Origin: an uncultured Chlamydiae bacterium
GTDB taxonomy: Bacteria; Chlamydiota; Chlamydiia; Chlamydiales; Parachlamydiaceae
NCBI GenBank assembly: GCA_963754655.1
Contig: CAVWGN010000001.1
Span: forward strand, 1,984,001-2,048,000
Direction: 5' to 3'
DNA length: 64,000 nt
Shown here: positions 1 through 64,000 of the stretch, in pieces
How positions within the stretch are numbered: the stretch's first letter is position 1
Layout of the letters: every line of letters starts with the position of its first letter
The notes under the pieces: model-generated
The model's database searches: none
Seen by the model: only the letters and a program-made list of their open reading frames with translations
Told to the model about the DNA's origin: nothing
Program-made: the position numbers and the translations under genes

Positions 1-58
1 GGAGTCCATAAATCGCAATAAAAATGAGTTTGATAACCATAAGAATGAATTAATTTTA

Positions 59-87
59 TAGACTTATAAAGTTAAATATTATAATGT
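59..87 (+). promoter_or_regulatory. Conserved candidate sigma66 promoter of cluster-1 F-box genes (TAGACT-N17-TANNNT)
   Basis: Same motif and spacing upstream of paralogs at about 59, 2086, 6086 (TATACT) and 7807. Confidence 0.5.
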
Positions 88-150
88 TATAAACTATAAA
101 TTATAGATTTAATTAAATATCCTAATCAATTTAACCAAGTAATTATTATT

Positions 151-1695
151 ATGAAAACTCCATTTCTTCATTGGCCCACAATGCCAACCCCTACAAACGA
201 AGCTTTTTTAGCTATCTCAATTCCCGAGGACGTTTTAGTAATTATTTTTGATCAGGTTGTCAATCAAAGTCAATCTGTGCGAGACATTTCTTCTATTCTA
301 CTTACCTGCCATCAATGGAAATATATTTTCGAGAAAAAGCCTTGTATATCTTTAGTACAAGCTCTTTTTCAACTTCAAAATCATCATCAATCTGTGATTA
401 AATTTCCCCAAGAGTGCTTGACAAAAAATGAACAAAACAAGAATTTTACATCGCAAGAACTTAAACTCATCGATCGAGTTCATAGCCGAATAGGATTTGA
501 AAATTTATTAATGGTCGACTCAAAATTATTTCATCCAAAGAGTTTGTTTCTTTCTCTTTTAGATCGCTATTCATGGAATCCTGAAGTTTGTAAAAAGAGC
601 GCCAATGAAAATATCCAGTTTGTGGCTAAAGAACAATTGTCTATTTTAAATTCCCTTATATTCGACACAGATGACCAAAGATTGAACGTTATTAAACATG
701 ACTTTATCGAAAAGTTTTACCTGGGTAGCATTCAAAATAAAAGCTATGGAGATGAAACATGGATGCAAGTAGAAAAATCTATTATCTCTACACTTAAAAA
801 ATTTCCTAATTTTAATGATAAAAAATTTTTCATTAAATTTGCTAAATGTTTTGGAAGTTCTGTTTTTAATATAAACGAAGACTTTAAAAAAGATCGGGAG
901 ATTGTCTTAACTGTTGTTCAGCAAAATGGTATGGCCCTTCAATTTGCAAATGAAAGCCTTAAAAAAGATCGAGAAATTGTCTTGGCTGCTATTAAGAAAA
1001 ATGGCGACGCTCTTGCATATGCAGATAAAAGCTTTAAAAAAGATCGGGAGATTGTCTTGGCGGCCATTAAGCAACATGGCTGGGCTTTTGTCTATGCAGA
1101 TGAAAGCCTTAAAAAAGATCGAGAAATTGTCTTAGCTGCTGTTACGCAAGCTGGACACACTCTTCAACGCATAGATGAAAGCTTTAAAAAAGATCAAGAG
1201 ATTGTCTTAGCTGCTGTTAAGCAAGATGGACGCGCTCTTGACTGTGCAGATAAAAGCCTTACAAAAGATCAAGAAGTTGTCTTGGCTGCTGTTAAGCAAG
1301 ATGGACGCGCTCTTCAATATGCAGATGAAAGCCTTAGAAACGATCGAGAAGTTGTCTTGGCTGCCGTTAAACAAAGAGGCGGCGCTCTTAAATATGCAAA
1401 TGAAAATCTTAAAAAAGATCGAGCGTTTGTCTTGTTGGCTGTTCAGCAAAGAGGCTGCGCTCTTGAATACGCAGATGAAAGCTTTAAAAAAGATCGAGCG
1501 TTTGTCTTGTTGGCTGTTCAACAAAGAGGCTGCGCTCTTGAATATGCAGATGAAAGCCTTAGAAAAGATCGAGAAATTGTCTTGGCGGCCGTTAAACAAA
1601 ATAGCCGGGCTATTCACTATGCAGATAAAAATCTTCAAAAAGATCAAGAGATTGTCTTGGCTGCCTCTCAGCAAGATGGTAAGGCTCTTCAATAA
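151..1695 (+). CDS. F-box-like / DUF4116-like 25-aa repeat protein (about 11 repeats), candidate T3SS effector
   Basis: N-terminal IPEDVLVIIF...ILLTCHQWK F-box-like motif, ~190-aa family core, then tandem ADESLKKDREIVLAAVxQxGxALxY repeats. Decayed repeat sequence continues past the stop. Confidence 0.85.
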   Translation: MKTPFLHWPTMPTPTNEAFLAISIPEDVLVIIFDQVVNQSQSVRDISSILLTCHQWKYIFEKKPCISLVQALFQLQNHHQSVIKFPQECLTKNEQNKNFTSQELKLIDRVHSRIGFENLLMVDSKLFHPKSLFLSLLDRYSWNPEVCKKSANENIQFVAKEQLSILNSLIFDTDDQRLNVIKHDFIEKFYLGSIQNKSYGDETWMQVEKSIISTLKKFPNFNDKKFFIKFAKCFGSSVFNINEDFKKDREIVLTVVQQNGMALQFANESLKKDREIVLAAIKKNGDALAYADKSFKKDREIVLAAIKQHGWAFVYADESLKKDREIVLAAVTQAGHTLQRIDESFKKDQEIVLAAVKQDGRALDCADKSLTKDQEVVLAAVKQDGRALQYADESLRNDREVVLAAVKQRGGALKYANENLKKDRAFVLLAVQQRGCALEYADESFKKDRAFVLLAVQQRGCALEYADESLRKDREIVLAAVKQNSRAIHYADKNLQKDQEIVLAASQQDGKALQ

Positions 1696-2156
1696 TGCAG
1701 ATGCAAGCCTTAAAAAAGATTAAGAGATTGTCTTATTAGCCTTTCCCTTTCAGCAAAAATAGCTCGACTCTTATATATGCCAATGAAATTTTAAAAAATT
1801 TATAGCAAATTTTTAGTCGGTTGACAAAAGATAATCAAAAAGTTGACAATAGAAATAGGAAGTATCTAAATGTTCCTTGCCTTCCATCACTATTATCTAC
1901 TCCTCAAAATACCCCAGCTTTTTTCTCCCGACCTGCTTTCCTTCAACATTTGCTGAGATAGATTCGAGTGTTTTGATGAAAATTATTCAGTAGAGTAACA
2001 TGTAATAAGGATCATATCCGCCTGTTCAACGGAAATAAGGAACCTTCTTCTCCCAGCAAAAAATCATTCAAGAAATGTAAGTTTATAGACTTATAAAATT
2101 AAATATTATAAATTTACTCTAACTATTGCATTAATCAATTTAATCAAAAAATAATT

Positions 2157-3578
2157 ATGAAAACTTCCTTCTTTTATTCATCCACAATGCCAAACATTTC
2201 AAATGAAGATTTTTTAGACAGCTTGCCTAATGAGGTGTTAGGAATTATTTTTGATCAGGTTGTCAATCAAAGCCAATCTTCACCTGATATTTATTCTATT
2301 CTACTTACTTGTCAAAAATGGAAACACGTTATTGAGGAGCATCCTTGCATCTCATTAGTGCAGGCTCTTTTTCAACTTAAGTTTAGCCATCGAGCCGCTA
2401 TTAAGATTCCCCAGGAGTGTATCATAACTAAGCACAAGCAGCATTTTACATGTCAGGAATTTAAACTGATCAATCGGGTCCATAGTGACAAAAGATTTGA
2501 AAAATTGTTAATGATCAAGTCAGAATTATTTCAAGTGAATAGTGTATTTCTTTCTCTTTTGGATCGCTATCCGTGGGATTTTGAAGTTTGCAAAAAAAGT
2601 GCCAATAAAAACATCCAGCATATAGCTGAAAAACAATCATCTATTTTAAGCTCTCTTATATCTGGCACTGATGAAGAAAGATTAACCATTATCAAAAATG
2701 ACTTTATCGAAAAATTTTATCATGGCGGTCGAGGTCGGATATGGCAAACGGCCGAAAGATTTCTCATCTCCACACTCAAAAAATTTACTCCTTTTAACGA
2801 TAACGCACTTTTTATTAAAGTTGCTCGCTGTTTTGGACATGCTGTTTTTGATATAGATGAAAGCCTTAAAAAAGATCGAGAGATTGTCTTGGCTGCCCTC
2901 CAGCAAAATGGCATGAATTTTCAATTTGCAGATGAAAGCCTTAAAAAAGATCGAGAGATTGCCTTAGCTGCCATTAATCAAGATGCTTGGGCTCTTCAAT
3001 TTGCAGATGAAAGTCTTAAAAAAGATCGAGACATTGTCTTAGCTGCTGTTCAGCAATATGGCCAAGCTCTTCGATATGCAGATGGAAGCCTTAAAAAAGA
3101 TCGAGACATTGTCTTAGCTGCCGTTAATCAGGATAGCGTAGCTCTTCAATATGCAGATGATCGTCTTAAAAAAGATCAAGAAATTGTCTTGGCTGCTGTT
3201 CAACAAAATGGTATGAATCTTCAATTTGCAGATGAAAGCCTTAAAAAAGACCGAGAGATTGTTTTGGTTGCCGTTAAGCAAAATGGCTTAGCTCTTCTAT
3301 ATGCAAATGAAAGCCTTAAAAAAGATCGAGAAGTTGTTTTGTTTGCCGTCAAGCAATATGGCTGGGCTCTTATATTTGCAGATGAAAGCCTTAAAAAAGA
3401 TCGAGAGATTGTTTTGGCTGCCGTTCAGGAGTATGGCTGGTCTCTTCTATTTGCAGATTCAAGCTTTAAAAAAGATCGAGAAATTGTCTTGGCTGCCGTT
3501 AAGGAAAATGACAGAGTTCTTCTATTTGCAGATGAAATCGTTAAAAAAGATCAAGAGATTATTTTTGCTCCTCTTTAG
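2157..3578 (+). CDS. F-box-like / DUF4116-like repeat protein (about 9 repeats)
   Basis: LPNEVLGIIFDQ...ILLTCQKWK, paralogous core, 25-aa repeats. Confidence 0.85.
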   Translation: MKTSFFYSSTMPNISNEDFLDSLPNEVLGIIFDQVVNQSQSSPDIYSILLTCQKWKHVIEEHPCISLVQALFQLKFSHRAAIKIPQECIITKHKQHFTCQEFKLINRVHSDKRFEKLLMIKSELFQVNSVFLSLLDRYPWDFEVCKKSANKNIQHIAEKQSSILSSLISGTDEERLTIIKNDFIEKFYHGGRGRIWQTAERFLISTLKKFTPFNDNALFIKVARCFGHAVFDIDESLKKDREIVLAALQQNGMNFQFADESLKKDREIALAAINQDAWALQFADESLKKDRDIVLAAVQQYGQALRYADGSLKKDRDIVLAAVNQDSVALQYADDRLKKDQEIVLAAVQQNGMNLQFADESLKKDREIVLVAVKQNGLALLYANESLKKDREVVLFAVKQYGWALIFADESLKKDREIVLAAVQEYGWSLLFADSSFKKDREIVLAAVKENDRVLLFADEIVKKDQEIIFAPL

Positions 3579-3836
3579 CAAGATAGGCTTGTTTATCCCA
3601 TATGCAGATTTAAGCCTTCAAGAAAACCTTTAATTTCACTAAATAACACTATCTTGTCAACTTTGCAAATTTTTAGTTCAGTTAACAGAGTGTCATGTAA
3701 CCTGAAGGGCTTCCAGTGTCAAATATTTTTAGTAAAAACACCCTGCCTAGAATGCTGTGTATAAAGACCCTTTGCTATGAATATTTAAATGATCTAAGTA
3801 CAACAACCATTTTTTCTGGTTCACAGTACCCTTCCA

Positions 3837-4988
3837 CCGGGACTTAACAAAGAACTATTTTTGGACTTGATATTCGTCGCATCAATTTAACAACACCACG
3901 GCTGTAATAGACTTTAGAGGCATATCTCCCGAAAATAACGCGAAAAACATCAAGCCCAAAACAGTTCTTTGTTAAGTCCCGGCATATGGCTAGGTAATCG
4001 GAATTTTTATCTTTGTTTTTGCAATGTTGCTTGATCCATATCCTTTCCCTCAGCGACGAGTGGCGTTAGCCGCGCATGGATAGTAGCCGTGGATGTAGGC
4101 GCAAGCCGAAACCCACGGTTACCCTCAAAACAAATTTGAGCCACGTTAGTGGCGTAGCATTCGTTTAAATAAACATTGCTCCACAATCACATTTCCTACG
4201 CCACTAACGTGGCTTCATTTTTTTACCATACACCGTGGGTTTCGGCTTGCGCCTACACCCACGGCTACTATCCATGCGCGGCTAACGCCGCTTGAGCGAC
4301 AAATTTAGCTTCTGGAGTTTGCCAGAAGCATTTCGATCCTAGCCTATGGCCGGGACTTAACAAAGAACTGTTTTGGGCTTGATGTTTTTCGTGCCATTTT
4401 CGGGAAATATGCCTCTAAAGTCTATTATAGGCGCGGTGTTGTTAAATTGACGGGACGAATATCAAGCTCAAAACAGTTCTTTGTTAAGTCCCGGCCATAG
4501 GCTAGGATCGAAATGCTTCCGGCAAACTCCAGAAGCTAAATTTGTCGCTCAAGCGGCGTTAGCCGCGCATGGATAGTAGCCGTGGGTGTAGGCGCAAGCC
4601 GAAACCCACGGCTACCCTCAAAACAAATTTGAGCCACGTTAGTGGCGTAGCATTCGTTTAAATAAACATTGCTCCACAATCACATTTCCTACGCCACTAA
4701 CGTGGCTTCATTTTTTTTACCATACACCGTGGGTTCCGGCTTGCGCCTACACCCACGGCTACTATCCATGCGCGGCTAACGCCGCTTGAGCGACAAATTT
4801 AGCTTCTGGAGTTTGCCAGAAGCATTTCCTTCCTATCCTATGGCCGGGACTTAACAAAGAACTGTTTTGGGCTTGATGTTTTTCGTGCCATTTTCGGGAA
4901 ATATGCCTCTAAAGTCTATTACAGGCGCGGTGTTGTTAAATTGACGGGACGAATATCAAGCCCAAAACAGTTCTTTGTTAAGTCCCAG
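3837..4988. repeat. Composite array of three ~145-bp MITE-like elements alternating with two REPIN-like palindromic units
   Basis: CCGGGACTTAACAAAGAACT...AGTTCTTTGTTAAGTCCCGG at 3837-3982 (inverted), 4350-4494 and 4844-4988. GTAGCCGTGGGTGTAGGCGCAAGCCGAAACCCACGG inverted pairs lie between them. Direct period about 494 bp. Confidence 0.9.
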
Positions 4989-5139
4989 CCCTCCACTATC
5001 TACTCAATCATTCATTGCAAATGCAAAGCCATTTTTGATTAAAATATTCGCGAGAGCATACAATAGAGTGTTCACCTGTCCCAGCATAGGTGACGTCCTT
5101 CTATCCTGACAAAAAGCATTTATAAATGAATTAACTTTG

Positions 5140-6069
5140 TGTTAAACTAATTTAGAAATTTCCGCTTTGGCCAATTTAGAAATTTCCGATTTTCTATAAA
5201 TAATTATATCACATTCCTTAATTCCTTTTGTTTCATATGGATGTTAAATGATTGATTTTTCCAAGGATGAGTAGATTTTTTTGGATGGCCAAATTCTTGA
5301 ATTCCAATCTTGCATTTTATCCTCATTTTCAGAAGGCAATTCGTTATATGGGATAAAATGAAGTTCTTTATCCTTAAAGAATAAACGCAAAATTCCATTT
5401 CTTTGTTGCCTTATTTCAATTTTAGCCTTTTTGGAAGTGTAAAATTCCTTTCTTCACAAATTTGATAAATTTTGTTATTAAAATGAATGGACAGATCGTT
5501 TGTTAAAGTTCTTTCCTCGTACCTGCATAAAATACGAGAAAGATCATTTTCTAGGGGGCCGGTGAGCATCAAAAGTGCTAGCCGGTTCCTTAGAAAATTT
5601 ATTATTATGTAAAGGAATGTATTTTTTAAAAAATTCATTGGCATCTTTTAGGTTTGGGATATTCCTAAGCCGCATTGATGAATCTCCTGCAATTTCTCAC
5701 TAATAAGTGTTAGACCAAAATCTTCATAATGCTCTTTAATGAGATCCAAAACTTTTCTTTTAAATTGCGGATTATAGCTTCGGTTACTTGATTTTCCGCG
5801 CTGTTTGGATACCAAGCCTTTAAGGCCTTGCCTCCTATGCTCATAAAGAAGATTGCGCACTTGCCTTGTCGATAGATTTAATAATCTGCACTTTACTTGC
5901 GAAATATGCTTGGTATTGATTTCTAATAAAATTCTATAACGTTCAAGTTTTTTACTAGACATTTCCAATATTTCCTCCATTTTAGACCTCCTTTGTGTAA
6001 GGAAGTCATTTACCAAAAACGGAAATTTCTAACTTGGTAGAAACCGGAAATTTCTAATTTGTTCTAACA
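5140..6069 (-). mobile_element. Internally deleted IS1202-family (formerly ISNCY) element with fragmented transposase
   Basis: TGT...ACA ends with imperfect TIRs and reiterated TAGAAATTTCCG sites. 16-bp direct repeat AAATGAATTAACTTTG at 5124-5139 and 6070-6085. ORF 5648-6016 has the HTH segment LSTRQVRNLL...GLVSKQRGKSSNR; C-terminal pieces at 5204-5644. Confidence 0.85.
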
Positions 6070-6104
6070 AAATGAATTAACTTTGTATACTGATAAAGTT
6101 AAAT

Positions 6105-6160
6105 ATTATAAAATTATAAAATTATAAAATTATAAAATTATAAAATTATAAAATTATAAA
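6105..6160 (+). repeat. Tandem repeat (ATTATAAA)x7 in the promoter/leader of the 6204 gene
   Basis: Seven exact 8-bp copies read directly. Confidence 0.9.
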
Positions 6161-6203
6161 TTTAACTAAATTAAATACTAATCAATTTAAACAAAGAATT
6201 ATT

Positions 6204-7610
6204 ATGAAAACTACCCTCCATTGGCCTACAATCCCAAACATTTCAAACGAAGCTTTTTTAGCTACCTCACTTCCCGAGGAAGTTTTAGGAATTATTTTTG
6301 ATCAGGTTGTCAATCAAAATCAATCTGTGCAAGACATTTTTTCTATTCTACTTACCTGTCATCAATGGAAATGTGTTTTTGATAAAAACCCTTGCATATC
6401 TTTGGTGCAAGCTCTTTTTCAACTTCAACATCATCCTCAATCTGAAATTAAGTTTCCCCAAGAGTGCCTGAGAGTTGAACAAGACAAGAATTTTACGTCG
6501 CAAGAACTTAAACTCATCGACCGATTTCATAGCCAACAAGGATTTGAAAATTTATTAATGCGCGACTCAAAATTATTTCACCCAAAGAGTTTATTTCTTT
6601 CTCTTTTAGACCACTATTCATGGAATCCTGAAAGTTGCAAAACCAGCACCAATGAAAATATCCAGCGTGTGGCTGAAGAACAATTGTCTATTTTAAATTC
6701 CCTTATATTAGGCACGGATGACCAAAGATTAGCCGTTATTAAACATGACTTTATCGAAAAATTTTACCTGGGTGTTAGTCAAAATAAAACTAATCGAGAT
6801 GAAACATGGAGACAATTAGAAAGATCTGTTATCTCTACACTTAAAAAATTTCCCAATTTTAACGATAAAAAAGTTTTTATTAAATGTGTTCAATGCTTTG
6901 GACGTTCTGTTTTTACTATAAACGACAGCTTTAAAAAAGATCGGGAGATGGTCTTGGCTGCTGTTAAGCAAAATGAAACAACTCTTCACTATGTAGATGA
7001 AAGCTTTAAAAAAGATCAAGAGATTGTCTTGGTTGCTGTTAAGCGATGTGGGAACATGCTTCACCATGTAGATGAAAGCTTTAAAAAAGATCGAGAAATT
7101 GTCTTAGCTGCTGTTAAGCAACAGTTCCGCATTCTACAATTTATAGATGAAAGCCTTAAAAAAGATCGAGAGATTGTCTTAGCTGCTGTTAAGCAAGATG
7201 GACGCGCTCTTCAATATGCAGCTGAAAGCCTTAAAAAAGATCGAAAACTTGTCTTGGCTGCGGTTAAGCAAAGAGGCGAGGCTCTTCAATATGCAGATGA
7301 AAGCCTTAAAAAAGATCGAGACTTTGTCTTGTCGGCTGTTCAACAAAGAAGCGGCGCTCTTGAATATGCAGATAAAAGCTTTCAAAAAGATCGAGACTTT
7401 GTCTTGTTAGCTGTTCAGCAAAGAGGCAGCGCTCTTGAATATGCAGATGCAAGCTTTAGAAAAGATCGAGACATTGTCTTGGCTGCTGTTAAGCAATATG
7501 GCTGGGCTCTTCAATATGCAGATGCAAGTCTTAAAAAAGATCAAGAGATTGTCGAGGCGGCTGCCGTTAAGCAAAATGTCTATGCGTTTGCGTTTAGCTT
7601 GTTGGGCTAG
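6204..7610 (+). CDS. F-box-like / DUF4116-like repeat protein (8-9 repeats)
   Basis: LPEEVLGIIFDQ...LLTCHQWK; closest paralog of the 151 gene. Confidence 0.85.
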   Translation: MKTTLHWPTIPNISNEAFLATSLPEEVLGIIFDQVVNQNQSVQDIFSILLTCHQWKCVFDKNPCISLVQALFQLQHHPQSEIKFPQECLRVEQDKNFTSQELKLIDRFHSQQGFENLLMRDSKLFHPKSLFLSLLDHYSWNPESCKTSTNENIQRVAEEQLSILNSLILGTDDQRLAVIKHDFIEKFYLGVSQNKTNRDETWRQLERSVISTLKKFPNFNDKKVFIKCVQCFGRSVFTINDSFKKDREMVLAAVKQNETTLHYVDESFKKDQEIVLVAVKRCGNMLHHVDESFKKDREIVLAAVKQQFRILQFIDESLKKDREIVLAAVKQDGRALQYAAESLKKDRKLVLAAVKQRGEALQYADESLKKDRDFVLSAVQQRSGALEYADKSFQKDRDFVLLAVQQRGSALEYADASFRKDRDIVLAAVKQYGWALQYADASLKKDQEIVEAAAVKQNVYAFAFSLLG

Positions 7611-7636
7611 AATGCTGTGTATAAAGACCCGGTAAG

Positions 7637-7721
7637 TGACTTTATCGAAAAATTTTACCTGGATAGCATTCAAAATAAAAATGATCGAGATGAAACATGG
7701 AATCAAGTAGAAAAATCTATT
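7637..7721 (+). pseudogene. Short internal remnant of another F-box/repeat paralog
   Basis: TGACTTTATCGAAAAATTTTACCTGGATAGCATTCAAAATAAA...GATGAAACATGG matches about 699-783 and 6747-6830. Confidence 0.75.
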
Positions 7722-7886
7722 AAAATGAATGTATCCCATCTCCTCCAAAAGATAAGAAACCCTCTTCTTCTCTGACAGAGAAGCATTCATGAATGACTTA
7801 ACTTCGTAGACTTATAAAATTAAATATTTTAAAATTAAAATTATATATTTAATCTAAATACCACACTATTTAATTTAAAAATAATT

Positions 7887-9287
7887 ATGCAAATAATCAC
7901 CTTTAATTCAGATAAAATGGAAAACACTTCAAATGAAGCATTTTTAGACACCTTACTTCCCAAGGAGGTGTTGGGAGTTATTTTTGACCAGGTTGTCAAT
8001 CAAAGCCAATCTTTAGCCGATATTTCTTCTATTTTACTCACCTGTCAAAAATGGAAAGACGTTCTTGAGGAGAACCCGTGCATCTCTTTAGTGCAGGCCC
8101 TGTTTCAAGTTAAAATGAGTCATGGATCTGCTATTAAGCTTCCCCAGGAGTGTATTAAAACTGAGCAAAAGAAGTATTTTACATCTCAGGAACTTAAACT
8201 GATCGATCTAGTTCATAGTGAAAAAAGATTTGAAAAATTGTTAATGGTTAAGTCCGAATTATTTCAATTGAATAGTTTATTTCTTTCTCTTTTGGATCGC
8301 TATCCGTGGGATCTTGAAACTTGCAAAAATAGCGCCAATAAAAATATCCAGCTTGTGGCTGAAAAACAATTGTCTATTTTAAACTCTCTTGCATCAGGCA
8401 CTGATGACCAAATATTAACCGTTATCAAAGATGACTTTATTGAAAAATTTTACCAGGGTAGTCGAGGTGAAACATGGCAGCCGGCAAAAACATCTATCAT
8501 CTCCACGCTTAAAAAATTTCCCAATTTTAATGATAAAAAACTTTTTATTAAAGTTGCTCATTGTTTTGGACGTTCGGTTTTTGATATACATGAAGGCTTT
8601 AAAAATGATCGAGAGATTGTCTTGGCTGCCGTTCAGCAAAATGGCTGGGCTCTGCAATATGCGCATGAAAGCCTTCAAAAAGATCGAGAGATTGTCCTGA
8701 CAGCTGTTCAGCAAACTGCCTGGGTTCTTCAATTTGCACATGCAAGCCTTCAAGAGGATCGACAGATTGTTTTAGCTGCCGTTAAGCAAAATGGTTGGGC
8801 TGTTCAATATGCAAATGAAAGCCTTCAAAAAGATCGAGAAATTTTCTTGGCTGCCGTTAAGCAATATAGCTGGGCTCTTCAATTTGCAGATGAAAACCTT
8901 AAAAAAGATCGTGAGATTGTTTTGGCTGCCATTCAACAAGATGGCAGATCTCTTAGATATGCAGATGAAAGTTTAAAAAAAGATCGAGATATTGTCTTAG
9001 CTGCCGTTCAGCAAAATGGCTGGGCCCTTCAATATGCAGATGAAAGCCTTAAAAAAGATCGAGAGATTTTCTTGGCTGCCGTTCAGCAGAATGGCTGGGC
9101 TCTTCAATTTGCGGATGAAAACTTTAAAAAAGATCGAGAGATTATCTTAGCTGCCGTTCAACAAGATGGTAGAGCTCTTCGATATGCAGATGAGAGTTTT
9201 AAAAAAGATCGAGAAATTGTTTTGACTGCCATTAAGCAAAATCGTTTGTCTGTTCACTATGCAGATTTAAGCCTTCAAATAGTATAA
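7887..9287 (+). CDS. F-box-like / DUF4116-like repeat protein (about 9 repeats)
   Basis: LPKEVLGVIFDQ...LLTCQKWK plus 25-aa repeats. Confidence 0.85.
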   Translation: MQIITFNSDKMENTSNEAFLDTLLPKEVLGVIFDQVVNQSQSLADISSILLTCQKWKDVLEENPCISLVQALFQVKMSHGSAIKLPQECIKTEQKKYFTSQELKLIDLVHSEKRFEKLLMVKSELFQLNSLFLSLLDRYPWDLETCKNSANKNIQLVAEKQLSILNSLASGTDDQILTVIKDDFIEKFYQGSRGETWQPAKTSIISTLKKFPNFNDKKLFIKVAHCFGRSVFDIHEGFKNDREIVLAAVQQNGWALQYAHESLQKDREIVLTAVQQTAWVLQFAHASLQEDRQIVLAAVKQNGWAVQYANESLQKDREIFLAAVKQYSWALQFADENLKKDREIVLAAIQQDGRSLRYADESLKKDRDIVLAAVQQNGWALQYADESLKKDREIFLAAVQQNGWALQFADENFKKDREIILAAVQQDGRALRYADESFKKDREIVLTAIKQNRLSVHYADLSLQIV

Positions 9288-9433
9288 GATATTTGGGCGG
9301 AAGATCTTGACAGAGAAATATTCATAAAATATCTAGACTTAAAAAATAAAAAAAACACAAAATCAATAAAAAAAATTAAGTATATAGATTTAAGACAAAA
9401 TTCATAATAATTATTCTAATTTAAAAAATAATT

Positions 9434-10672
9434 ATGCAATTAACTTCCATTCATTCACAAATAATACAAAACATTTCAAACGAACCTTTCTTAGATACCT
9501 CACTTCCTAAGGAAATATTAGGAGTTATTTTTGAGCAGGTTATCAATCAAAGCGACTTTTTAGGTGACATTTCTTCTATTCTACTCACCTGTCAAAATTG
9601 GAAAGGCATCCTTGAAAAGAACTCTTGCATCTCGTTGGCGCAGACTCTTTTTCAACTTCAATTTAGTCATCGATCTACTATTAAGTTTCCTCAGGAGTGT
9701 ATCACAACTAAGCAAAAGCAGCATTTTACATCTCAGGAACTTAAAATGATCGACCAAGTTCATGGTAAAACAAGATTTGAAAAATTGTTAATGGTCCAGT
9801 CAGAATTATTTCACTCGAATAGTTTATTTCTTTCTCTTTTGGATCGCTATCCATGGGACCTTGAAGTTTGCAAAAAGAGCGCCAATAAAAATATTCAACT
9901 TGTGGCTAAAGATCAATTGTCTATTTTAGACTCTCTTATAGCAGGTTCTGATGACCAAAAATTAACCATTATCAAAAATGATTTTATCAAAAAATTTTAC
10001 AACGGCGGCCGAGGTCAAACATGGGATCAAGCAAAAAAATCTGTCATCTCCACATTTAAAAATCTTCCCAATTTTAATGATAAAAAAATTTTTATTAAAA
10101 TTGCGCGCTGTTTTACAGACGCCGTTTTTTATATACACGAACGCTTTAAAAAAGATCGAGAGATTGTCTTGGCTGCCGTTCAGCAAAATGGCTGGGCTCT
10201 TCAATTTGCAGATGAAAGCCTTAAGAAAGATCGAGCAATTGTCTTAGCTGCCGTTAAGCAATATAGCTGGGCTCTTCGATATGCAGATGAAACCCTTCAA
10301 AAAGATCGAGAGATTGTCTTGGCTGCCGTTAAGCAAATTGGCGATACTCTTCAATTGGCACATGAAACTCTTAAAAAAGATCGGGAGATTGTCTTGGCTG
10401 CTGTTAAGCAAAATGGTGTGGCTCTTCAATATGCAGATGAAAGCTTTAAAAAAGATCGAGAGGTTGTCTCAGCTGCCATTCAACAAGATGGCAGAGCGCT
10501 TAGATATGTAGATGAAAACCTTAAAAAAGATCGAAAGATTGTCTTGATGGCCGTTAAACAAAACCCCCTTGCTATTCAACATGCGGATTTAACTCTTCAA
10601 ATCGAACTTATAAATTCACAACACCCCTACATAACACTATCTAATCAAATTTGCAAATTTTTGCTCAGTTAA
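9434..10672 (+). CDS. F-box-like / DUF4116-like repeat protein (about 6 repeats)
   Basis: LPKEILGVIFEQ...LLTCQNWK plus 25-aa repeats. Confidence 0.85.
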   Translation: MQLTSIHSQIIQNISNEPFLDTSLPKEILGVIFEQVINQSDFLGDISSILLTCQNWKGILEKNSCISLAQTLFQLQFSHRSTIKFPQECITTKQKQHFTSQELKMIDQVHGKTRFEKLLMVQSELFHSNSLFLSLLDRYPWDLEVCKKSANKNIQLVAKDQLSILDSLIAGSDDQKLTIIKNDFIKKFYNGGRGQTWDQAKKSVISTFKNLPNFNDKKIFIKIARCFTDAVFYIHERFKKDREIVLAAVQQNGWALQFADESLKKDRAIVLAAVKQYSWALRYADETLQKDREIVLAAVKQIGDTLQLAHETLKKDREIVLAAVKQNGVALQYADESFKKDREVVSAAIQQDGRALRYVDENLKKDRKIVLMAVKQNPLAIQHADLTLQIELINSQHPYITLSNQICKFLLS

Positions 10673-10721
10673 AAAAATTAGGGGTGATTGTTCAAACAAT
10701 TTTTCAAATTGTTTCCTATAA

Positions 10722-10802
10722 TTTGGCATGATTCAATTAAAGGTTAACATGTTTATGCCGTCCTTTCAGGACTCGATGTCTTTTTGATAGAACCCAGGCC
10801 TC
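10722..10802. repeat. Truncated copy of the REP-like element at 35.9 kb
   Basis: TTTGGCATG...CATGTTTATGCCGTCCTTTCAGGACTCGATGTCTTTTTGATAGAACCCAGGCCTC matches about 35865-35944. Confidence 0.85.
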
Positions 10803-10867
10803 ATCTTCTTAACTTAAAGCATAAGAGGTTTAAAGCTGTCCTCATACATACTTCTCACTAAAAAAAG

Positions 10868-12229
10868 CTACTCCTTTTCAAAACGACAGCCCTGAGCAAT
10901 AAGATTATCAATATAAGTTAAATCAAAATCTGATTGAATAAATTTGGGATCATCTAGCATATACAAATGAAAATCAATTGTGGAATTAACACCCCCTATA
11001 TGAAACTCACGTAAAGCACGTTTTCCTATTGCAATAGCTTCTGAGCGATCTTTTCCTCTAACAATGAGCTTAGCGATCATAGAGTCATAGTTGGGGGGAA
11101 TAGAATAGCCTGAATAACAAGCGCTATCTACACGCACATGTGGACCTCCTGGAGGTAAATAATATTCGAGCTTCCCTGGCGAGGGGGCAAAATTATGCAT
11201 GGGATTTTCAGCATTGATGCGAAACTGAATGACATGTCCATCAAATACAATATTTTTTTGCTTATACTTGAGCTTTTCGCCTTGCGCAATGCGTAGTTGC
11301 TCAACAACTAAATCAACACCCGTTAATTCCTCCGTCACAGTATGCTCAACCTGAATGCGAGTATTTACCTCCATGAAGTAGAAATTTTGCTTATTATCTA
11401 ACAGAAATTCGACCGTTCCCGCTGAAAAATAATTAGCAGCTTTCACCACATTCACAGCCGCCTGTCCAATTTTCTGTCGCATTTTGGGAGTGAGAACGGG
11501 ACTCGGAGATTCTTCAATGAGTTTTTGGCGGCGCCTTTGCGTCGTACAATCCCGTTCCCCTAAGTGAATATAATTGCCATGCTTATCCCCAAGCACCTGA
11601 ACTTCAATATGGCGAGGATTCATAATCATTTTTTCTAAATAGACATCTGGGTTTCCAAAGCTAACTTCAGCTTCAGCTCGTGCAGCAGCGAATTGCTTAG
11701 TAAATTCCTCTTCGTTGTATGCAATGCGAATTCCCTTCCCGCCTCCGCCTGCTACAGCCTTGATAAAGATAGGAAAATCCAATTTCTTAGCATCATAAAG
11801 CGCCTGCTTAAGATCTATTACAACACCATTAGATCCAGGAATAACCGGACAGCCTGCCGCTTTGGCCGTTGCTTTTGCTTTTGCTTTATCTCCTAATAAG
11901 GCAATGGCTTGGGGCGAAGGGCCAATAAAATTAAGACCGCAGCTCTCACAAATCGAGGCAAAATTGGCGTTTTCGCTTAAAAAACCATAGCCAGGGTGAA
12001 GGGCATCTGCACCGGTAATCTCACAGGCAGAAAGAATATTGGGGATCTTAAGATAAGATTTATGCGAAGGCGCTTCGCCAATACAAATGGCTTCGTCCGC
12101 ATGTAAAACATGAAGGGCTTCAGCATCTGCTTGAGAATAAACAGCAACAGTTTGAAGACCTAAATCATGACAGGCACGAATAATGCGAACCGCAATTTCG
12201 CCTCGATTAGCAATGAGAACTTTTTGCAT
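10868..12229 (-). CDS. accC: Acetyl-CoA carboxylase biotin carboxylase subunit
   Basis: KVLIANRGEIAVR, HPGYGFLSEN, FMEVNTRIQVEH, YDSMIAKLI motifs. Confidence 0.98.
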   Translation of the reverse strand: MQKVLIANRGEIAVRIIRACHDLGLQTVAVYSQADAEALHVLHADEAICIGEAPSHKSYLKIPNILSACEITGADALHPGYGFLSENANFASICESCGLNFIGPSPQAIALLGDKAKAKATAKAAGCPVIPGSNGVVIDLKQALYDAKKLDFPIFIKAVAGGGGKGIRIAYNEEEFTKQFAAARAEAEVSFGNPDVYLEKMIMNPRHIEVQVLGDKHGNYIHLGERDCTTQRRRQKLIEESPSPVLTPKMRQKIGQAAVNVVKAANYFSAGTVEFLLDNKQNFYFMEVNTRIQVEHTVTEELTGVDLVVEQLRIAQGEKLKYKQKNIVFDGHVIQFRINAENPMHNFAPSPGKLEYYLPPGGPHVRVDSACYSGYSIPPNYDSMIAKLIVRGKDRSEAIAIGKRALREFHIGGVNSTIDFHLYMLDDPKFIQSDFDLTYIDNLIAQGCRFEKE

Positions 12230-12251
12230 AAGTCGGGATGTGTCCTAAAAT

Positions 12252-12785
12252 TTATTCGATGATTCGGAAGAGTTTGGTACCAAATTCCACAGGTTGGCCT
12301 GTTTCAGCAAGCACCTCCGCAACAGTTCCTGTTACATTAGCTTTAATTTCATTCATAACTTTCATGGCTTCAATGATGCAGACAACAGTATTCTTATCGA
12401 CCTTATCTCCTACCTTGACAAAAGGGGGATCTTCAGGCGAAGAAGCAATATAAAATGTCCCTACCATAGGTGAATTGACATACACACTGTTGACATCTTC
12501 TTGAGTAGGTAGTTCTGTTGCAATAGGCGAAGTCATGGGTCTCGCAGGCATTTCTGATCCACGAGATAGGGCTTGATCAGTTCGTCTCCAGGCCGGGGGT
12601 TGCTTAAAAGTTTCATCTGCAAATTCGAGCGATGTTTCTACAAATCGTCCGCCTGCATGTTCTTCTCGTTCAAGAACAAGTTCAAAATTTTCTTTCTTTA
12701 ATGTGATACGCTTGATACCAGTACGGCCCATAGCTGCCATGAGCTCTTTAATTTGTTTTAATTCCACTTCAATTTCCTTTGTCAT
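12252..12785 (-). CDS. accB: Biotin carboxyl carrier protein
   Basis: SPMVGTFY and EAMKVMNEI biotinylation motif; adjacent to accC. Confidence 0.97.
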   Translation of the reverse strand: MTKEIEVELKQIKELMAAMGRTGIKRITLKKENFELVLEREEHAGGRFVETSLEFADETFKQPPAWRRTDQALSRGSEMPARPMTSPIATELPTQEDVNSVYVNSPMVGTFYIASSPEDPPFVKVGDKVDKNTVVCIIEAMKVMNEIKANVTGTVAEVLAETGQPVEFGTKLFRIIE

Positions 12786-12833
12786 TTATCATTAAAGTTT
12801 GATCACAAATTTATGCTAAACCTAAAATTCAGG

Positions 12834-13640
12834 TTAAAAGACACGCCTTCCCCATTGAGTAAGAAAAAGTGTTTCTTCAAATGTCGATTCTCTTTCCAAA
12901 ATAGCATTACGGTAGGGAAAACGGCCAAAACGAGCTATCTGTTGTTGATGCAAAATAGCAGATTGAAGGAAGTCCTGCATCTGAGGTCGAATTGCCTCAG
13001 GAGACTGTACGACCAATTGCCGGTAAGAAGCGACTGAAAGATCTTGAGTGGCAAAATCTTCAGAATGCTCGAGCGGCAAATAAAAAAAAGCTCTTTCGAT
13101 TGGAAAGAGTGGCTTGTCCTCCCCCTTTTGCAATCCCTCTAATACCAAAGCTTTTGCCATGCGGTCTAACGCAAATGCGCGAGGTTGATTGCGGTAAATA
13201 TGACGAGGAAATTGATCAAGCAATAAAATAAGGGCTAATAGCCCTCTGGGCGTCTCACGCCAACTATTATATTCTCCTCGACTCGCATTGATCATATCGC
13301 TTAAAAAATGATTGCGAATTTGACGATCAATCTCTGGTGTACTGGCAAACCACACTTGTAATTTCTCTTCGGGAAAAAAATCGGGACCTGGTAAAAAACC
13401 AAACCAAAAATTTAAAATATCTTCAATACGATCTTCTCCCAAAGGAACATTAGGCATCATGGGTAAGGGCTGAGCCCCTAAGGCAGGTGGCCCAGGAAGA
13501 GGTGACGGCAAAGCAGCTGTTTTAGCCGATGCTTGAGAGGTAGGGAAAGGGGCGTTTGGATAGACTTGAGCCTGTAAAAATAAAGGGATGGTTTGTAAAC
13601 AGATTCCTAAAACTTGACTTATTTTTGAATAGGCTTTCAT
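12834..13640 (-). CDS. DUF924 family protein with signal-peptide-like, Pro-rich N-terminal extension
   Basis: ILNFWFG, LLLDQFPRHIYR, FFYLPLEHSE, IARFGRFPYRN motifs. Start moved to MKAYSK, which follows an AGGAG RBS. Confidence 0.85.
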   Translation of the reverse strand: MKAYSKISQVLGICLQTIPLFLQAQVYPNAPFPTSQASAKTAALPSPLPGPPALGAQPLPMMPNVPLGEDRIEDILNFWFGFLPGPDFFPEEKLQVWFASTPEIDRQIRNHFLSDMINASRGEYNSWRETPRGLLALILLLDQFPRHIYRNQPRAFALDRMAKALVLEGLQKGEDKPLFPIERAFFYLPLEHSEDFATQDLSVASYRQLVVQSPEAIRPQMQDFLQSAILHQQQIARFGRFPYRNAILERESTFEETLFLTQWGRRVF

Positions 13641-13702
13641 GAACACTCCTAATTGCCCTCCTTTCAATGAATTTGATGGAAAGGAGGATAGTGAAACACC
13701 TC

Positions 13703-14257
13703 TTAGACACGCTGAATATATTCTTCAGTTTTGGTATCTACCTTGATAATATCACCTGTCTCAATAAATGGGGGAACCTCAATTTTAGCGCCTGTTTCTA
13801 AAATGGCCATTTTTGTTCCGGCTGATGCGCTTCCCTCTTCCTCTGTTTGAGTTTTAGCCACCATTAACTCCAAGAATTGAGGAAGTTCCACAGCAAAAAT
13901 TGTATCGCCATAGAAAAAAGCTTTAAGCTCTACCCCTTCTTTTAAAAAATTGACTTTGTCTCCCACAATTTGCGATGGAACAAGCACTTGCTCAAGATTA
14001 ACAACATCTAGAAATAAGAATTCCTCCCCTTCTGGATAGAGAAATTCTAATCGACGTTCGATTAATGAAACATCTTTAATAGGTTGATTGAGCTTAAAAT
14101 TCTTTTCAACTGTTTCACTTGTTCCGAGATCTTTGAGTTTTGTTTTAATAAAGGGAGTGCCCTTGGGAACAGTCACTTTGACGCTAGATTCCACTCGGTA
14201 GAGTTTATTATTGATAGAAATTGTCATTCCGGGAGTTAGTTGATTACTTGTCGCCAT
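13703..14257 (-). CDS. efp: Elongation factor P
   Basis: KGTPFIKTKLK and LETGAKIEVPPFIETGDIIKVDT; chlamydial efp-accB-accC synteny. Confidence 0.96.
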   Translation of the reverse strand: MATSNQLTPGMTISINNKLYRVESSVKVTVPKGTPFIKTKLKDLGTSETVEKNFKLNQPIKDVSLIERRLEFLYPEGEEFLFLDVVNLEQVLVPSQIVGDKVNFLKEGVELKAFFYGDTIFAVELPQFLELMVAKTQTEEEGSASAGTKMAILETGAKIEVPPFIETGDIIKVDTKTEEYIQRV

Positions 14258-14295
14258 AATTCCTTTAACTTTTACTAATGAAATAATTTAACGAT

Positions 14296-15024
14296 TTAAA
14301 CTTGCTCGGCTGCCATACGCATGTTTCTAATTGCCATCTTCATATCTGAAGCATGATAAAGACTTGTTCCTGCAACGAGGACATTTGCTCCTGCATCTAC
14401 GCAGAGTTTGACATTTTCTTGATTAATTCCCCCATCCACTTGTATATCAAAAGGAGGAAGCTGATGCTCGGCAGATTTTTCATTTTTAGAGGTCACTCCT
14501 CCCGCACGGATGTTCAATTGGTTGCATAAATCACGCGTAAATTTGACTTTATCTAAAACATCTTCAATAAACGATTGCCCGCCAAACCCCGGATGGACTG
14601 TCATTAAAAGAATCCTGTCACATTTATCTAAATAACGAGGAATCATAGAGATAGAAGTTTCTGGATTAAAAGCAAGCCCAGCGCAAATATTGCATCTGCG
14701 AATATAATTTAATGTTTCTTCTACCTCTTCGGTAGCTTCTAAATGGAAAGTGATATTATCTGCTCCAGCTTCGACAAAGCGCTCAATGTAATCGAATGGA
14801 TTATAAATCATGAAATGGACATCTAGAAAAAGGTCAGTTGCACGATTAATCGCTGCCACAGCCTGTGGACCCATGCTCAAATTAGGAACAAAATGACCAT
14901 CCATAATATCGATATGGAGGGACTCAGCTCCAGCATCTTGAGCACGCTTAGCCTCATCAGCTAAATAGCCAAAATCACCAGCTAAAATCGAAGGAACAAT
15001 TTTAATAGGTAGTCGTTCTTTCAT
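14296..15024 (-). CDS. rpe: Ribulose-phosphate 3-epimerase
   Basis: HIDIMDGHFVPN, MTVHPGFGGQ, VDGGIN. Confidence 0.97.
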   Translation of the reverse strand: MKERLPIKIVPSILAGDFGYLADEAKRAQDAGAESLHIDIMDGHFVPNLSMGPQAVAAINRATDLFLDVHFMIYNPFDYIERFVEAGADNITFHLEATEEVEETLNYIRRCNICAGLAFNPETSISMIPRYLDKCDRILLMTVHPGFGGQSFIEDVLDKVKFTRDLCNQLNIRAGGVTSKNEKSAEHQLPPFDIQVDGGINQENVKLCVDAGANVLVAGTSLYHASDMKMAIRNMRMAAEQV

Positions 15025-15104
15025 GAATGTCCATTTTACGTCAATTTCTCTTTATTCATACCTTGAAATTCAACCAAAGTCAAGCAGGGTGAGTGGGAGG
15101 ATGA

Positions 15105-15590
15105 CTAACCTCCTTGTACAATATTTGTGCCTAAAGCAATAGGAACAATCACACGAGGCGTTTGATTCCATACAATCCATAATTCTCCAAAAGGATTAAG
15201 ACGACCCATCGTTCTCAATCCAATGCCTAAGATTGTGATTTGCAGCGTCATATAAAGAGCAACTTTGATCATCCAGGGTTTTAGTTGCTGAGCAATTGGA
15301 ATAACGCGTGAGACAACATTGACTAATTCTTCTGGATAAAATAAAATTGTCACCCCAATAATAGCAGTCAAGGTAACCGAAAGGATCATTAAAGGATTGC
15401 GAATATTTCGCATGGCATAATCCGTGATTTTCATCAGTGGATAAGCCAAGAAATCGCCCAAATGCTCCATCCGTGTTTTGGCATATATCACTCTTTCATT
15501 GTTATCGACATCCCAAAATTCTCGAGCTCCTGCAAATTGCCAATATTCGGAAAAAGAGTTAAATCCTATAGGTGTAAAAGAAATCATCAT
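15105..15590 (-). CDS. Hypothetical membrane protein, paralog of the 15614-16150 gene
   Basis: Two hydrophobic segments; shares GD...P...LFYP.E...LR..GR pattern with its neighbour. Confidence 0.7.
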   Translation of the reverse strand: MMISFTPIGFNSFSEYWQFAGAREFWDVDNNERVIYAKTRMEHLGDFLAYPLMKITDYAMRNIRNPLMILSVTLTAIIGVTILFYPEELVNVVSRVIPIAQQLKPWMIKVALYMTLQITILGIGLRTMGRLNPFGELWIVWNQTPRVIVPIALGTNIVQGG

Positions 15591-15613
15591 TCGCTCTCTA
15601 AAATAAAAAAGGA

Positions 15614-16150
15614 TTAGACACCAGGATTAATCACATTCTTCTCATCAATTGGATCGTCATACTCATCTTGGAATGCAACTTTAACCGGCCTTGCTACGTT
15701 GACAGGAATTGCTACAAGAGGTGCTCCTCCTCTATACCAAGAATCCATTAAATCATTATTACGAAAACGGCCATAAGCACGCAACGCAGCAGAGACAATA
15801 TGGGCGACAATTGTGAGATAAGCTGCAAATTTTAATGTTTCTTGAGAAGGGAGAGGAAGTTTTGAGATGATTGCTTTTGCATAAAAAATAGATTCCTTAG
15901 GATAGAAAAGATAAGTTGTTCCTGCAAGAGCGATTTTCGTCAGCACCAGGGTAATCCAACGAGGTTCTTTCATCAAACGCCACGCTTTTTTAGGAAAATT
16001 TTCAATCATCCAAAGTCCTAAATCCCCTACTTTTTCTACCCAATTTTTATCATATCCAAAGCGAGGAATATGAGGAGCTAAACCAAATTTAGCATGTTGA
16101 TAAAAGTGATAAAATAAGCCATCAGGCGCATGATAATTTAGTCCTATCAT
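15614..16150 (-). CDS. Hypothetical membrane protein, paralog of the 15105-15590 gene
   Basis: Two hydrophobic segments and the shared motif pattern; upstream AAGGA RBS. Confidence 0.7.
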   Translation of the reverse strand: MIGLNYHAPDGLFYHFYQHAKFGLAPHIPRFGYDKNWVEKVGDLGLWMIENFPKKAWRLMKEPRWITLVLTKIALAGTTYLFYPKESIFYAKAIISKLPLPSQETLKFAAYLTIVAHIVSAALRAYGRFRNNDLMDSWYRGGAPLVAIPVNVARPVKVAFQDEYDDPIDEKNVINPGV

Positions 16151-16426
16151 AATCTAATTCCTTAAAATAAGTTTGACAAAATATATAATAAATCATAGAC
16201 TATGATCCAAATAATTAAAATAGTCAATGTAAATGTCTCATTTAGCCATAGCGCCATTCATTCCCTATCTTGCTTCCATGATTCGTATTGTGCGCTAAGC
16301 GCACATTTTATCTTTCTCCTTTTACACTTATCCTCATTCAACAACCCAGTCGGAAAAATCGCTGGATCACACTCTACAAAAGAGAAACTTTAATTTTAAT
16401 TTAACTTCTATTTATGAGATGAAATT

Positions 16427-17599
16427 ATGTCTTCCTCATCACGTGTTTTTTCAACTGGCCTTGCCATGTTTTCAATGTTTTTTGGAGCAGGCAATGTCGT
16501 TTTTCCATTAGTTGTGGGACAAACAGCAGGCGACCAAACGCCTTTTGCTCTAATGGGATTATTGCTTACTGCAGTGGGTGTTCCCTTCTTAGGCCTTATC
16601 GCGATTCTGTTATTTCATGGAGATTACCAACAGTTTTTTGCACGCTCAGGGAAAGTGCCAGGCTTTCTGTTAGCTGCGGCCATCATGTTACTGATCGGCC
16701 CATTTGGTGGTCTGCCGCGCTGCGTTGCTCTTTCTTATTCAACCTTAAAGCTTTCTTGGCCATTTTTACCTTTTAACCTTTTTAGCTTCTTGTCTTGCTT
16801 GGTCATTTTCTTTTGTGCTTACAAGAAGACTCGTATGTTAAGCTTATTAGGTTATATCCTAACTCCCCTCCTCCTTTTTAGCTTGGCTGTCATTGTGATT
16901 GTAGGGCTATGGACGGGTGAAACCAGCCCTTCTTCTTCTTTAACAGCTACACAATCGTTTTGGCATGGCTTTATGGAAGGCTATAATACAATGGACCTTC
17001 TAGCTTCATTTTTCTTTTCGGCTATCATTTATAACACTCTCAAGCAGGAATCAAAAGCTTCTAACCCCAAAGAAGAACGCGATCTTCTTTTTCTTTCTTT
17101 AAAGGCGAGTGGCATTGGAGGATTTCTTTTAGCTTTAGTTTATGTGGGATTTAGCTTGGCCACTGCTTGGCATGCTTCCAGCTTATCTATCACCAATCAA
17201 GGGGAAATTTTAGGCGCTCTGACATTAAAAATTTTGGGTCCTTATGCTGGTCTAGTCGCCTCTGTAACAATTGCACTTGCTTGCTTGACAACAGCAATTG
17301 CCCTTGCGGCTGTGTTTGCAGAATTTCTACAGAAGGTTTTATCTCGCAACCAGCTATCCTATTTTCAAGCTCTGGCCATTACATTGATTGCAGGTTTCTT
17401 GGTTTCTTTGCTGGAATTTACAGGAATTGTCACTCTTTTGGCGCCTTTATTGCAAGTCGCTTACCCTGCACTAATTGTGTTTACGATATTCAATATCGTT
17501 TCGCGTCTAAGAGCCATGAGGGCCGCCTTGCAAATATCTAGTTCAGATTTAACTGAAGAATCGAGGATGAATACAACAGTAGGAGTAAGTCAAGCTTAA
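16427..17599 (+). CDS. brnQ: Branched-chain amino acid transporter (LIVCS family)
   Basis: FSMFFGAGNVVFP, EGYNTMDLLAS, LACLTTAI. Confidence 0.95.
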   Translation: MSSSSRVFSTGLAMFSMFFGAGNVVFPLVVGQTAGDQTPFALMGLLLTAVGVPFLGLIAILLFHGDYQQFFARSGKVPGFLLAAAIMLLIGPFGGLPRCVALSYSTLKLSWPFLPFNLFSFLSCLVIFFCAYKKTRMLSLLGYILTPLLLFSLAVIVIVGLWTGETSPSSSLTATQSFWHGFMEGYNTMDLLASFFFSAIIYNTLKQESKASNPKEERDLLFLSLKASGIGGFLLALVYVGFSLATAWHASSLSITNQGEILGALTLKILGPYAGLVASVTIALACLTTAIALAAVFAEFLQKVLSRNQLSYFQALAITLIAGFLVSLLEFTGIVTLLAPLLQVAYPALIVFTIFNIVSRLRAMRAALQISSSDLTEESRMNTTVGVSQA

Positions 17600-17672
17600 G
17601 CTCTCACCTTACGCAAGCGAGGTTAAAGAATCTGTGATGTCCTTAAATAACCAAATAGCTTGATTGTTTAAT

Positions 17673-17817
17673 AGCCCTTCAGGCTCTGAACATTGGACAT
17701 TTTTGAAAGACTTCCTTCTATAACGATTGTAGGGCTATACCTATTAAATGGTACATGCTCCACAATCATTTTAAGGACGATTAAAAAAAATAGTCCATTT
17801 TCAGAGCCTAAAAGGCT
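17673..17817. repeat. Imperfect palindromic MITE/REPIN-like element
   Basis: AGCCCTTCAGGCTCTGAACATTGGACATTTTT is inverted to AAAAATAGTCCATTTTCAGAGCCTAAAAGGCT. Confidence 0.6.
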
Positions 17818-17860
17818 TCAAATAAAAAATAAACAAGGGCATCGACCCATACGCATCAAG

Positions 17861-18362
17861 CTAAGAGATGAGCTTAAGTTAAGCAACGCTTTCAGTCGCC
17901 CGCCGCTTCGCTCTGGGCTCTGTGCGGGGTTGAAGGACCCACCGTTCGGTCGCCCTCCGGGCTCGGTCACGGTGGGCTAGTAACAGTCGTCCTCCGGACT
18001 CTAGCGGCAATGTAGAGGCCATGGGAATGCTAGTCAAGGCGTTTTAATAATGCCGCGAGAGTCCGGAAGACGACTGATCCTAGCCCACCGTGACCGAGCC
18101 CGGAGGGCGACCGAACGGTGGGTCCTCATCCCCTCACCTAGTACTCAACCACATTAGTTTTGTGTATTTAGACTGCTTCAAAGCCCCGGGGTTGAATTGG
18201 CGTAAGTGGGTCCATATTGCTAATATTGACCCACTTACGCCAATTCAACCGCGGGAGCTTTCAAGCAATCTAAATACACAAAACTAATGTGGTTGAGTAC
18301 TAGAGCCCAGAGCGAAGCGGCGGGCGACTGAAAGCGTCGCTTAACTTAAGCTCATCTCTTAG
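17861..18362. repeat. Nested palindromic composite element: outer ~61-bp IR, inner ~75-bp IR and a CTAG-bounded 166-bp palindrome
   Basis: Outer arms 17861-17921 and 18302-18362; inner arms about 17933-18010 and 18049-18126; CTAGTACTCAACCACATTAG...CTAATGTGGTTGAGTACTAG at 18138-18303. Confidence 0.9.
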
Positions 18363-18363
18363 T

Positions 18364-20349
18364 CTAATGCACATCGCTTTTCTTGACACTAATGCGACCA
18401 ATCTCCGAATCTTCTAAAATTTGGCGAATGATTTGGAAAAACTGTTCTTTTTTTTGAGGATCATGCGCGCAGCAAATATACCCTAAGCAGGAATATCCGT
18501 GTGTCTTAATATAGGCATAAGCAAGCTCGGTAGAAGGAATCTGCATTTCTTGGATGGCATGATGGATACTATCTTTGATTGTAAAATCTTCCACAATAAC
18601 GAGAGTAAAAATATTATAAGGCTCGGCATGGAATCGAAGATAATAACCATCAGATTTATATTCTTTTAATCCTTCTAAGAGCATAAGGAATAAAGTTTTA
18701 AAAGCATTAGGATCCAACAAGGCCCGCACAACAACAGGAGCGAGCGAGTAAAAGAAGTTTTCTAAAAGAAGTTCATCATAATCTTTGACATCGCTTAAAA
18801 TATTGCGAATTGTAGATAAAAGCTCATGTTGTTTTGAAATCATTCCTCCATTATAATCTCTAATTTCTCCCACAACCTTTAGAAGCTCACTCACCACTGT
18901 CTGACGCGCTTTGTAAAGATCAATAGAATTATCTGCTCTTAAAAAACCATCCTTGGGCAATTTTAAACGAAAAACCGTTGCTTCTTTAGCATATTTTTTC
19001 CGCACATATCCCATAATCTTAGTGCGGTCATGCAAATATTCAACAGAAGTCTGAGTTTGTTTGAATAAGTCAGCAATTGCTAAGCTTTCAGGCTTAAGTA
19101 AACGAGCTAGAATAATGGTGAAATAAAGATGTGCATAAGCTTGCTCATCAAATATAATGGATACTTGCGGAATATCACGTACATACTTAATTTGATTGGT
19201 CAACGTCAAGATATTGCGCATGACTTCTTCTTCGTTGCGAGGCATGAAAATCGTATGCAAACGATGCTCAATGCGATTTTTAAGATTTCCAGGAAGATCG
19301 CGGCGCAACTTGCGAATTTCAGTTGATGTAAAAGAGCTGCCATCTCTTTTTTCAACTTCAATATAGGCAAGGCAAATATTTTCTGAACCTAGCTTATGAA
19401 TAAAAAAGGAATGGTCAACAGCTATAGCAGAAGGAATATAGTGTTGAATGGCTTTGATGAGATGTTTTTCTCCAAAACTTTCTTGATCGCGCAAGAAATT
19501 GACCCCTACAAGAAAACTCAAAACTCGCTTAGAACCGCCATTTGCAGTCTGAATGTGAGCACGAAAAATTTTCAAATTTAAATAACGACGATGAGAATTC
19601 TTCTTAATCGATTCTTTCAAACCTTTGCGAAATAAATATTGAATGCTAATAATTCGACTTAAATGACGCGCCTGTCGCATTGCTTTAAATTCATCTCGGC
19701 AGGTGACAAGAACATGTTGCATTTCAGTGAAAACATCTCTGTCGTAATCCTCTGGAAAGCGCTTAACAAGAAAGGCGATGAAACTCTGGATAAGAGCTGT
19801 TTTATCATCCGCTGTCAACCCTTTAATTTCCATAATACGATGGGCATAGAATTCAGAATAAATACCTAATACAATTTCTGATTCGATAATGGGGAAATTA
19901 CGCTGAATTTCTTCAAATTCTGTTTGATCAGCAACGCTAATCATCACTTCACAAAGCGTATACACTTCCTCACTCAAATAACTTAAGCGAAAATCAGTCG
20001 CATAGACCAGCACAACATTGAGTCGCCGACCAGGCGTCAACCAGCGACTAATCATCTCAAAGAAAAACTTAAAAGAATTAGACCGATATTTGGAAAGCGC
20101 AAAAAATGACAGCGTAGCAGGAAAATTCCGCGTATCCGAACAAGTAATCAAAGGGATCACTTGTTCAAGGATCTGCTTCTGATGCTTGCATGTGGCTTCA
20201 GCACTTTCTTTGGATTTAAAAAAATCAACGGGTAAAATTTTTTTAAGAGTGCGCAAAACGACGTCACGATAATATTGATTACTAATTCCATCCCCTTCTG
20301 GAGATTCAAATAAAGTTGTAATAATTAATGAATCTGGAGGATTAGACAT
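18364..20349 (-). CDS. Hypothetical protein (661 aa)
   Basis: Long uninterrupted ORF with normal composition; no motif I can recognise. Confidence 0.8.
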   Translation of the reverse strand: MSNPPDSLIITTLFESPEGDGISNQYYRDVVLRTLKKILPVDFFKSKESAEATCKHQKQILEQVIPLITCSDTRNFPATLSFFALSKYRSNSFKFFFEMISRWLTPGRRLNVVLVYATDFRLSYLSEEVYTLCEVMISVADQTEFEEIQRNFPIIESEIVLGIYSEFYAHRIMEIKGLTADDKTALIQSFIAFLVKRFPEDYDRDVFTEMQHVLVTCRDEFKAMRQARHLSRIISIQYLFRKGLKESIKKNSHRRYLNLKIFRAHIQTANGGSKRVLSFLVGVNFLRDQESFGEKHLIKAIQHYIPSAIAVDHSFFIHKLGSENICLAYIEVEKRDGSSFTSTEIRKLRRDLPGNLKNRIEHRLHTIFMPRNEEEVMRNILTLTNQIKYVRDIPQVSIIFDEQAYAHLYFTIILARLLKPESLAIADLFKQTQTSVEYLHDRTKIMGYVRKKYAKEATVFRLKLPKDGFLRADNSIDLYKARQTVVSELLKVVGEIRDYNGGMISKQHELLSTIRNILSDVKDYDELLLENFFYSLAPVVVRALLDPNAFKTLFLMLLEGLKEYKSDGYYLRFHAEPYNIFTLVIVEDFTIKDSIHHAIQEMQIPSTELAYAYIKTHGYSCLGYICCAHDPQKKEQFFQIIRQILEDSEIGRISVKKSDVH

Positions 20350-20377
20350 ACATGCCCTACATATTCTCTCTTATCTC

Positions 20378-20453
20378 ATGAACGTATTTCATTTCTGTAA
20401 AGGCTTAAATTCGAGCTCGAATTTAAGCCTTTACAGAAATGAAATACGTTCAT
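20378..20453. repeat. Perfect 76-bp palindrome overlapping the lysC stop codon
   Basis: ATGAACGTATTTCATTTCTGTAAAGGCTTAAATTCGAG followed directly by its reverse complement. Confidence 0.92.
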
Positions 20454-21219
20454 AAAGGGGAGTTTCTATTTTCTTTTTCTGTTTTTCAAAAATCATCGTC
20501 CCTGGATGCTCATGATAGGAACACATAAAGGATCGAACCTGTAAAGGCAAGCCATTTTTCGCCGCCAAGCGTATTGCTCGGGCATGGAGAATTTTAGCTC
20601 CTTGCTCTACAATGTCTAACGCTGCTTGATAGGAAAGATGAGAGTAACAAACAGCATGAGCCTTTTTTTTAGGATCATCATCAAAGACACCAGGAACGTC
20701 TTTAAAGAATTCTACTTTTGCAGCTTTTAAAGCAATTCCTAAGGCAACCGCAGAAGTATCAGATCCTCCCCGACCCAAAGTCGTAATTTCTTTATCTACA
20801 CTTACACCTTGGAAACCAGCCACAATGACAACCTTCCCCTGCTCTAAGCTTGATTCAATTCGTTGAGGACGCACATCGATAATATGGGCCTGAGAATGTT
20901 GCTGACAGGTGATAATTCCAGACTGACTGCCTGTAAAGCTTACCGCTTCCTGATTTTTAAAACATAAAGCCATAGCCAACAAGGACATGCTAATGCGCTC
21001 TCCTACGCTAATTAACATATCATATTCTCGCTGCGGAGGCTGAGGATGTACTTGCTTGGCCAATTGAATCAGTTGATCGGTTGTCTCTCCCATGGCGCTG
21101 ACGACAACGACAATTCGCGGATACTTAGCTCGCCTTGCAATAATAAGGTCAGCAATATAGGCAAATTGTTCGGAAGTCGCAACAGCTGCACCGCCAAATT
21201 TCATGACAAGAGTCCTCAT
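20431..21219 (-). CDS. lysC: Aspartate kinase, kinase domain only (no ACT domains)
   Basis: VMKFGG, VVVVSAMGETTD, VAGFQG, TTLGRGGSDTSA. Confidence 0.93.
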   Translation of the reverse strand: MRTLVMKFGGAAVATSEQFAYIADLIIARRAKYPRIVVVVSAMGETTDQLIQLAKQVHPQPPQREYDMLISVGERISMSLLAMALCFKNQEAVSFTGSQSGIITCQQHSQAHIIDVRPQRIESSLEQGKVVIVAGFQGVSVDKEITTLGRGGSDTSAVALGIALKAAKVEFFKDVPGVFDDDPKKKAHAVCYSHLSYQAALDIVEQGAKILHARAIRLAAKNGLPLQVRSFMCSYHEHPGTMIFEKQKKKIETPLYERISFL

Positions 21220-21603
21220 TGCCTCATCCTTTTTCTACACTTTATCATCGATTTAAAGAATTTGTTGAAACTATCATTGAATTGTTAAGATTAAATAAAG
21301 ATTTGATGATGTAATCTCATAAAAGCCGGTTAAGAAAGCTTCTGTTTAAAAAGCAATCGTATAATGTCAAATTTTAATAATAAGATTTTAACATTTTTTC
21401 TTATCATTATTTTGTTTTTGTTCTATAATAAAAATTGAAGAGTAACAATATCTCATGTTTAGTACATGTTTTTGATTTTTCAGTATTTTTAGAGAAAAAG
21501 CATATTGTCTAGTTGAATGATTCTTTCTTCATGTTTTTCCTAAGAAATTTCTTCTCTTATTGTTAGTGCTTGCATTTTCCAATCTTTTTTAACACTCTTT
21601 TGA

Positions 21604-21633
21604 TTGCATTTTTTCATTTATATCTGGTAATCT
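21604..21633 (+). promoter_or_regulatory. Candidate rpsA promoter (TTGCAT-N18-TAATCT, extended -10 TG)
   Basis: Sits upstream of the AAGGAG RBS and the rpsA start. Confidence 0.4.
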
Positions 21634-21668
21634 ACTACCATTATATGAAAATAAGGAGAAACCTTTAA

Positions 21669-23456
21669 ATGTCTAAACACCCACAACACACTTGGAATGA
21701 AAGCAACATCGTAGATGATGTCCAATTTCAAGAAAAAGATGCTGAAATTTTTAAAAATCTTTTAACACAAAATGAATCTACTCGCTATAGAAGAAAGCTC
21801 TCTGATGAGTCCAGGTAGTATTCTTAAAAGGAAGAATTGTTGAAATTACTAAAGACCATGTCGTCGTCGATGTAGGCTTAAAATCTGAAGGCTTAGTTCC
21901 CATCGAAGAATTTTCTGATCCATCTCAAGTTTATCTTGATGCTGAAGTAGAAGTTCTTCTAGATCAAGCAGAAGATGACAATGGTCAAATTGTTCTATCT
22001 CGTGAAAAAGCTGAAAGACTTCGTCAATGGGAATATATTCTTGAACACTGTGAAGAAGGTTCTATTGTTAAAGGTCGTGTTATTCGTAAAGTTAAAGGCG
22101 GCTTAATGGTTGATATTGGAATGGAAGCATTCTTACCTGGCTCGCAAATTGACAATAAGCGCATTAAAAATCTTGATGATTATATTGGTAAGACTTACGA
22201 ATTCAAAATTCTTAAAATCAACATTGAACGCAAAAACGTTGTTGTTTCTCGCCGAGAACTTCTTGAAGCTGAGCGAATTTCCAAAAAAGCAGAAGTTCTT
22301 GAACATATCCAACCAGGCGATATTCGCGAAGGAGTTGTTAAAAATATCACCGATTTCGGTGTATTCTTAGATCTCGATGGAATTGATGGCTTATTGCATA
22401 TCACAGATATGACATGGAAGCGTATTAAACATCCTTCTGAAATGGTGCAATTGGGCCAAAAACTTGAAGTCATGATTCTAAGTGTTGATAAAGACAAAGG
22501 ACGTGTTGCTCTGGGTTTAAAGCAAAAAGGAGCAAATCCTTGGGATCAAATTGAACAAAAATATCCTCCAGGAACACGTGTTAAAGGCAAAATTGTCAAT
22601 CTTACTCCCTTATGGTGCATTTATTGAAATTGAACCTGGAATTGAAGGATTGATTCACGTTTCAGAAATGTCATGGGTGAAAAATATTACAGATCCAAGC
22701 GAAGTTGTGAAAAAAGGCGATGAAGTTGAAGCCATTGTTCTTTCTGTCCAAAAAGAAGAAGGCAAAATTTCTTTGGGAATTAAACAAACTGAGCACAATC
22801 CATGGGATGATGTCGAGAGGAAATATCCAGTAGGACATAATGTCAAAGCTGAAATTCGCACATTGACGAATTATGGTGCATTTGTGGAATTAGAACCAGG
22901 CGTTGAAGGACTAATTCATATTTCTGATTTAAGCTGGATTAAAAAAGTTTCCCATCCTTCTGAAGTCTTACGTAAAGGCGATATCGTAGATGCCGTTATT
23001 CTTTCTGTTGATAAAGAGAGCAAAAAAATCACCTTAGGCGTCAAGCAGTTGAGCACAAATCCTTGGGAATCCATTGAAAAAACGATGCCTGTAGGCAGCC
23101 TAGTTAAAGGTAAAGTGACAAAAATCACTGCATTTGGTGCTTTTGTTGAATTGGACAGTGGCATTGAAGGACTGATTCACGTCACAGAGTTATCTGATCA
23201 AGCATTTGGCAAAGTAGAAGATGTCGTTTCAAAAGGAGATGAAGTCACAGCAAAAGTGATTAAGTTGGATCCTGAGCATAAGAAAATTGCTTTATCAATT
23301 AAAGAATATTTGATTGATCAAAACCAATATAATCGCGATGACATTGTTGTTACCCCTGCTAAGCGCGTAAAAAGGAAGAAAGTAAAGATTCTCAACAAGA
23401 AGAAGAAGTCTGCTGAGGACATAATTCCTTGCGCTCGACTAGCGAGCTGCTTTTGA
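21669..23456 (+). CDS. rpsA: 30S ribosomal protein S1, with several single-base frameshifts (probable sequencing errors); 3' end uncertain
   Basis: Repeated S1 domains ([37 protein letters not shown]). Upstream [11 protein letters not shown] reads in a shifted frame; ATG at 21669. Confidence 0.92.
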
Positions 23457-23466
23457 GAGCAACGTA

Positions 23467-23519
23467 GCTCAATTTCGTAGAAATTGAGCTTATTGAGACC
23501 TCCTTTACGGAGGTCTTAT
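23467..23519 (+). terminator. Two adjacent hairpins after rpsA, possible terminator
   Basis: AGCTCAATTTC-GTA-GAAATTGAGCT and AGACCTCC-TTTAC-GGAGGTCT; weak U tail. Confidence 0.5.
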
Positions 23520-23686
23520 GCCGTTTGGAAATTTAATTTAAATGATTCTTTTCTAATTGTTAACGATCGCGTTAAATTAGCGCTTAGAAATGAACTTTTT
23601 AAGTTATAAGTCAAAATCAATCTCAGTGATAAGCATCTCAAACCCAGAGTCAAATCTCGCTATTACAGCAGTAGAGGCATACAAGC

Positions 23687-24958
23687 ATGAACAAAGATCT
23701 CATTGCAATCTTTGAATATTTAGAGAGAGAAAAAGGGATTAAGCGTGAATTGGTCATTAGCGCCATTGAAGAATCCTTGCAGGCAGCTGCTCGCAAAAGC
23801 GTGACAGGTGCATCGAATGTACTGTAACGATTCATCCTAAAACAGGAAATATTGAAGTTTACTGTGAAAAAGAAATTGTGGAAGAAGTCGAAGTTGCGTC
23901 TCAAGAAATTTCTTTAGAAGATGCCCGTGAAATTGATCCCGATGCTGAAATTGGTCAATTTATTGATGTCGTTGTAACTCCTAAAGATTTTGGACGCATT
24001 GCTGCTCAAAAAGCACGACAAATTATTACTCAAAAACTACGGGTGCTGAACGAGATGTCATTTATGAAGAATACCGCCATCGCGTTAATGAATTAATTTC
24101 TGGAACTGTTAAGCGATTTGTGAGAGGGGCTAATTTGATCATTGATTTAGGCAAAGTGGAAGCCATTATGCCTGCCGTGAATATCCTAAAACAGAAAAAT
24201 ATCAAATTGGAGAAAAAGTTCTTGCTCTTTTATTAGAAGTAAAAGATACAGAAAATGGAGGAGCCGAGGTCATTTTATCGCGATCAATCCCGAATTTGTA
24301 CGTCAACTTTTGATTCAAGAAGTTCCAGAAGTCAGTGATGGAACGATTATTAGTTGATAAAATTGTGAGAGATGCCGGTTATCGAACAAAACTGACAGTT
24401 CGTTCGACAGATCCTAAAATTGATCCAGTAGGCGCTTGTGTCGGAATGCGTGGCAATCGCGTTAAAAATATCGTACGCGAACTACATAATGAAAAAATTG
24501 ATATTATTCCTTTTTCAGCTGATCCAATTGAGCTTTTACAAAATGCGCTATCTCCTATTGAAATTCGCAAAATTAGCTTAAATGAAGAAGACCACGTCAT
24601 TTCCATTGTGGTCGAAGATGATGATTTTGCAGCTGTAATTGGCAAAAAAGGCATGAATGCTCGACTGAATAGCCGGCTAATTGGCTATGATTTAGAAGTT
24701 CAACGTATGACAGATTACAATCGTACAATGGCGATTCAACGTCAAGAGTTAGCTTCAACTGACGACCCGACACTTGATCAACCTCTAGAAAGCATCGAAG
24801 GCGTCAACAGCCTGATTTTTGATCATCTGGTGGCAGAAGGATATAGCACCTTGCGATCCTTGCTTCAAGCAACACCAGAACAACTTGCAACCATCCCTGG
24901 CATTAGTTTGGAAATGGCAGACAAGATTTTAGAACAAATAAGAAAACAAAGGATATAG
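23687..24958 (+). CDS. nusA: Transcription termination/antitermination factor NusA, with about 5 single-base frameshifts
   Basis: MNKDLIAIFEYLEREKGI start, FGRIAAQKARQII, DPVGACVGMRGNRVK, VIGKKGMNARL. Confidence 0.93.
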
Positions 24959-24962
24959 AGCC

Positions 24963-27709
24963 TTGGCCAAGAATCTTAAGTTAAATATTAAAAACACACA
25001 AATTGCAGAAGCAATTAATCTTAGCGGATTAAAAGGCAAATTGGCAAAGAAAAAAGAAGCTGATGCTGCGGAAAACAAACTAGTTGCATCAAAATCTGCA
25101 CCCCACAAACCCAAAGCTGAAGGGGAAGAATTGCCAAAAGAAGAAGCGCCTCGCATTCGAGCTCGCTCCAAATCTGCTTTTGCTGAGCCTCATTCTGAGC
25201 CTATCTCTAAAGAATCTTTCGAACATGTTGAGCATGTTACTGAACCAGAAGAATTAGTTGCTCAAGAAGCGATAGCGGAACCGCAAGAAGAACCAACTCG
25301 CAGAAAGACGAGTGCTGAGTTGCGACAAGAAATTTTTGGCGTTCAAAAACCTCCAGTTAGCGAACCTAAACCCATTAAGGAAGCTGAAATAGAGTCCAGC
25401 GGCGGAACAAGTTCTATTGTCGCAACTCCTCCTCCTTCCCTATTTAAAGAAGAGCCAAAAAAAGAAGTGGGGACTTCTACCCATCCTATTGCTCATAAAA
25501 AAGGTGAACCTAGAGTAATCCCTCGTGAAATAGCACCGCAGGATCGATTGGGGCCAACAGGGAGACATATCAAAGATTACTTAAGGCCTCCTAAACCAGC
25601 TGTCACTCCTATTGCTCGTCCTTCCTCCCCTCCTCCTGCACCTCCAAAAGAATCCTCTTTGGAAAGCAAAGACAAGCTAAAACCCAAGCCACCAAAGGCC
25701 AAAGCTCCAGAAGGGGTTAAGCTGGGAGAAGAAGACAAGCAAATAAAGGAATCAAAACAACAAAATTTAAAGAATTTCGCGACATTAAGCCGGCACGTCG
25801 TCAAGAGACAAAGCAATTTGATGCCCGCGATCGGCAAGGTTTGCGCACTTCAGATGAAGACCAACAATGGCGCAGACGTCGTGGCAAACAGATGAAACAT
25901 CAACTTCAAGAAGATTTGACAATTCGTCCTACTTCTTTAAAAGTGCGATTGCCTATTTCCATTAAAGATTTGGCTTCAGAAATGAAATTAAAATCTTCGC
26001 AATTGATTAGTAAGCTTTTTCTTCAAGGAATTGTGGTCACACTCAACGATTTGCTGGAAGATGTCACAACTATTCAGTTGCTAGGGCAAGAATTTGGATG
26101 TGATATCAAGATTGATACAGCGGAAGAAAAACGTATCCAAATCACCGACAAAACAATTAAAGAGGAATTGCAGCAAACATCTGCAGATCAATTGGTGCTT
26201 CGGCCACCCGTGGTTGCGTTTATGGGCCACGTTGACCATGGTAAAACAAGTTTAATTGATGCCATTCGCGCCAGCAATCGAGCAGCCGGAGAAGCAGGAG
26301 CCATTACACAGCACATTGGCGCCTTCCGCTGCACCACTGCTGTCGGAGACATTGCCATATTAGATACTCCAGGCCATGAAGCTTTTTCCGCAATGCGAGC
26401 TCGGGGAGCAGATGTCACGGATATTGTCGTTCTGGTTATTGCAGGAGATGAGGGACTCAAACAACAGACCTTAGAAGCCATCCAACATGCGCGCGCCGCC
26501 AATGTCATCATTGTTGTTGCGATCAATAAAGCTGATAAACCTAATTTTAATCCTGAAAATGTTTATCGTCAGTTGGCTGAAAATGATCTTTTACCAGAAG
26601 CCTGGGGAGGTCAAATCATTACGGTCAATTGTTCGGCCGTTACAGGTCAAGGCATTCCAGAATTGCTTGAAATGCTCGCTTTACAAGCAGAAGTTCTTGA
26701 ATTACGAGCAAATCCTCATACAAGAGCGCGCGGAACTGTCTTAGAATCTGAAATGCATAAGGGATTGGGATCAGTTGCTACAGTATTGGTTCAAAACGGA
26801 ACACTACGTCGAGGAGACTCTCTCGTTTTTGGGCAATTATTTGGCCGCGTCAAAACCATGCATGATGAATACCGCAGAGAACTCCAAGAAGCGGGTCCTT
26901 CTACGCCTGTTGAAATTACTGGTCTATCAGGGTTACCAGGAGCAGGGCAAGAATTTATCGTTGTGAAGAGTGAAAAAGAGGCTCGTGAAATTTCTGAGGT
27001 GCGTTCGGAAGGATTTCGCCAATCCAACCTTCTCTTGCAGCAGAAGAAAAAGACTTCAATGGAAAGCCTTTTCCAACAAGCTTCGGCGACCGGCAAGAAG
27101 ATTCTCAATCTTGTCTTGCGAGCAGATGTTCAAGGTTCGCTCGAGGCCCTAAAAGCTGCTTTACTGAAAATTGAATCCGATAAAGTTGATGTAAACATTA
27201 TTTTTGCAGGAGTAGGCGAAGTTTCTGAATCTGATGTTCAATTAGCTGCTGCTTCTAAAGCGGTTATTATTGGTTTTCACACACAAATTGAAAGCCATGC
27301 TGAACCTATTGTCAAGCAGATGGGCGTTCATGTTCGCTTACACAATATTATTTATCACGCCATTGATGATGTGAAAGTTGTCATGACAGGTATGCTAGAA
27401 AAAATTGCACAAGAAACCGAAAAGGGCAAAGCGATTGTCAAAGCCACATTTAAATCTTCTCATACAGGTATTATTGCTGGTTGCCAAGTCATCGAAGGAT
27501 CGATTCACCGTAGCAATCATCTTCGCGTCAAACGAGGTGAAGAAATTGTTTGGAAGGGAAATATTGCTTCTCTTAAACGCGTTAAAGAGGATGTCCGCGA
27601 AGTCCAAAAAGGCTTAGAATGCGGAATTCTTCTTAGCAACTTCTCAGATATCCAGGAAGGTGATATTTTAGAAGCTTATGAAGTCACTTATATTGATCAA
27701 CAATTATAA
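24963..27709 (+). CDS. infB: Translation initiation factor IF-2, one frameshift near 25740
   Basis: [17 protein letters not shown] chlamydial N-terminus; [32 protein letters not shown]. Confidence 0.95.
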
Positions 27710-27714
27710 TTATT

Positions 27715-28101
27715 ATGGCTGTAAAAAGAACTGACAGATTGAATTCACTTCTTAAAGAAGTCATTTCAGAAGTGATTAGAAGAGATGTCCGCAATCCTCA
27801 TGTAACCGAACTTGTTACTGTAACGCGTGTGCAAATTTCTAAAGATTTGCGCCATGCTAAAGTTTTCATTAGCGTGATTGGTTCAGAGCAGGACAAATTT
27901 GAAACTATTGAGGCTTTAAATTCTGCTGCCGGCTTCATTGCAGTGCAATCTTCTCAAAAAGTGGTCATGCGTTATTTTCCTGAACTGAAATTCAAGTTGG
28001 ATGACAGTGTGGACAAGCACATGCGCATTGAAGAGCTTTTAAATAAAATCAGCCAGGAGCGAGAATTACGCCCACAATCTAGTGATGATGAAGAATCCTA
28101 A
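27715..28101 (+). CDS. rbfA: Ribosome-binding factor A
   Basis: VTRVQISKDLRHAKVF and RYFPELKFKLDDS; follows infB. Confidence 0.96.
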   Translation: MAVKRTDRLNSLLKEVISEVIRRDVRNPHVTELVTVTRVQISKDLRHAKVFISVIGSEQDKFETIEALNSAAGFIAVQSSQKVVMRYFPELKFKLDDSVDKHMRIEELLNKISQERELRPQSSDDEES

Positions 28102-28810
28102 TTTAGATCCTCTTCAACCTATTGAAGGTATTTTATTGGTTGACAAGCCTAAAGGACCCAGCTCCTTTAAGCTTGTTCAAACCTTGCGTAAGCGTCTAGG
28201 CGTTAAAAAAATTGGCCATGCGGGCACATTGGATCCTTTTGCCACTGGAGTCATGGTCATGTTGGTCGGACGACGCTATACACGTCTATCTGATACATTT
28301 TTGAGCTGCGATAAAGAATATGTCGCTGAAGTCTACTTAGGAGTCACAACAGATACTTATGACTCTGAAGGTAAGGTGGTGGGACAATCTTCTGCTATTC
28401 CTTCTCTTGAAGAGATTTTAAAAGCATTAAATTTATTCCAAGGCGAAATCGAACAAATTCCACCTATGTTTTCTGCCAAGAAGATGCAAGGGAAAAAGCT
28501 TTATGAGCTAGCGAGGAAAGGGTTAGAAGTCGAAAGAAAGCCAATCAAGCTTCAAGTGGAAACCCATTGTATTCGTTATGAATATCCCTATTTAGAATTG
28601 CGCATTATATGCAGTAAGGGAACGTACATCCGCAGTATTGCCTATGATTTAGGGCAGATGCTAGGTTGCGGAGCGCATTTAACTAATTTAAGGAGAATGC
28701 GAAGCGGTCACTTTACAGTTGAAAATTGCATTACAGAGGAACAAGTCGTCTCCCAGACTTTTGACCTTCAAAGTTATTTTCTTACCGAACAATCGCTAAA
28801 GATTTATTAA
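28082..28810 (+). CDS. truB: tRNA pseudouridine(55) synthase
   Basis: KIGHAGTLDPFATG, QIPPMFSA, CSKGTYIRS. Confidence 0.97.
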   Translation: MMMKNPNLDPLQPIEGILLVDKPKGPSSFKLVQTLRKRLGVKKIGHAGTLDPFATGVMVMLVGRRYTRLSDTFLSCDKEYVAEVYLGVTTDTYDSEGKVVGQSSAIPSLEEILKALNLFQGEIEQIPPMFSAKKMQGKKLYELARKGLEVERKPIKLQVETHCIRYEYPYLELRIICSKGTYIRSIAYDLGQMLGCGAHLTNLRRMRSGHFTVENCITEEQVVSQTFDLQSYFLTEQSLKIY

Positions 28811-28860
28811 TATTCACAATTGATGCAAAATGATGATTTCATTTTGTGTGGATTAATATT

Positions 28861-29775
28861 ATGCGCATCCTAGAAAAATTGGAAGACTTCTCAAAGCCTC
28901 ACCATCCACTTGTTTTAACGATTGGCAATTTTGATGGCATGCATCGAGGCCATGGTGCTGTTTTAAACCGTGCGCGGACTTTAGCAGCACAAGAAGGGCA
29001 ATTACTTGTTCTTACCTTCCGTAATCATCCTTCTGAAGTTTTACGTCCAAATCAACCCGTCCAACTTTTATGTACCTTGCCTCATAAAATTCAACTTTTA
29101 CAACGGTTTAGTGTTGACAATATCATGCTACTCCCTTTCACGCCCTATTTAGCTCAACATAGCGCCGCTTCTTTTATCGAACACGTCCGCCAATTCATTC
29201 CTTTTTCTCATTTAGTCCTAGGCCATGATGCAACGCTGGGTCGCGATCGCCAAGGCAATCGCCCAACGATGATGGAGCTAGGAATGGAATGGGGCTTTCA
29301 TGTTCACTATTTAGAAGAATACCGCTATGAAGGCAAACCTGTCTCAAGCACGCGTATAAGAGAACTCCTCCAAAAAGGAGATTTGATTCAAGTTGAAGAA
29401 CTCTTGAATCGGCCCTATTCCATTTATGCCCCTGTCTCTTCAGGCGCTGGCAAGGGCAAGCAAATAGGATTTCCTACCGCCAATTTAGATGTCATGGGAC
29501 TTTGCTTACCCCCTTTTGGAGTCTATGCAGTTGAAGTGATCTATGAGTCTAGCAGTTTCCAAGGCATTGCCAATCTCGGAGTCGCGCCTACAATGCGAGT
29601 AGATAGTCAGCCTATTTTGGAAGTTCATTTATTTGGGGATGAACGAGAATGGAAAGGACATAACCTTGAAGTCATTTTTAAAAAATTTCTACGGCCCGAA
29701 AAGAAATTTCACAGCGTAGAAGAATTGCGCCAGCAAATTCAAAATGATATTGAGTTAGTTAAAAAGCAATTTTAA
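28861..29775 (+). CDS. ribF: Bifunctional riboflavin kinase / FAD synthetase
   Basis: IGNFDGMHRGH, VSSTRIR, GFPTANL, LEVHL. Confidence 0.96.
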   Translation: MRILEKLEDFSKPHHPLVLTIGNFDGMHRGHGAVLNRARTLAAQEGQLLVLTFRNHPSEVLRPNQPVQLLCTLPHKIQLLQRFSVDNIMLLPFTPYLAQHSAASFIEHVRQFIPFSHLVLGHDATLGRDRQGNRPTMMELGMEWGFHVHYLEEYRYEGKPVSSTRIRELLQKGDLIQVEELLNRPYSIYAPVSSGAGKGKQIGFPTANLDVMGLCLPPFGVYAVEVIYESSSFQGIANLGVAPTMRVDSQPILEVHLFGDEREWKGHNLEVIFKKFLRPEKKFHSVEELRQQIQNDIELVKKQF

Positions 29776-29899
29776 TTTCTATTAACCTAAATTCAGTTTA
29801 TACGACGTGTTTTAAAAGACAGGCTACTTAGGATATGAGCCTTACACTGTACGATAAAGAGTATCAAGAAATTAAAAGTCCTCCTCGAAGGATAGAGTA

Positions 29900-31591
29900 T
29901 TACAAATGCGACGGCTGCCAACCTACCTGTATCTGTGTTGCAGAAAATTTTTGAATTGCTTGTCCGGTGATATAAGGACAATCAAAGAGGCTAAGTTTTT
30001 TCAGATTTTTATGATTAATTAGAACTTTCACTCCTTCATTTGTTATCTCCCTGCAAAAGTCTAATCTCAATTCAATAATAGAATCAGGAAGCTGAGTTAA
30101 TCCTGCATCAGTGATCCTTGACCCTGCGACGGAAAGCTCTTTTAAGTCTTTCATTTGATTAATCTTTTTTAAAGCAACATCACTCAAATTGCATTCTGAT
30201 AAATCTAACGAGTAAAAAGAATTTGAGAGAAATTCTACATACTCATCTTTAAAAGGGGTACTAGCCAGAACAAGATGCCGCAAATGAGAAAGTTCGCTTA
30301 ACCGTTTTGCTGTTTTTTCTTCTACTCCTTTACATAGACGCAGGTCAAGGGCTTCGAGCTGATCGGGCAATTCAGCCAAATCACTATCCATTAGTTGATT
30401 GCAACCCGTGATATCTAAATTACGAACATGTGTATGTTGAAGATTTATAAGTCCATTCTTAGTAAAATTTGTACATCCAGCAACAGATAAACTGTCTACA
30501 TGACTTGGGATTTTTGAAAGCGCGGCATCATTAATCCATTGGCAGCCGCCCAGTTTCAGGGATTTAATGGCGGGTATTGTCTCAATAATGGATAGCGCAT
30601 TCAGAGTTAATTGATGACAATTTAATAATTCCAATTCATTTAGAGGAAAATCCTTTAAAACTAGAAGGGCATCATCAGTGAGACTTATTCCAGACAAAGA
30701 GAGGGTGATAGGACTCTTGAGGTTCTCTTGAAAATAAACTAATTTTTCCAAAAATGCTTGAGGAATGGGTTGTTGGATTAAAGCCTCCCGAAACATTTTG
30801 GACACGTATTTTTCCAATTGATAAATGATTGTCTGATTTTTTTCTTTATTCAAGTTATTTAATAAAAAAACGATCGTTTGGATATCAATTTTAGGAAAAA
30901 TATATCTTTTGCATTCATCTATCAATTCTGAGATCTGCAATTCCACCCCCGCATACATTAGAGGAAAGGCATTTTTTTCGTTAATAAATGCAGGTTCAGA
31001 GGTTTGGAGAAAAGCCATCAATGAATCCAATTCGTGCGAATTTAGCCAAGGCAAAGATAGAAAATCTATCTTTTCATTTCTTTTAATTTTAAGGCGTATT
31101 TTCTCTGAAAAATAGGCCAAAAGCCCAAGGCTTACCTCGACATTCAAGCCTTCTTTCAATTGGACCACAAGAGATTTGAAATAAATACGACATGGGGTGT
31201 TGTCATGCTTCAATAAGGCGATTGGAACGGGATATTTTTGATTTCCATGAATAATTGCTTTGATTTCAGAATTGCGGACTAGATTTTTGACGGGCTGGAT
31301 TCTTTTTTGAAGACTTTCAATGCGAGTCGGCTGGAGATTAAATAGTTTTTGAAAAAGCATTGTGATTTTTTCTTGTTTTTCTAGCGGCAACTTCTCCTTC
31401 ATGGAATAGAATGCCCCTGTTAAGTGGCATAGTCGCGGCAACGATTGTTTGTCACTTTTCAACGCTGGAAAATAATCAAGAAGACCAATGAGTTGATCTG
31501 TACACTTAAAAAGATTTGTTTGATCAGAAAAATAAAGTTGTTCGAGTTGGCTAACCCTTCCTCGAGCTTGAAGTAAGCTATTAATATTCAA
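29900..31591 (-). CDS. BTB/POZ-like domain + Cys-containing LRR protein, candidate effector
   Basis: LDSLMAFLQT...INEKNAFPLMYAGVELQISELIDECKRYI BTB-like helices; LxLxxCxxITDxGL LRRs. Confidence 0.75.
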   Translation of the reverse strand: MNINSLLQARGRVSQLEQLYFSDQTNLFKCTDQLIGLLDYFPALKSDKQSLPRLCHLTGAFYSMKEKLPLEKQEKITMLFQKLFNLQPTRIESLQKRIQPVKNLVRNSEIKAIIHGNQKYPVPIALLKHDNTPCRIYFKSLVVQLKEGLNVEVSLGLLAYFSEKIRLKIKRNEKIDFLSLPWLNSHELDSLMAFLQTSEPAFINEKNAFPLMYAGVELQISELIDECKRYIFPKIDIQTIVFLLNNLNKEKNQTIIYQLEKYVSKMFREALIQQPIPQAFLEKLVYFQENLKSPITLSLSGISLTDDALLVLKDFPLNELELLNCHQLTLNALSIIETIPAIKSLKLGGCQWINDAALSKIPSHVDSLSVAGCTNFTKNGLINLQHTHVRNLDITGCNQLMDSDLAELPDQLEALDLRLCKGVEEKTAKRLSELSHLRHLVLASTPFKDEYVEFLSNSFYSLDLSECNLSDVALKKINQMKDLKELSVAGSRITDAGLTQLPDSIIELRLDFCREITNEGVKVLINHKNLKKLSLFDCPYITGQAIQKFSATQIQVGWQPSHL

Positions 31592-31646
31592 AGCAATTCT
31601 CTCTAGTTAAATTATTTTGTAAATTCGATATCTTATGCCTGCTTTT

Positions 31647-32000
31647 CTAGTACTTAACCACATGAGTTTTTGCCTATTGGATGGTTTAAATTACTAGGTG
31701 TTAAGGTAAGAGATGAGCGTAGGCTAAGCGACGCATTCAGTCGCCCGCCGCTTCGCTCTGGGCTCTAGGACCCACCGTTCGGTCGCCCTCCGAGCTCGGT
31801 CACAGTGGGCTAGAATCAGTCGTCCTCCGGACTCTAGCAGCATTATCAAAACGCCTTGACTAGTACTTTATTTTTTAAATACTTTGATTTATAATAATTA
31901 TAAACAAGAGGGTTATATGAAATCTGCGACCATTTAAATGGAATTTTGCAGGTTTTTCGGCAAAAGTATAAACCAAGTTATTTAAAAAAATAAAGTACTA
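31647..32000. repeat. Second cluster of the CTAG-joined modules seen at 17.9-18.4 kb, plus an AT-rich TAGTACT-ended MITE
   Basis: 31647 CTAGTACTTAACCACAT remnant; 31707-31863 single outer + inner arm; 31860-32000 TIRs TAGTACTTTATTTTTTAAATA / TATTTAAAAAAATAAAGTACTA. Confidence 0.85.
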
Positions 32001-32261
32001 TTCTAAAAGTTAAGAGATTCACAATCGATTCGCATAAACCATCCCTTCTCTCTTTTATTTTATAATCCCCTGCAAATTTAAGGCAAGACTCTTTAATCAC
32101 AACTTCCTTTTTCTCCATCTTTGAAGCTTAAGCAATTAAGATTATGACATTGTTTTTTTCTTCAGAAAAAGCAATTAATCGAGTAGCCTTTATTCAAATA
32201 TAAAGATTTAAATTATAATGATGAACTTTATGTTATCTTTACTCTAAACCATTTATTTGTT

Positions 32262-33950
32262 TTAATACGGAAGCTTTGTTTTAAGCAGCTGATTTAGACC
32301 CCTTTCAACTCTCTCGGCCGATAGTCTTTTTTGCGGTTCGAGCTGAAGACATTGATCAATGTAATAATCAACATGACCGGTATTCTGCCTTTCTATTAAA
32401 AGTATATTTTTTAAATTTTCTAATAATTGAGGATCCAATTCTTTTGTTGGACTATTAGATGTTTTATTCTCATAACAACTCGCTAGAATAGAATTCAAAA
32501 AATCTTTTTTATAGAAAATTTCCATTAACACACAGCCTAAACTCCATAAATCTAATGAGGAGTTGGCTTTGCAAATTTCGCCACCTAATTGCTGTTGCAT
32601 CAATTCCGGAGCTATATAACCTCGTGTACCTCTATAGGTAAGCACAGTGTCCATCTGTAAGCTCAAACCAAAATCGCAGAGTTTAACATGGAAATCAGAT
32701 GTGATTAAGAAATTTTGCGTTTTTTGGTCTAAATGACAATATCCTTTTTGATTGAGCTTCGCTATTGTTTTTACAACGTCATAGGCAATTTTTAATTTTT
32801 GTGTAAAGTCAGGCGACTTTCCATTTAAGTATTCAGCGAGATCTCCACCTTCTATGAAATCTTGCATTAATCCGATTTTGGATTCATTCTTAAACTTATC
32901 CAGATTCTTTCTAGATTCTCCCATTATCCCATCTCTAGGGCGATAATTTCCTTTATATAAAACAGACCATCCGACAACAAAATGTTCAGTGTCATTTTGA
33001 AGTTTTCTATTAATACTTATTTCATCACCCGTAACATCCTTTTCCAAAGCAGTTCTAAAAGCTTTTTTTTGACCTTCATCCAAATATAGAGCTAATTTCA
33101 ACTTATTATATTTGCCAACTCCGATCACTTTTCCCGTCACTATATACAGCCCTTTTTGAGGATCGATTGGGTTATAAATGACGTTATAGGGCAGAGGAGG
33201 GTATACGCTATTTCTATGTATAAAAAGAGGCGTAGGATCAACTTTATCAAATCCAAATTCTAATGCATGTTGCCTAGCAATTTCGCTTGCTATATCTTTG
33301 AGCTCTACACTTTTCTCGGCATAAAACTTATCTATGGTCTCAAAGTGTGTTGCTGAAATCTCAAACTCTTGCAAATTAGAAATTAAGGTAGATCTGACGT
33401 GAGGATCAAGCTTTGAAGGCGTTTGATCAGAAGCTTCCGGATTCCAAGTCATGATCAGCGCCCTTTCTACCAATTCCTCTTCTTTTTCCTCTTCTAAGCT
33501 TTTTTCTTCATTTTCTGCTATACTGTCACTGTCATACGGGTAAACTTCTCGATAAATGGTTTTAGCCTGATTTATGATATCGTCAACAATCCGATTTTTT
33601 GTTACAGAAAATTTAATCATTTCATTATCTTCATCATCTTCAAAATCTTCTCCGAGGAATTTTTTAAGCTCGTTAATTTTTATGCTGACCCTTACAAGAT
33701 GTAAAGATGAGTCTGTAAGATCTAAATGAACGACATCTCCTTCAATTTCGGCATTCTTTTTTTCCGTTGAATCTATTATTTGCATCTTTTCAATAGGAAT
33801 TTTTAATCTTTTATCCAGCCTATTTGAATCAGTACCTGATATGAACTTGATACGGCCTTTTCCCTTATGCACATCAGTATAGATTCGCCCAGGCACGAAA
33901 CCAAGCGGTAAAGAAAAAGGATTTGATTGAAATGAATTATTAACATCCAT
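32262..33950 (-). CDS. Hanks-type Ser/Thr protein kinase-like protein, candidate effector
   Basis: IGVGKY, HLDQKTQN, KLCDFG, GTRGYIAPE, DLWSLG; acidic N-terminal region. Confidence 0.88.
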   Translation of the reverse strand: MDVNNSFQSNPFSLPLGFVPGRIYTDVHKGKGRIKFISGTDSNRLDKRLKIPIEKMQIIDSTEKKNAEIEGDVVHLDLTDSSLHLVRVSIKINELKKFLGEDFEDDEDNEMIKFSVTKNRIVDDIINQAKTIYREVYPYDSDSIAENEEKSLEEEKEEELVERALIMTWNPEASDQTPSKLDPHVRSTLISNLQEFEISATHFETIDKFYAEKSVELKDIASEIARQHALEFGFDKVDPTPLFIHRNSVYPPLPYNVIYNPIDPQKGLYIVTGKVIGVGKYNKLKLALYLDEGQKKAFRTALEKDVTGDEISINRKLQNDTEHFVVGWSVLYKGNYRPRDGIMGESRKNLDKFKNESKIGLMQDFIEGGDLAEYLNGKSPDFTQKLKIAYDVVKTIAKLNQKGYCHLDQKTQNFLITSDFHVKLCDFGLSLQMDTVLTYRGTRGYIAPELMQQQLGGEICKANSSLDLWSLGCVLMEIFYKKDFLNSILASCYENKTSNSPTKELDPQLLENLKNILLIERQNTGHVDYYIDQCLQLEPQKRLSAERVERGLNQLLKTKLPY

Positions 33951-34174
33951 AAAGTCTCTTTTTAAATAAAAACTCTATAATCATTATTATAACAATTTAT
34001 TTAATATTATTAAATATTTGTTTTCATATATTAAAAATAATTTTATTTTTTAAATAACAACAATCATTTAGAAATAAAATTAACTAGCAAAAATAGAGTC
34101 TTTATAAAAAATAAAATGAACCTACAAAAGTAAAAAAACGAGTGGGTTTGCATGAGTTTTTGCGTAATTGACGT

Positions 34175-35560
34175 TCAAAATGAAGGCTGAATCATCTTAG
34201 AGGGATCAATGAATTGATTAAATTCCTCTTCGGAAAGAAGTTTCATTTGTAGACAAGCTTCTTTCAATGTAAGATTTTCATTATAAGCCTTATAGGCAAC
34301 TTTAGCTGCTTGGTCGTAGCCGATTTTGGGTGTTAAGGCTGTTACAAGCATCAATGATTGCTCAATATATTCTTTAAGCTGAGCTGCATTAGCTTGAATG
34401 CCTTTAACTAAATGATGATTAAAAGAATAACAGCTATCAGCCAATAGTGTGATAGAATTCAAGATATTGTAAGCAATCATGGGTTTAAAGACATTCAACT
34501 CAAAATTGCCTTGCGAGCCCGCCATCGTGATTGCAACATCATAAGCCATGACTTGAATCGCCACCATGGCAAGAGCTTCGCATTGGGTGGGATTGACTTT
34601 GCCTGGCATGATGGAAGAGCCGGGTTCATTAGCAGGCAGAAAAAGCTCTTGCAATCCACACCTAGGTCCCGATCCCATCCAACGCAAATCGTTCGCTATT
34701 TTCATAAGTGCTGCCGCCAATGTTTTCAGCGCTCCGCTTGCAAAAACTAATGCTTCGTGACCTGCCAAAGCAGCAAATTTATTGGAAGCAGAAATGAAGG
34801 GCAAATGCGTATATGTGCTAATTTTTTTGGCGGTCAATTCTCCAAAAAGAGGATGAGAATTCAATCCTGTTCCCACTGCTGTTCCACCAAGCGCCAATTC
34901 ATAAATTCCTGGAAGAACAACTTCGATATTGCGGATACAGATATCGATTTGGGCCACATAGCCTGAAAATTCTTGTCCTAAAGAAAGAGGAACAGCATCC
35001 ATTAAATGCGTTCGACCAATTTTAATGATTGACTCAAATTCTTTGCTTTTTAAAGCCAATGCTTCGCGCAGTTCACGAATAGTGGGTAAGAGATGATAGA
35101 CAAGCTCCTCTGCTGCTGCAATATGCATGGCAGAGGGAAAAGCATCATTAGAAGATTGGCATTTATTGACATCATCATTGGGATGAATAGGCTTTTTACT
35201 CCCCTTTTCACCACCTGCAAGTTCAATGGCACGATTTGCAATGACTTCATTGACATTCATATTGGTTTGCGTTCCGCTACCTGTTTGCCAAATACTCAAA
35301 ACAAAATGATCGTCCAGCTTGCCATGCATGACTTCATCGGCTGCTTGAATGATCAATTGTGCTTTTTTGGGATCTAAAAGATGTAAGTCGCAATTCACTT
35401 CCGCTGCCGCCTTTTTGATTAATCCCAAGGCGCGAATGATGCTTCTTGGCATGCGTTCTCGCCCAATTTTAAAATACATGAGAGAGCGAGCAGTTTGAGC
35501 TCCATAATAGCGATCTTGAGGAACTTCAATATCTCCCATACTATCTTTTTCCAAGCGCAT
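34175..35560 (-). CDS. fumC: Class II fumarate hydratase
   Basis: [34 protein letters not shown]. Confidence 0.98.
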
Positions 35561-35798
35561 TTAAACACTCCATTAACATTTTTAATCCTTATAAGATGAA
35601 GATGAAAATAAGGATATTCTTCACCTTAAGACAATCTTAATTTCATTTCCAATTGGAAACAAGAGACTTATGCTCCTATTTTCAACTAAATTTATCCTTA
35701 AATAAAAATAAAACCAATTTTTATACATTTTAAATCACATCTTTAAAATCCATACTTTTAAAATCAGTTGAAATAAAACTGATTTTATAATATTATAT

Positions 35799-36368
35799 CT
35801 GAAGTTTTACAAAATTAATTAATTCAAGTTGAGACAAGTCTTAAAGCGTTCATTATATCTGAATTTTGGCATGGTTCAATTGAAGGTCGCATGTTTATGC
35901 CGTCCTTTCAGGACTCGATGTCTTTTTGATAGAACCCAGGCCTCCGCTTCGCTGCGACCTGGGCTGTAACATGACGGCCCTTCAGGCCTTAACAAAAAGA
36001 CGATTTAGGGACTATAGAAGAGGGACTTAAACATCTCTTGTTAAGGCCTGAAGGGCCGGCCTATTACAGCCCAGTCGCAGCGAAGCGGAGGCTTGGGCTG
36101 TAACATGACGGCCCTTCAGGCCTTAACAAGAGATGTTTAAGTCCCTCTTCTATAGTCCCTAAATCGTCTTTTTGTTAAGGCCTGAAGGGCCGTCATGTTA
36201 CAGCCCAGGTCGCAGCGAAGCGGAGGCCTGGGTTCTATCAAAAAGACATCGAGTCCTGAAAGGACGGCATAAACATGCGACCTTCAATTGAACCATGCCA
36301 AAATTCAGATATAATGAACGCTTTAAGACTTGTCTCAACTTGAATTAATTAATTTTGTAAAACTTCAG
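35799..36368. repeat. 570-bp palindrome (260-bp arms, 50-bp centre) built of REP-like hairpins
   Basis: 35799-36058 is the reverse complement of 36109-36368. Internal motifs CGTCCTTTCAGGAC, CCCAGGCCTCCGCTTCGCTGCGACCTGGG and CGGCCCTTCAGGCC. Confidence 0.92.
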
Positions 36369-36405
36369 TTATATCTAAATTAATTATAAATAATGGAGAA
36401 GTATC

Positions 36406-37704
36406 ATGATTCAAATTCCTTTAAGTCCAGGTAGATTTCAACAATGGAGTGATGTCCCTGTATCAACTAAAGAAGAATTTTCGGGTGAAGAGGCGACACT
36501 AAAATTTTCAGCAGATTCATCTTTATCAGAGAAAGTGCAACGGGTTTTTAATGGGATGATGTTTTTTATAGTCGGAGCAAAACTTTTAAGCTTTATTCCA
36601 CCCATTGCCTCGTTAGGATCTACGCTTAGTGGAATGGGGTTTGCTGCTATTAGCGGTACGGCTCTTTTAAAAATTCCTGCTGTAGCAACGATCATGGCAC
36701 TTGCACCTCAGATGATTGTCACGCTTGCCCTCATCGTAGTCATCAGAAAAGTATTAGCAGTTGCCATTTGTCACATTATTTATCCAGCTGTGATCATGTC
36801 TTATGATAAAGAATCTAATTTTAGAAAAGTCTTAGGTAATTTTGTATTCATCCCTCATGATAAGCAATCTATTGACCAGGATCGTTCGGACATGTTTGAT
36901 GATCTGAATGATGAAAAATTTGAATGTCGCCGCATGACTCTAAATAAGTCAGGGATTGATTATGATGCCTTTGTCTTTGAACACGAAACGACTAAAGGAA
37001 ATGGCCACTGGGTGGTTGTTGCTGGAGGAAATGGATGGATTGGTGAATCTGCTGCACCAACAATTGCCAACGCCTTTAAACAATTAGGCTTAAACATCCT
37101 TTTCGTGAATGGCCCTGGAGTTGGGCGCAGCTCAGGACTTCCAACTAGTTATAGCATTCAAGCCGGACAAGAAGCAGGGCTTCAATTTTTGGAAAAAGTA
37201 GTGGAAGCTGAAAAAATCCTGATCTACGGCGCTTCTTTAGGTGGAGGGGCTCAAGCTGAGGTTATTAGAAGGCATGAATTTAAAACAGACATCGACTACA
37301 TGGTTTGGAGTGATCGCTCTTTTGATAAACTTTCAAATGCAGCCAGCAGCATGGTGACAATTTTAGCTAAGCCTGTCTTCTTTCTTTTGGGCATTGAATT
37401 AGATGGAGTAGCAGGAGCTAGAAAGCTGCAGGAATTAGGGATTATTCATATTGTGACTCAAAATAGCAACATCCTTAAAAGCAATGGCATTTTGCCTTTA
37501 GATCAAGACTTTGATGATCAGGAAAATGATGGGGTCATTCCAAATAAAGCTTCTCTCTATGTAGGATTAAAAAAAGCAGGTTTTCAAGATTCAGATCGCT
37601 TGAAATGTTACGGAGGCCCTCATATGCGACATAATGGCAGATTGCGTCAAGACATTGAGGATTTTGTCAATGCCGATATTAAAGCCTTTGTTGCAAAAGC
37701 CTAA
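36406..37704 (+). CDS. Membrane-anchored alpha/beta-hydrolase, chlamydial CPn0927/CPn0928 (CHLPS 43 kDa)-like
   Basis: N-terminal hydrophobic block; NGPGVGRSSG, YGASLGG nucleophile elbow, DRSF, DGVIP, C-terminal His. Confidence 0.8.
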   Translation: MIQIPLSPGRFQQWSDVPVSTKEEFSGEEATLKFSADSSLSEKVQRVFNGMMFFIVGAKLLSFIPPIASLGSTLSGMGFAAISGTALLKIPAVATIMALAPQMIVTLALIVVIRKVLAVAICHIIYPAVIMSYDKESNFRKVLGNFVFIPHDKQSIDQDRSDMFDDLNDEKFECRRMTLNKSGIDYDAFVFEHETTKGNGHWVVVAGGNGWIGESAAPTIANAFKQLGLNILFVNGPGVGRSSGLPTSYSIQAGQEAGLQFLEKVVEAEKILIYGASLGGGAQAEVIRRHEFKTDIDYMVWSDRSFDKLSNAASSMVTILAKPVFFLLGIELDGVAGARKLQELGIIHIVTQNSNILKSNGILPLDQDFDDQENDGVIPNKASLYVGLKKAGFQDSDRLKCYGGPHMRHNGRLRQDIEDFVNADIKAFVAKA

Positions 37705-37778
37705 AAACCTAAGATTTACGTGTGTGCAACTGTAACAGATTACTAAGTGAACCGCTAAGATTGTAAAGCAGCGAAACA

Positions 37779-39284
37779 TCAATCTCTTATATCTAATAAA
37801 GGAAATGTTTTTTGAATAAAGTCCAAAGTTTTTAAAGAAAAATGACATCCTTGCACATGAAGAGAAGCTAAAGTAGAACGCAGTTTAACCAATTGCAAAA
37901 GTCCATAATCAGTCAGACCTTCACATCTCACTAATTTAAGGCTAACGAGCTGTGGAAGATGCAAGCCTATTATAATTAAGGCTTGATCTGTAAACTGATC
38001 ACAATCATTGACATTCAAGTCTTGAAGATAAGGACATAATATGACAAGATCTGCAATGCCTTTATCATCTATTTTGCGGCAACTCTCAATGCTTAAATCT
38101 GATAATAAGGGGCATCCTCGCCCAATGATTTTGAGATCTTCATTTGTGAGTTGAATGCAATAATCTAATTTTAATGTTTTCAACCACTTAAAACGATAGA
38201 GTTCTCCCCAGGCCAAGTAGTTCAAATGCCTATTATTCGCTAACTCAAGTTTTTTGAGAGAAGGACATTGAGCAGCTGCTTGGCGTAAATGATCAGGGAG
38301 AAGCCAACCACAAGAAGACAAAGCAAGATCAAGCAGATGAGGAGGCAAAAAGGCAAACTGATTAGCATAACCAACAGATTCGCTGATGTCTACTCCGATC
38401 AAGTCAGGACAGCCGTGGATAATGGCTAAGTAATGGAAACCCTCGCTTAAACTTCCTCTGAAAGCCACGTGAGTGATCCAAGGAGCAAATAGTTGAAATA
38501 ATTCTAAATTTTCTGGTTGGAAATTGAGAATTTCAATTTTTAAATCAGCAGGGTCTCCCCACAACAACTTCAATCCCCCTCTTTGCTGATTGAAGAAGTC
38601 ATAAGCCACCTTCTTCCATTCTTCAAAACCTTGCTGATGAGCGTTTAAAATGATTTCCACAACATGTTGTTCATCAATGTAGCGACGCAAAAAAGAGGCA
38701 CACTCTTGCACAAGTCCTTGCAATTCCCAAGCTTTTGCTTGAGTCATCAAAGCAAGAATCTCTTCATATTCATATTTCCATAATTCAGGGCTTTTTCCCT
38801 CGGCAAGAAAGATGTCAATGAGCTGAAAAGTTGACAGTTTGACATGATGAAGAATCCATTCATCATTCAATTTTTCGAAACATTCTCGTTTAAAAATGTT
38901 GCCCAATATAGGACTGCCCACGCCAAATAACAAACTGTTGACCAGGACATCTTGATGTTCTACTCGAATTCTAACAGTAAAAAATAAGGCTGCTCGAAAA
39001 AAAAGAAAAGGTCTTAACAAAGAATAGTGATGCTGAATTTTTGCAACTAAGCGGCGTGCATAATAAAGAGATAAATTTCCCAAATAAAATTGTTTAGTGG
39101 CCCACCGCAAGACGAGGCGCATGAATTTGGAATGCTGCAAAACCCATCTTTCATCTTCACAAGCCGATTCAAAAAAGAGAAAAAGGTCCTCAATTTTAGA
39201 GATCAATGCTTGAAAAAGCTCACTATCTGTTGCACACTCTTCATAAGAAGTCAAATGGCTAGGAAGTAAAAAGGGACCTTGCAT
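37779..39284 (-). CDS. BTB/BACK-like + Cys-containing LRR protein
   Basis: VLVNSLLFGVGSPILGNIF...QAKAWELQGLVQECASFL; CPxLxxLxIxxCxxIxDxG LRRs. Confidence 0.75.
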   Translation of the reverse strand: MQGPFLLPSHLTSYEECATDSELFQALISKIEDLFLFFESACEDERWVLQHSKFMRLVLRWATKQFYLGNLSLYYARRLVAKIQHHYSLLRPFLFFRAALFFTVRIRVEHQDVLVNSLLFGVGSPILGNIFKRECFEKLNDEWILHHVKLSTFQLIDIFLAEGKSPELWKYEYEEILALMTQAKAWELQGLVQECASFLRRYIDEQHVVEIILNAHQQGFEEWKKVAYDFFNQQRGGLKLLWGDPADLKIEILNFQPENLELFQLFAPWITHVAFRGSLSEGFHYLAIIHGCPDLIGVDISESVGYANQFAFLPPHLLDLALSSCGWLLPDHLRQAAAQCPSLKKLELANNRHLNYLAWGELYRFKWLKTLKLDYCIQLTNEDLKIIGRGCPLLSDLSIESCRKIDDKGIADLVILCPYLQDLNVNDCDQFTDQALIIIGLHLPQLVSLKLVRCEGLTDYGLLQLVKLRSTLASLHVQGCHFSLKTLDFIQKTFPLLDIRD

Positions 39285-39286
39285 AT

Positions 39287-40435
39287 TTAAAACATATCAT
39301 ATTCTAGTAAACGAGAATCCAATCCTCCATTATTTAATACATAACGTCTTTTTGCTGCTAGTCCGATCTCTTTGCTCAATTCAAGGTTGCTTGTAAAAAC
39401 AAAGCCTTTTCCTGGTTTTGCGCACCGGTTTTTTATAAAATCGCCAAGCGCTCGATAAAGAGGACGCAGCTGATCCTCTTCGTCTAAACGACGGCCATGA
39501 GGAGGATTGGTTAAAATAAAATCGGGTAAAACAGAGGGAGAAAAGTCCCTAAAATCTGCTTGCTGAATGTCAATTTGCTGATGGAAGCCTGCGGCTTTCA
39601 AATTAATTTTAGCAGCACGCACCGCTGCTTGGCTACGATCTGCTCCAAAAATATGTTGCGAAGCCAAGGGAATGCGCTTCTCATCAATTTGATTGCGCAC
39701 TTTTAACCATTCAGCAGAATGATAATGAGGATGGCGCATAAATCCCCATTGTGTCCGTAAATAGCCTGGAGGAGTATGCGTTGCGATCAAAGCAGCTTCA
39801 ATGAGAAAAGTTGCCGATCCGCAACAAGGATCAAGAAAAATGCAATCTTTTTGATAATGAGCCAAGCGCAGGATAGCCGCAGCTAATGTCTCTTGGATAG
39901 GAGCCTCTACAGTCTCTTGACGATAGCCCCTTTTGTGTAATGGCTCTCCCGAAGTATCAAAACTAATGATGGCATTTTGTTGCTGAATGAAAAGATTAAT
40001 CTGAAGGTCAGGATGCTGCACTTGAACTGTGGGACGCCTTCCTGTTCGCTGGCGCATTTGATCACAAATGGCATCTTTAACAACCTGGGCTGCAAACAAG
40101 CTATTGCGCAATTCACGATGATGGACATTGGCATCTATGGCAAATGTCCAACCCTCTTTCAAATATTGAGGCCAATCAATTTCCATTGCATGGCGATAAA
40201 GAGAACGGCGATCAAAACAACGAAAACGTGAAATGGGGAGCAGGACGCGGCTAGCTAATCGGGAGGCATAGTTAATACGATAAATGGTTGCCCAATTCCA
40301 ATTGTCGATAAACACTCCGCGATATCCAATATGCAAAGAAGAAGAAGGTAAATCCAGTTCTTGGAGTTCTTCGATTAAAAGCGGTTCAAGAGCTGGCGCA
40401 CAGCTAACAAATAAATGTTGATTTTCAACGCTCAA
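39287..40435 (-). CDS. THUMP-domain SAM-dependent RNA methyltransferase (RlmL/YpsC-like)
   Basis: DTSGEPLHKRGYR, APIQETLAAA, DPCCGSATFLIEA, NPPHG. Confidence 0.9.
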   Translation of the reverse strand: MSVENQHLFVSCAPALEPLLIEELQELDLPSSSLHIGYRGVFIDNWNWATIYRINYASRLASRVLLPISRFRCFDRRSLYRHAMEIDWPQYLKEGWTFAIDANVHHRELRNSLFAAQVVKDAICDQMRQRTGRRPTVQVQHPDLQINLFIQQQNAIISFDTSGEPLHKRGYRQETVEAPIQETLAAAILRLAHYQKDCIFLDPCCGSATFLIEAALIATHTPPGYLRTQWGFMRHPHYHSAEWLKVRNQIDEKRIPLASQHIFGADRSQAAVRAAKINLKAAGFHQQIDIQQADFRDFSPSVLPDFILTNPPHGRRLDEEDQLRPLYRALGDFIKNRCAKPGKGFVFTSNLELSKEIGLAAKRRYVLNNGGLDSRLLEYDMF

Positions 40436-40644
40436 AGAGACTCCTTTAGGTTCGAAACTGCAAAGATAAAGAAAACACAGTGAAGAAAAAGAGAATCGCT
40501 TGAAAAGTAAATTTCTAAACTTTTTTCAAGAGACAGCTTTTCTATATGCTTCATCATTCTGTGATTTATTTTAGGAAGTGTTCTTCGGTTGAGAACTCAC
40601 CCTAGTCACTAACCTTAATTGATTTTTTATGATATTTTTTTATT

Positions 40645-41742
40645 TTAATGATGCATGAAGAGGATGACATCCCCATCTTTTACAATATAATCTCTTCCCT
40701 CGGCTCGAACCTTGCCCTCTTCACGAGCTTTTCCTCGCCCTTTATAAGTCATCATATCTTCAAACGTTACAACTTCAGCACGAATAAATCCTTTTTGGAT
40801 ATCGGTATGAATTTTACCAGCAGCCTCAGCAGCTGGTGTTCCCACTTGAATAGTCCATGCCCGCGTTTCAATTTCGCCTGTCGTAAGATAAGTAATTAAT
40901 CCCAGCATCGAAAAAGAAGCTTTAATTAAACGCTCTAAACCTGACTCCTGTAAACCCAAACTTTCGAGAAAGCTTTTGCGTTCATCCAGAGGTAATTGCG
41001 CGATTTCTTCTTCAAGCTTGGCACAAATCGGAATGACGGAATTTCCTTCTGCTTGAGCATAAGCCTTGACTTGTCGGACGAATTCATTATCCATTTCGGG
41101 CAAATCATCTTCTGAGACATTGGCTACATACAGGACTTTTTTAGCAGAAAGGAAAGGATAAGGCTTTAAACATTCTTGCTCTTCAAGCGTCAATTCTAAG
41201 GAACGCATCGGCTGATTTTCATTTAAATGCGCCTGAGCGCGTTTCAAACATTCAACCGTTACTGCAAGTTCTTTTTTCGTTTTGGCTTGTTTTTCTAGGC
41301 GTCCCAAAACATTTTCCACCATTTGCAGATCTGCCAAGCGCAACTCAAGATTAATAATTTCAATATCTTGAATAGGATCCACCTTCCCTGCTACATGCAC
41401 AATATCTGAAGACTCAAAGCAGCGCACAACATGCACAATGGCATCTGTCTCGCGAATATTCGCCAAGAACTTATTGCCTAACCCTTCTCCTTGAGAGGCT
41501 CCGGCTACTAAACCGGCAATATCGACGAATTGCATACTAGCGTAAACAATCTTTTTGCTATTGGAAAGAACCGACAACTTTTCTAAACGGGGATCATAGA
41601 CATCGACAACTCCAATATTGGGATCAATCGTACAAAAAGGATAATTAGAAGCAGCTGCTTGGTTAGAAGTCAAAGCATTAAAAAGAGTCGATTTTCCCAC
41701 ATTGGGTAAGCCGACAATTCCAACAGAAAGACCAGTGGCCAT
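40645..41742 (-). CDS. ychF: Obg-family ATPase YchF
   Basis: [43 protein letters not shown]. Confidence 0.98.
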
Positions 41743-42095
41743 AAATAAGAATTCCTTACAAAATTTAAATTGATGAATGAGAAAGCAGTTTATCAGAAAA
41801 CCAGAAGAAGGTGCAATTAAAAGTATAGTCTAACAAAGAATAAAAGAAAAAAAAGACATTAAGAATAGAAGAAACGAGAGGTGAGGCCTCTTTTTAGTCT
41901 TTTTTTTCCTTTATGTCATTGACCAACCTACACTTTTAATAGCACTTTGTTCTACTAGAATGAGAACGAAAACTCTCATTCACCTTAATAACATCCGATT
42001 AATTTATTGAATTATAATTTGGACAAATATACTATAACATATAATAAAATTAAATATTTAAATAATATTAAAACAAATAATTTAATTAAAGGATC

Positions 42096-43469
42096 ATGAT
42101 GCAAACTACGTCCTTGCATTTACACACAATACAAAACACTTCAAATGAAGCCTTCTTAGATACACTTCCTCATGAGGTATTAGGAATTATTTTTGATCAG
42201 ATTCTCAATCAAAGAAGCCAGCCTTTACATGATATTTATTCTATTTTACTTACCTGTAAAAACTGGAAAAGCGTTCTTGAGAAGAATCCTTGTCTCTCAT
42301 TAATGCAGACTTTGTTTCAACTCAAAGGCAGTCAACCATCCACTATTACGTTTCCCCAAGAATGTATCATAACGGATGAGCAACAGCAGCATTTTACCTC
42401 TCAGGAATTTAAACTTATTGATCAAGCAAGAAGTGCCCAAAGCTTTAACAAATTGTTAATGGTGGATTCAAAATTATTTCACCCGAAAAGTTTATTTCTT
42501 TCTCTTTTGGATCGCTATCCATGGACACCTGAATTTTGTAAAAAGAGCGCCAATCCAAACATCCGGCGTATAGCTGAAAAACAATTGTCTATTTTAAAAT
42601 CTCTTATATCAGGCACTGATGAACAAAGATTCGCTGTTATCAAAAATGACTCTATCAAAAAACTTTACTGTGTCAATCACGCTGTAGCATGGGAGAAGGC
42701 AGAAAGATCTGTCATCTCCATACTTAAAAAATTTCCCAATTTTAACGATAAAAAAATCTTTATTCAAGTTGCTCGCCATTTTGGATGTTCGGTTTTTAAT
42801 ATACATGAAAGGCTTAAAAAAGATCGAGAGATTGTCTTAACGGCCGTTCAGCAAGATGGCAATGCTCTTCAATATGCAGATGAAAGCCTTACAAAAGATC
42901 GAGAGATTGTCTTAACGGCCGTTCAGCAAGATGGCAATGCTCTTCAATATGCAGATGAAAGCCTTACAAAAGATCGAGAGATTGTCTTGGCTGCCCTTCA
43001 GCAACACGGCGGTGCTCTTCGATATGCAGATGAAAGCCTTAAAAAAGATCGAGAAGTTGTCTTGGCTGCCATTCAGAAAAATGGCATGGCTCTTCAATAT
43101 GCAGATAAAAGCCTTAAAAAAAATCGAGAGATCGTTTTGGCTGCCGTTCAGGAATATGGCAATGCTCTTAAATATGCAGATAAAAGCCTTAAAACAGATA
43201 GAGAGATTGTCTTGACTGCCGTTAAGGGATATGGCTATGCTCTTCAACTTGCAGATGAAAACCTTAAAAAAGATCGAGAGATTGTCTTGACAGCCCTTCA
43301 GCAAGATGGTAGGGCTCTTGAATATGCAGATGAAAGCCTTAAAAAAAATCGAGAGATTGTCTTGGCTGCCATTCAGCAAGATGGCCGCGCTTTTCGATAT
43401 GCAGATGAAACCCTTAAAAAAGATGAAGAGATTATGTTGGCTGCCATTCAGCAAAATCACTTTGTATAG
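42096..43469 (+). CDS. F-box-like / DUF4116-like repeat protein (about 8 repeats)
   Basis: LPHEVLGIIFDQ...LLTCKNWK plus repeats. Confidence 0.85.
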   Translation: MMQTTSLHLHTIQNTSNEAFLDTLPHEVLGIIFDQILNQRSQPLHDIYSILLTCKNWKSVLEKNPCLSLMQTLFQLKGSQPSTITFPQECIITDEQQQHFTSQEFKLIDQARSAQSFNKLLMVDSKLFHPKSLFLSLLDRYPWTPEFCKKSANPNIRRIAEKQLSILKSLISGTDEQRFAVIKNDSIKKLYCVNHAVAWEKAERSVISILKKFPNFNDKKIFIQVARHFGCSVFNIHERLKKDREIVLTAVQQDGNALQYADESLTKDREIVLTAVQQDGNALQYADESLTKDREIVLAALQQHGGALRYADESLKKDREVVLAAIQKNGMALQYADKSLKKNREIVLAAVQEYGNALKYADKSLKTDREIVLTAVKGYGYALQLADENLKKDREIVLTALQQDGRALEYADESLKKNREIVLAAIQQDGRAFRYADETLKKDEEIMLAAIQQNHFV

Positions 43470-43528
43470 TCTTAAAAAATCATGTCAATGCGGTAAAAGA
43501 AGCGACTAAAAAATTAATTAAAAGGATC

Positions 43529-44439
43529 ATGCAAACTATACCCCTTTATTCACAAACAATGCAAAAAACTTCAAATGAAGCCGGCTTAAACATCATCCCT
43601 CATGAGGTGTATTAGGAATTATTTTTGATCGAGTTGTCAATCAAAGAAGCCAACCTTTACATGACATTTGTTCTATTTTACTCAGCTGTAAAAACTGGAA
43701 AAGAGTTCTTGAAAAGAATTCTTGTTTCCCATTATTGCAAACTTTTTTTTCAACTTAAAGACAACCATCGATCCACTATTACGTTTCCCTAAGAATGTAT
43801 CACAACTGAAGGGCAAAAGCAGCATTTTACCTCTCCGGAACTTAAACTGATCGATCGAGTAATCAGTTACCGAAGATTTGAAAAATTGTTAATGGTGGAT
43901 TCAAAATTATTTCATCCGAAGAGTTTATTTTTTTCTCTTTTAGATCGCTATCCATGGGATCCTGAAGTTTGCAAAAAGAGCGCCAATCCAAACATTCAGC
44001 ATATTGCTGAAGAACAATTATTTATTTTAAAGTCTTTTATATCGGTACTGATGAACAAAGATTGACCGTTATCAAAAATGAGTCTATCAAAGAACTTTAC
44101 CATGGCACTCGAGCTCAGTCATGGGAGGAGGTAGAAACATCTGTCATCTCTACACTTAAAAAATTTTTATTCAAGTTGCTCGCTATTTTGGACGTTCGGT
44201 TTTTTACATAGATGAAAACTTTAAAAAAGATCGAGAGATTCTCTTAGCTGCCGTTCAGCGATATGGTCCGGCTCTTCAATATGCAGATAAAAGCCTTAAA
44301 AAAGATCGAGAAATTGTCTTGGCGGCCATTCACAAATCAGCAAAATGGCTCTGCTCTTCACTTTGCAGATAAAAGCCTTAAACAAGATGAAGAGATTATC
44401 TTTGTTGCCATTCAGCAAAATCACCTTGTACAGTCTTAA
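43529..44439 (+). pseudogene. Frameshifted F-box/repeat paralog with a collapsed array (about 2 repeats)
   Basis: Full-length homology to neighbours with indels and stops; early 2-bp insertion GAGGTGTATTAGG shared with the 48075 copy. Confidence 0.85.
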
Positions 44440-44441
44440 AA

Positions 44442-44550
44442 AATTTCTCTAAACGTGAATCATAGACATCAACAGCTCTATTATTGGAATCAATCGTGCA
44501 AAAAAGATAGTTAGAAACAGCTGCTTGGTAGAAGTCAAACAAATTAAAAA
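44442..44550 (-). pseudogene. Decayed fragment of the ychF 5' coding region
   Basis: CATAGACATCAACAGCTCTATTATTGGAATCAATCGTGCAAAAAAGATAGTTAGAAACAGCTGCTTGG aligns with about 41578-41684. Confidence 0.8.
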
Positions 44551-44738
44551 ATAGTTTATGTCATTTACCCACCCATACTTTTAATAGCACTTTGTTCTAC
44601 TAGAACGAGAACGAAAAACTCTAATTTATCTTAACAACGCGATTAATTTATTGAATTATAATTTTGGAAAAAATATTATAAAAAATAATAAAGTTACATA
44701 TTAAACAATATTAAAATAAATAATTTAATTAAAGGATT

Positions 44739-46247
44739 ATGATGCAAACTACACCCCTGCATTCACAAACAATGCAAAACACTTCAAATGAAGCCTTCTT
44801 AGATACACTTCCTCATGAGGTATTAGGAATTATTTTTGATCAGGTTGTTAATCAAAGAAACCAATCTTTACGTGACATTTGTTCTATTTTACTCACCTGT
44901 AAAAACTGGAAAAGTATTCTTGCAAAAAACCCCTGTTTTTCATTACTGCAGACTTTTTTTCAACTCAAAAACAACCATCCATCCACCATTACGTTTCCCC
45001 AAGAATGTATCATAACTGATGAGCAACAGCAGCATTTTACCTCTCAGGAATTTAAACTTATTGATCAAGCAAGCGATGAACAAAGATTTAACAAATTGTT
45101 AATGGTGGATTCAAAATTATTTCACCCGAAAAGTTTATTTCTTTCTCTTTTGGATCGCTATCCATGGACACCTGAATTTTGTAAAAAGAGCGCCAATCCA
45201 AACATCCGGCGTATAGTTGAAGAACAATTGTCTATTTTAACGTCTCTTATATCAGGCACTGATGAACAAAGATTCGCTGTTATCAAAAATGACTCTATCA
45301 AAAAACTTTACTGTGTCAATCACGCTGTAGCATGGGAGAAGGCAGAAAGATCTGTCATCTCCACACTTAAAAAATTTCCCGATTTTAACGATAAAAAAAT
45401 CTTTATTCAAGTTGCTCGCCATTTTGGACGTTCGGTTTTTAATATACATGAAAGGCTTAAAAAAGATCGAGAGATTGTCTTAACGGCCGTTCAGCAAAAT
45501 GGCAATGCTCTTCAATATGCAGATGAAAGCCTTACAAAAGATCGAGAGATTGTCTTAACGGCCGTTCAGCAAGATGGCAATGCTCTTCAATATGCAGATG
45601 AAAGCCTTAGAAAAGATCAAGAGATTGTCTTGGCGGCCATTGAGCAAAGTGGCAATGCTCTTCAATATGCAGATGAAAGCTTTAAAAAAGATCGAGAAGT
45701 TGTCTTGGTTGCTGTTCAGAAAAATGGCATGGCTCTTGAATGTGCAGATGAAAGCCTTAAAAAAAATCGAGAGATTGTCTTGGCTGCCATTCGGAAAAAT
45801 GGCCATATTCTTCACTTTGCAGATGCAAGCCTTACAAAAGATCGAGAGATTGTCTTGGCTGCCATTCAGAAAAATGGCATGGCTCTTAAATATGCAGATG
45901 AAAGCCTTAAAAAAAATCGAGAGATCGTTTTGGCTGCCGTTCAGGAATATGGCCATGCTCTTAAATATGCAGATAAAAGCCTTACAAAAGATCGAGAGAT
46001 TGTCTTGACTGCCGTTAAGGGATATGGCTATGCTCTTCAATTTGCAGATGAAAGCCTTAAAAAAGATCGAGAGATTGTCTTGACAGCCCTTCAGCAAGAT
46101 GGTAGGTTTCTTCAATTTGCAGATGAAAGCCTTAAAAAAAATCGAGAGATTGTCTTGGCTGCCATTCAGCAAGATGGCCGCGCTTTTCGATATGCAGATG
46201 AAACCCTTAAAAAAGATGAAGAGATTATGTTGGCTGCCATTCAGTAA
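44739..46247 (+). CDS. F-box-like / DUF4116-like repeat protein (about 10 repeats)
   Basis: Core nearly identical to the 42096 gene; two additional repeats. Confidence 0.85.
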   Translation: MMQTTPLHSQTMQNTSNEAFLDTLPHEVLGIIFDQVVNQRNQSLRDICSILLTCKNWKSILAKNPCFSLLQTFFQLKNNHPSTITFPQECIITDEQQQHFTSQEFKLIDQASDEQRFNKLLMVDSKLFHPKSLFLSLLDRYPWTPEFCKKSANPNIRRIVEEQLSILTSLISGTDEQRFAVIKNDSIKKLYCVNHAVAWEKAERSVISTLKKFPDFNDKKIFIQVARHFGRSVFNIHERLKKDREIVLTAVQQNGNALQYADESLTKDREIVLTAVQQDGNALQYADESLRKDQEIVLAAIEQSGNALQYADESFKKDREVVLVAVQKNGMALECADESLKKNREIVLAAIRKNGHILHFADASLTKDREIVLAAIQKNGMALKYADESLKKNREIVLAAVQEYGHALKYADKSLTKDREIVLTAVKGYGYALQFADESLKKDREIVLTALQQDGRFLQFADESLKKNREIVLAAIQQDGRAFRYADETLKKDEEIMLAAIQ

Positions 46248-46320
46248 AATCACTTTGTACAGTCTTAAAAAGACATTTCAATACGGTAAAGAAGCTACTA
46301 AAAAATTAATTATAAGTATC

Positions 46321-48015
46321 ATGATGCAAACTATCCCCCTGCATTCACACGCAATGCAACACACTTCAAATGAAGTCTTCTTAGACACACTTCCTCATGA
46401 GGTGTTAGGAATTATTTTTGATAAGGTTATCAATCAAAGAAGCCAGCCTTTACATGACATTTGTTCTATTTTACTCACCTGTAAAAACTGGAAAAGCGCG
46501 CTTGAAAAGAATCCTTGTATCTCTTTAGTGCAGGCCCTCTTTCAACTTAAAGACAATCATCGATCCACTATTACTTTTCCTCAAGAATATATCACAACTG
46601 ACAAGCAAAAGCAGCATTTTACCTCTCCAGAACTTAAACTGATCGATCGAGTAATCGATGACGAAAGATTTGAAAAATTGTTAAGGGCGGATTCAAAATT
46701 ATTTCATCCAAAGAGTTTATTTCTTTCTCTTTTGGATCGCTATTCGTGGCGTCCTGACGTTTGCAGATTGAGCGACAATCCAAACATTCACCATGTGGCT
46801 GGAGAACAATTGTCTATTTTGGATTCTCTTATATTAGGCACGGATGAACAAAGATTGACCATTATCAAAAATGACTCTATCAAAAAACTTTACTGTGGCG
46901 GTCGAGGATTAGGAAAATATTTTCAGTTAATGAAATGGCAGCAGGCAGAAATATCTGTTATCTCCACCCTTAAAAAATTTCCCAATTTTAATGATAAAAA
47001 AATCTTTATTCAATTTGCTAGCTATTTTGGACATTCGGTTTTTAATATACATGAAAGCTTTAAAAAAGATCGAGAGATTGTCTTGGCAGCCGTTCAGAAA
47101 GATGGCGATGCTCTTCAATATGCAGATAAAAGCCTTAAAAAAGAGCGAGCGATTGTCTTAGCTGCCATTAAGCAACATGGCAAGGCTTTTAAATATGCAG
47201 ATGAAAGCCTTAAAAAAGATCAAGAGACTGTCTTGGCTGCTTTGCAGAAAGAGGGATGCAATCTTTACTATGCAGATGAAAGCTTTAAAAAAAATCGAGA
47301 GATTGTCTTGGCGACCGTTCAGAGAAATGGCTGGGCTTTTCCATATGCAGATGAAAGCCTTAAAAAAGATCGAGAAATTGTCTTGGCTGCCGTTCAGCAA
47401 TATGGCACTACTCTTTTCTATGTAGATGCAAGCCTTAAAAAAGATCGAGAGATTGTCTTGACTGCTGTTAAGCAAGATGGCCAGGCTCTTAGGTGCGCGG
47501 ATGAAAGCCTTAAAAAAGATCGAGAGATTGTCTTAACGGCCGTTAAGAAAAATGGCTGTGCTCTTCGATATGCAGATGAAAGCCTTAAAAAAGATCGAGA
47601 GATTGTCTTGGCTGCCGTTCAGCAATATGGCACTACTCTTTTCTATGTAGATGCAAGCCTTAAAAAAGATCGAGAGATTGTCTTGACTGCCGTTAAGCAA
47701 GATGGCCAGGCTCTTAGCTGCGCGGATGAAAGCCTTAAAAAAGATCGAGAGATTGTCTTAACGGCCGTTAAGAAAAATGGCTGTGCTCTTCGATATGCAG
47801 ATGAAAGCCTTAAAAAAGATCGAGAGATTGTCTTGGCTGCCGTTCATCAAGATGGCCGCGCTTTTCAATTTGCAGATGAAAGCCTTAAAAAAGATCGAGA
47901 GATTGTTTTGGCGGCTGTTAAGCAAAATGGACGCGCTCTTCGATATGCAGATGAAACCCTTAAAAAAGATGAAGAGATTATGTTGGCTGCCATTCAGCAA
48001 AATCACTTTGTATAG
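46321..48015 (+). CDS. F-box-like / DUF4116-like repeat protein (about 12 repeats)
   Basis: Start reassigned to MMQTIP at 46321 by paralog comparison; contains an internal duplication of three repeats. Confidence 0.85.
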   Translation: MMQTIPLHSHAMQHTSNEVFLDTLPHEVLGIIFDKVINQRSQPLHDICSILLTCKNWKSALEKNPCISLVQALFQLKDNHRSTITFPQEYITTDKQKQHFTSPELKLIDRVIDDERFEKLLRADSKLFHPKSLFLSLLDRYSWRPDVCRLSDNPNIHHVAGEQLSILDSLILGTDEQRLTIIKNDSIKKLYCGGRGLGKYFQLMKWQQAEISVISTLKKFPNFNDKKIFIQFASYFGHSVFNIHESFKKDREIVLAAVQKDGDALQYADKSLKKERAIVLAAIKQHGKAFKYADESLKKDQETVLAALQKEGCNLYYADESFKKNREIVLATVQRNGWAFPYADESLKKDREIVLAAVQQYGTTLFYVDASLKKDREIVLTAVKQDGQALRCADESLKKDREIVLTAVKKNGCALRYADESLKKDREIVLAAVQQYGTTLFYVDASLKKDREIVLTAVKQDGQALSCADESLKKDREIVLTAVKKNGCALRYADESLKKDREIVLAAVHQDGRAFQFADESLKKDREIVLAAVKQNGRALRYADETLKKDEEIMLAAIQQNHFV

Positions 48016-48074
48016 TCTTAAAAAATCATGTCAATGCGGTAAAAGAAGCGACTAAAAAATTAATTAAAAGGATC

Positions 48075-48810
48075 ATGCAAACTATACCCCTTTATTCACA
48101 AACAATGCAAAAAACTTCAAATGAAGCCGGCTTAAACATCATCCCTCATGAGGTGTATTAGGAATTATTTTTGATCGAGTTGTCAATCAAAGAAGCCAAC
48201 CTTTACATGACATTTGTTCTATTTTACTCACCTTTAAAAACTGGAAAAGAGTTCTTGAAAAGAATTCTTGTTTCTCATTATTGCAAACTTTTTTTCAACT
48301 TAAAGACAACCATCATCCACTATGACGTTTCCCCAAGAATGTATCACAACTGAAGGGCAAAAGCAGCATTTTACCTCTCAGGAACTTAAACTGATCGATC
48401 TAGCAAGCAGTTGATCAAAGCTTTAACAAATTGTTAATGGTGGATTCAACCGAAAAGTTTATTTCTTTCTCTTCTGGATCGCTATCCATGGGATCCTAAA
48501 GTGTGTAAAAAGAGCGCCAATCCAAACATCCAGCGTATAGCTGAAGAACAATTGTCTATTTTAACGTCTCTTATATCAGGCACTGACGAACAAAGATTGA
48601 CCGTTATCAAAAATGATTCTATCAAAAAACTTTATTATGGCAATCAAGCTCGGGCATGGCACGAGGCAGAAACATCTGTTATCTCCACTCTTAAAAGATT
48701 TCCCAATTTTAACGATAAAAAAATTTTTACTCAAGTTGCTAGCTATTTTGGACATTCGGTTTTTAAGATACATGAAAGCCTTAAAAAAGATCGAGAGATT
48801 GTCTTGACTG
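48075..48810 (+). pseudogene. Frameshifted, 3'-truncated F-box/repeat paralog
   Basis: Same 5' lesion as the 43529 copy; breaks off in the first repeat. Confidence 0.85.
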
Positions 48811-48960
48811 CCAGAATAAGGTGCAATTAAAGTATAGCCTAACAAAGAATAAAAGAAAAAAGACATTAAGAAATAGAAGAAGCGACAGATGAGACCTCTT
48901 TAGTCTTTTTTTTCTTTATGACACTTTAAAACCTACACTTTTATTGCACTTTTTTCTACA
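48811..48960. repeat. Diverged copy of the ychF upstream intergenic region
   Basis: CCAGAATAAGGTGCAATTAAAGTATAGCCTAACAAAGAATAAAAG... matches about 41801-41955. Confidence 0.8.
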
Positions 48961-49023
48961 TTAATCCGTTAAATTAGTTGTTGCTTATTAGAATGGTTTT
49001 AATTCCCTATGCGTTAAATTAAG

Positions 49024-49080
49024 AAGAGATGAGCTTGGGCTAAGCGACGTCCTCAGTTGCCGCACCGCTTTGCTCTGGGG
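49024..49080. repeat. Degenerate copy of the outer arm of the 17861 element
   Basis: AAGAGATGAGCTTGGGCTAAGCGACG...CCGCTTTGCTCTGGG. Confidence 0.75.
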
Positions 49081-49150
49081 CGAGATTTAACATCTAGCCT
49101 GTTTAAGCTTGCTGTTCTTCGGGTCATTTCAATTTAAACAAAGAATTATT

Positions 49151-50380
49151 ATGAAAACCATCTTCCTTCCTTCACCCACACTATCAAACATTTCAAACGA
49201 AGCTTTCCTCGATAACTCACTTCCTCAGGAATTATTAGGAATTATTTTTGATCAGGTTGTCAATCAAAGAAGCCAACCTTTACATGACATTTGTTCTATT
49301 TTACTCACCTGTAAAAACTGGAAAAATGTTCTGGAAAAGAATCCTTGTATCTCTTTAGTGCAAGCCCTGTTTCAACTTAAAGACAGTCATCCATCCACTA
49401 TTACGTTTCCCCAAGAATGTATCACAACTGAAGGGCAAAAGCAGCATTTTACCTCTCAAGAAATTAAACTCATTGATCAAGCAATCGATGACCAAACATT
49501 TAAAAAATTGTTAGTAGCGGATTCAAAATTATTTCATCCGAAGAGTTTATTTCTTTCGCTTTTGGATCGCTATTCATGGGATCCTGAATTTTGCAAAAAG
49601 AGCGCCAATCCAAACATTCAGCATGTGGCTGAAGAACAATTGTCTATTTTAAAGTCTCTTATATCAGGCACTGACGAACAAAGATTCGCTGTTATCAAAA
49701 ATGACTCTATCAAAAAGCTTTACTATGGCAATCACGCTCTAGCACGAGAGGAGGCAGAAAGATCTGTCATCTCCACCCTTAAAAAATTTCCCAATTTTAA
49801 CGATAAACAGATTTTTATTCAAGTAGCTCGCCATTTTGCACGTTCGGTTTTTAATATACATGAAAGCCTTAAAAAAGATTGTGAAATTGTCTTGGCTGCC
49901 GTTCAGCAAGATGGTTATGCTTTTTTCTATGCAGATGCAAGCCTTAAAAAAGATCGAGAAATTATCTTGGCTGCAGTTAAGCAAAATGGCTATTTTCTTC
50001 AATATGCAGATGAAAACTTTAAAAAAGATCGAGAGATTGTCTTGACTGCTGTTCAGAAAAATGGCCTGGCTCTTGAATATGCAGATGAAAGCCTTAAAAA
50101 AGATAAAGAGATTGTCTTGACTGCCGTTCAGAAAAATGGCCTGCCTCTTAAATATGCAGATGAAAGCCTTAAAAAAGATCGAGAGATTGTCTTGACTGCT
50201 GTTCAGAAAGATGGCCGGGCTCTTCAATATGCAGATGAAAGCCTTAAAAAAGATCGTGAGATTGTCTTAACGGCCGTTAAGGAAAATATCTATGCTCTTG
50301 TCTCTGCAGATAAGACCCTTAAAAAAGATCGAGAGATTATCTTTACTGCCTTTGCGCACAAGCACTTTGTACAGTCTTAA
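49151..50380 (+). CDS. F-box-like / DUF4116-like repeat protein (about 6 repeats)
   Basis: Start reassigned to MKTIFLP at 49151; leader resembles the cluster-1 genes. Confidence 0.85.
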   Translation: MKTIFLPSPTLSNISNEAFLDNSLPQELLGIIFDQVVNQRSQPLHDICSILLTCKNWKNVLEKNPCISLVQALFQLKDSHPSTITFPQECITTEGQKQHFTSQEIKLIDQAIDDQTFKKLLVADSKLFHPKSLFLSLLDRYSWDPEFCKKSANPNIQHVAEEQLSILKSLISGTDEQRFAVIKNDSIKKLYYGNHALAREEAERSVISTLKKFPNFNDKQIFIQVARHFARSVFNIHESLKKDCEIVLAAVQQDGYAFFYADASLKKDREIILAAVKQNGYFLQYADENFKKDREIVLTAVQKNGLALEYADESLKKDKEIVLTAVQKNGLPLKYADESLKKDREIVLTAVQKDGRALQYADESLKKDREIVLTAVKENIYALVSADKTLKKDREIIFTAFAHKHFVQS

Positions 50381-50439
50381 AAATCATATCAATGCAGTAA
50401 GAAAGAAGCGACTTAACCAGTGATATCGACGAATTCATA

Positions 50440-51285
50440 CTAGGGAGCGTACCTAAAAGATTAGCTATTGTATAATACAAGCGATCGTCAACATTCCTGC
50501 ATAATTTTGAGCTTTCATTTCGTATCTTATTCCAATACGCCTAAATCGTTTTATAAACTGAAAAAAATTTTCTACCAAGCAACGCTCTCTGTAGATATGT
50601 TTATCATGTTCAATTAGTTCAGCTCTTGATACTTTGCTGGGTATGACTGCTTGACTTCCCATCTTTTCTATAAAATTTCTGATTTCATTTGAGTCGTAAG
50701 CTTTATCAGCTATAACATTTTGTGGATTTTTTCCACTGAGTAAAAGCTTCATTTGAGTGCTCTCGTGTACTTGACCTTCTGTCAAGATAAAATCAATACA
50801 ACGACCTAATTCATCTGTTACTGCATGAATTTTTGTGGTTGTTCCGGCCCTTGATTTTCCCATGGCTTCTTCGGCTTTTTTTTTATCCTACAAGCATCTT
50901 GATGCGCTTCAACAATTGAGCTGTCTACAGAGTAATTTTCTTCGTCAATTTCATCTTTTAAAGCTTGCCAAATCGTTTGCCAGATTCCAGCCTTTGTCCA
51001 TCGATTAAAGCGATTATAACATGTGCTCCAAGGACCATACTTGGGTGGTAGATCCCTCCAAGCGGCTCCTGTTCTTAAAATCCAAATAATGCCTTCTAAA
51101 ATCTTACGATGAGGCCGACTTGGTCTGCCCCAATATCCTCGTTCTTTTGGCAATAAAGGTTTTATTTTTATCCATCTTTCATTAGTTAATACTATCCTAC
51201 TCATTCAAATTTCCCCCTTGTTTTATCAGAGAAAATTATAAATCATAAGAGTTATTATTTTAAATCTTTTAGGTACGCTCCCTAG
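50440..51285 (-). mobile_element. IS5-family element (IS427-like), two-ORF transposase joined by a frameshift
   Basis: Inverted ends CTAGGGAGCGTACCTAAAAGATTTA / TAAATCTTTTAGGTACGCTCCCTAG. OrfA 50818-51204 (ILRTGAAWRDLP..YGPWST); OrfB 50465-50863 (TTKIHAVTD, ADKAYDS, YRERCLVENFF). A9 run at 50876-50884 in the overlap region. Confidence 0.93.
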
Positions 51286-51430
51286 TGTAAACAATCTTTT
51301 TGCTATGGGAAAGAACCGATAATTTCTCTAAACGTGGACCATAGACATCGACAGCTCTATTATTGGGATCAATCGTGCAAAAAAGGATAATTAGAAACAG
51401 CTGCTTGGTTAAAAGTCAAAACATTAAAAA
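51282..51430 (-). pseudogene. Decayed ychF 5' fragment, continuing at 50408-50443 across the IS5 element
   Basis: Removing the IS restores ATATCGACGAATTCATACTAGTGTAAACAATCTTTTTGCTAT..., matching ychF about 41504-41684. Confidence 0.85.
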
Positions 51431-51621
51431 TCTTTTATATCGTTTACCAAACCACACTTTTAATGATACTTTTTTCTACTAGAGGGGAAAGAAAATCACT
51501 AATTTATTTCAGCAACTCCTAATTAATCTATTGAATTAGAATTTTGAATATTATATTATAACAAATAATAAAATTAAATTTTAAATAGCATTAAAACAAA
51601 CACTTTAATTACAGGATCATA

Positions 51622-53649
51622 ATGCAAACTACGCCCCTGCATTCAACAACAATGCAAAACACTTCAAATGAAGCCTTCTTAGACACACTTCCTCATGAGG
51701 TATTAGGAATTATTTTTGATCAGATTGTCAATCAAAGAAGCCAGCCTTTACGTGACATTTGTTCTATTTTACTTACCTGTAAAAACTGGAAAAGCGTTCT
51801 TGAGAAGAATTCTTGTTTTTCATTACTGCAGACTTTGTTTCAACTCAAAGGCAGTCATCCATCCACTATTAGGTTTCCCCAAGAATGTATCACAACTGAG
51901 CAAAAACAGCATTTTACCTCTCAGGAACGTAAACTAATCGATCGAGCAATCGATGAACAAAGATTTAATAAATTGTTAATGGTTGATTCAAAATTATTTC
52001 ACCCTAAAAGTTTATTTCTTTCTCTTTTGGATTGCTATCCATGGGATCCTGAAGTTTGTAAAAAGAGCGCCAATCCAAACATTCAGCGTATAGCTGAAGA
52101 ACAATTGTCTATTTTAAAGTCTCTTATATTAGGCACTGATGAACAAAGATTGACCGTTATCAAAAATGAGTCTATCAAAAAACTTTACCATAGCACTCAA
52201 GCTCAGTTACGGGAGGAGGCAGAAACATCTGTCATCTCTACTCTTAAAAAATTTCCCAATTTTAATGATAAAAGAATTTTTATTCAAGCTGCTCGCTATT
52301 TTGGATGTTCGGTTTTTAATGTACATGAAAGTTTTAAAAAAGATCGAGAGATTCTCTTAGCTGCCGTTCAGCGATATGGTCCGACTCTTAAATATGCAGA
52401 TGAAAACCTTAAAAAAGATCGAGAGATCGTTTTGGCTGCCGTTCAGGAATATGGCTATGCTCTTCACTATGCAGATAAAAGCCTTACAAAAGATCGAGAG
52501 ATTGTCTTGGCTGCCGTTCAGCAAAATGGCGATGCTCTTCAATATGTAGATGCAAGCTTTAAAAAAGATCGAGAGATTGTCTTGGCTGCCGTTCAGAAAC
52601 GTGGGAATGCTCTTCAATATGCAGATGAAAGCCTTAAAAAAGATCGAGAGATTGTCTTGGCTGCCGTTCAGAAACATGGCAATGCTCTTGAATATGCAGA
52701 TGAAAGTCTTAAAAAAGACCCAGACATTGTCTTGGCTGCCGTTCAGCGACATGGCGAGTTTCTTCAATATACAGATGACAGCTTTAAAAAAGATCGAGAG
52801 ATTGTCTTGGCCGCCGTTCAGCAAGATGGCAATGCTCTTGAATATGCAGATGAAAGTCTTAAAAAAGATCGAGAGATCGTCCTGGCTGCCGTTCAGCAAG
52901 ATGGCAATGCTCTTGAATATGCAGATGAAACCCTTAAAAAAGATCGAGAGATCGTTTTGGCTGCCGTTCAGCAAAATGGCATGGCTCTTGAATATGCAGA
53001 TGACAGCTTTAAAAAAGATCGAGAGATCGTCTTGGCTGACGTTCAGCAAACTGGCATCGCTCTTCAATATGCAGATGAAAGTCTTAAAAAAGATCGAGAG
53101 ATCGTCTTGGCTACCGTTCAGCAAGATGGCTATGCTCTTAAATATGCAGATGAAAGTCTTAAAAAAGATCGAGAGATCGTTTTGGCTGCCGTTCATAATA
53201 ATGGCATGGCTCTTCGACATGCGGATGACAGCCTTAAAAAAGATCGAGAGACCGTTTTGGCTGCCGTTCATAAAAATGGCATAGCTCTTGAATATGCAGA
53301 TGACAGCCTTAAAAAAGATCGAGAGATTGTCTTGGCTACTGTTAACCAAAATGGCAAAGCTCTTGAATATGCAGATGAAAGTCTTAAAAAAGATCGAGAG
53401 ATTGTCTTGGCGGCCGTTAAGGGATATGGCTATGCTATTCGATATGCAGATGAAAGCCTTAAAAAAGATAGAGAGATTATCTTGGCTGCCGTTCAGCAAA
53501 ATGGCTATGCTATTCAATATGTAGATGAAAGTCTTAAAAAAGATCGAGAAATTGTCTTGGCTGCCGTTAAGCAAGATGGCACAGCTCTTTTCTATGCAGA
53601 TGAAAGCCTTAAACAAGATGAAGAGATTATCTTGGCTGCCATTCAGTAA
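51622..53649 (+). CDS. F-box-like / DUF4116-like repeat protein (about 17 repeats, the longest)
   Basis: LPHEVLGIIFDQ...LLTCKNWK plus 17 full 25-aa repeats. Confidence 0.85.
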   Translation: MQTTPLHSTTMQNTSNEAFLDTLPHEVLGIIFDQIVNQRSQPLRDICSILLTCKNWKSVLEKNSCFSLLQTLFQLKGSHPSTIRFPQECITTEQKQHFTSQERKLIDRAIDEQRFNKLLMVDSKLFHPKSLFLSLLDCYPWDPEVCKKSANPNIQRIAEEQLSILKSLILGTDEQRLTVIKNESIKKLYHSTQAQLREEAETSVISTLKKFPNFNDKRIFIQAARYFGCSVFNVHESFKKDREILLAAVQRYGPTLKYADENLKKDREIVLAAVQEYGYALHYADKSLTKDREIVLAAVQQNGDALQYVDASFKKDREIVLAAVQKRGNALQYADESLKKDREIVLAAVQKHGNALEYADESLKKDPDIVLAAVQRHGEFLQYTDDSFKKDREIVLAAVQQDGNALEYADESLKKDREIVLAAVQQDGNALEYADETLKKDREIVLAAVQQNGMALEYADDSFKKDREIVLADVQQTGIALQYADESLKKDREIVLATVQQDGYALKYADESLKKDREIVLAAVHNNGMALRHADDSLKKDRETVLAAVHKNGIALEYADDSLKKDREIVLATVNQNGKALEYADESLKKDREIVLAAVKGYGYAIRYADESLKKDREIILAAVQQNGYAIQYVDESLKKDREIVLAAVKQDGTALFYADESLKQDEEIILAAIQ

Positions 53650-53934
53650 AATCACTTTGGATAGGCTTAAAAAAATCCTATCAATGCGGTAGGAAAGAAG
53701 CTACTAAACCAGCGATATCGACGAATTGCATACAGGGTTGCTATACTGTTCAGAAAATAATGGTAATTCAGAATAGTTAATTGTTATTGCTAATCCAGCA
53801 AGCAAGGAGTAAGAAAGTCGTTTAAGGCTAATAGTTCCGATTAACTCCGCGGTTCTACCAGAAAAACACTTTTCAATGCCCCTATTATCAAAATTTTAGC
53901 AATTTAATATAAAAAATTATATTTTATTCATTCA

Positions 53935-55212
53935 TCAAAAGCCAAAAGAGCAAGAATTGCATGTACCTCTAAAATCCAAATATTCTTCTTGATTGATAAA
54001 GGCAACTCTATGAGCTTCACTATCTTCAATCCATTCTAAGGATTCAATTTGGCTATGAACTACCTCTCTAGGGACGTGATAATTTCTAGATTGGTTTCCT
54101 TGATAAATGGAATATTCAGAAACATGTAGAACAATCATCGTTACAAGTGCATGATAATCATAACCTAATTGAGCAATTATTGATCTAAAATCTTTTCTTA
54201 AATTTGTAGCATCCCACACAACTTTATCATGATTTCGTAAATAATTTTTTAGCTGTTCTTTAGCTTTAGAAATAATGAAACTATTGTTTTCTTGATTGCT
54301 CCTGTTTTTGCCAAACTCCTCCCTTAAGTCATCCAAAGAAATTTTCTTATAAGCTCTTAAATGTTCTTGAATCCAAGTACTTTTTCCTGATCCACTAGGT
54401 CCTGACATAATGATAAGTTGAGGAAAAGAATTTAAATAAGGGTAACGACGAGCTATAGCTTCCTCTGGTGTAAAGATCATTCCTTGCTCAAAATCTTGAA
54501 TAGCATAGCCCAGTACTGCATCCCGACTTTCAGGACATACATGATCTAACTCTGTATTAAAGAATTGTTTCCAATCATTGTAAGGATTTTCATTTCCCCA
54601 TAAATGATACTCTTCACAAAACAAACGAAATAAGTCTATGTAATCGCATTGACCTTGTTGATCCTTACAACATCTGCCGAGAATATCTGCTTTTGCCAAG
54701 TAAAAGAGTAGCTCTGTATTAACCAGACGTGCTAACTGAAAATATTCTTTTTTAGATGCATTGTGCAACACTAAACGCCTTGGCTTATGATGATATGCCA
54801 CTAGGCGAAGCGTTTGTTGAACAATGTTATAAGGCATATTTAATTCTAAAAGTCTATATGCTAAATAAGCACATCCACGCTCTGCATGATGTGGAGCGAC
54901 TATTCTTGATAAACCGTCAACTTCTTTAATTTTAGTCGCAAGCGGTTTGCCAATATCGTGTAAAACAGCTGCTAAAATAAGAGATAGCTTATGGTCCGAA
55001 GATAAATGGTTAGCTTCAGAGTCTAAAAGTTTGTAAACTTCATCTAAAACATATTGAGTGTGGATGAACACATTTCCTTCTGCATGCCATTCTGGATCCT
55101 GTAAAGTTTCCTTGAATTTAGATAGCAGATCTAAATTGCTTTCAAAAGCTAGAACAAATTCATCCAAACTAGGCCTTTTACCTTTTATAATCTTTCTAAT
55201 TAAATCATTCAT
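53935..55212 (-). CDS. HD-Pnk-type end-healing enzyme: HD phosphoesterase + P-loop polynucleotide kinase
   Basis: QDPEWHAEGNVFIHT, LHDIGK, YHH, ADILGR; GPSGSGKS, SLDDLR, WDATN. Confidence 0.87.
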   Translation of the reverse strand: MNDLIRKIIKGKRPSLDEFVLAFESNLDLLSKFKETLQDPEWHAEGNVFIHTQYVLDEVYKLLDSEANHLSSDHKLSLILAAVLHDIGKPLATKIKEVDGLSRIVAPHHAERGCAYLAYRLLELNMPYNIVQQTLRLVAYHHKPRRLVLHNASKKEYFQLARLVNTELLFYLAKADILGRCCKDQQGQCDYIDLFRLFCEEYHLWGNENPYNDWKQFFNTELDHVCPESRDAVLGYAIQDFEQGMIFTPEEAIARRYPYLNSFPQLIIMSGPSGSGKSTWIQEHLRAYKKISLDDLREEFGKNRSNQENNSFIISKAKEQLKNYLRNHDKVVWDATNLRKDFRSIIAQLGYDYHALVTMIVLHVSEYSIYQGNQSRNYHVPREVVHSQIESLEWIEDSEAHRVAFINQEEYLDFRGTCNSCSFGF

Positions 55213-55849
55213 ATATTGTCTTAGCTAATAAATTTGGAATAACTTCTTTATTCATCCAGTGTTCTTCATTAGGCATTACATGTTCTTTTCTTACCCATTT
55301 AGCAACATGACAATTAAATTCATCATAAGAAAAACTTTCCGTTGTACGCACGACATAACCTTCACAAAAGGCCGTATCAATAGTCATTTGAGAAATTAAT
55401 TTTTCATTCCACATACCTAAATAGAATTGCTTCGGTGTTTTCAAACCTAATAACTCTGCCCATTCTAAGGTTTGGACCCAGTTTAAACATACGTTTTGAT
55501 CATTCCAAATGGAAAACAAATAAAAATAACTCTCTAATTGGTCATAGGCAATTGAATGTCTCGCATAAACGTTTTCACCGCAAAACCTCCAGCCGAGTGG
55601 GATTAAATAGGAAATATTGGCGTGCAATTTTTTTACCCATTCTCTTGAAACATGAGGACGATTATTGATTGAGCGAGCATGAATATAATCCATATACATG
55701 GTCGTATTTTCGCCATCCAATTTTTCTGTTACTACAACTTCCTTGCCTTCAAAGTGTCTAATGTTCAATAAAACAATATCATCATCAGTATTCCCAGACG
55801 ACCAAGGAAGATGAGGAGTTCGGGGATATTTAAATCTATTTGTTTCCAT
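55205..55849 (-). CDS. ATP-dependent RNA ligase family protein, nucleotidyltransferase domain only
   Basis: KYPRTPHLPWS, motif I TEKLDGEN, CGEN, FYLFSIW, EGYVVR, AKWVR; 8-bp overlap with the HD-Pnk gene. Confidence 0.88.
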   Translation of the reverse strand: METNRFKYPRTPHLPWSSGNTDDDIVLLNIRHFEGKEVVVTEKLDGENTTMYMDYIHARSINNRPHVSREWVKKLHANISYLIPLGWRFCGENVYARHSIAYDQLESYFYLFSIWNDQNVCLNWVQTLEWAELLGLKTPKQFYLGMWNEKLISQMTIDTAFCEGYVVRTTESFSYDEFNCHVAKWVRKEHVMPNEEHWMNKEVIPNLLAKTIYE

Positions 55850-56108
55850 ATCTACATTGATTTTAATTACATATTTGCAATATTAAAAAAATTAATTAAC
55901 ACAATCTATATTTATGTTAGTAAAAACAACTTACAAAAAATATTCAATATTATTATAAACAATTGACATTTAAAAATGAAGAAATGATTCAGAGGCCTTA
56001 TGCGAGTTTGGAAAGTACGTTACTATTCCCCTAGTTTTTCTTTTTTATTAACTAGTTGAACATCTTCAAAATCTATTATAGCATCTTTTTGTTCCATGTA
56101 TGTCTCCT

Positions 56109-56370
56109 TTAATATGCAATTGAGTGATCGTCTTGTACATCATAAATCCAATTATCTTTTTCCCAAGAGGAAATAAAGTTTTTATTAATTGGCAGTTGTT
56201 TTTCAAGTGGATTTCCTGCTTGCCATTTTCCAATGAGCTTTGTAAAAGGAATCTTCACAATAAAAGGGCCATCAGCGCCACCTCCAACATGTATGGCTGA
56301 AAAATAATGAACAAATTTTGTCATTTATTACAAAAGTCCGAATATCCTTCAAATCAAGCGAATCTTTATG
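56109..56370 (-). pseudogene. C-terminal remnant of a probable DUF3298/RsiV-like protein
   Basis: Reading across frameshifts gives DIRTFVIND...LFIIFQPY.VGGGADGPFIVKIPF. Confidence 0.5.
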
Positions 56371-56855
56371 CTAAGATGCGGAAATGCAAGTCGGCGGATT
56401 TTTACACCAAAAACCTGAATAGATTTGTCTTAAGTCAGAAACTTAAGTGATATGACAATTCATTCAGTCGACGTTCGACGTTCCACCACGCTCCTCCAAT
56501 AGGATATCGAGAAACTTTATAAAAAAATAGATCAATGAGATTCTTTAAAAATTTGCTACTCAGCTTTCTAACTGTAAGACTTTCACTAAAGTCTGATCCC
56601 ATTTGTTTGTGTCCATAATTGCAAATTAGTTATCAACTAACACTTTTAATCACCACTCACGAGAAAATGAGCAATTTGAAATTTCTTGACTAATTAAATC
56701 TTAGACACTAAGATTTTTGATATTTAATGATTATAAACAATTATATTGTTATTTATATATATATTAATTTTTATTAAATTAAATCATATTTAATTGAATT
56801 TAATTTTTAAATTTGATAAATTAATAATATTAAAAATTTAAATAAAGGGAGAATT

Positions 56856-57671
56856 ATGAAACATACCGCCTCTATTTCACCAGAACCAATTGCCTATTTT
56901 CCATTACCTACTCTTGAAAAAATTACTTATCAGGGGTCCAACAAAAGTTTAGTCAATTTGTGCTCTCGCGTTAACTCTCTGATTAATAAAATCAATGGAG
57001 GTAAAGAAATTTCCGATTCTTTAGGACTTCTGAATAAATTAGAAGTACAGGTTTCTCAAATAAAGGAAAGTCAAAAACTTCAAGATCGAGATGAATTATG
57101 CTTCAATCAAATTGCGTCGCTTATCATAAACAAATTCAATATCACTCAACTCATTAAAAATGGCTCTCCGATTGATCCATCATTAGGTCCCCTTGCAACC
57201 CTCGAAGAAAGATCGCTTTATCCACGTATTTTTTCTTTTCTTACCAACCCTAAAGATTTATGTAATCTCAGTTTAGTTTCTACCATGTTTAAAACAATTG
57301 CAAACCACGATGATTTATGGAAAGGGATTTGTCAGAAGGAAGATTCGGAAACCTGTACAACACATCAAATTGACTTACCTTGGAAAGATTTTTATAAAGA
57401 TCGCATAGATTTATCTTCTTATGCAAAAGGCTCCTTCGTATCTATAATCGATCAAATTCACCTGAACATTCTTAAAATACAGATCAATTATGATAAAGCA
57501 AAGATCATTCATTTAAAGCGCTTAATCCATAAACAACAGCCGACACTTCCTATTAAAGAGATGCAGATTCTTTGTGGTAGAATAATGTTAACGGATCATG
57601 TCTCCCTAAAAAATTTTAGTCAAAGCAACACTTATTATCTTCAGAAAAAAAATCAACTTGATCATAAATAG
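56856..57671 (+). CDS. F-box protein with probable C-terminal ubiquitin-like domain, candidate effector
   Basis: RIFSFLTNPKDLCNLSLVSTMFKTIANHDDLWKGIC F-box; C-terminal KIIHLKRLIHKQQPTLPIKEMQILCGRIMLTDHVSLKNF has a Ubl pattern. Confidence 0.75.
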   Translation: MKHTASISPEPIAYFPLPTLEKITYQGSNKSLVNLCSRVNSLINKINGGKEISDSLGLLNKLEVQVSQIKESQKLQDRDELCFNQIASLIINKFNITQLIKNGSPIDPSLGPLATLEERSLYPRIFSFLTNPKDLCNLSLVSTMFKTIANHDDLWKGICQKEDSETCTTHQIDLPWKDFYKDRIDLSSYAKGSFVSIIDQIHLNILKIQINYDKAKIIHLKRLIHKQQPTLPIKEMQILCGRIMLTDHVSLKNFSQSNTYYLQKKNQLDHK

Positions 57672-57907
57672 CCTGTATCACTCTATTTAATAAATTTTCA
57701 TCGACATAAGTTCAAGGTAAAGAAAGAACTATCTATTAGAATTTATTAAAATGATAAATACTGTCTTATCTTTCATCTTTTATTTTTTTATTTTTTAAAT
57801 GAAAATTCGCATTTTATTTAGTTATTTACAATTTTTTAGTCTTTTTTACTTATATTATTAATAATAAAAATATAAAATAATTTTGAAACCAATTAATTTT
57901 ATTATTA

Positions 57908-57936
57908 TTGACAGTGCGCTTATAAATGTTTATACT
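57908..57936 (+). promoter_or_regulatory. Near-consensus sigma66 promoter of the T3SS sctU operon
   Basis: TTGACA-N17-TATACT, 54 bp upstream of the sctU ATG. Confidence 0.8.
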
Positions 57937-57990
57937 ATTATATGAAGGGATTAGCTATTTGTCATTTTGCAAATCTTTTAAGAGGGATTT

Positions 57991-59061
57991 ATGGGTGAAA
58001 AAACCGAAAAGGCCACCCCAAAAAAGTTAAAAGACGCTAAGAAAAAGGGACAAGTTGCCAAGGCGCAAGATCTTCCTGCTGCTTTTACTTTTGTTGCTTC
58101 AGTTGCTGTTGTTCTTGCCTTAGCAGGCAGCTTATATCATCAAATGGCTAATTTTTTGGTAGGAACTTTTCGTTCTGTAAACACCCCTGATTTAAGTAAT
58201 ATGATTTTGGCTTTATTTTATAAAGCGAATGAAGTGATTTTTTTAGCCAGCATTCCTACACTTGGAATAGTGTCGATGGTAGGAGTGACGGTCACTTTTT
58301 TAGCAGTTGGCCCGGTTTTTGCACCTGAAGTATTTAAGTTTGATATTAAAAAATTCAATCCGATTGATAATTTAAAAGCAAAATTTAAGCTTAAAACACT
58401 GGTTGAACTCTTGAAATCTCTCATTAAAATTGGGATTGCAGCTTATTTAATTTATCTTGTGATGTATAAAAGTATCCCTATTTTGATTCAAACAGTTTCG
58501 ATGCCGATTACGGGAGCATTAATTGTCTTCAATTCCTTTTTAATAGAAGTCTTGGTTAAGGTAGGCATTTTTTTCCTGATAGTAGCGATAGCAGACTTTA
58601 TTTATCAAAAAAAGAATTTTGCTAAAGAAATGATGATGGAGAAGTTTGAGATCAAGCAAGAATACAAAAATAGCGAAGGTGATCCTCACATTAAGAGTAA
58701 GCGAAAACAAATTGCTCAAGAAATCGCTTATCAAGAAGGGCCTACGGGCGGGGTGAAGCGAGCACAAGCAGTCGTGACGAATCCTACGCATCTTGCCATT
58801 GCGATTGGATATGAAAAAGAAGTTGATGCTGCTCCTTATATTCTTGCTATGGGAAAAGACACTTTAGCTGAACGCATGATCAAAATTGCTGAACAGCACA
58901 ACGTTCCTATTTTGCGTAACATTTCCCTGGCTCATACATTATGGGATGAAGGGGAAATTTATGAATATGTTCCTGAAGAAACTTATGAAGCACTCGCGGA
59001 AATCCTGCGCTGGGTTGCTTCTTTAAAAGATGGAACAGAAGTATCACAACCTCTAGAGTAA
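57991..59061 (+). CDS. sctU: T3SS export apparatus switch protein SctU/CdsU
   Basis: MGEKTEKATPKKL, KQEYKNSEGDP, NPTH autocleavage motif. Confidence 0.97.
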   Translation: MGEKTEKATPKKLKDAKKKGQVAKAQDLPAAFTFVASVAVVLALAGSLYHQMANFLVGTFRSVNTPDLSNMILALFYKANEVIFLASIPTLGIVSMVGVTVTFLAVGPVFAPEVFKFDIKKFNPIDNLKAKFKLKTLVELLKSLIKIGIAAYLIYLVMYKSIPILIQTVSMPITGALIVFNSFLIEVLVKVGIFFLIVAIADFIYQKKNFAKEMMMEKFEIKQEYKNSEGDPHIKSKRKQIAQEIAYQEGPTGGVKRAQAVVTNPTHLAIAIGYEKEVDAAPYILAMGKDTLAERMIKIAEQHNVPILRNISLAHTLWDEGEIYEYVPEETYEALAEILRWVASLKDGTEVSQPLE

Positions 59062-59094
59062 TCGCTTTAATTTAAGTGATTGTGGAGAATTTAA

Positions 59095-61263
59095 ATGGAT
59101 GTCATTCGTAAAGTCCTCGATGGGATCACAGTTAGATTAGGAGGCGATCGCTCGCTAAATACCATTTCGCGATCAAGCGACGTCGCCCTTGCTGTAGTGA
59201 TTATTGGGATTTTGGCAATGATCATTTTGCCCATTAATCCTCACATTATAGACTATTTGATTGCCGTCAATTTAACAATTTCGATTGCTTTGTTGATGGT
59301 TGCTCTTTACATTCCCAGCGCTGTACACTTATCTATCTTTCCCTCCTTATTGTTAATTACAACCCTTTATCGTTTGGGTTTGAACATTGCTTCTACACGC
59401 CAAATTCTCCTACATGCCAATGCAGGTCAAATCATTTTCCAATTCGGAAATTTTGTTGTAGGAGGTAACTTTGTCGTCGGTGGTGTTATTTTCTTAATCA
59501 TTACCTTAGTCCAATTCTTAGTCATTACTAAAGGTGCCGAACGCGTCGCTGAAGTTGCCGCTCGTTTTACTTTGGACGCTATGCCAGGTAAGCAAATGAG
59601 TATTGATGCCGATATGCGGGCTGGCGTTTTGGATTCCAATCAAGCACGCGAAAAGCGTCTAGCCATTCAAAAGGAAAGCCAATTATATGGTGCCATGGAT
59701 GGTGCGATGAAATTCGTTAAAGGAGATGCCATTGCAGGGATTATCATCACCTTGATCAACGTCGTTGGAGGATTGATTATTGGAACTACAATGAATGGCA
59801 TGGAAACTGCTGAAGCAGCTAAAACCTATGCGTTATTGTCCATTGGTGACGCTCTCATTTCTCAGATTCCAGCTCTTTTAATTTCGATTGCTGCAGGTAT
59901 TGTGACTACCCGTGTTTCAAGCGAACGCTCTGAAAACTTAGGTAGTGAAATCTCTGGTCAGATTTTAAAGCAACCTAAAGCTTTGATGGTTTCAGCCGCT
60001 TTCTTGATGGGTATGAGCTTAGTCCCTGGATTTCCGACCCCGCCTTTCTTAATTTTATCTGCTGCGTTGGGATTAATTGGTTACGCTCTGTGGAGTAGAG
60101 ATCAAAAAGAAACAGCAGCCCGTGCAGGAGGAATTGGAGGTGCAACAATTCAATCTGCAGGCGACTCTTCAACAGATATGCCTGTGCGTGGACATAAAGT
60201 CATTTCCGGCGGCGGCGTGGAAAGTTATGCATTGACCTTGCCTGTGGTGCTTGAAGTAGGAAAAGGATTATCAGCAGAGATTCAAAAATCAGCTAAAGGA
60301 GGAGTCAGCTTTATTGATCAGATGATTCCTAAAATGAGGCAAGCACTTTACGCCGATTTGGGAGTCCGCTTCCCTGGCGTCCATGTCCGGACTGATTCTC
60401 CCATTCTCGAAAAAGATGAATACTCTATCCACCTAAATGAAGTCCCCATTATTCGCGGCAAGGTTCTTGAGGGACATTTACTGACTAATGAAGCTGAAGA
60501 AAATCTGAAGCGCTACAACTTGAGCTTTAGTTCTTATAAAAACTCTTTGGGATTGCCCTCGCTTTGGGTAGATGCCAAAAATAAAGAAATCTTAGATAGG
60601 GCAGGAATTAAATATTGGAACGCGCTTGAAGTCATGATTTTGCATGTTTCTTACTTCTTTCGCCATTATGCCAATGAATTTGTGGGAATCCAGGAAGTCA
60701 AATCAATGCTCGAATTTGTTGAGAAATCTTTTCCCGATCTTATCAAGGAAGTCACCCGCTTAATTCCTCTACAAAAAATGACAGATATCTTTAAACGGCT
60801 GATTCAAGAACAAATTTCGATTAAAGATTTGAGAACAATTTTGGAAGCTTTAGGCGAATGGGCGCAAACAGAAAAGGATACTGTTTTATTAACTGAGTAT
60901 GTTCGCTCCTCTTTAAAGCGCTTTATTAGCTATAAATATTCTCAGGGACAATCTGTTTTATCAGTTTATATATTAGATCCTGAAATTGAGGACATGGTTC
61001 GAGGAGCTATCAAGCAAACCTCGGCTGGATCTTATCTAGCTTTAGATCCTGACTCTGTTCAATTGATTCTACAAGGTGTGAGAACAACAGTTTCTCCCCC
61101 ACCTCCTGGAGGACAACCCCCCGTTATTCTTACTGCTATCGATGTGCGCCGATTTGTACGCAAACTAGTTGAAATGGAATTTACGGACATTTCTGTAGTT
61201 TCTTACCAGGAAATTGTTCCAGAAATCCGCATTCAACCTCTGGGACGTATCCAAATTTCTTAA
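59095..61263 (+). CDS. sctV: T3SS export gate protein SctV/CdsV (LcrD family)
   Basis: KGAERVAEVAARFTLDAMPGKQMSIDAD, YGAMDGAMKFVKGDAIAG. Confidence 0.98.
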   Translation: MDVIRKVLDGITVRLGGDRSLNTISRSSDVALAVVIIGILAMIILPINPHIIDYLIAVNLTISIALLMVALYIPSAVHLSIFPSLLLITTLYRLGLNIASTRQILLHANAGQIIFQFGNFVVGGNFVVGGVIFLIITLVQFLVITKGAERVAEVAARFTLDAMPGKQMSIDADMRAGVLDSNQAREKRLAIQKESQLYGAMDGAMKFVKGDAIAGIIITLINVVGGLIIGTTMNGMETAEAAKTYALLSIGDALISQIPALLISIAAGIVTTRVSSERSENLGSEISGQILKQPKALMVSAAFLMGMSLVPGFPTPPFLILSAALGLIGYALWSRDQKETAARAGGIGGATIQSAGDSSTDMPVRGHKVISGGGVESYALTLPVVLEVGKGLSAEIQKSAKGGVSFIDQMIPKMRQALYADLGVRFPGVHVRTDSPILEKDEYSIHLNEVPIIRGKVLEGHLLTNEAEENLKRYNLSFSSYKNSLGLPSLWVDAKNKEILDRAGIKYWNALEVMILHVSYFFRHYANEFVGIQEVKSMLEFVEKSFPDLIKEVTRLIPLQKMTDIFKRLIQEQISIKDLRTILEALGEWAQTEKDTVLLTEYVRSSLKRFISYKYSQGQSVLSVYILDPEIEDMVRGAIKQTSAGSYLALDPDSVQLILQGVRTTVSPPPPGGQPPVILTAIDVRRFVRKLVEMEFTDISVVSYQEIVPEIRIQPLGRIQIS

Positions 61264-61285
61264 GTTTCTCTAAAAGAGGGTTAAC

Positions 61286-62260
61286 ATGTCAGAAGATAGT
61301 TTGACTAATCTAAGCAGATTAAATACCGCAGCATCTGAACGAGCAAAAGAGACTCTGGCCAATACCCAAGAAACTGGAGATGCTCTCAAATTAGCGCAAG
61401 TTGAAGCAGCGCAAGCTGCCAGCCAGAAAAAGCTTTTGGATGAAGCTGAAGACAATTCAGCCATGGGCATTCAAATTAAAACTCAGAAGCTCGAAGGAAA
61501 AAAACAAATCAAAACCGAAAAAGCCAAACAGGCACAGGACTCTGTTCTTATTCGCAAAGAGGATGCCGATGGTTTGGCTGATGGATTTTCGCAACGCCAA
61601 GGTAACCGCGAGTATCGCATCGATCCTCGGATCTTAAGCCAGTTAGCAGAAGATTTAGGAATTGGAATCCACGAAAAATTAAATGCTGATGACATGATTT
61701 TATTCATTCGTCGACGCATGACGGTCGATGGCCAATCGCCAGATGTTTCAGTTGTTGATAAAGCATTTGAATTTTTACTTGAAGCCACTCGTTCCCAAGC
61801 AGGAAAATCCACAGGGATTGCCAAGGAGCGTCTGGAAAACATTTATAAAAGTATAGAAATTGCTAAAAATAAGCATTTTGAAGCAAATTCCGTTGAGATT
61901 CAAGTTGCTCAAAAAATCATTGGAGCTGTTGATGCCGTTGTTACAACAACAGGTCAGACTGTCAAAGAGACCCTAGATCGTTATCGCGACGTTGTGCATA
62001 ACCCCCCCGATATTCAAGCCTTACGTAAGTTTTATCAAATGAAGGGCTATAAAGCAATGATTCTTGAGCTTAAAGGATTAAGTACCTATTTAGGAGGAAA
62101 TTTTAAGCGAACTAATTTAGAAACCCCTGAAATGATTCAATTGGCAAGCGCTGCTAGAAAGATGCAAACTTTGCTTAACGTCTTTCGATTAACTAAAGAA
62201 CATACTCGAAGAACAGAAAACTTTTTGTTTGAATATATTTTCAAGAAATATGCTGCTTAG
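61286..62260 (+). CDS. copN: T3SS gatekeeper CopN/SctW, N-terminal (YopN-like) part
   Basis: Occupies the copN position after sctV; helical, with D.S..DKAFEFL and ALRKFY segments resembling HrpJ/YopN. Confidence 0.7.
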   Translation: MSEDSLTNLSRLNTAASERAKETLANTQETGDALKLAQVEAAQAASQKKLLDEAEDNSAMGIQIKTQKLEGKKQIKTEKAKQAQDSVLIRKEDADGLADGFSQRQGNREYRIDPRILSQLAEDLGIGIHEKLNADDMILFIRRRMTVDGQSPDVSVVDKAFEFLLEATRSQAGKSTGIAKERLENIYKSIEIAKNKHFEANSVEIQVAQKIIGAVDAVVTTTGQTVKETLDRYRDVVHNPPDIQALRKFYQMKGYKAMILELKGLSTYLGGNFKRTNLETPEMIQLASAARKMQTLLNVFRLTKEHTRRTENFLFEYIFKKYAA

Positions 62261-62302
62261 AGCGTGTTTGCTCTATAAACCCAGACGATAAGAAGAGAGT
62301 AT

Positions 62303-62656
62303 ATGGCATTAGACCGCAAAGCTTTTCGATCGCATTTAAACTTTGAAGTATTGGCCAAACTTTTTTTTGACCTTGCAGAAGAACGTTATCCATCTGCTGA
62401 AAAAATGAAACAATCGGTTTCAACTCTCATCAATCCTTTAGCATCCAATCCTTTAGAAAATGTGCATATTAAAATTGCCGTTTTAAGCGTCATGCGTGAC
62501 ATGGTAAAAGAAGTTTCCCCTACTCAAATCTATCGCTCGTTACAACATCGTGATGATTTATATATGGCCATTATTGAGGGACTAGAAGATTTAGAAGATG
62601 AATTGGAAGAACTAGAAGAAAAATATGCTGAAGAGGAAGAAGAAGCTGAACTGTAA
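62303..62656 (+). CDS. TyeA-like / CopN C-terminal domain as a separate protein
   Basis: LNFEVLAKLFFDLAEERYPS...VSPTQIYRSLQHRDDL...LEDL resembles the CopN C-terminus; has its own purine-rich RBS. Confidence 0.7.
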   Translation: MALDRKAFRSHLNFEVLAKLFFDLAEERYPSAEKMKQSVSTLINPLASNPLENVHIKIAVLSVMRDMVKEVSPTQIYRSLQHRDDLYMAIIEGLEDLEDELEELEEKYAEEEEEAEL

Positions 62657-62671
62657 AAGGAGGTCGGGCAT

Positions 62672-63133
62672 ATGGTCAGTTCGCAATTTGGAGCTATTTT
62701 AAAAGAATTTGAAACATTCTTTAATTGTAAATTGGAACCCGATATCAATGATTCTTGTTTAATTAACTTAGAAATGGGGATGAATCTTCAAATAGAATTA
62801 GACCGCTATGGCCTTATTTTAATTGGATGTCGCTTAGGTGCTGTTCACATGGGACGTTATCGCGACAATCTCATTCGAGAAGCACTAAAATCTAATGAGG
62901 CAACTCGTCCTTCCACTGGAATTTTAGGATTTAGTCAAAAATCTAGTCAACTTATTCTTTTCATCAAACTTAACCCTAATTTTATTTCAATTCATCAAAT
63001 TCCTACCTTATTACCCCCCTTTTTAACTAAAGCCAAACTATGGGCTGAAGCTATCGGCAAAGGAGAAGTTCCTACCCCTATTAATTCCATAGGCTCTTCT
63101 AAGCCTTCTGGAATTTTTGGCTTAATCTCTTAA
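62672..63133 (+). CDS. scc1: Class I T3SS chaperone (Scc1/SycE, CesT family)
   Basis: LEPDINDSCLI, GRYRDNLIREALKSN, GILGFS; synteny copN-scc1-malQ. Confidence 0.85.
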   Translation: MVSSQFGAILKEFETFFNCKLEPDINDSCLINLEMGMNLQIELDRYGLILIGCRLGAVHMGRYRDNLIREALKSNEATRPSTGILGFSQKSSQLILFIKLNPNFISIHQIPTLLPPFLTKAKLWAEAIGKGEVPTPINSIGSSKPSGIFGLIS

Positions 63134-63235
63134 AAGCAACCCTAAAAATAAAATATGGCAAAAGAATATTTTATTTTTATTCCATATTGTCTAATGTCAT
63201 AATCATGTCAGGATTGTTTTGATTCATTCTAATTT

Positions 63236-64000
63236 ATGAAAGATCTTTCTTATCTCTCTCATTCTCCCGCTGCTCGGCAATGGGAACCTATTGGCATTAA
63301 GCCTCACCATGGAATTGCTATTCCTTTATTCAGTATTCACTCTAGTCATTCTTATGGAATTGGAGAATTTACCGATTTACCCTTATTAATTGATTGGTGT
63401 GCCTCTATTGGTTTTGATGTCATTCAATTGCTTCCCTTAAATGACACGGAAATGGGATTGAGTCCCTATAGCGCGATGTCTGCTTTTGCTCTTAATCCCC
63501 TTTTTATAGGGCTTGATTCTTTACCCCATGTGGATGATTATCCCATTCTAAAAGAAGAATTAAAATCCTTACCCAAATTTTCTTCTATTCCTTTTGTCGA
63601 CTATGACCGCGTGCGAGCTTATAAAGAACGCTTTTTACGTCATTATTTTCGCTTGATGGGATCTCAATTATTGAAAAGCGCAGCTTTTGAGCATTTTATG
63701 CAAGAAGCAGGCTTTTGGTTAAAGGGATATGCTGTTTTTAAAATTTTAAAAAGACGCCATCAGTGGATGAGTTGGGAAACTTGGCCCGAAGCTGAATCTC
63801 GTGCAACCCCTGTTTTACTTGACTCAATCGCCTATCAACAACAAGAAGAATTTAATTGGTTCTGTTTTTTGCAATTTATCTGCGATCAACAAATGAAAGC
63901 TGCAAAATTGCATGCTGATCATCAAAAGGTCTTTTTAATGGGGGATATTCCCATCCTTATTGGTCGCGACAGTGCAGATGTCTGGTTACATAGAGAGTTA
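63236..64000 (+). CDS. malQ: 4-alpha-glucanotransferase, runs off the window end
   Basis: Translated by hand: HHGIAIPLFSIHS..YGIGEFTDL..IQLLPLND..SPYSA..LMGDIPILIGRDSADVW. Confidence 0.93.
   Translation, partial: MKDLSYLSHSPAARQWEPIGIKPHHGIAIPLFSIHSSHSYGIGEFTDLPLLIDWCASIGFDVIQLLPLNDTEMGLSPYSAMSAFALNPLFIGLDSLPHVDDYPILKEELKSLPKFSSIPFVDYDRVRAYKERFLRHYFRLMGSQLLKSAAFEHFMQEAGFWLKGYAVFKILKRRHQWMSWETWPEAESRATPVLLDSIAYQQQEEFNWFCFLQFICDQQMKAAKLHADHQKVFLMGDIPILIGRDSADVWLHREL

What the first reader, a model, noticed from the sequence alone, without database searches (positions are those of the whole stretch)
151..53649. Library of F-box effectors with 25-aa repeat arrays that vary at fixed positions, a possible modular target-recognition code
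Seen: ten intact paralogs share an S/T/P-rich N-terminus, an F-box-like motif, a ~190-aa core and 6-17 repeats of ADESLKKDREIVLAAVxQ-[X1]-G-[X2]-AL-[X3]-Y/F. The scaffold is almost invariant. X1 (N/D/Y/R/H/T), X2 (W/R/M/C/N/Y/G/Q/L/T/K/I) and X3 (Q/E/R/K/F/H) change from repeat to repeat, so each gene spells a different string (e.g. NGW-YSW-IGD-NGV-DGR versus DGR-DGR-RGG-RGC-RGC). Known: F-boxes bind Skp1/Cul1, and ubiquitination-related families are expanded in amoeba-associated chlamydiae, usually with LRR, ankyrin or TPR repeats. Inference: this is a diversifying helical-solenoid binding surface, by analogy with TALE, PPR or VLR repeats, linking a host ligand to SCF. I know of no function described for DUF4116 repeats.
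Basis: partly seen in the sequence, partly recalled or inferred. Interest (0 to 1): 0.85.

Follow-up and report, generated by a model that had tools for sequence, protein, structure and literature searches.

The report
Diversifying F-box repeat family in chlamydia
An environmental chlamydia-type bacterium carries dozens of intact copies of one gene (ten in this window) whose 25-residue repeats are shuffled between copies and change fast at three positions; they likely form a set of secreted adaptors that would tag different host proteins for destruction, and the variation does not look like a TALE-style code.

Summary
The ten window genes belong to 87 full-length paralogs, 4.3% of the chromosome. 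Each has an F-box-like motif, a ~170-aa helical core and 25-aa DUF4116 repeats. Positions 19, 21 and 24 carry 2.8, 3.8 and 2.9 bits. They show pN/pS of about 2-3, against 0.6-0.7 for the scaffold. In the model, 19 caps a short helix and 21/24/25 lie on it. Repeats move between paralogs by conversion.

The code idea is not supported. There are 330 triplets in 673 repeats, the sites assort nearly independently, and net charge is slightly negative. Position 21 is also the most variable site in 7 of 7 other DUF4116 groups. The F-box is borderline. Skp1 binding, secretion and targets are untested.

Best reading (0.58): a lineage-specific SCF-adaptor effector expansion like Neochlamydia NEX1/NEX2, with a new repeat type and a diversifying binding stripe.

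The parts
151..1695 (+). Paralog 1, 514 aa: F-box-like motif, core, 11 DUF4116 units (array about 884-1695)
2157..3578 (+). Paralog 2, 473 aa, 9 units (array 2855-3560)
6204..7610 (+). Paralog 3, 468 aa, 8 units (array 6927-7553)
7887..9287 (+). Paralog 4, 466 aa, 9 units (array 8590-9279); modelled with AlphaFold2
9434..10672 (+). Paralog 5, 412 aa, 6 units (array 10139-10563)
42096..43469 (+). Paralog 6, 457 aa, 9 units (array 42805-43454), divergent from ychF
43529..44440 (+). Broken copy: head 43529-44204 plus remnant repeats, interrupted by frame shifts; end approximate
44739..46247 (+). Paralog 7, 502 aa, 11 units (array 45448-46250); head modelled
44799..44924 (+). Best-scoring F-box-like motif of the family (PF12937: 22.1 bits in hmmscan, 26.1 bits in the genome search; cut-off 24.3)
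46321..48015 (+). Paralog 8, 564 aa from the homologous start, 13 units (array 47051-48003); units 5-7 and 8-10 are a recent 225-bp duplication (1, 2 and 0 differences)
48075..48830 (+). Broken copy: head 48075-48764 and the start of one repeat, interrupted by frame shifts; end approximate
49151..50380 (+). Paralog 9, 409 aa from the homologous start, 6 units (array 49860-50350)
51622..53649 (+). Paralog 10, 675 aa, 18 motif hits (array 52325-53652)
51282..51619 (.). Copy of the ychF 5' end and upstream region duplicated together with the gene (similar pieces at 44442-44737 and 48811-48959): trace of local tandem duplication

Best explanation
These are ten of 87 intact paralogs that each join an F-box-like motif and a helical core to 25-residue DUF4116 repeats, and they likely act as secreted adaptors that would bring different host proteins to the host SCF ubiquitin ligase. 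Shown: the architecture; the tandem clusters with broken copies; exchange of repeat tracts between paralogs; and an excess of amino-acid change at repeat positions 19, 21 and 24 on a conserved scaffold. Predicted: a three-helix-per-repeat solenoid in which 19 caps the short third helix and 21/24/25 lie along one side of it, so that stacked repeats would form one continuous stripe. Inferred: type III secretion, Skp1 binding, and that the stripe is the substrate-binding surface. New specificities would arise by gene duplication, gain and loss of whole repeats, conversion between the near-identical scaffolds, and selection on the stripe residues. This would be an antibody-like or ankyrin-like composite surface, not a one-repeat-one-letter code.
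For: Architecture and copy number. F-box-like hits at one N-terminal place in 54 of 83 members at E<=0.1, best 4.3e-5; 3 window members at or over cut-off. F33, C53 and W56 are invariant in 87 of 87, P25 in 84 and L29 in 83. F-box region pN/pS is 0.46 in 27 sister pairs. All 4 listed Atlas clusters for the head are F-box-named (3) or unnamed (1), scores 0.84-0.86, a lead only. A different chlamydial protein pairs an over-cut-off F-box (26.2 against 20.5 bits) with DUF4116, and others fuse DUF4116 to PARP or DUF294/SidM_N domains (3 such of 31 proteins scanned, plus one sub-cut-off F-box). Selection: flank-anchored pairs give a pooled 32/211 against 26/468 synonymous, ratio 2.7, p 8.5e-5, scaffold 0.73 (28 pairs); sister pairs give 1.6, 2.7 and 2.0 (76 of 173 unit pairs). 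Neutral simulations never exceed 2.0 bits against 2.8-3.8 observed (72 site-runs). Conversion: two genes 74% identical in the head share 308 exact 60-mers, and 39 distant pairs share at least one. SctU, SctV, CopN and CesT genes lie at 58-63 kb. Precedent: PMC4209131 (NEX/PEX families secreted in a heterologous assay) and PMC2244805 (positive selection at repeat positions of F-box GALA effectors).
Against: No F-box reaches Pfam's cut-off in hmmscan of the 10 window proteins. The motif has an insertion between its first helices and low model confidence (pLDDT 52-74). Fold searches gave no significant F-box match (best viral row E 0.28; Cdc4 E 1.9). A profile comparison with the window's canonical F-box protein failed (E 0.22). 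With the head's synonymous divergence (0.37) as yardstick the three ratios fall to about 1.2, 1.9 and 1.3 (my arithmetic). The sites were chosen on the same data. A ratio of 2 or more arose in 9 of 72 neutral site-runs. At the strictest threshold the scaffold ratio itself was 1.49 on 4 synonymous differences. Several core positions (190, 194-202, 110-113, 229) are about as variable. DUF4116 also occurs in free-living bacteria, phages and protists, so the repeat itself does not imply an effector.
Confidence: 0.58

Rival explanations
1. Mostly non-adaptive birth-and-death expansion. Repeats are homogenised by slippage and conversion, the three sites are merely exposed and tolerant, and most copies are redundant.
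For: 15 partial, split or repeat-less loci; ragged C-termini; weak constraint overall (head pN/pS 0.40-0.56, scaffold about 0.6); head not found in 60 genomes of the family. PMC4209131 argues drift for the NEX/PEX copy numbers.
Against: Neutral simulations with conversion do not reach the observed entropy. W is 12-fold and Y 2.8-fold enriched at position 21 while P, V, F and H are depleted. Flank-anchored pN/pS is 2.3-2.7. 87 copies keep open frames, and most of 29 upstream regions inspected keep an AT-rich region and a ribosome-binding-like site.
Confidence: 0.14
2. The proteins are diversified binders, but the F-box-like motif is degenerate or serves as a decoy. They would inhibit or sequester targets (or Skp1 itself) without ubiquitinating them.
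For: Sub-threshold F-box with an insertion; no significant structural match; distant homologues P0039, P0040 and P0046 show no F-box hit at E<=0.05; most other DUF4116 proteins scanned have no F-box.
Against: Invariant F33/C53/W56 and near-invariant P25/L29; the motif region is at least as constrained as the core (0.46 against 0.56); the hit recurs in P0038 and P0047.
Confidence: 0.14
3. The variation serves escape, not new specificity. All copies bind one target class through conserved residues, and the exposed stripe diversifies to avoid host recognition or to track a variable host protein family.
For: Conserved Y/F at position 25 next to the variable residues; near-independence of the sites; conversion among copies.
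Against: The enriched residues at 21 (W, Y, R) are those typical of binding hot spots (own knowledge; counts). The same site varies in phage and free-living-bacterial DUF4116 proteins.
Confidence: 0.09
4. TALE/PPR-like or armadillo-like code: each repeat reads one base or one residue of an extended ligand through X1/X2/X3.
For: Exact 25-aa register without gaps in 754 of 807 spacings; N/D dimorphism at position 19 resembles PPR code residues (recalled); some covariation of 19-21 and 21-24 in the unthinned set (z 6-7); weak structural rows for armadillo and PPR proteins (Z<=8.2, rmsd 8-16 A).
Against: 330 triplets in 673 units, 263 types for 90%; covariation vanishes after thinning to 35 genes (z -1.1 to 1.5); mean net charge -0.5 per repeat; N/D fits helix capping; repeat length and the position of the variable residues differ from TALE RVDs (PMC11417379 passages).
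Confidence: 0.05

Closest known systems
Neochlamydia NEX1a (F-box + LRR) and NEX2 (F-box + TPR); Protochlamydia PEX1/PEX2 (Domman et al. 2014, PMC4209131; parts 1-4 of 9 read)
   Same: Lineage-specific family of tens to over a hundred genes in a related chlamydia; N-terminal F-box-like motif, conserved unknown spacer, variable number of C-terminal repeats; tandem arrays and pseudogenes; overall purifying selection on the non-repeat part.
   Different: The repeat is DUF4116, not LRR or TPR; 87 copies in a single genome; site-specific excess of amino-acid change and clear tract exchange between paralogs, whereas that paper found no support for positive selection (whole-gene estimates) and no convincing role of recombination; secretion not tested here.
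Ralstonia GALA effectors (F-box + LRR; PMC2244805; abstract and section 9 read)
   Same: Bacterial F-box plus solenoid; positive selection at fixed repeat positions proposed to mark the substrate-binding face.
   Different: A handful of genes against 87; LRR against an all-helical 25-aa repeat; the selection signal there was limited to some paralogs.
Pfam DUF4116 (PF13475; modelled as an alpha-solenoid in PMC8078820, passages read)
   Same: Every member matches far above cut-off; the predicted fold agrees.
   Different: No function, F-box fusion or chlamydial expansion appeared in the papers that my two term searches listed.
TALE / STAR and PPR proteins (PMC11417379 passages; PPR code recalled)
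   Same: Homogeneous helical repeats with variation concentrated at fixed positions; effector context.
   Different: No small alphabet, no coupling between sites, no basic surface, 25 instead of 33-35 residues, and a ubiquitin-ligase adaptor motif in place of an activation domain.
Legionella AnkB and other F-box + ankyrin effectors (as described in PMC4209131)
   Same: F-box + helical repeat design in an amoeba-associated bacterium.
   Different: Single gene with a tested function there; here a large diversifying family. No C-terminal CaaX motif was flagged in any of the 87.

Membership tests
DUF4116 (PF13475) | Match above the curated cut-off (24.9 bits) | tested here: met
   10 of 10 window proteins, 214-737 bits
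F-box proteins (PF00646/PF12937) | Profile match at the curated cut-off | tested here: inconclusive
   0 of 10 in hmmscan; 3 of 10 in the genome search; 54 of 83 at E<=0.1
F-box proteins (PF00646/PF12937) | Three-helix F-box fold | tested here: inconclusive
   Three helices predicted over the motif at pLDDT about 53-74; no significant fold match; 14 of 50 viral rows are F-box-named but best E is 0.28
F-box proteins (PF00646/PF12937) | Binding to Skp1 | not testable with these tools
   No Skp1 sequence was available: PF01466 in 0 of 400 genomes and 0 of 4 viral records; no co-fold was run
NEX1 / NEX2 / PEX families | C-terminal LRR or TPR repeats | tested here: not met
   No LRR or TPR family among the hits at E<=1 for the 10 proteins
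NEX1 / NEX2 / PEX families | Birth-and-death pattern: tandem arrays, pseudogenes, lineage-specific copy number | tested here: met
   Tree clades follow genomic clusters; 15 partial or broken loci; head in 0 of 60 family genomes with the narrow profile, 2 distant copies in G065
NEX1 / NEX2 / PEX families | Functional type III secretion signal | not testable with these tools
   Only composition and disorder: N-terminal 20 aa S/T/P/N/Q/H 53% against 32% background; pLDDT under 50 at residues 1-23
TALE-like proteins | 33-35-aa repeats with adjacent variable di-residue at 12/13 | tested here: not met
   25-aa period; variable sites 19, 21, 24
TALE-like proteins | Small recurring alphabet of specificity residues | tested here: not met
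   137 X1X2 pairs and 330 triplets in 673 units
PPR proteins | 35-aa two-helix repeat | tested here: not met
   25-aa repeat with three short helices; no PPR Pfam hit
TALE-like / PPR proteins | Nucleic-acid binding | not testable with these tools
   Only net charge, -0.5 per repeat
Diversity-generating retroelement target | Reverse transcriptase in the genome | tested here: not met
   PF00078: 0 matches in G000 (96.7% complete); control rang in 3 of 14 genomes
Diversity-generating retroelement target | Variation confined to adenines of a template | tested here: not met
   Position 24 varies mainly at a C, and many scaffold adenines stay fixed (codon tables)
VLR-like or cassette-based antigenic variation | One expression locus fed by silent cassettes | tested here: inconclusive
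   Tract exchange is shown, but donors and recipients are full genes with their own upstream regions; no expression data

The most novel reading that the evidence does not exclude
The 87 genes are a natural, self-shuffling library of targeted degraders: a constant Skp1-docking head plus interchangeable 25-residue binding modules that gene conversion recombines, each module contributing a largely independent pocket, so that specificity could be read from the repeat string. DUF4116 would then be a previously uncharacterised, compact binder scaffold used across phages, giant viruses, protists and symbionts.
Probability: 0.12. Interest if true: 0.85.

Novelty: new variant of a known kind. Interest (0 to 1): 0.52.

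Why it matters
If right, it gives DUF4116 its first functional assignment, as a substrate-recruiting solenoid. It adds a third repeat type to chlamydial F-box expansions. It also bears on the open question left by PMC4209131, whether such expansions are drift or adaptation: here three named positions show excess amino-acid change and can be mutated, and 87 natural variants exist to map sequence to target. A 25-residue scaffold with one narrow variable stripe is also of interest as a natural binder library. Ubiquitin-ligase hijacking by repeat-bearing F-box effectors is itself well known, which caps the surprise.

Tried and rejected
DGR-type mutagenesis: rejected. TALE/PPR code: not supported. 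Opposite-strand and shifted-frame ORFs over the arrays (e.g. 52357-53655 minus) are shadows of the repeat DNA. Pfam SpoVR_C and other short hits are cross-matches spread over the repeats with 0-1 passing stretches. PDB sequence search with the head profile: 0 hits at E<=10. Fold searches of both models: nothing at E<=0.001 and best Z 8.2 (rmsd 10.3) and 6.5; this does not show the fold is new. Metagenome scan for the head: 0 of 407 candidate stretches confirmed. Skp1 co-fold: not run, as no Skp1 sequence was found (the control rang nowhere, so absence is not shown). One search used a profile that included repeats, so its 72 of 250 tally counts DUF4116, not the head; only two G065 rows span the head, and one of them was in the profile. 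In one search the global omega stayed at its start value and grids were coarse, so its site values (2.5, 5, 4) are rough, and recombination inflates such estimates. The supplement of PMC11417379 could not be read; it may list DUF4116 clusters or binding tests.
Full report
Observation. The window has ten uninterrupted paralogs in two clusters (151-10672 and 42096-53649), each with a gap-free 25-aa repeat array, and two broken copies. All ten match DUF4116 at 214-737 bits. Entropy over 92 window units peaks at positions 21, 24 and 19. The scaffold is 83% identical to its majority residue, so it is conserved rather than invariant. The N-terminal 20 residues are enriched in S/T/N/Q and poor in K/R/G and are unstructured in the model.

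Scale. The genome (3.12-Mb chromosome, 35-kb second contig) holds 87 full-length members of 318-675 aa covering 4.3% of the chromosome. A DNA profile of the head gives 106 hits, 19 outside the 87; 15 of these loci are partial, split or repeat-less. Tree clades largely follow genomic clusters, and pieces of the ychF 5' end were duplicated along with the second window cluster, so spread was mainly by local duplication. The organism is a chlamydia of the environmental kind: the window has the chlamydial T3SS operon, and a genome that the tool lists as same family shares the BTB-LRR/methyltransferase/ychF block and encodes a protein named Ca. Protochlamydia phocaeensis. The host is unknown.

Distribution. 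The head is nearly private. It was found in 0 of 60 family genomes with the narrow profile. Of 30 hits in the large protein collection, 29 come from this chromosome and one (P0008) from another assembly; that one is 82% identical to its nearest paralog and has a different repeat string. Among 1.84 billion representatives, 20 pass E 0.001, including four distant outside homologues at 20-31% identity; further distant copies lie in L069/L070. The repeat, in contrast, is common: 23 of 61 genomes searched, own genome included, plus free-living bacteria, viruses and protists. Position 21 is the most variable site in 7 of 7 groups of outside repeats (ungapped matches only; 27-136 units per group), with W, Y, L or R frequent.

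Structure. AlphaFold2 on 38 sequences gives mean pLDDT 83.7, with 92-98 over the repeats. Each repeat has a 4-, a 10- and a 6-residue helix. Position 19 is the single non-helical residue before the third helix, which fits its N/D/S/T preference (494 of 673 units). Positions 21, 24 and 25 are i, i+3, i+4 on that helix. That they line one exposed stripe is inferred; I had no coordinates. No solved structure matches significantly. PMC8078820 (passages) also modelled DUF4116 as an alpha-solenoid.

Selection. Over all unit pairs, pN relative to scaffold pS (0.22) is 2.0, 3.2 and 2.2 at the three sites and 0.15-1.25 elsewhere. In 27 disjoint sister-gene pairs, unit pairs within 8 differences (76 of 173) give 1.6, 2.7 and 2.0, scaffold 0.63; the head gives 0.40-0.56. 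Because chance pairing can inflate this, I scored units chosen only by their flanks: pooled ratio 2.7 (28 pairs, p 8.5e-5) and 2.3 (42 pairs, p 8e-6), scaffold 0.73 and 0.60; the strictest set (14 pairs) is unstable. A rough codon model agrees (with the caveats under Tried and rejected). In 24 neutral simulations the free sites reached at most 2.0 bits, although a ratio of 2 or more occurred in 9 of 72 site-runs. W and Y are 12- and 2.8-fold enriched at position 21. Against this: the sites were picked on the same data, and with head pS (0.37) as yardstick only position 21 stays clearly above 1. I conclude that diversifying selection is well supported at 21, probable at 24, and weakest at 19.

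Diversification mechanism. Repeat scaffolds are more alike than the heads (pS 0.22 against 0.37), 39 distantly related gene pairs share exact 60-mers, one pair shares 308, and whole blocks of repeats are duplicated within genes. Sister genes 99% identical in the head can differ at most repeats. No reverse transcriptase was found and changes are not adenine-specific, so ordinary slippage and conversion suffice.

Code or surface. A code predicts few recurring types and coupling between sites. There are 330 triplets in 673 units. After thinning to 35 genes, 248 units give 171 triplets against 181 +/- 4 under independence, and within-repeat coupling by residue class is nil; the unthinned set did show some coupling (z 6-7). 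Net charge is -0.5 per repeat. This fits a composite protein-binding surface better than base-by-base reading.

F-box. The motif sits at residues about 21-62 in all members, scores E<=0.1 in 54 of 83, and crosses Pfam's cut-off in 3 window members in one search but none in another. Its core residues are invariant or nearly so, and it is under purifying selection. Another chlamydial lineage pairs a clear F-box with DUF4116 on a different core. Structural searches were concordant but not significant, and one profile comparison failed. Skp1 binding remains untested because no Skp1 sequence was available.

Comparison and novelty. The closest known systems are NEX1a/NEX2 (PMC4209131, parts 1-4 of 9 read) and GALA (PMC2244805, abstract and section 9). 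This family works like them by inference but is not a member of either. Full-text searches for DUF4116 (4 papers, 3 listed) and for PF13475/IPR025197 (2 papers) listed nothing on function or on chlamydiae; I read passages of two of these and saw only the listings of the others. Five topical searches (listings only) showed no description of this family. The library lacks most subscription papers, and one relevant supplement was unreadable. This scan's earlier notes report hypervariable DUF4116-type sets in phages and a three-gene set with another head; these are unchecked AI notes and I do not count them as support.

Verdict. The feature is real and larger than reported. It is a new variant of a known kind: a birth-and-death F-box effector expansion with a new repeat type, measurable site-specific diversification and repeat shuffling. 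The recognition-code reading is unlikely. Interest 0.52.

Noticed in passing
L077:4377-12977 (G065:C11): Two distant head homologues (716 and 705 aa; the second has the sequence of P0047, named Ca. Protochlamydia phocaeensis) sit beside the same BTB-LRR / methyltransferase / ychF block as window 37.8-41.7 kb, on its other side. They have few repeats and a long unknown C-terminal domain. This may mark the ancestral locus.
   Followed up: partly
G000:C1:124207-126216 (P0038): Divergent intact member (29% head identity) with a basic, NLS-like C-terminal tail not seen in the 87 core members.
   Followed up: no
G000:C1:1399249 and 1426663: Paralogs with 74% head identity share several identical repeat units, a recent long conversion tract.
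   Followed up: yes
L066, L067, L072: Other chlamydial DUF4116 proteins are fused to PARP, DUF294/SidM_N nucleotidyltransferase and canonical F-box domains.
   Followed up: partly
window 61286-62656: The CopN-like gene after sctV is in two ORFs (324 and 117 aa; only the second hits T3SS_CopN_3rd), like the YopN/TyeA split (recalled) or a frameshift.
   Followed up: no
window 53935-55849 (minus): RNA ligase gene overlapping an HD + P-loop kinase gene: an RNA-repair-like pair, followed by a low-GC gap.
   Followed up: no
window 56856-57671, 29900-31591, 37779-39284, 32262-33950, 36406-37704: Further candidate effectors: a canonical F-box protein, two BTB-like + LRR proteins, a Ser/Thr kinase and a DUF818 protein.
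   Followed up: no
window about 3700-4900 and 35958-36232; 5648-6016; 50465-51204: Nested palindromic or tandem non-coding repeats between paralogs 2 and 3 and near 36 kb, a transposase remnant, and a two-ORF IS5-type transposase inside the second cluster.
   Followed up: no
family core positions 190-202, 110-113, 229: Core residues just before the first repeat are as variable as the repeat stripe (3.1-3.5 bits) and may extend the binding surface; partly near alignment gaps.
   Followed up: no
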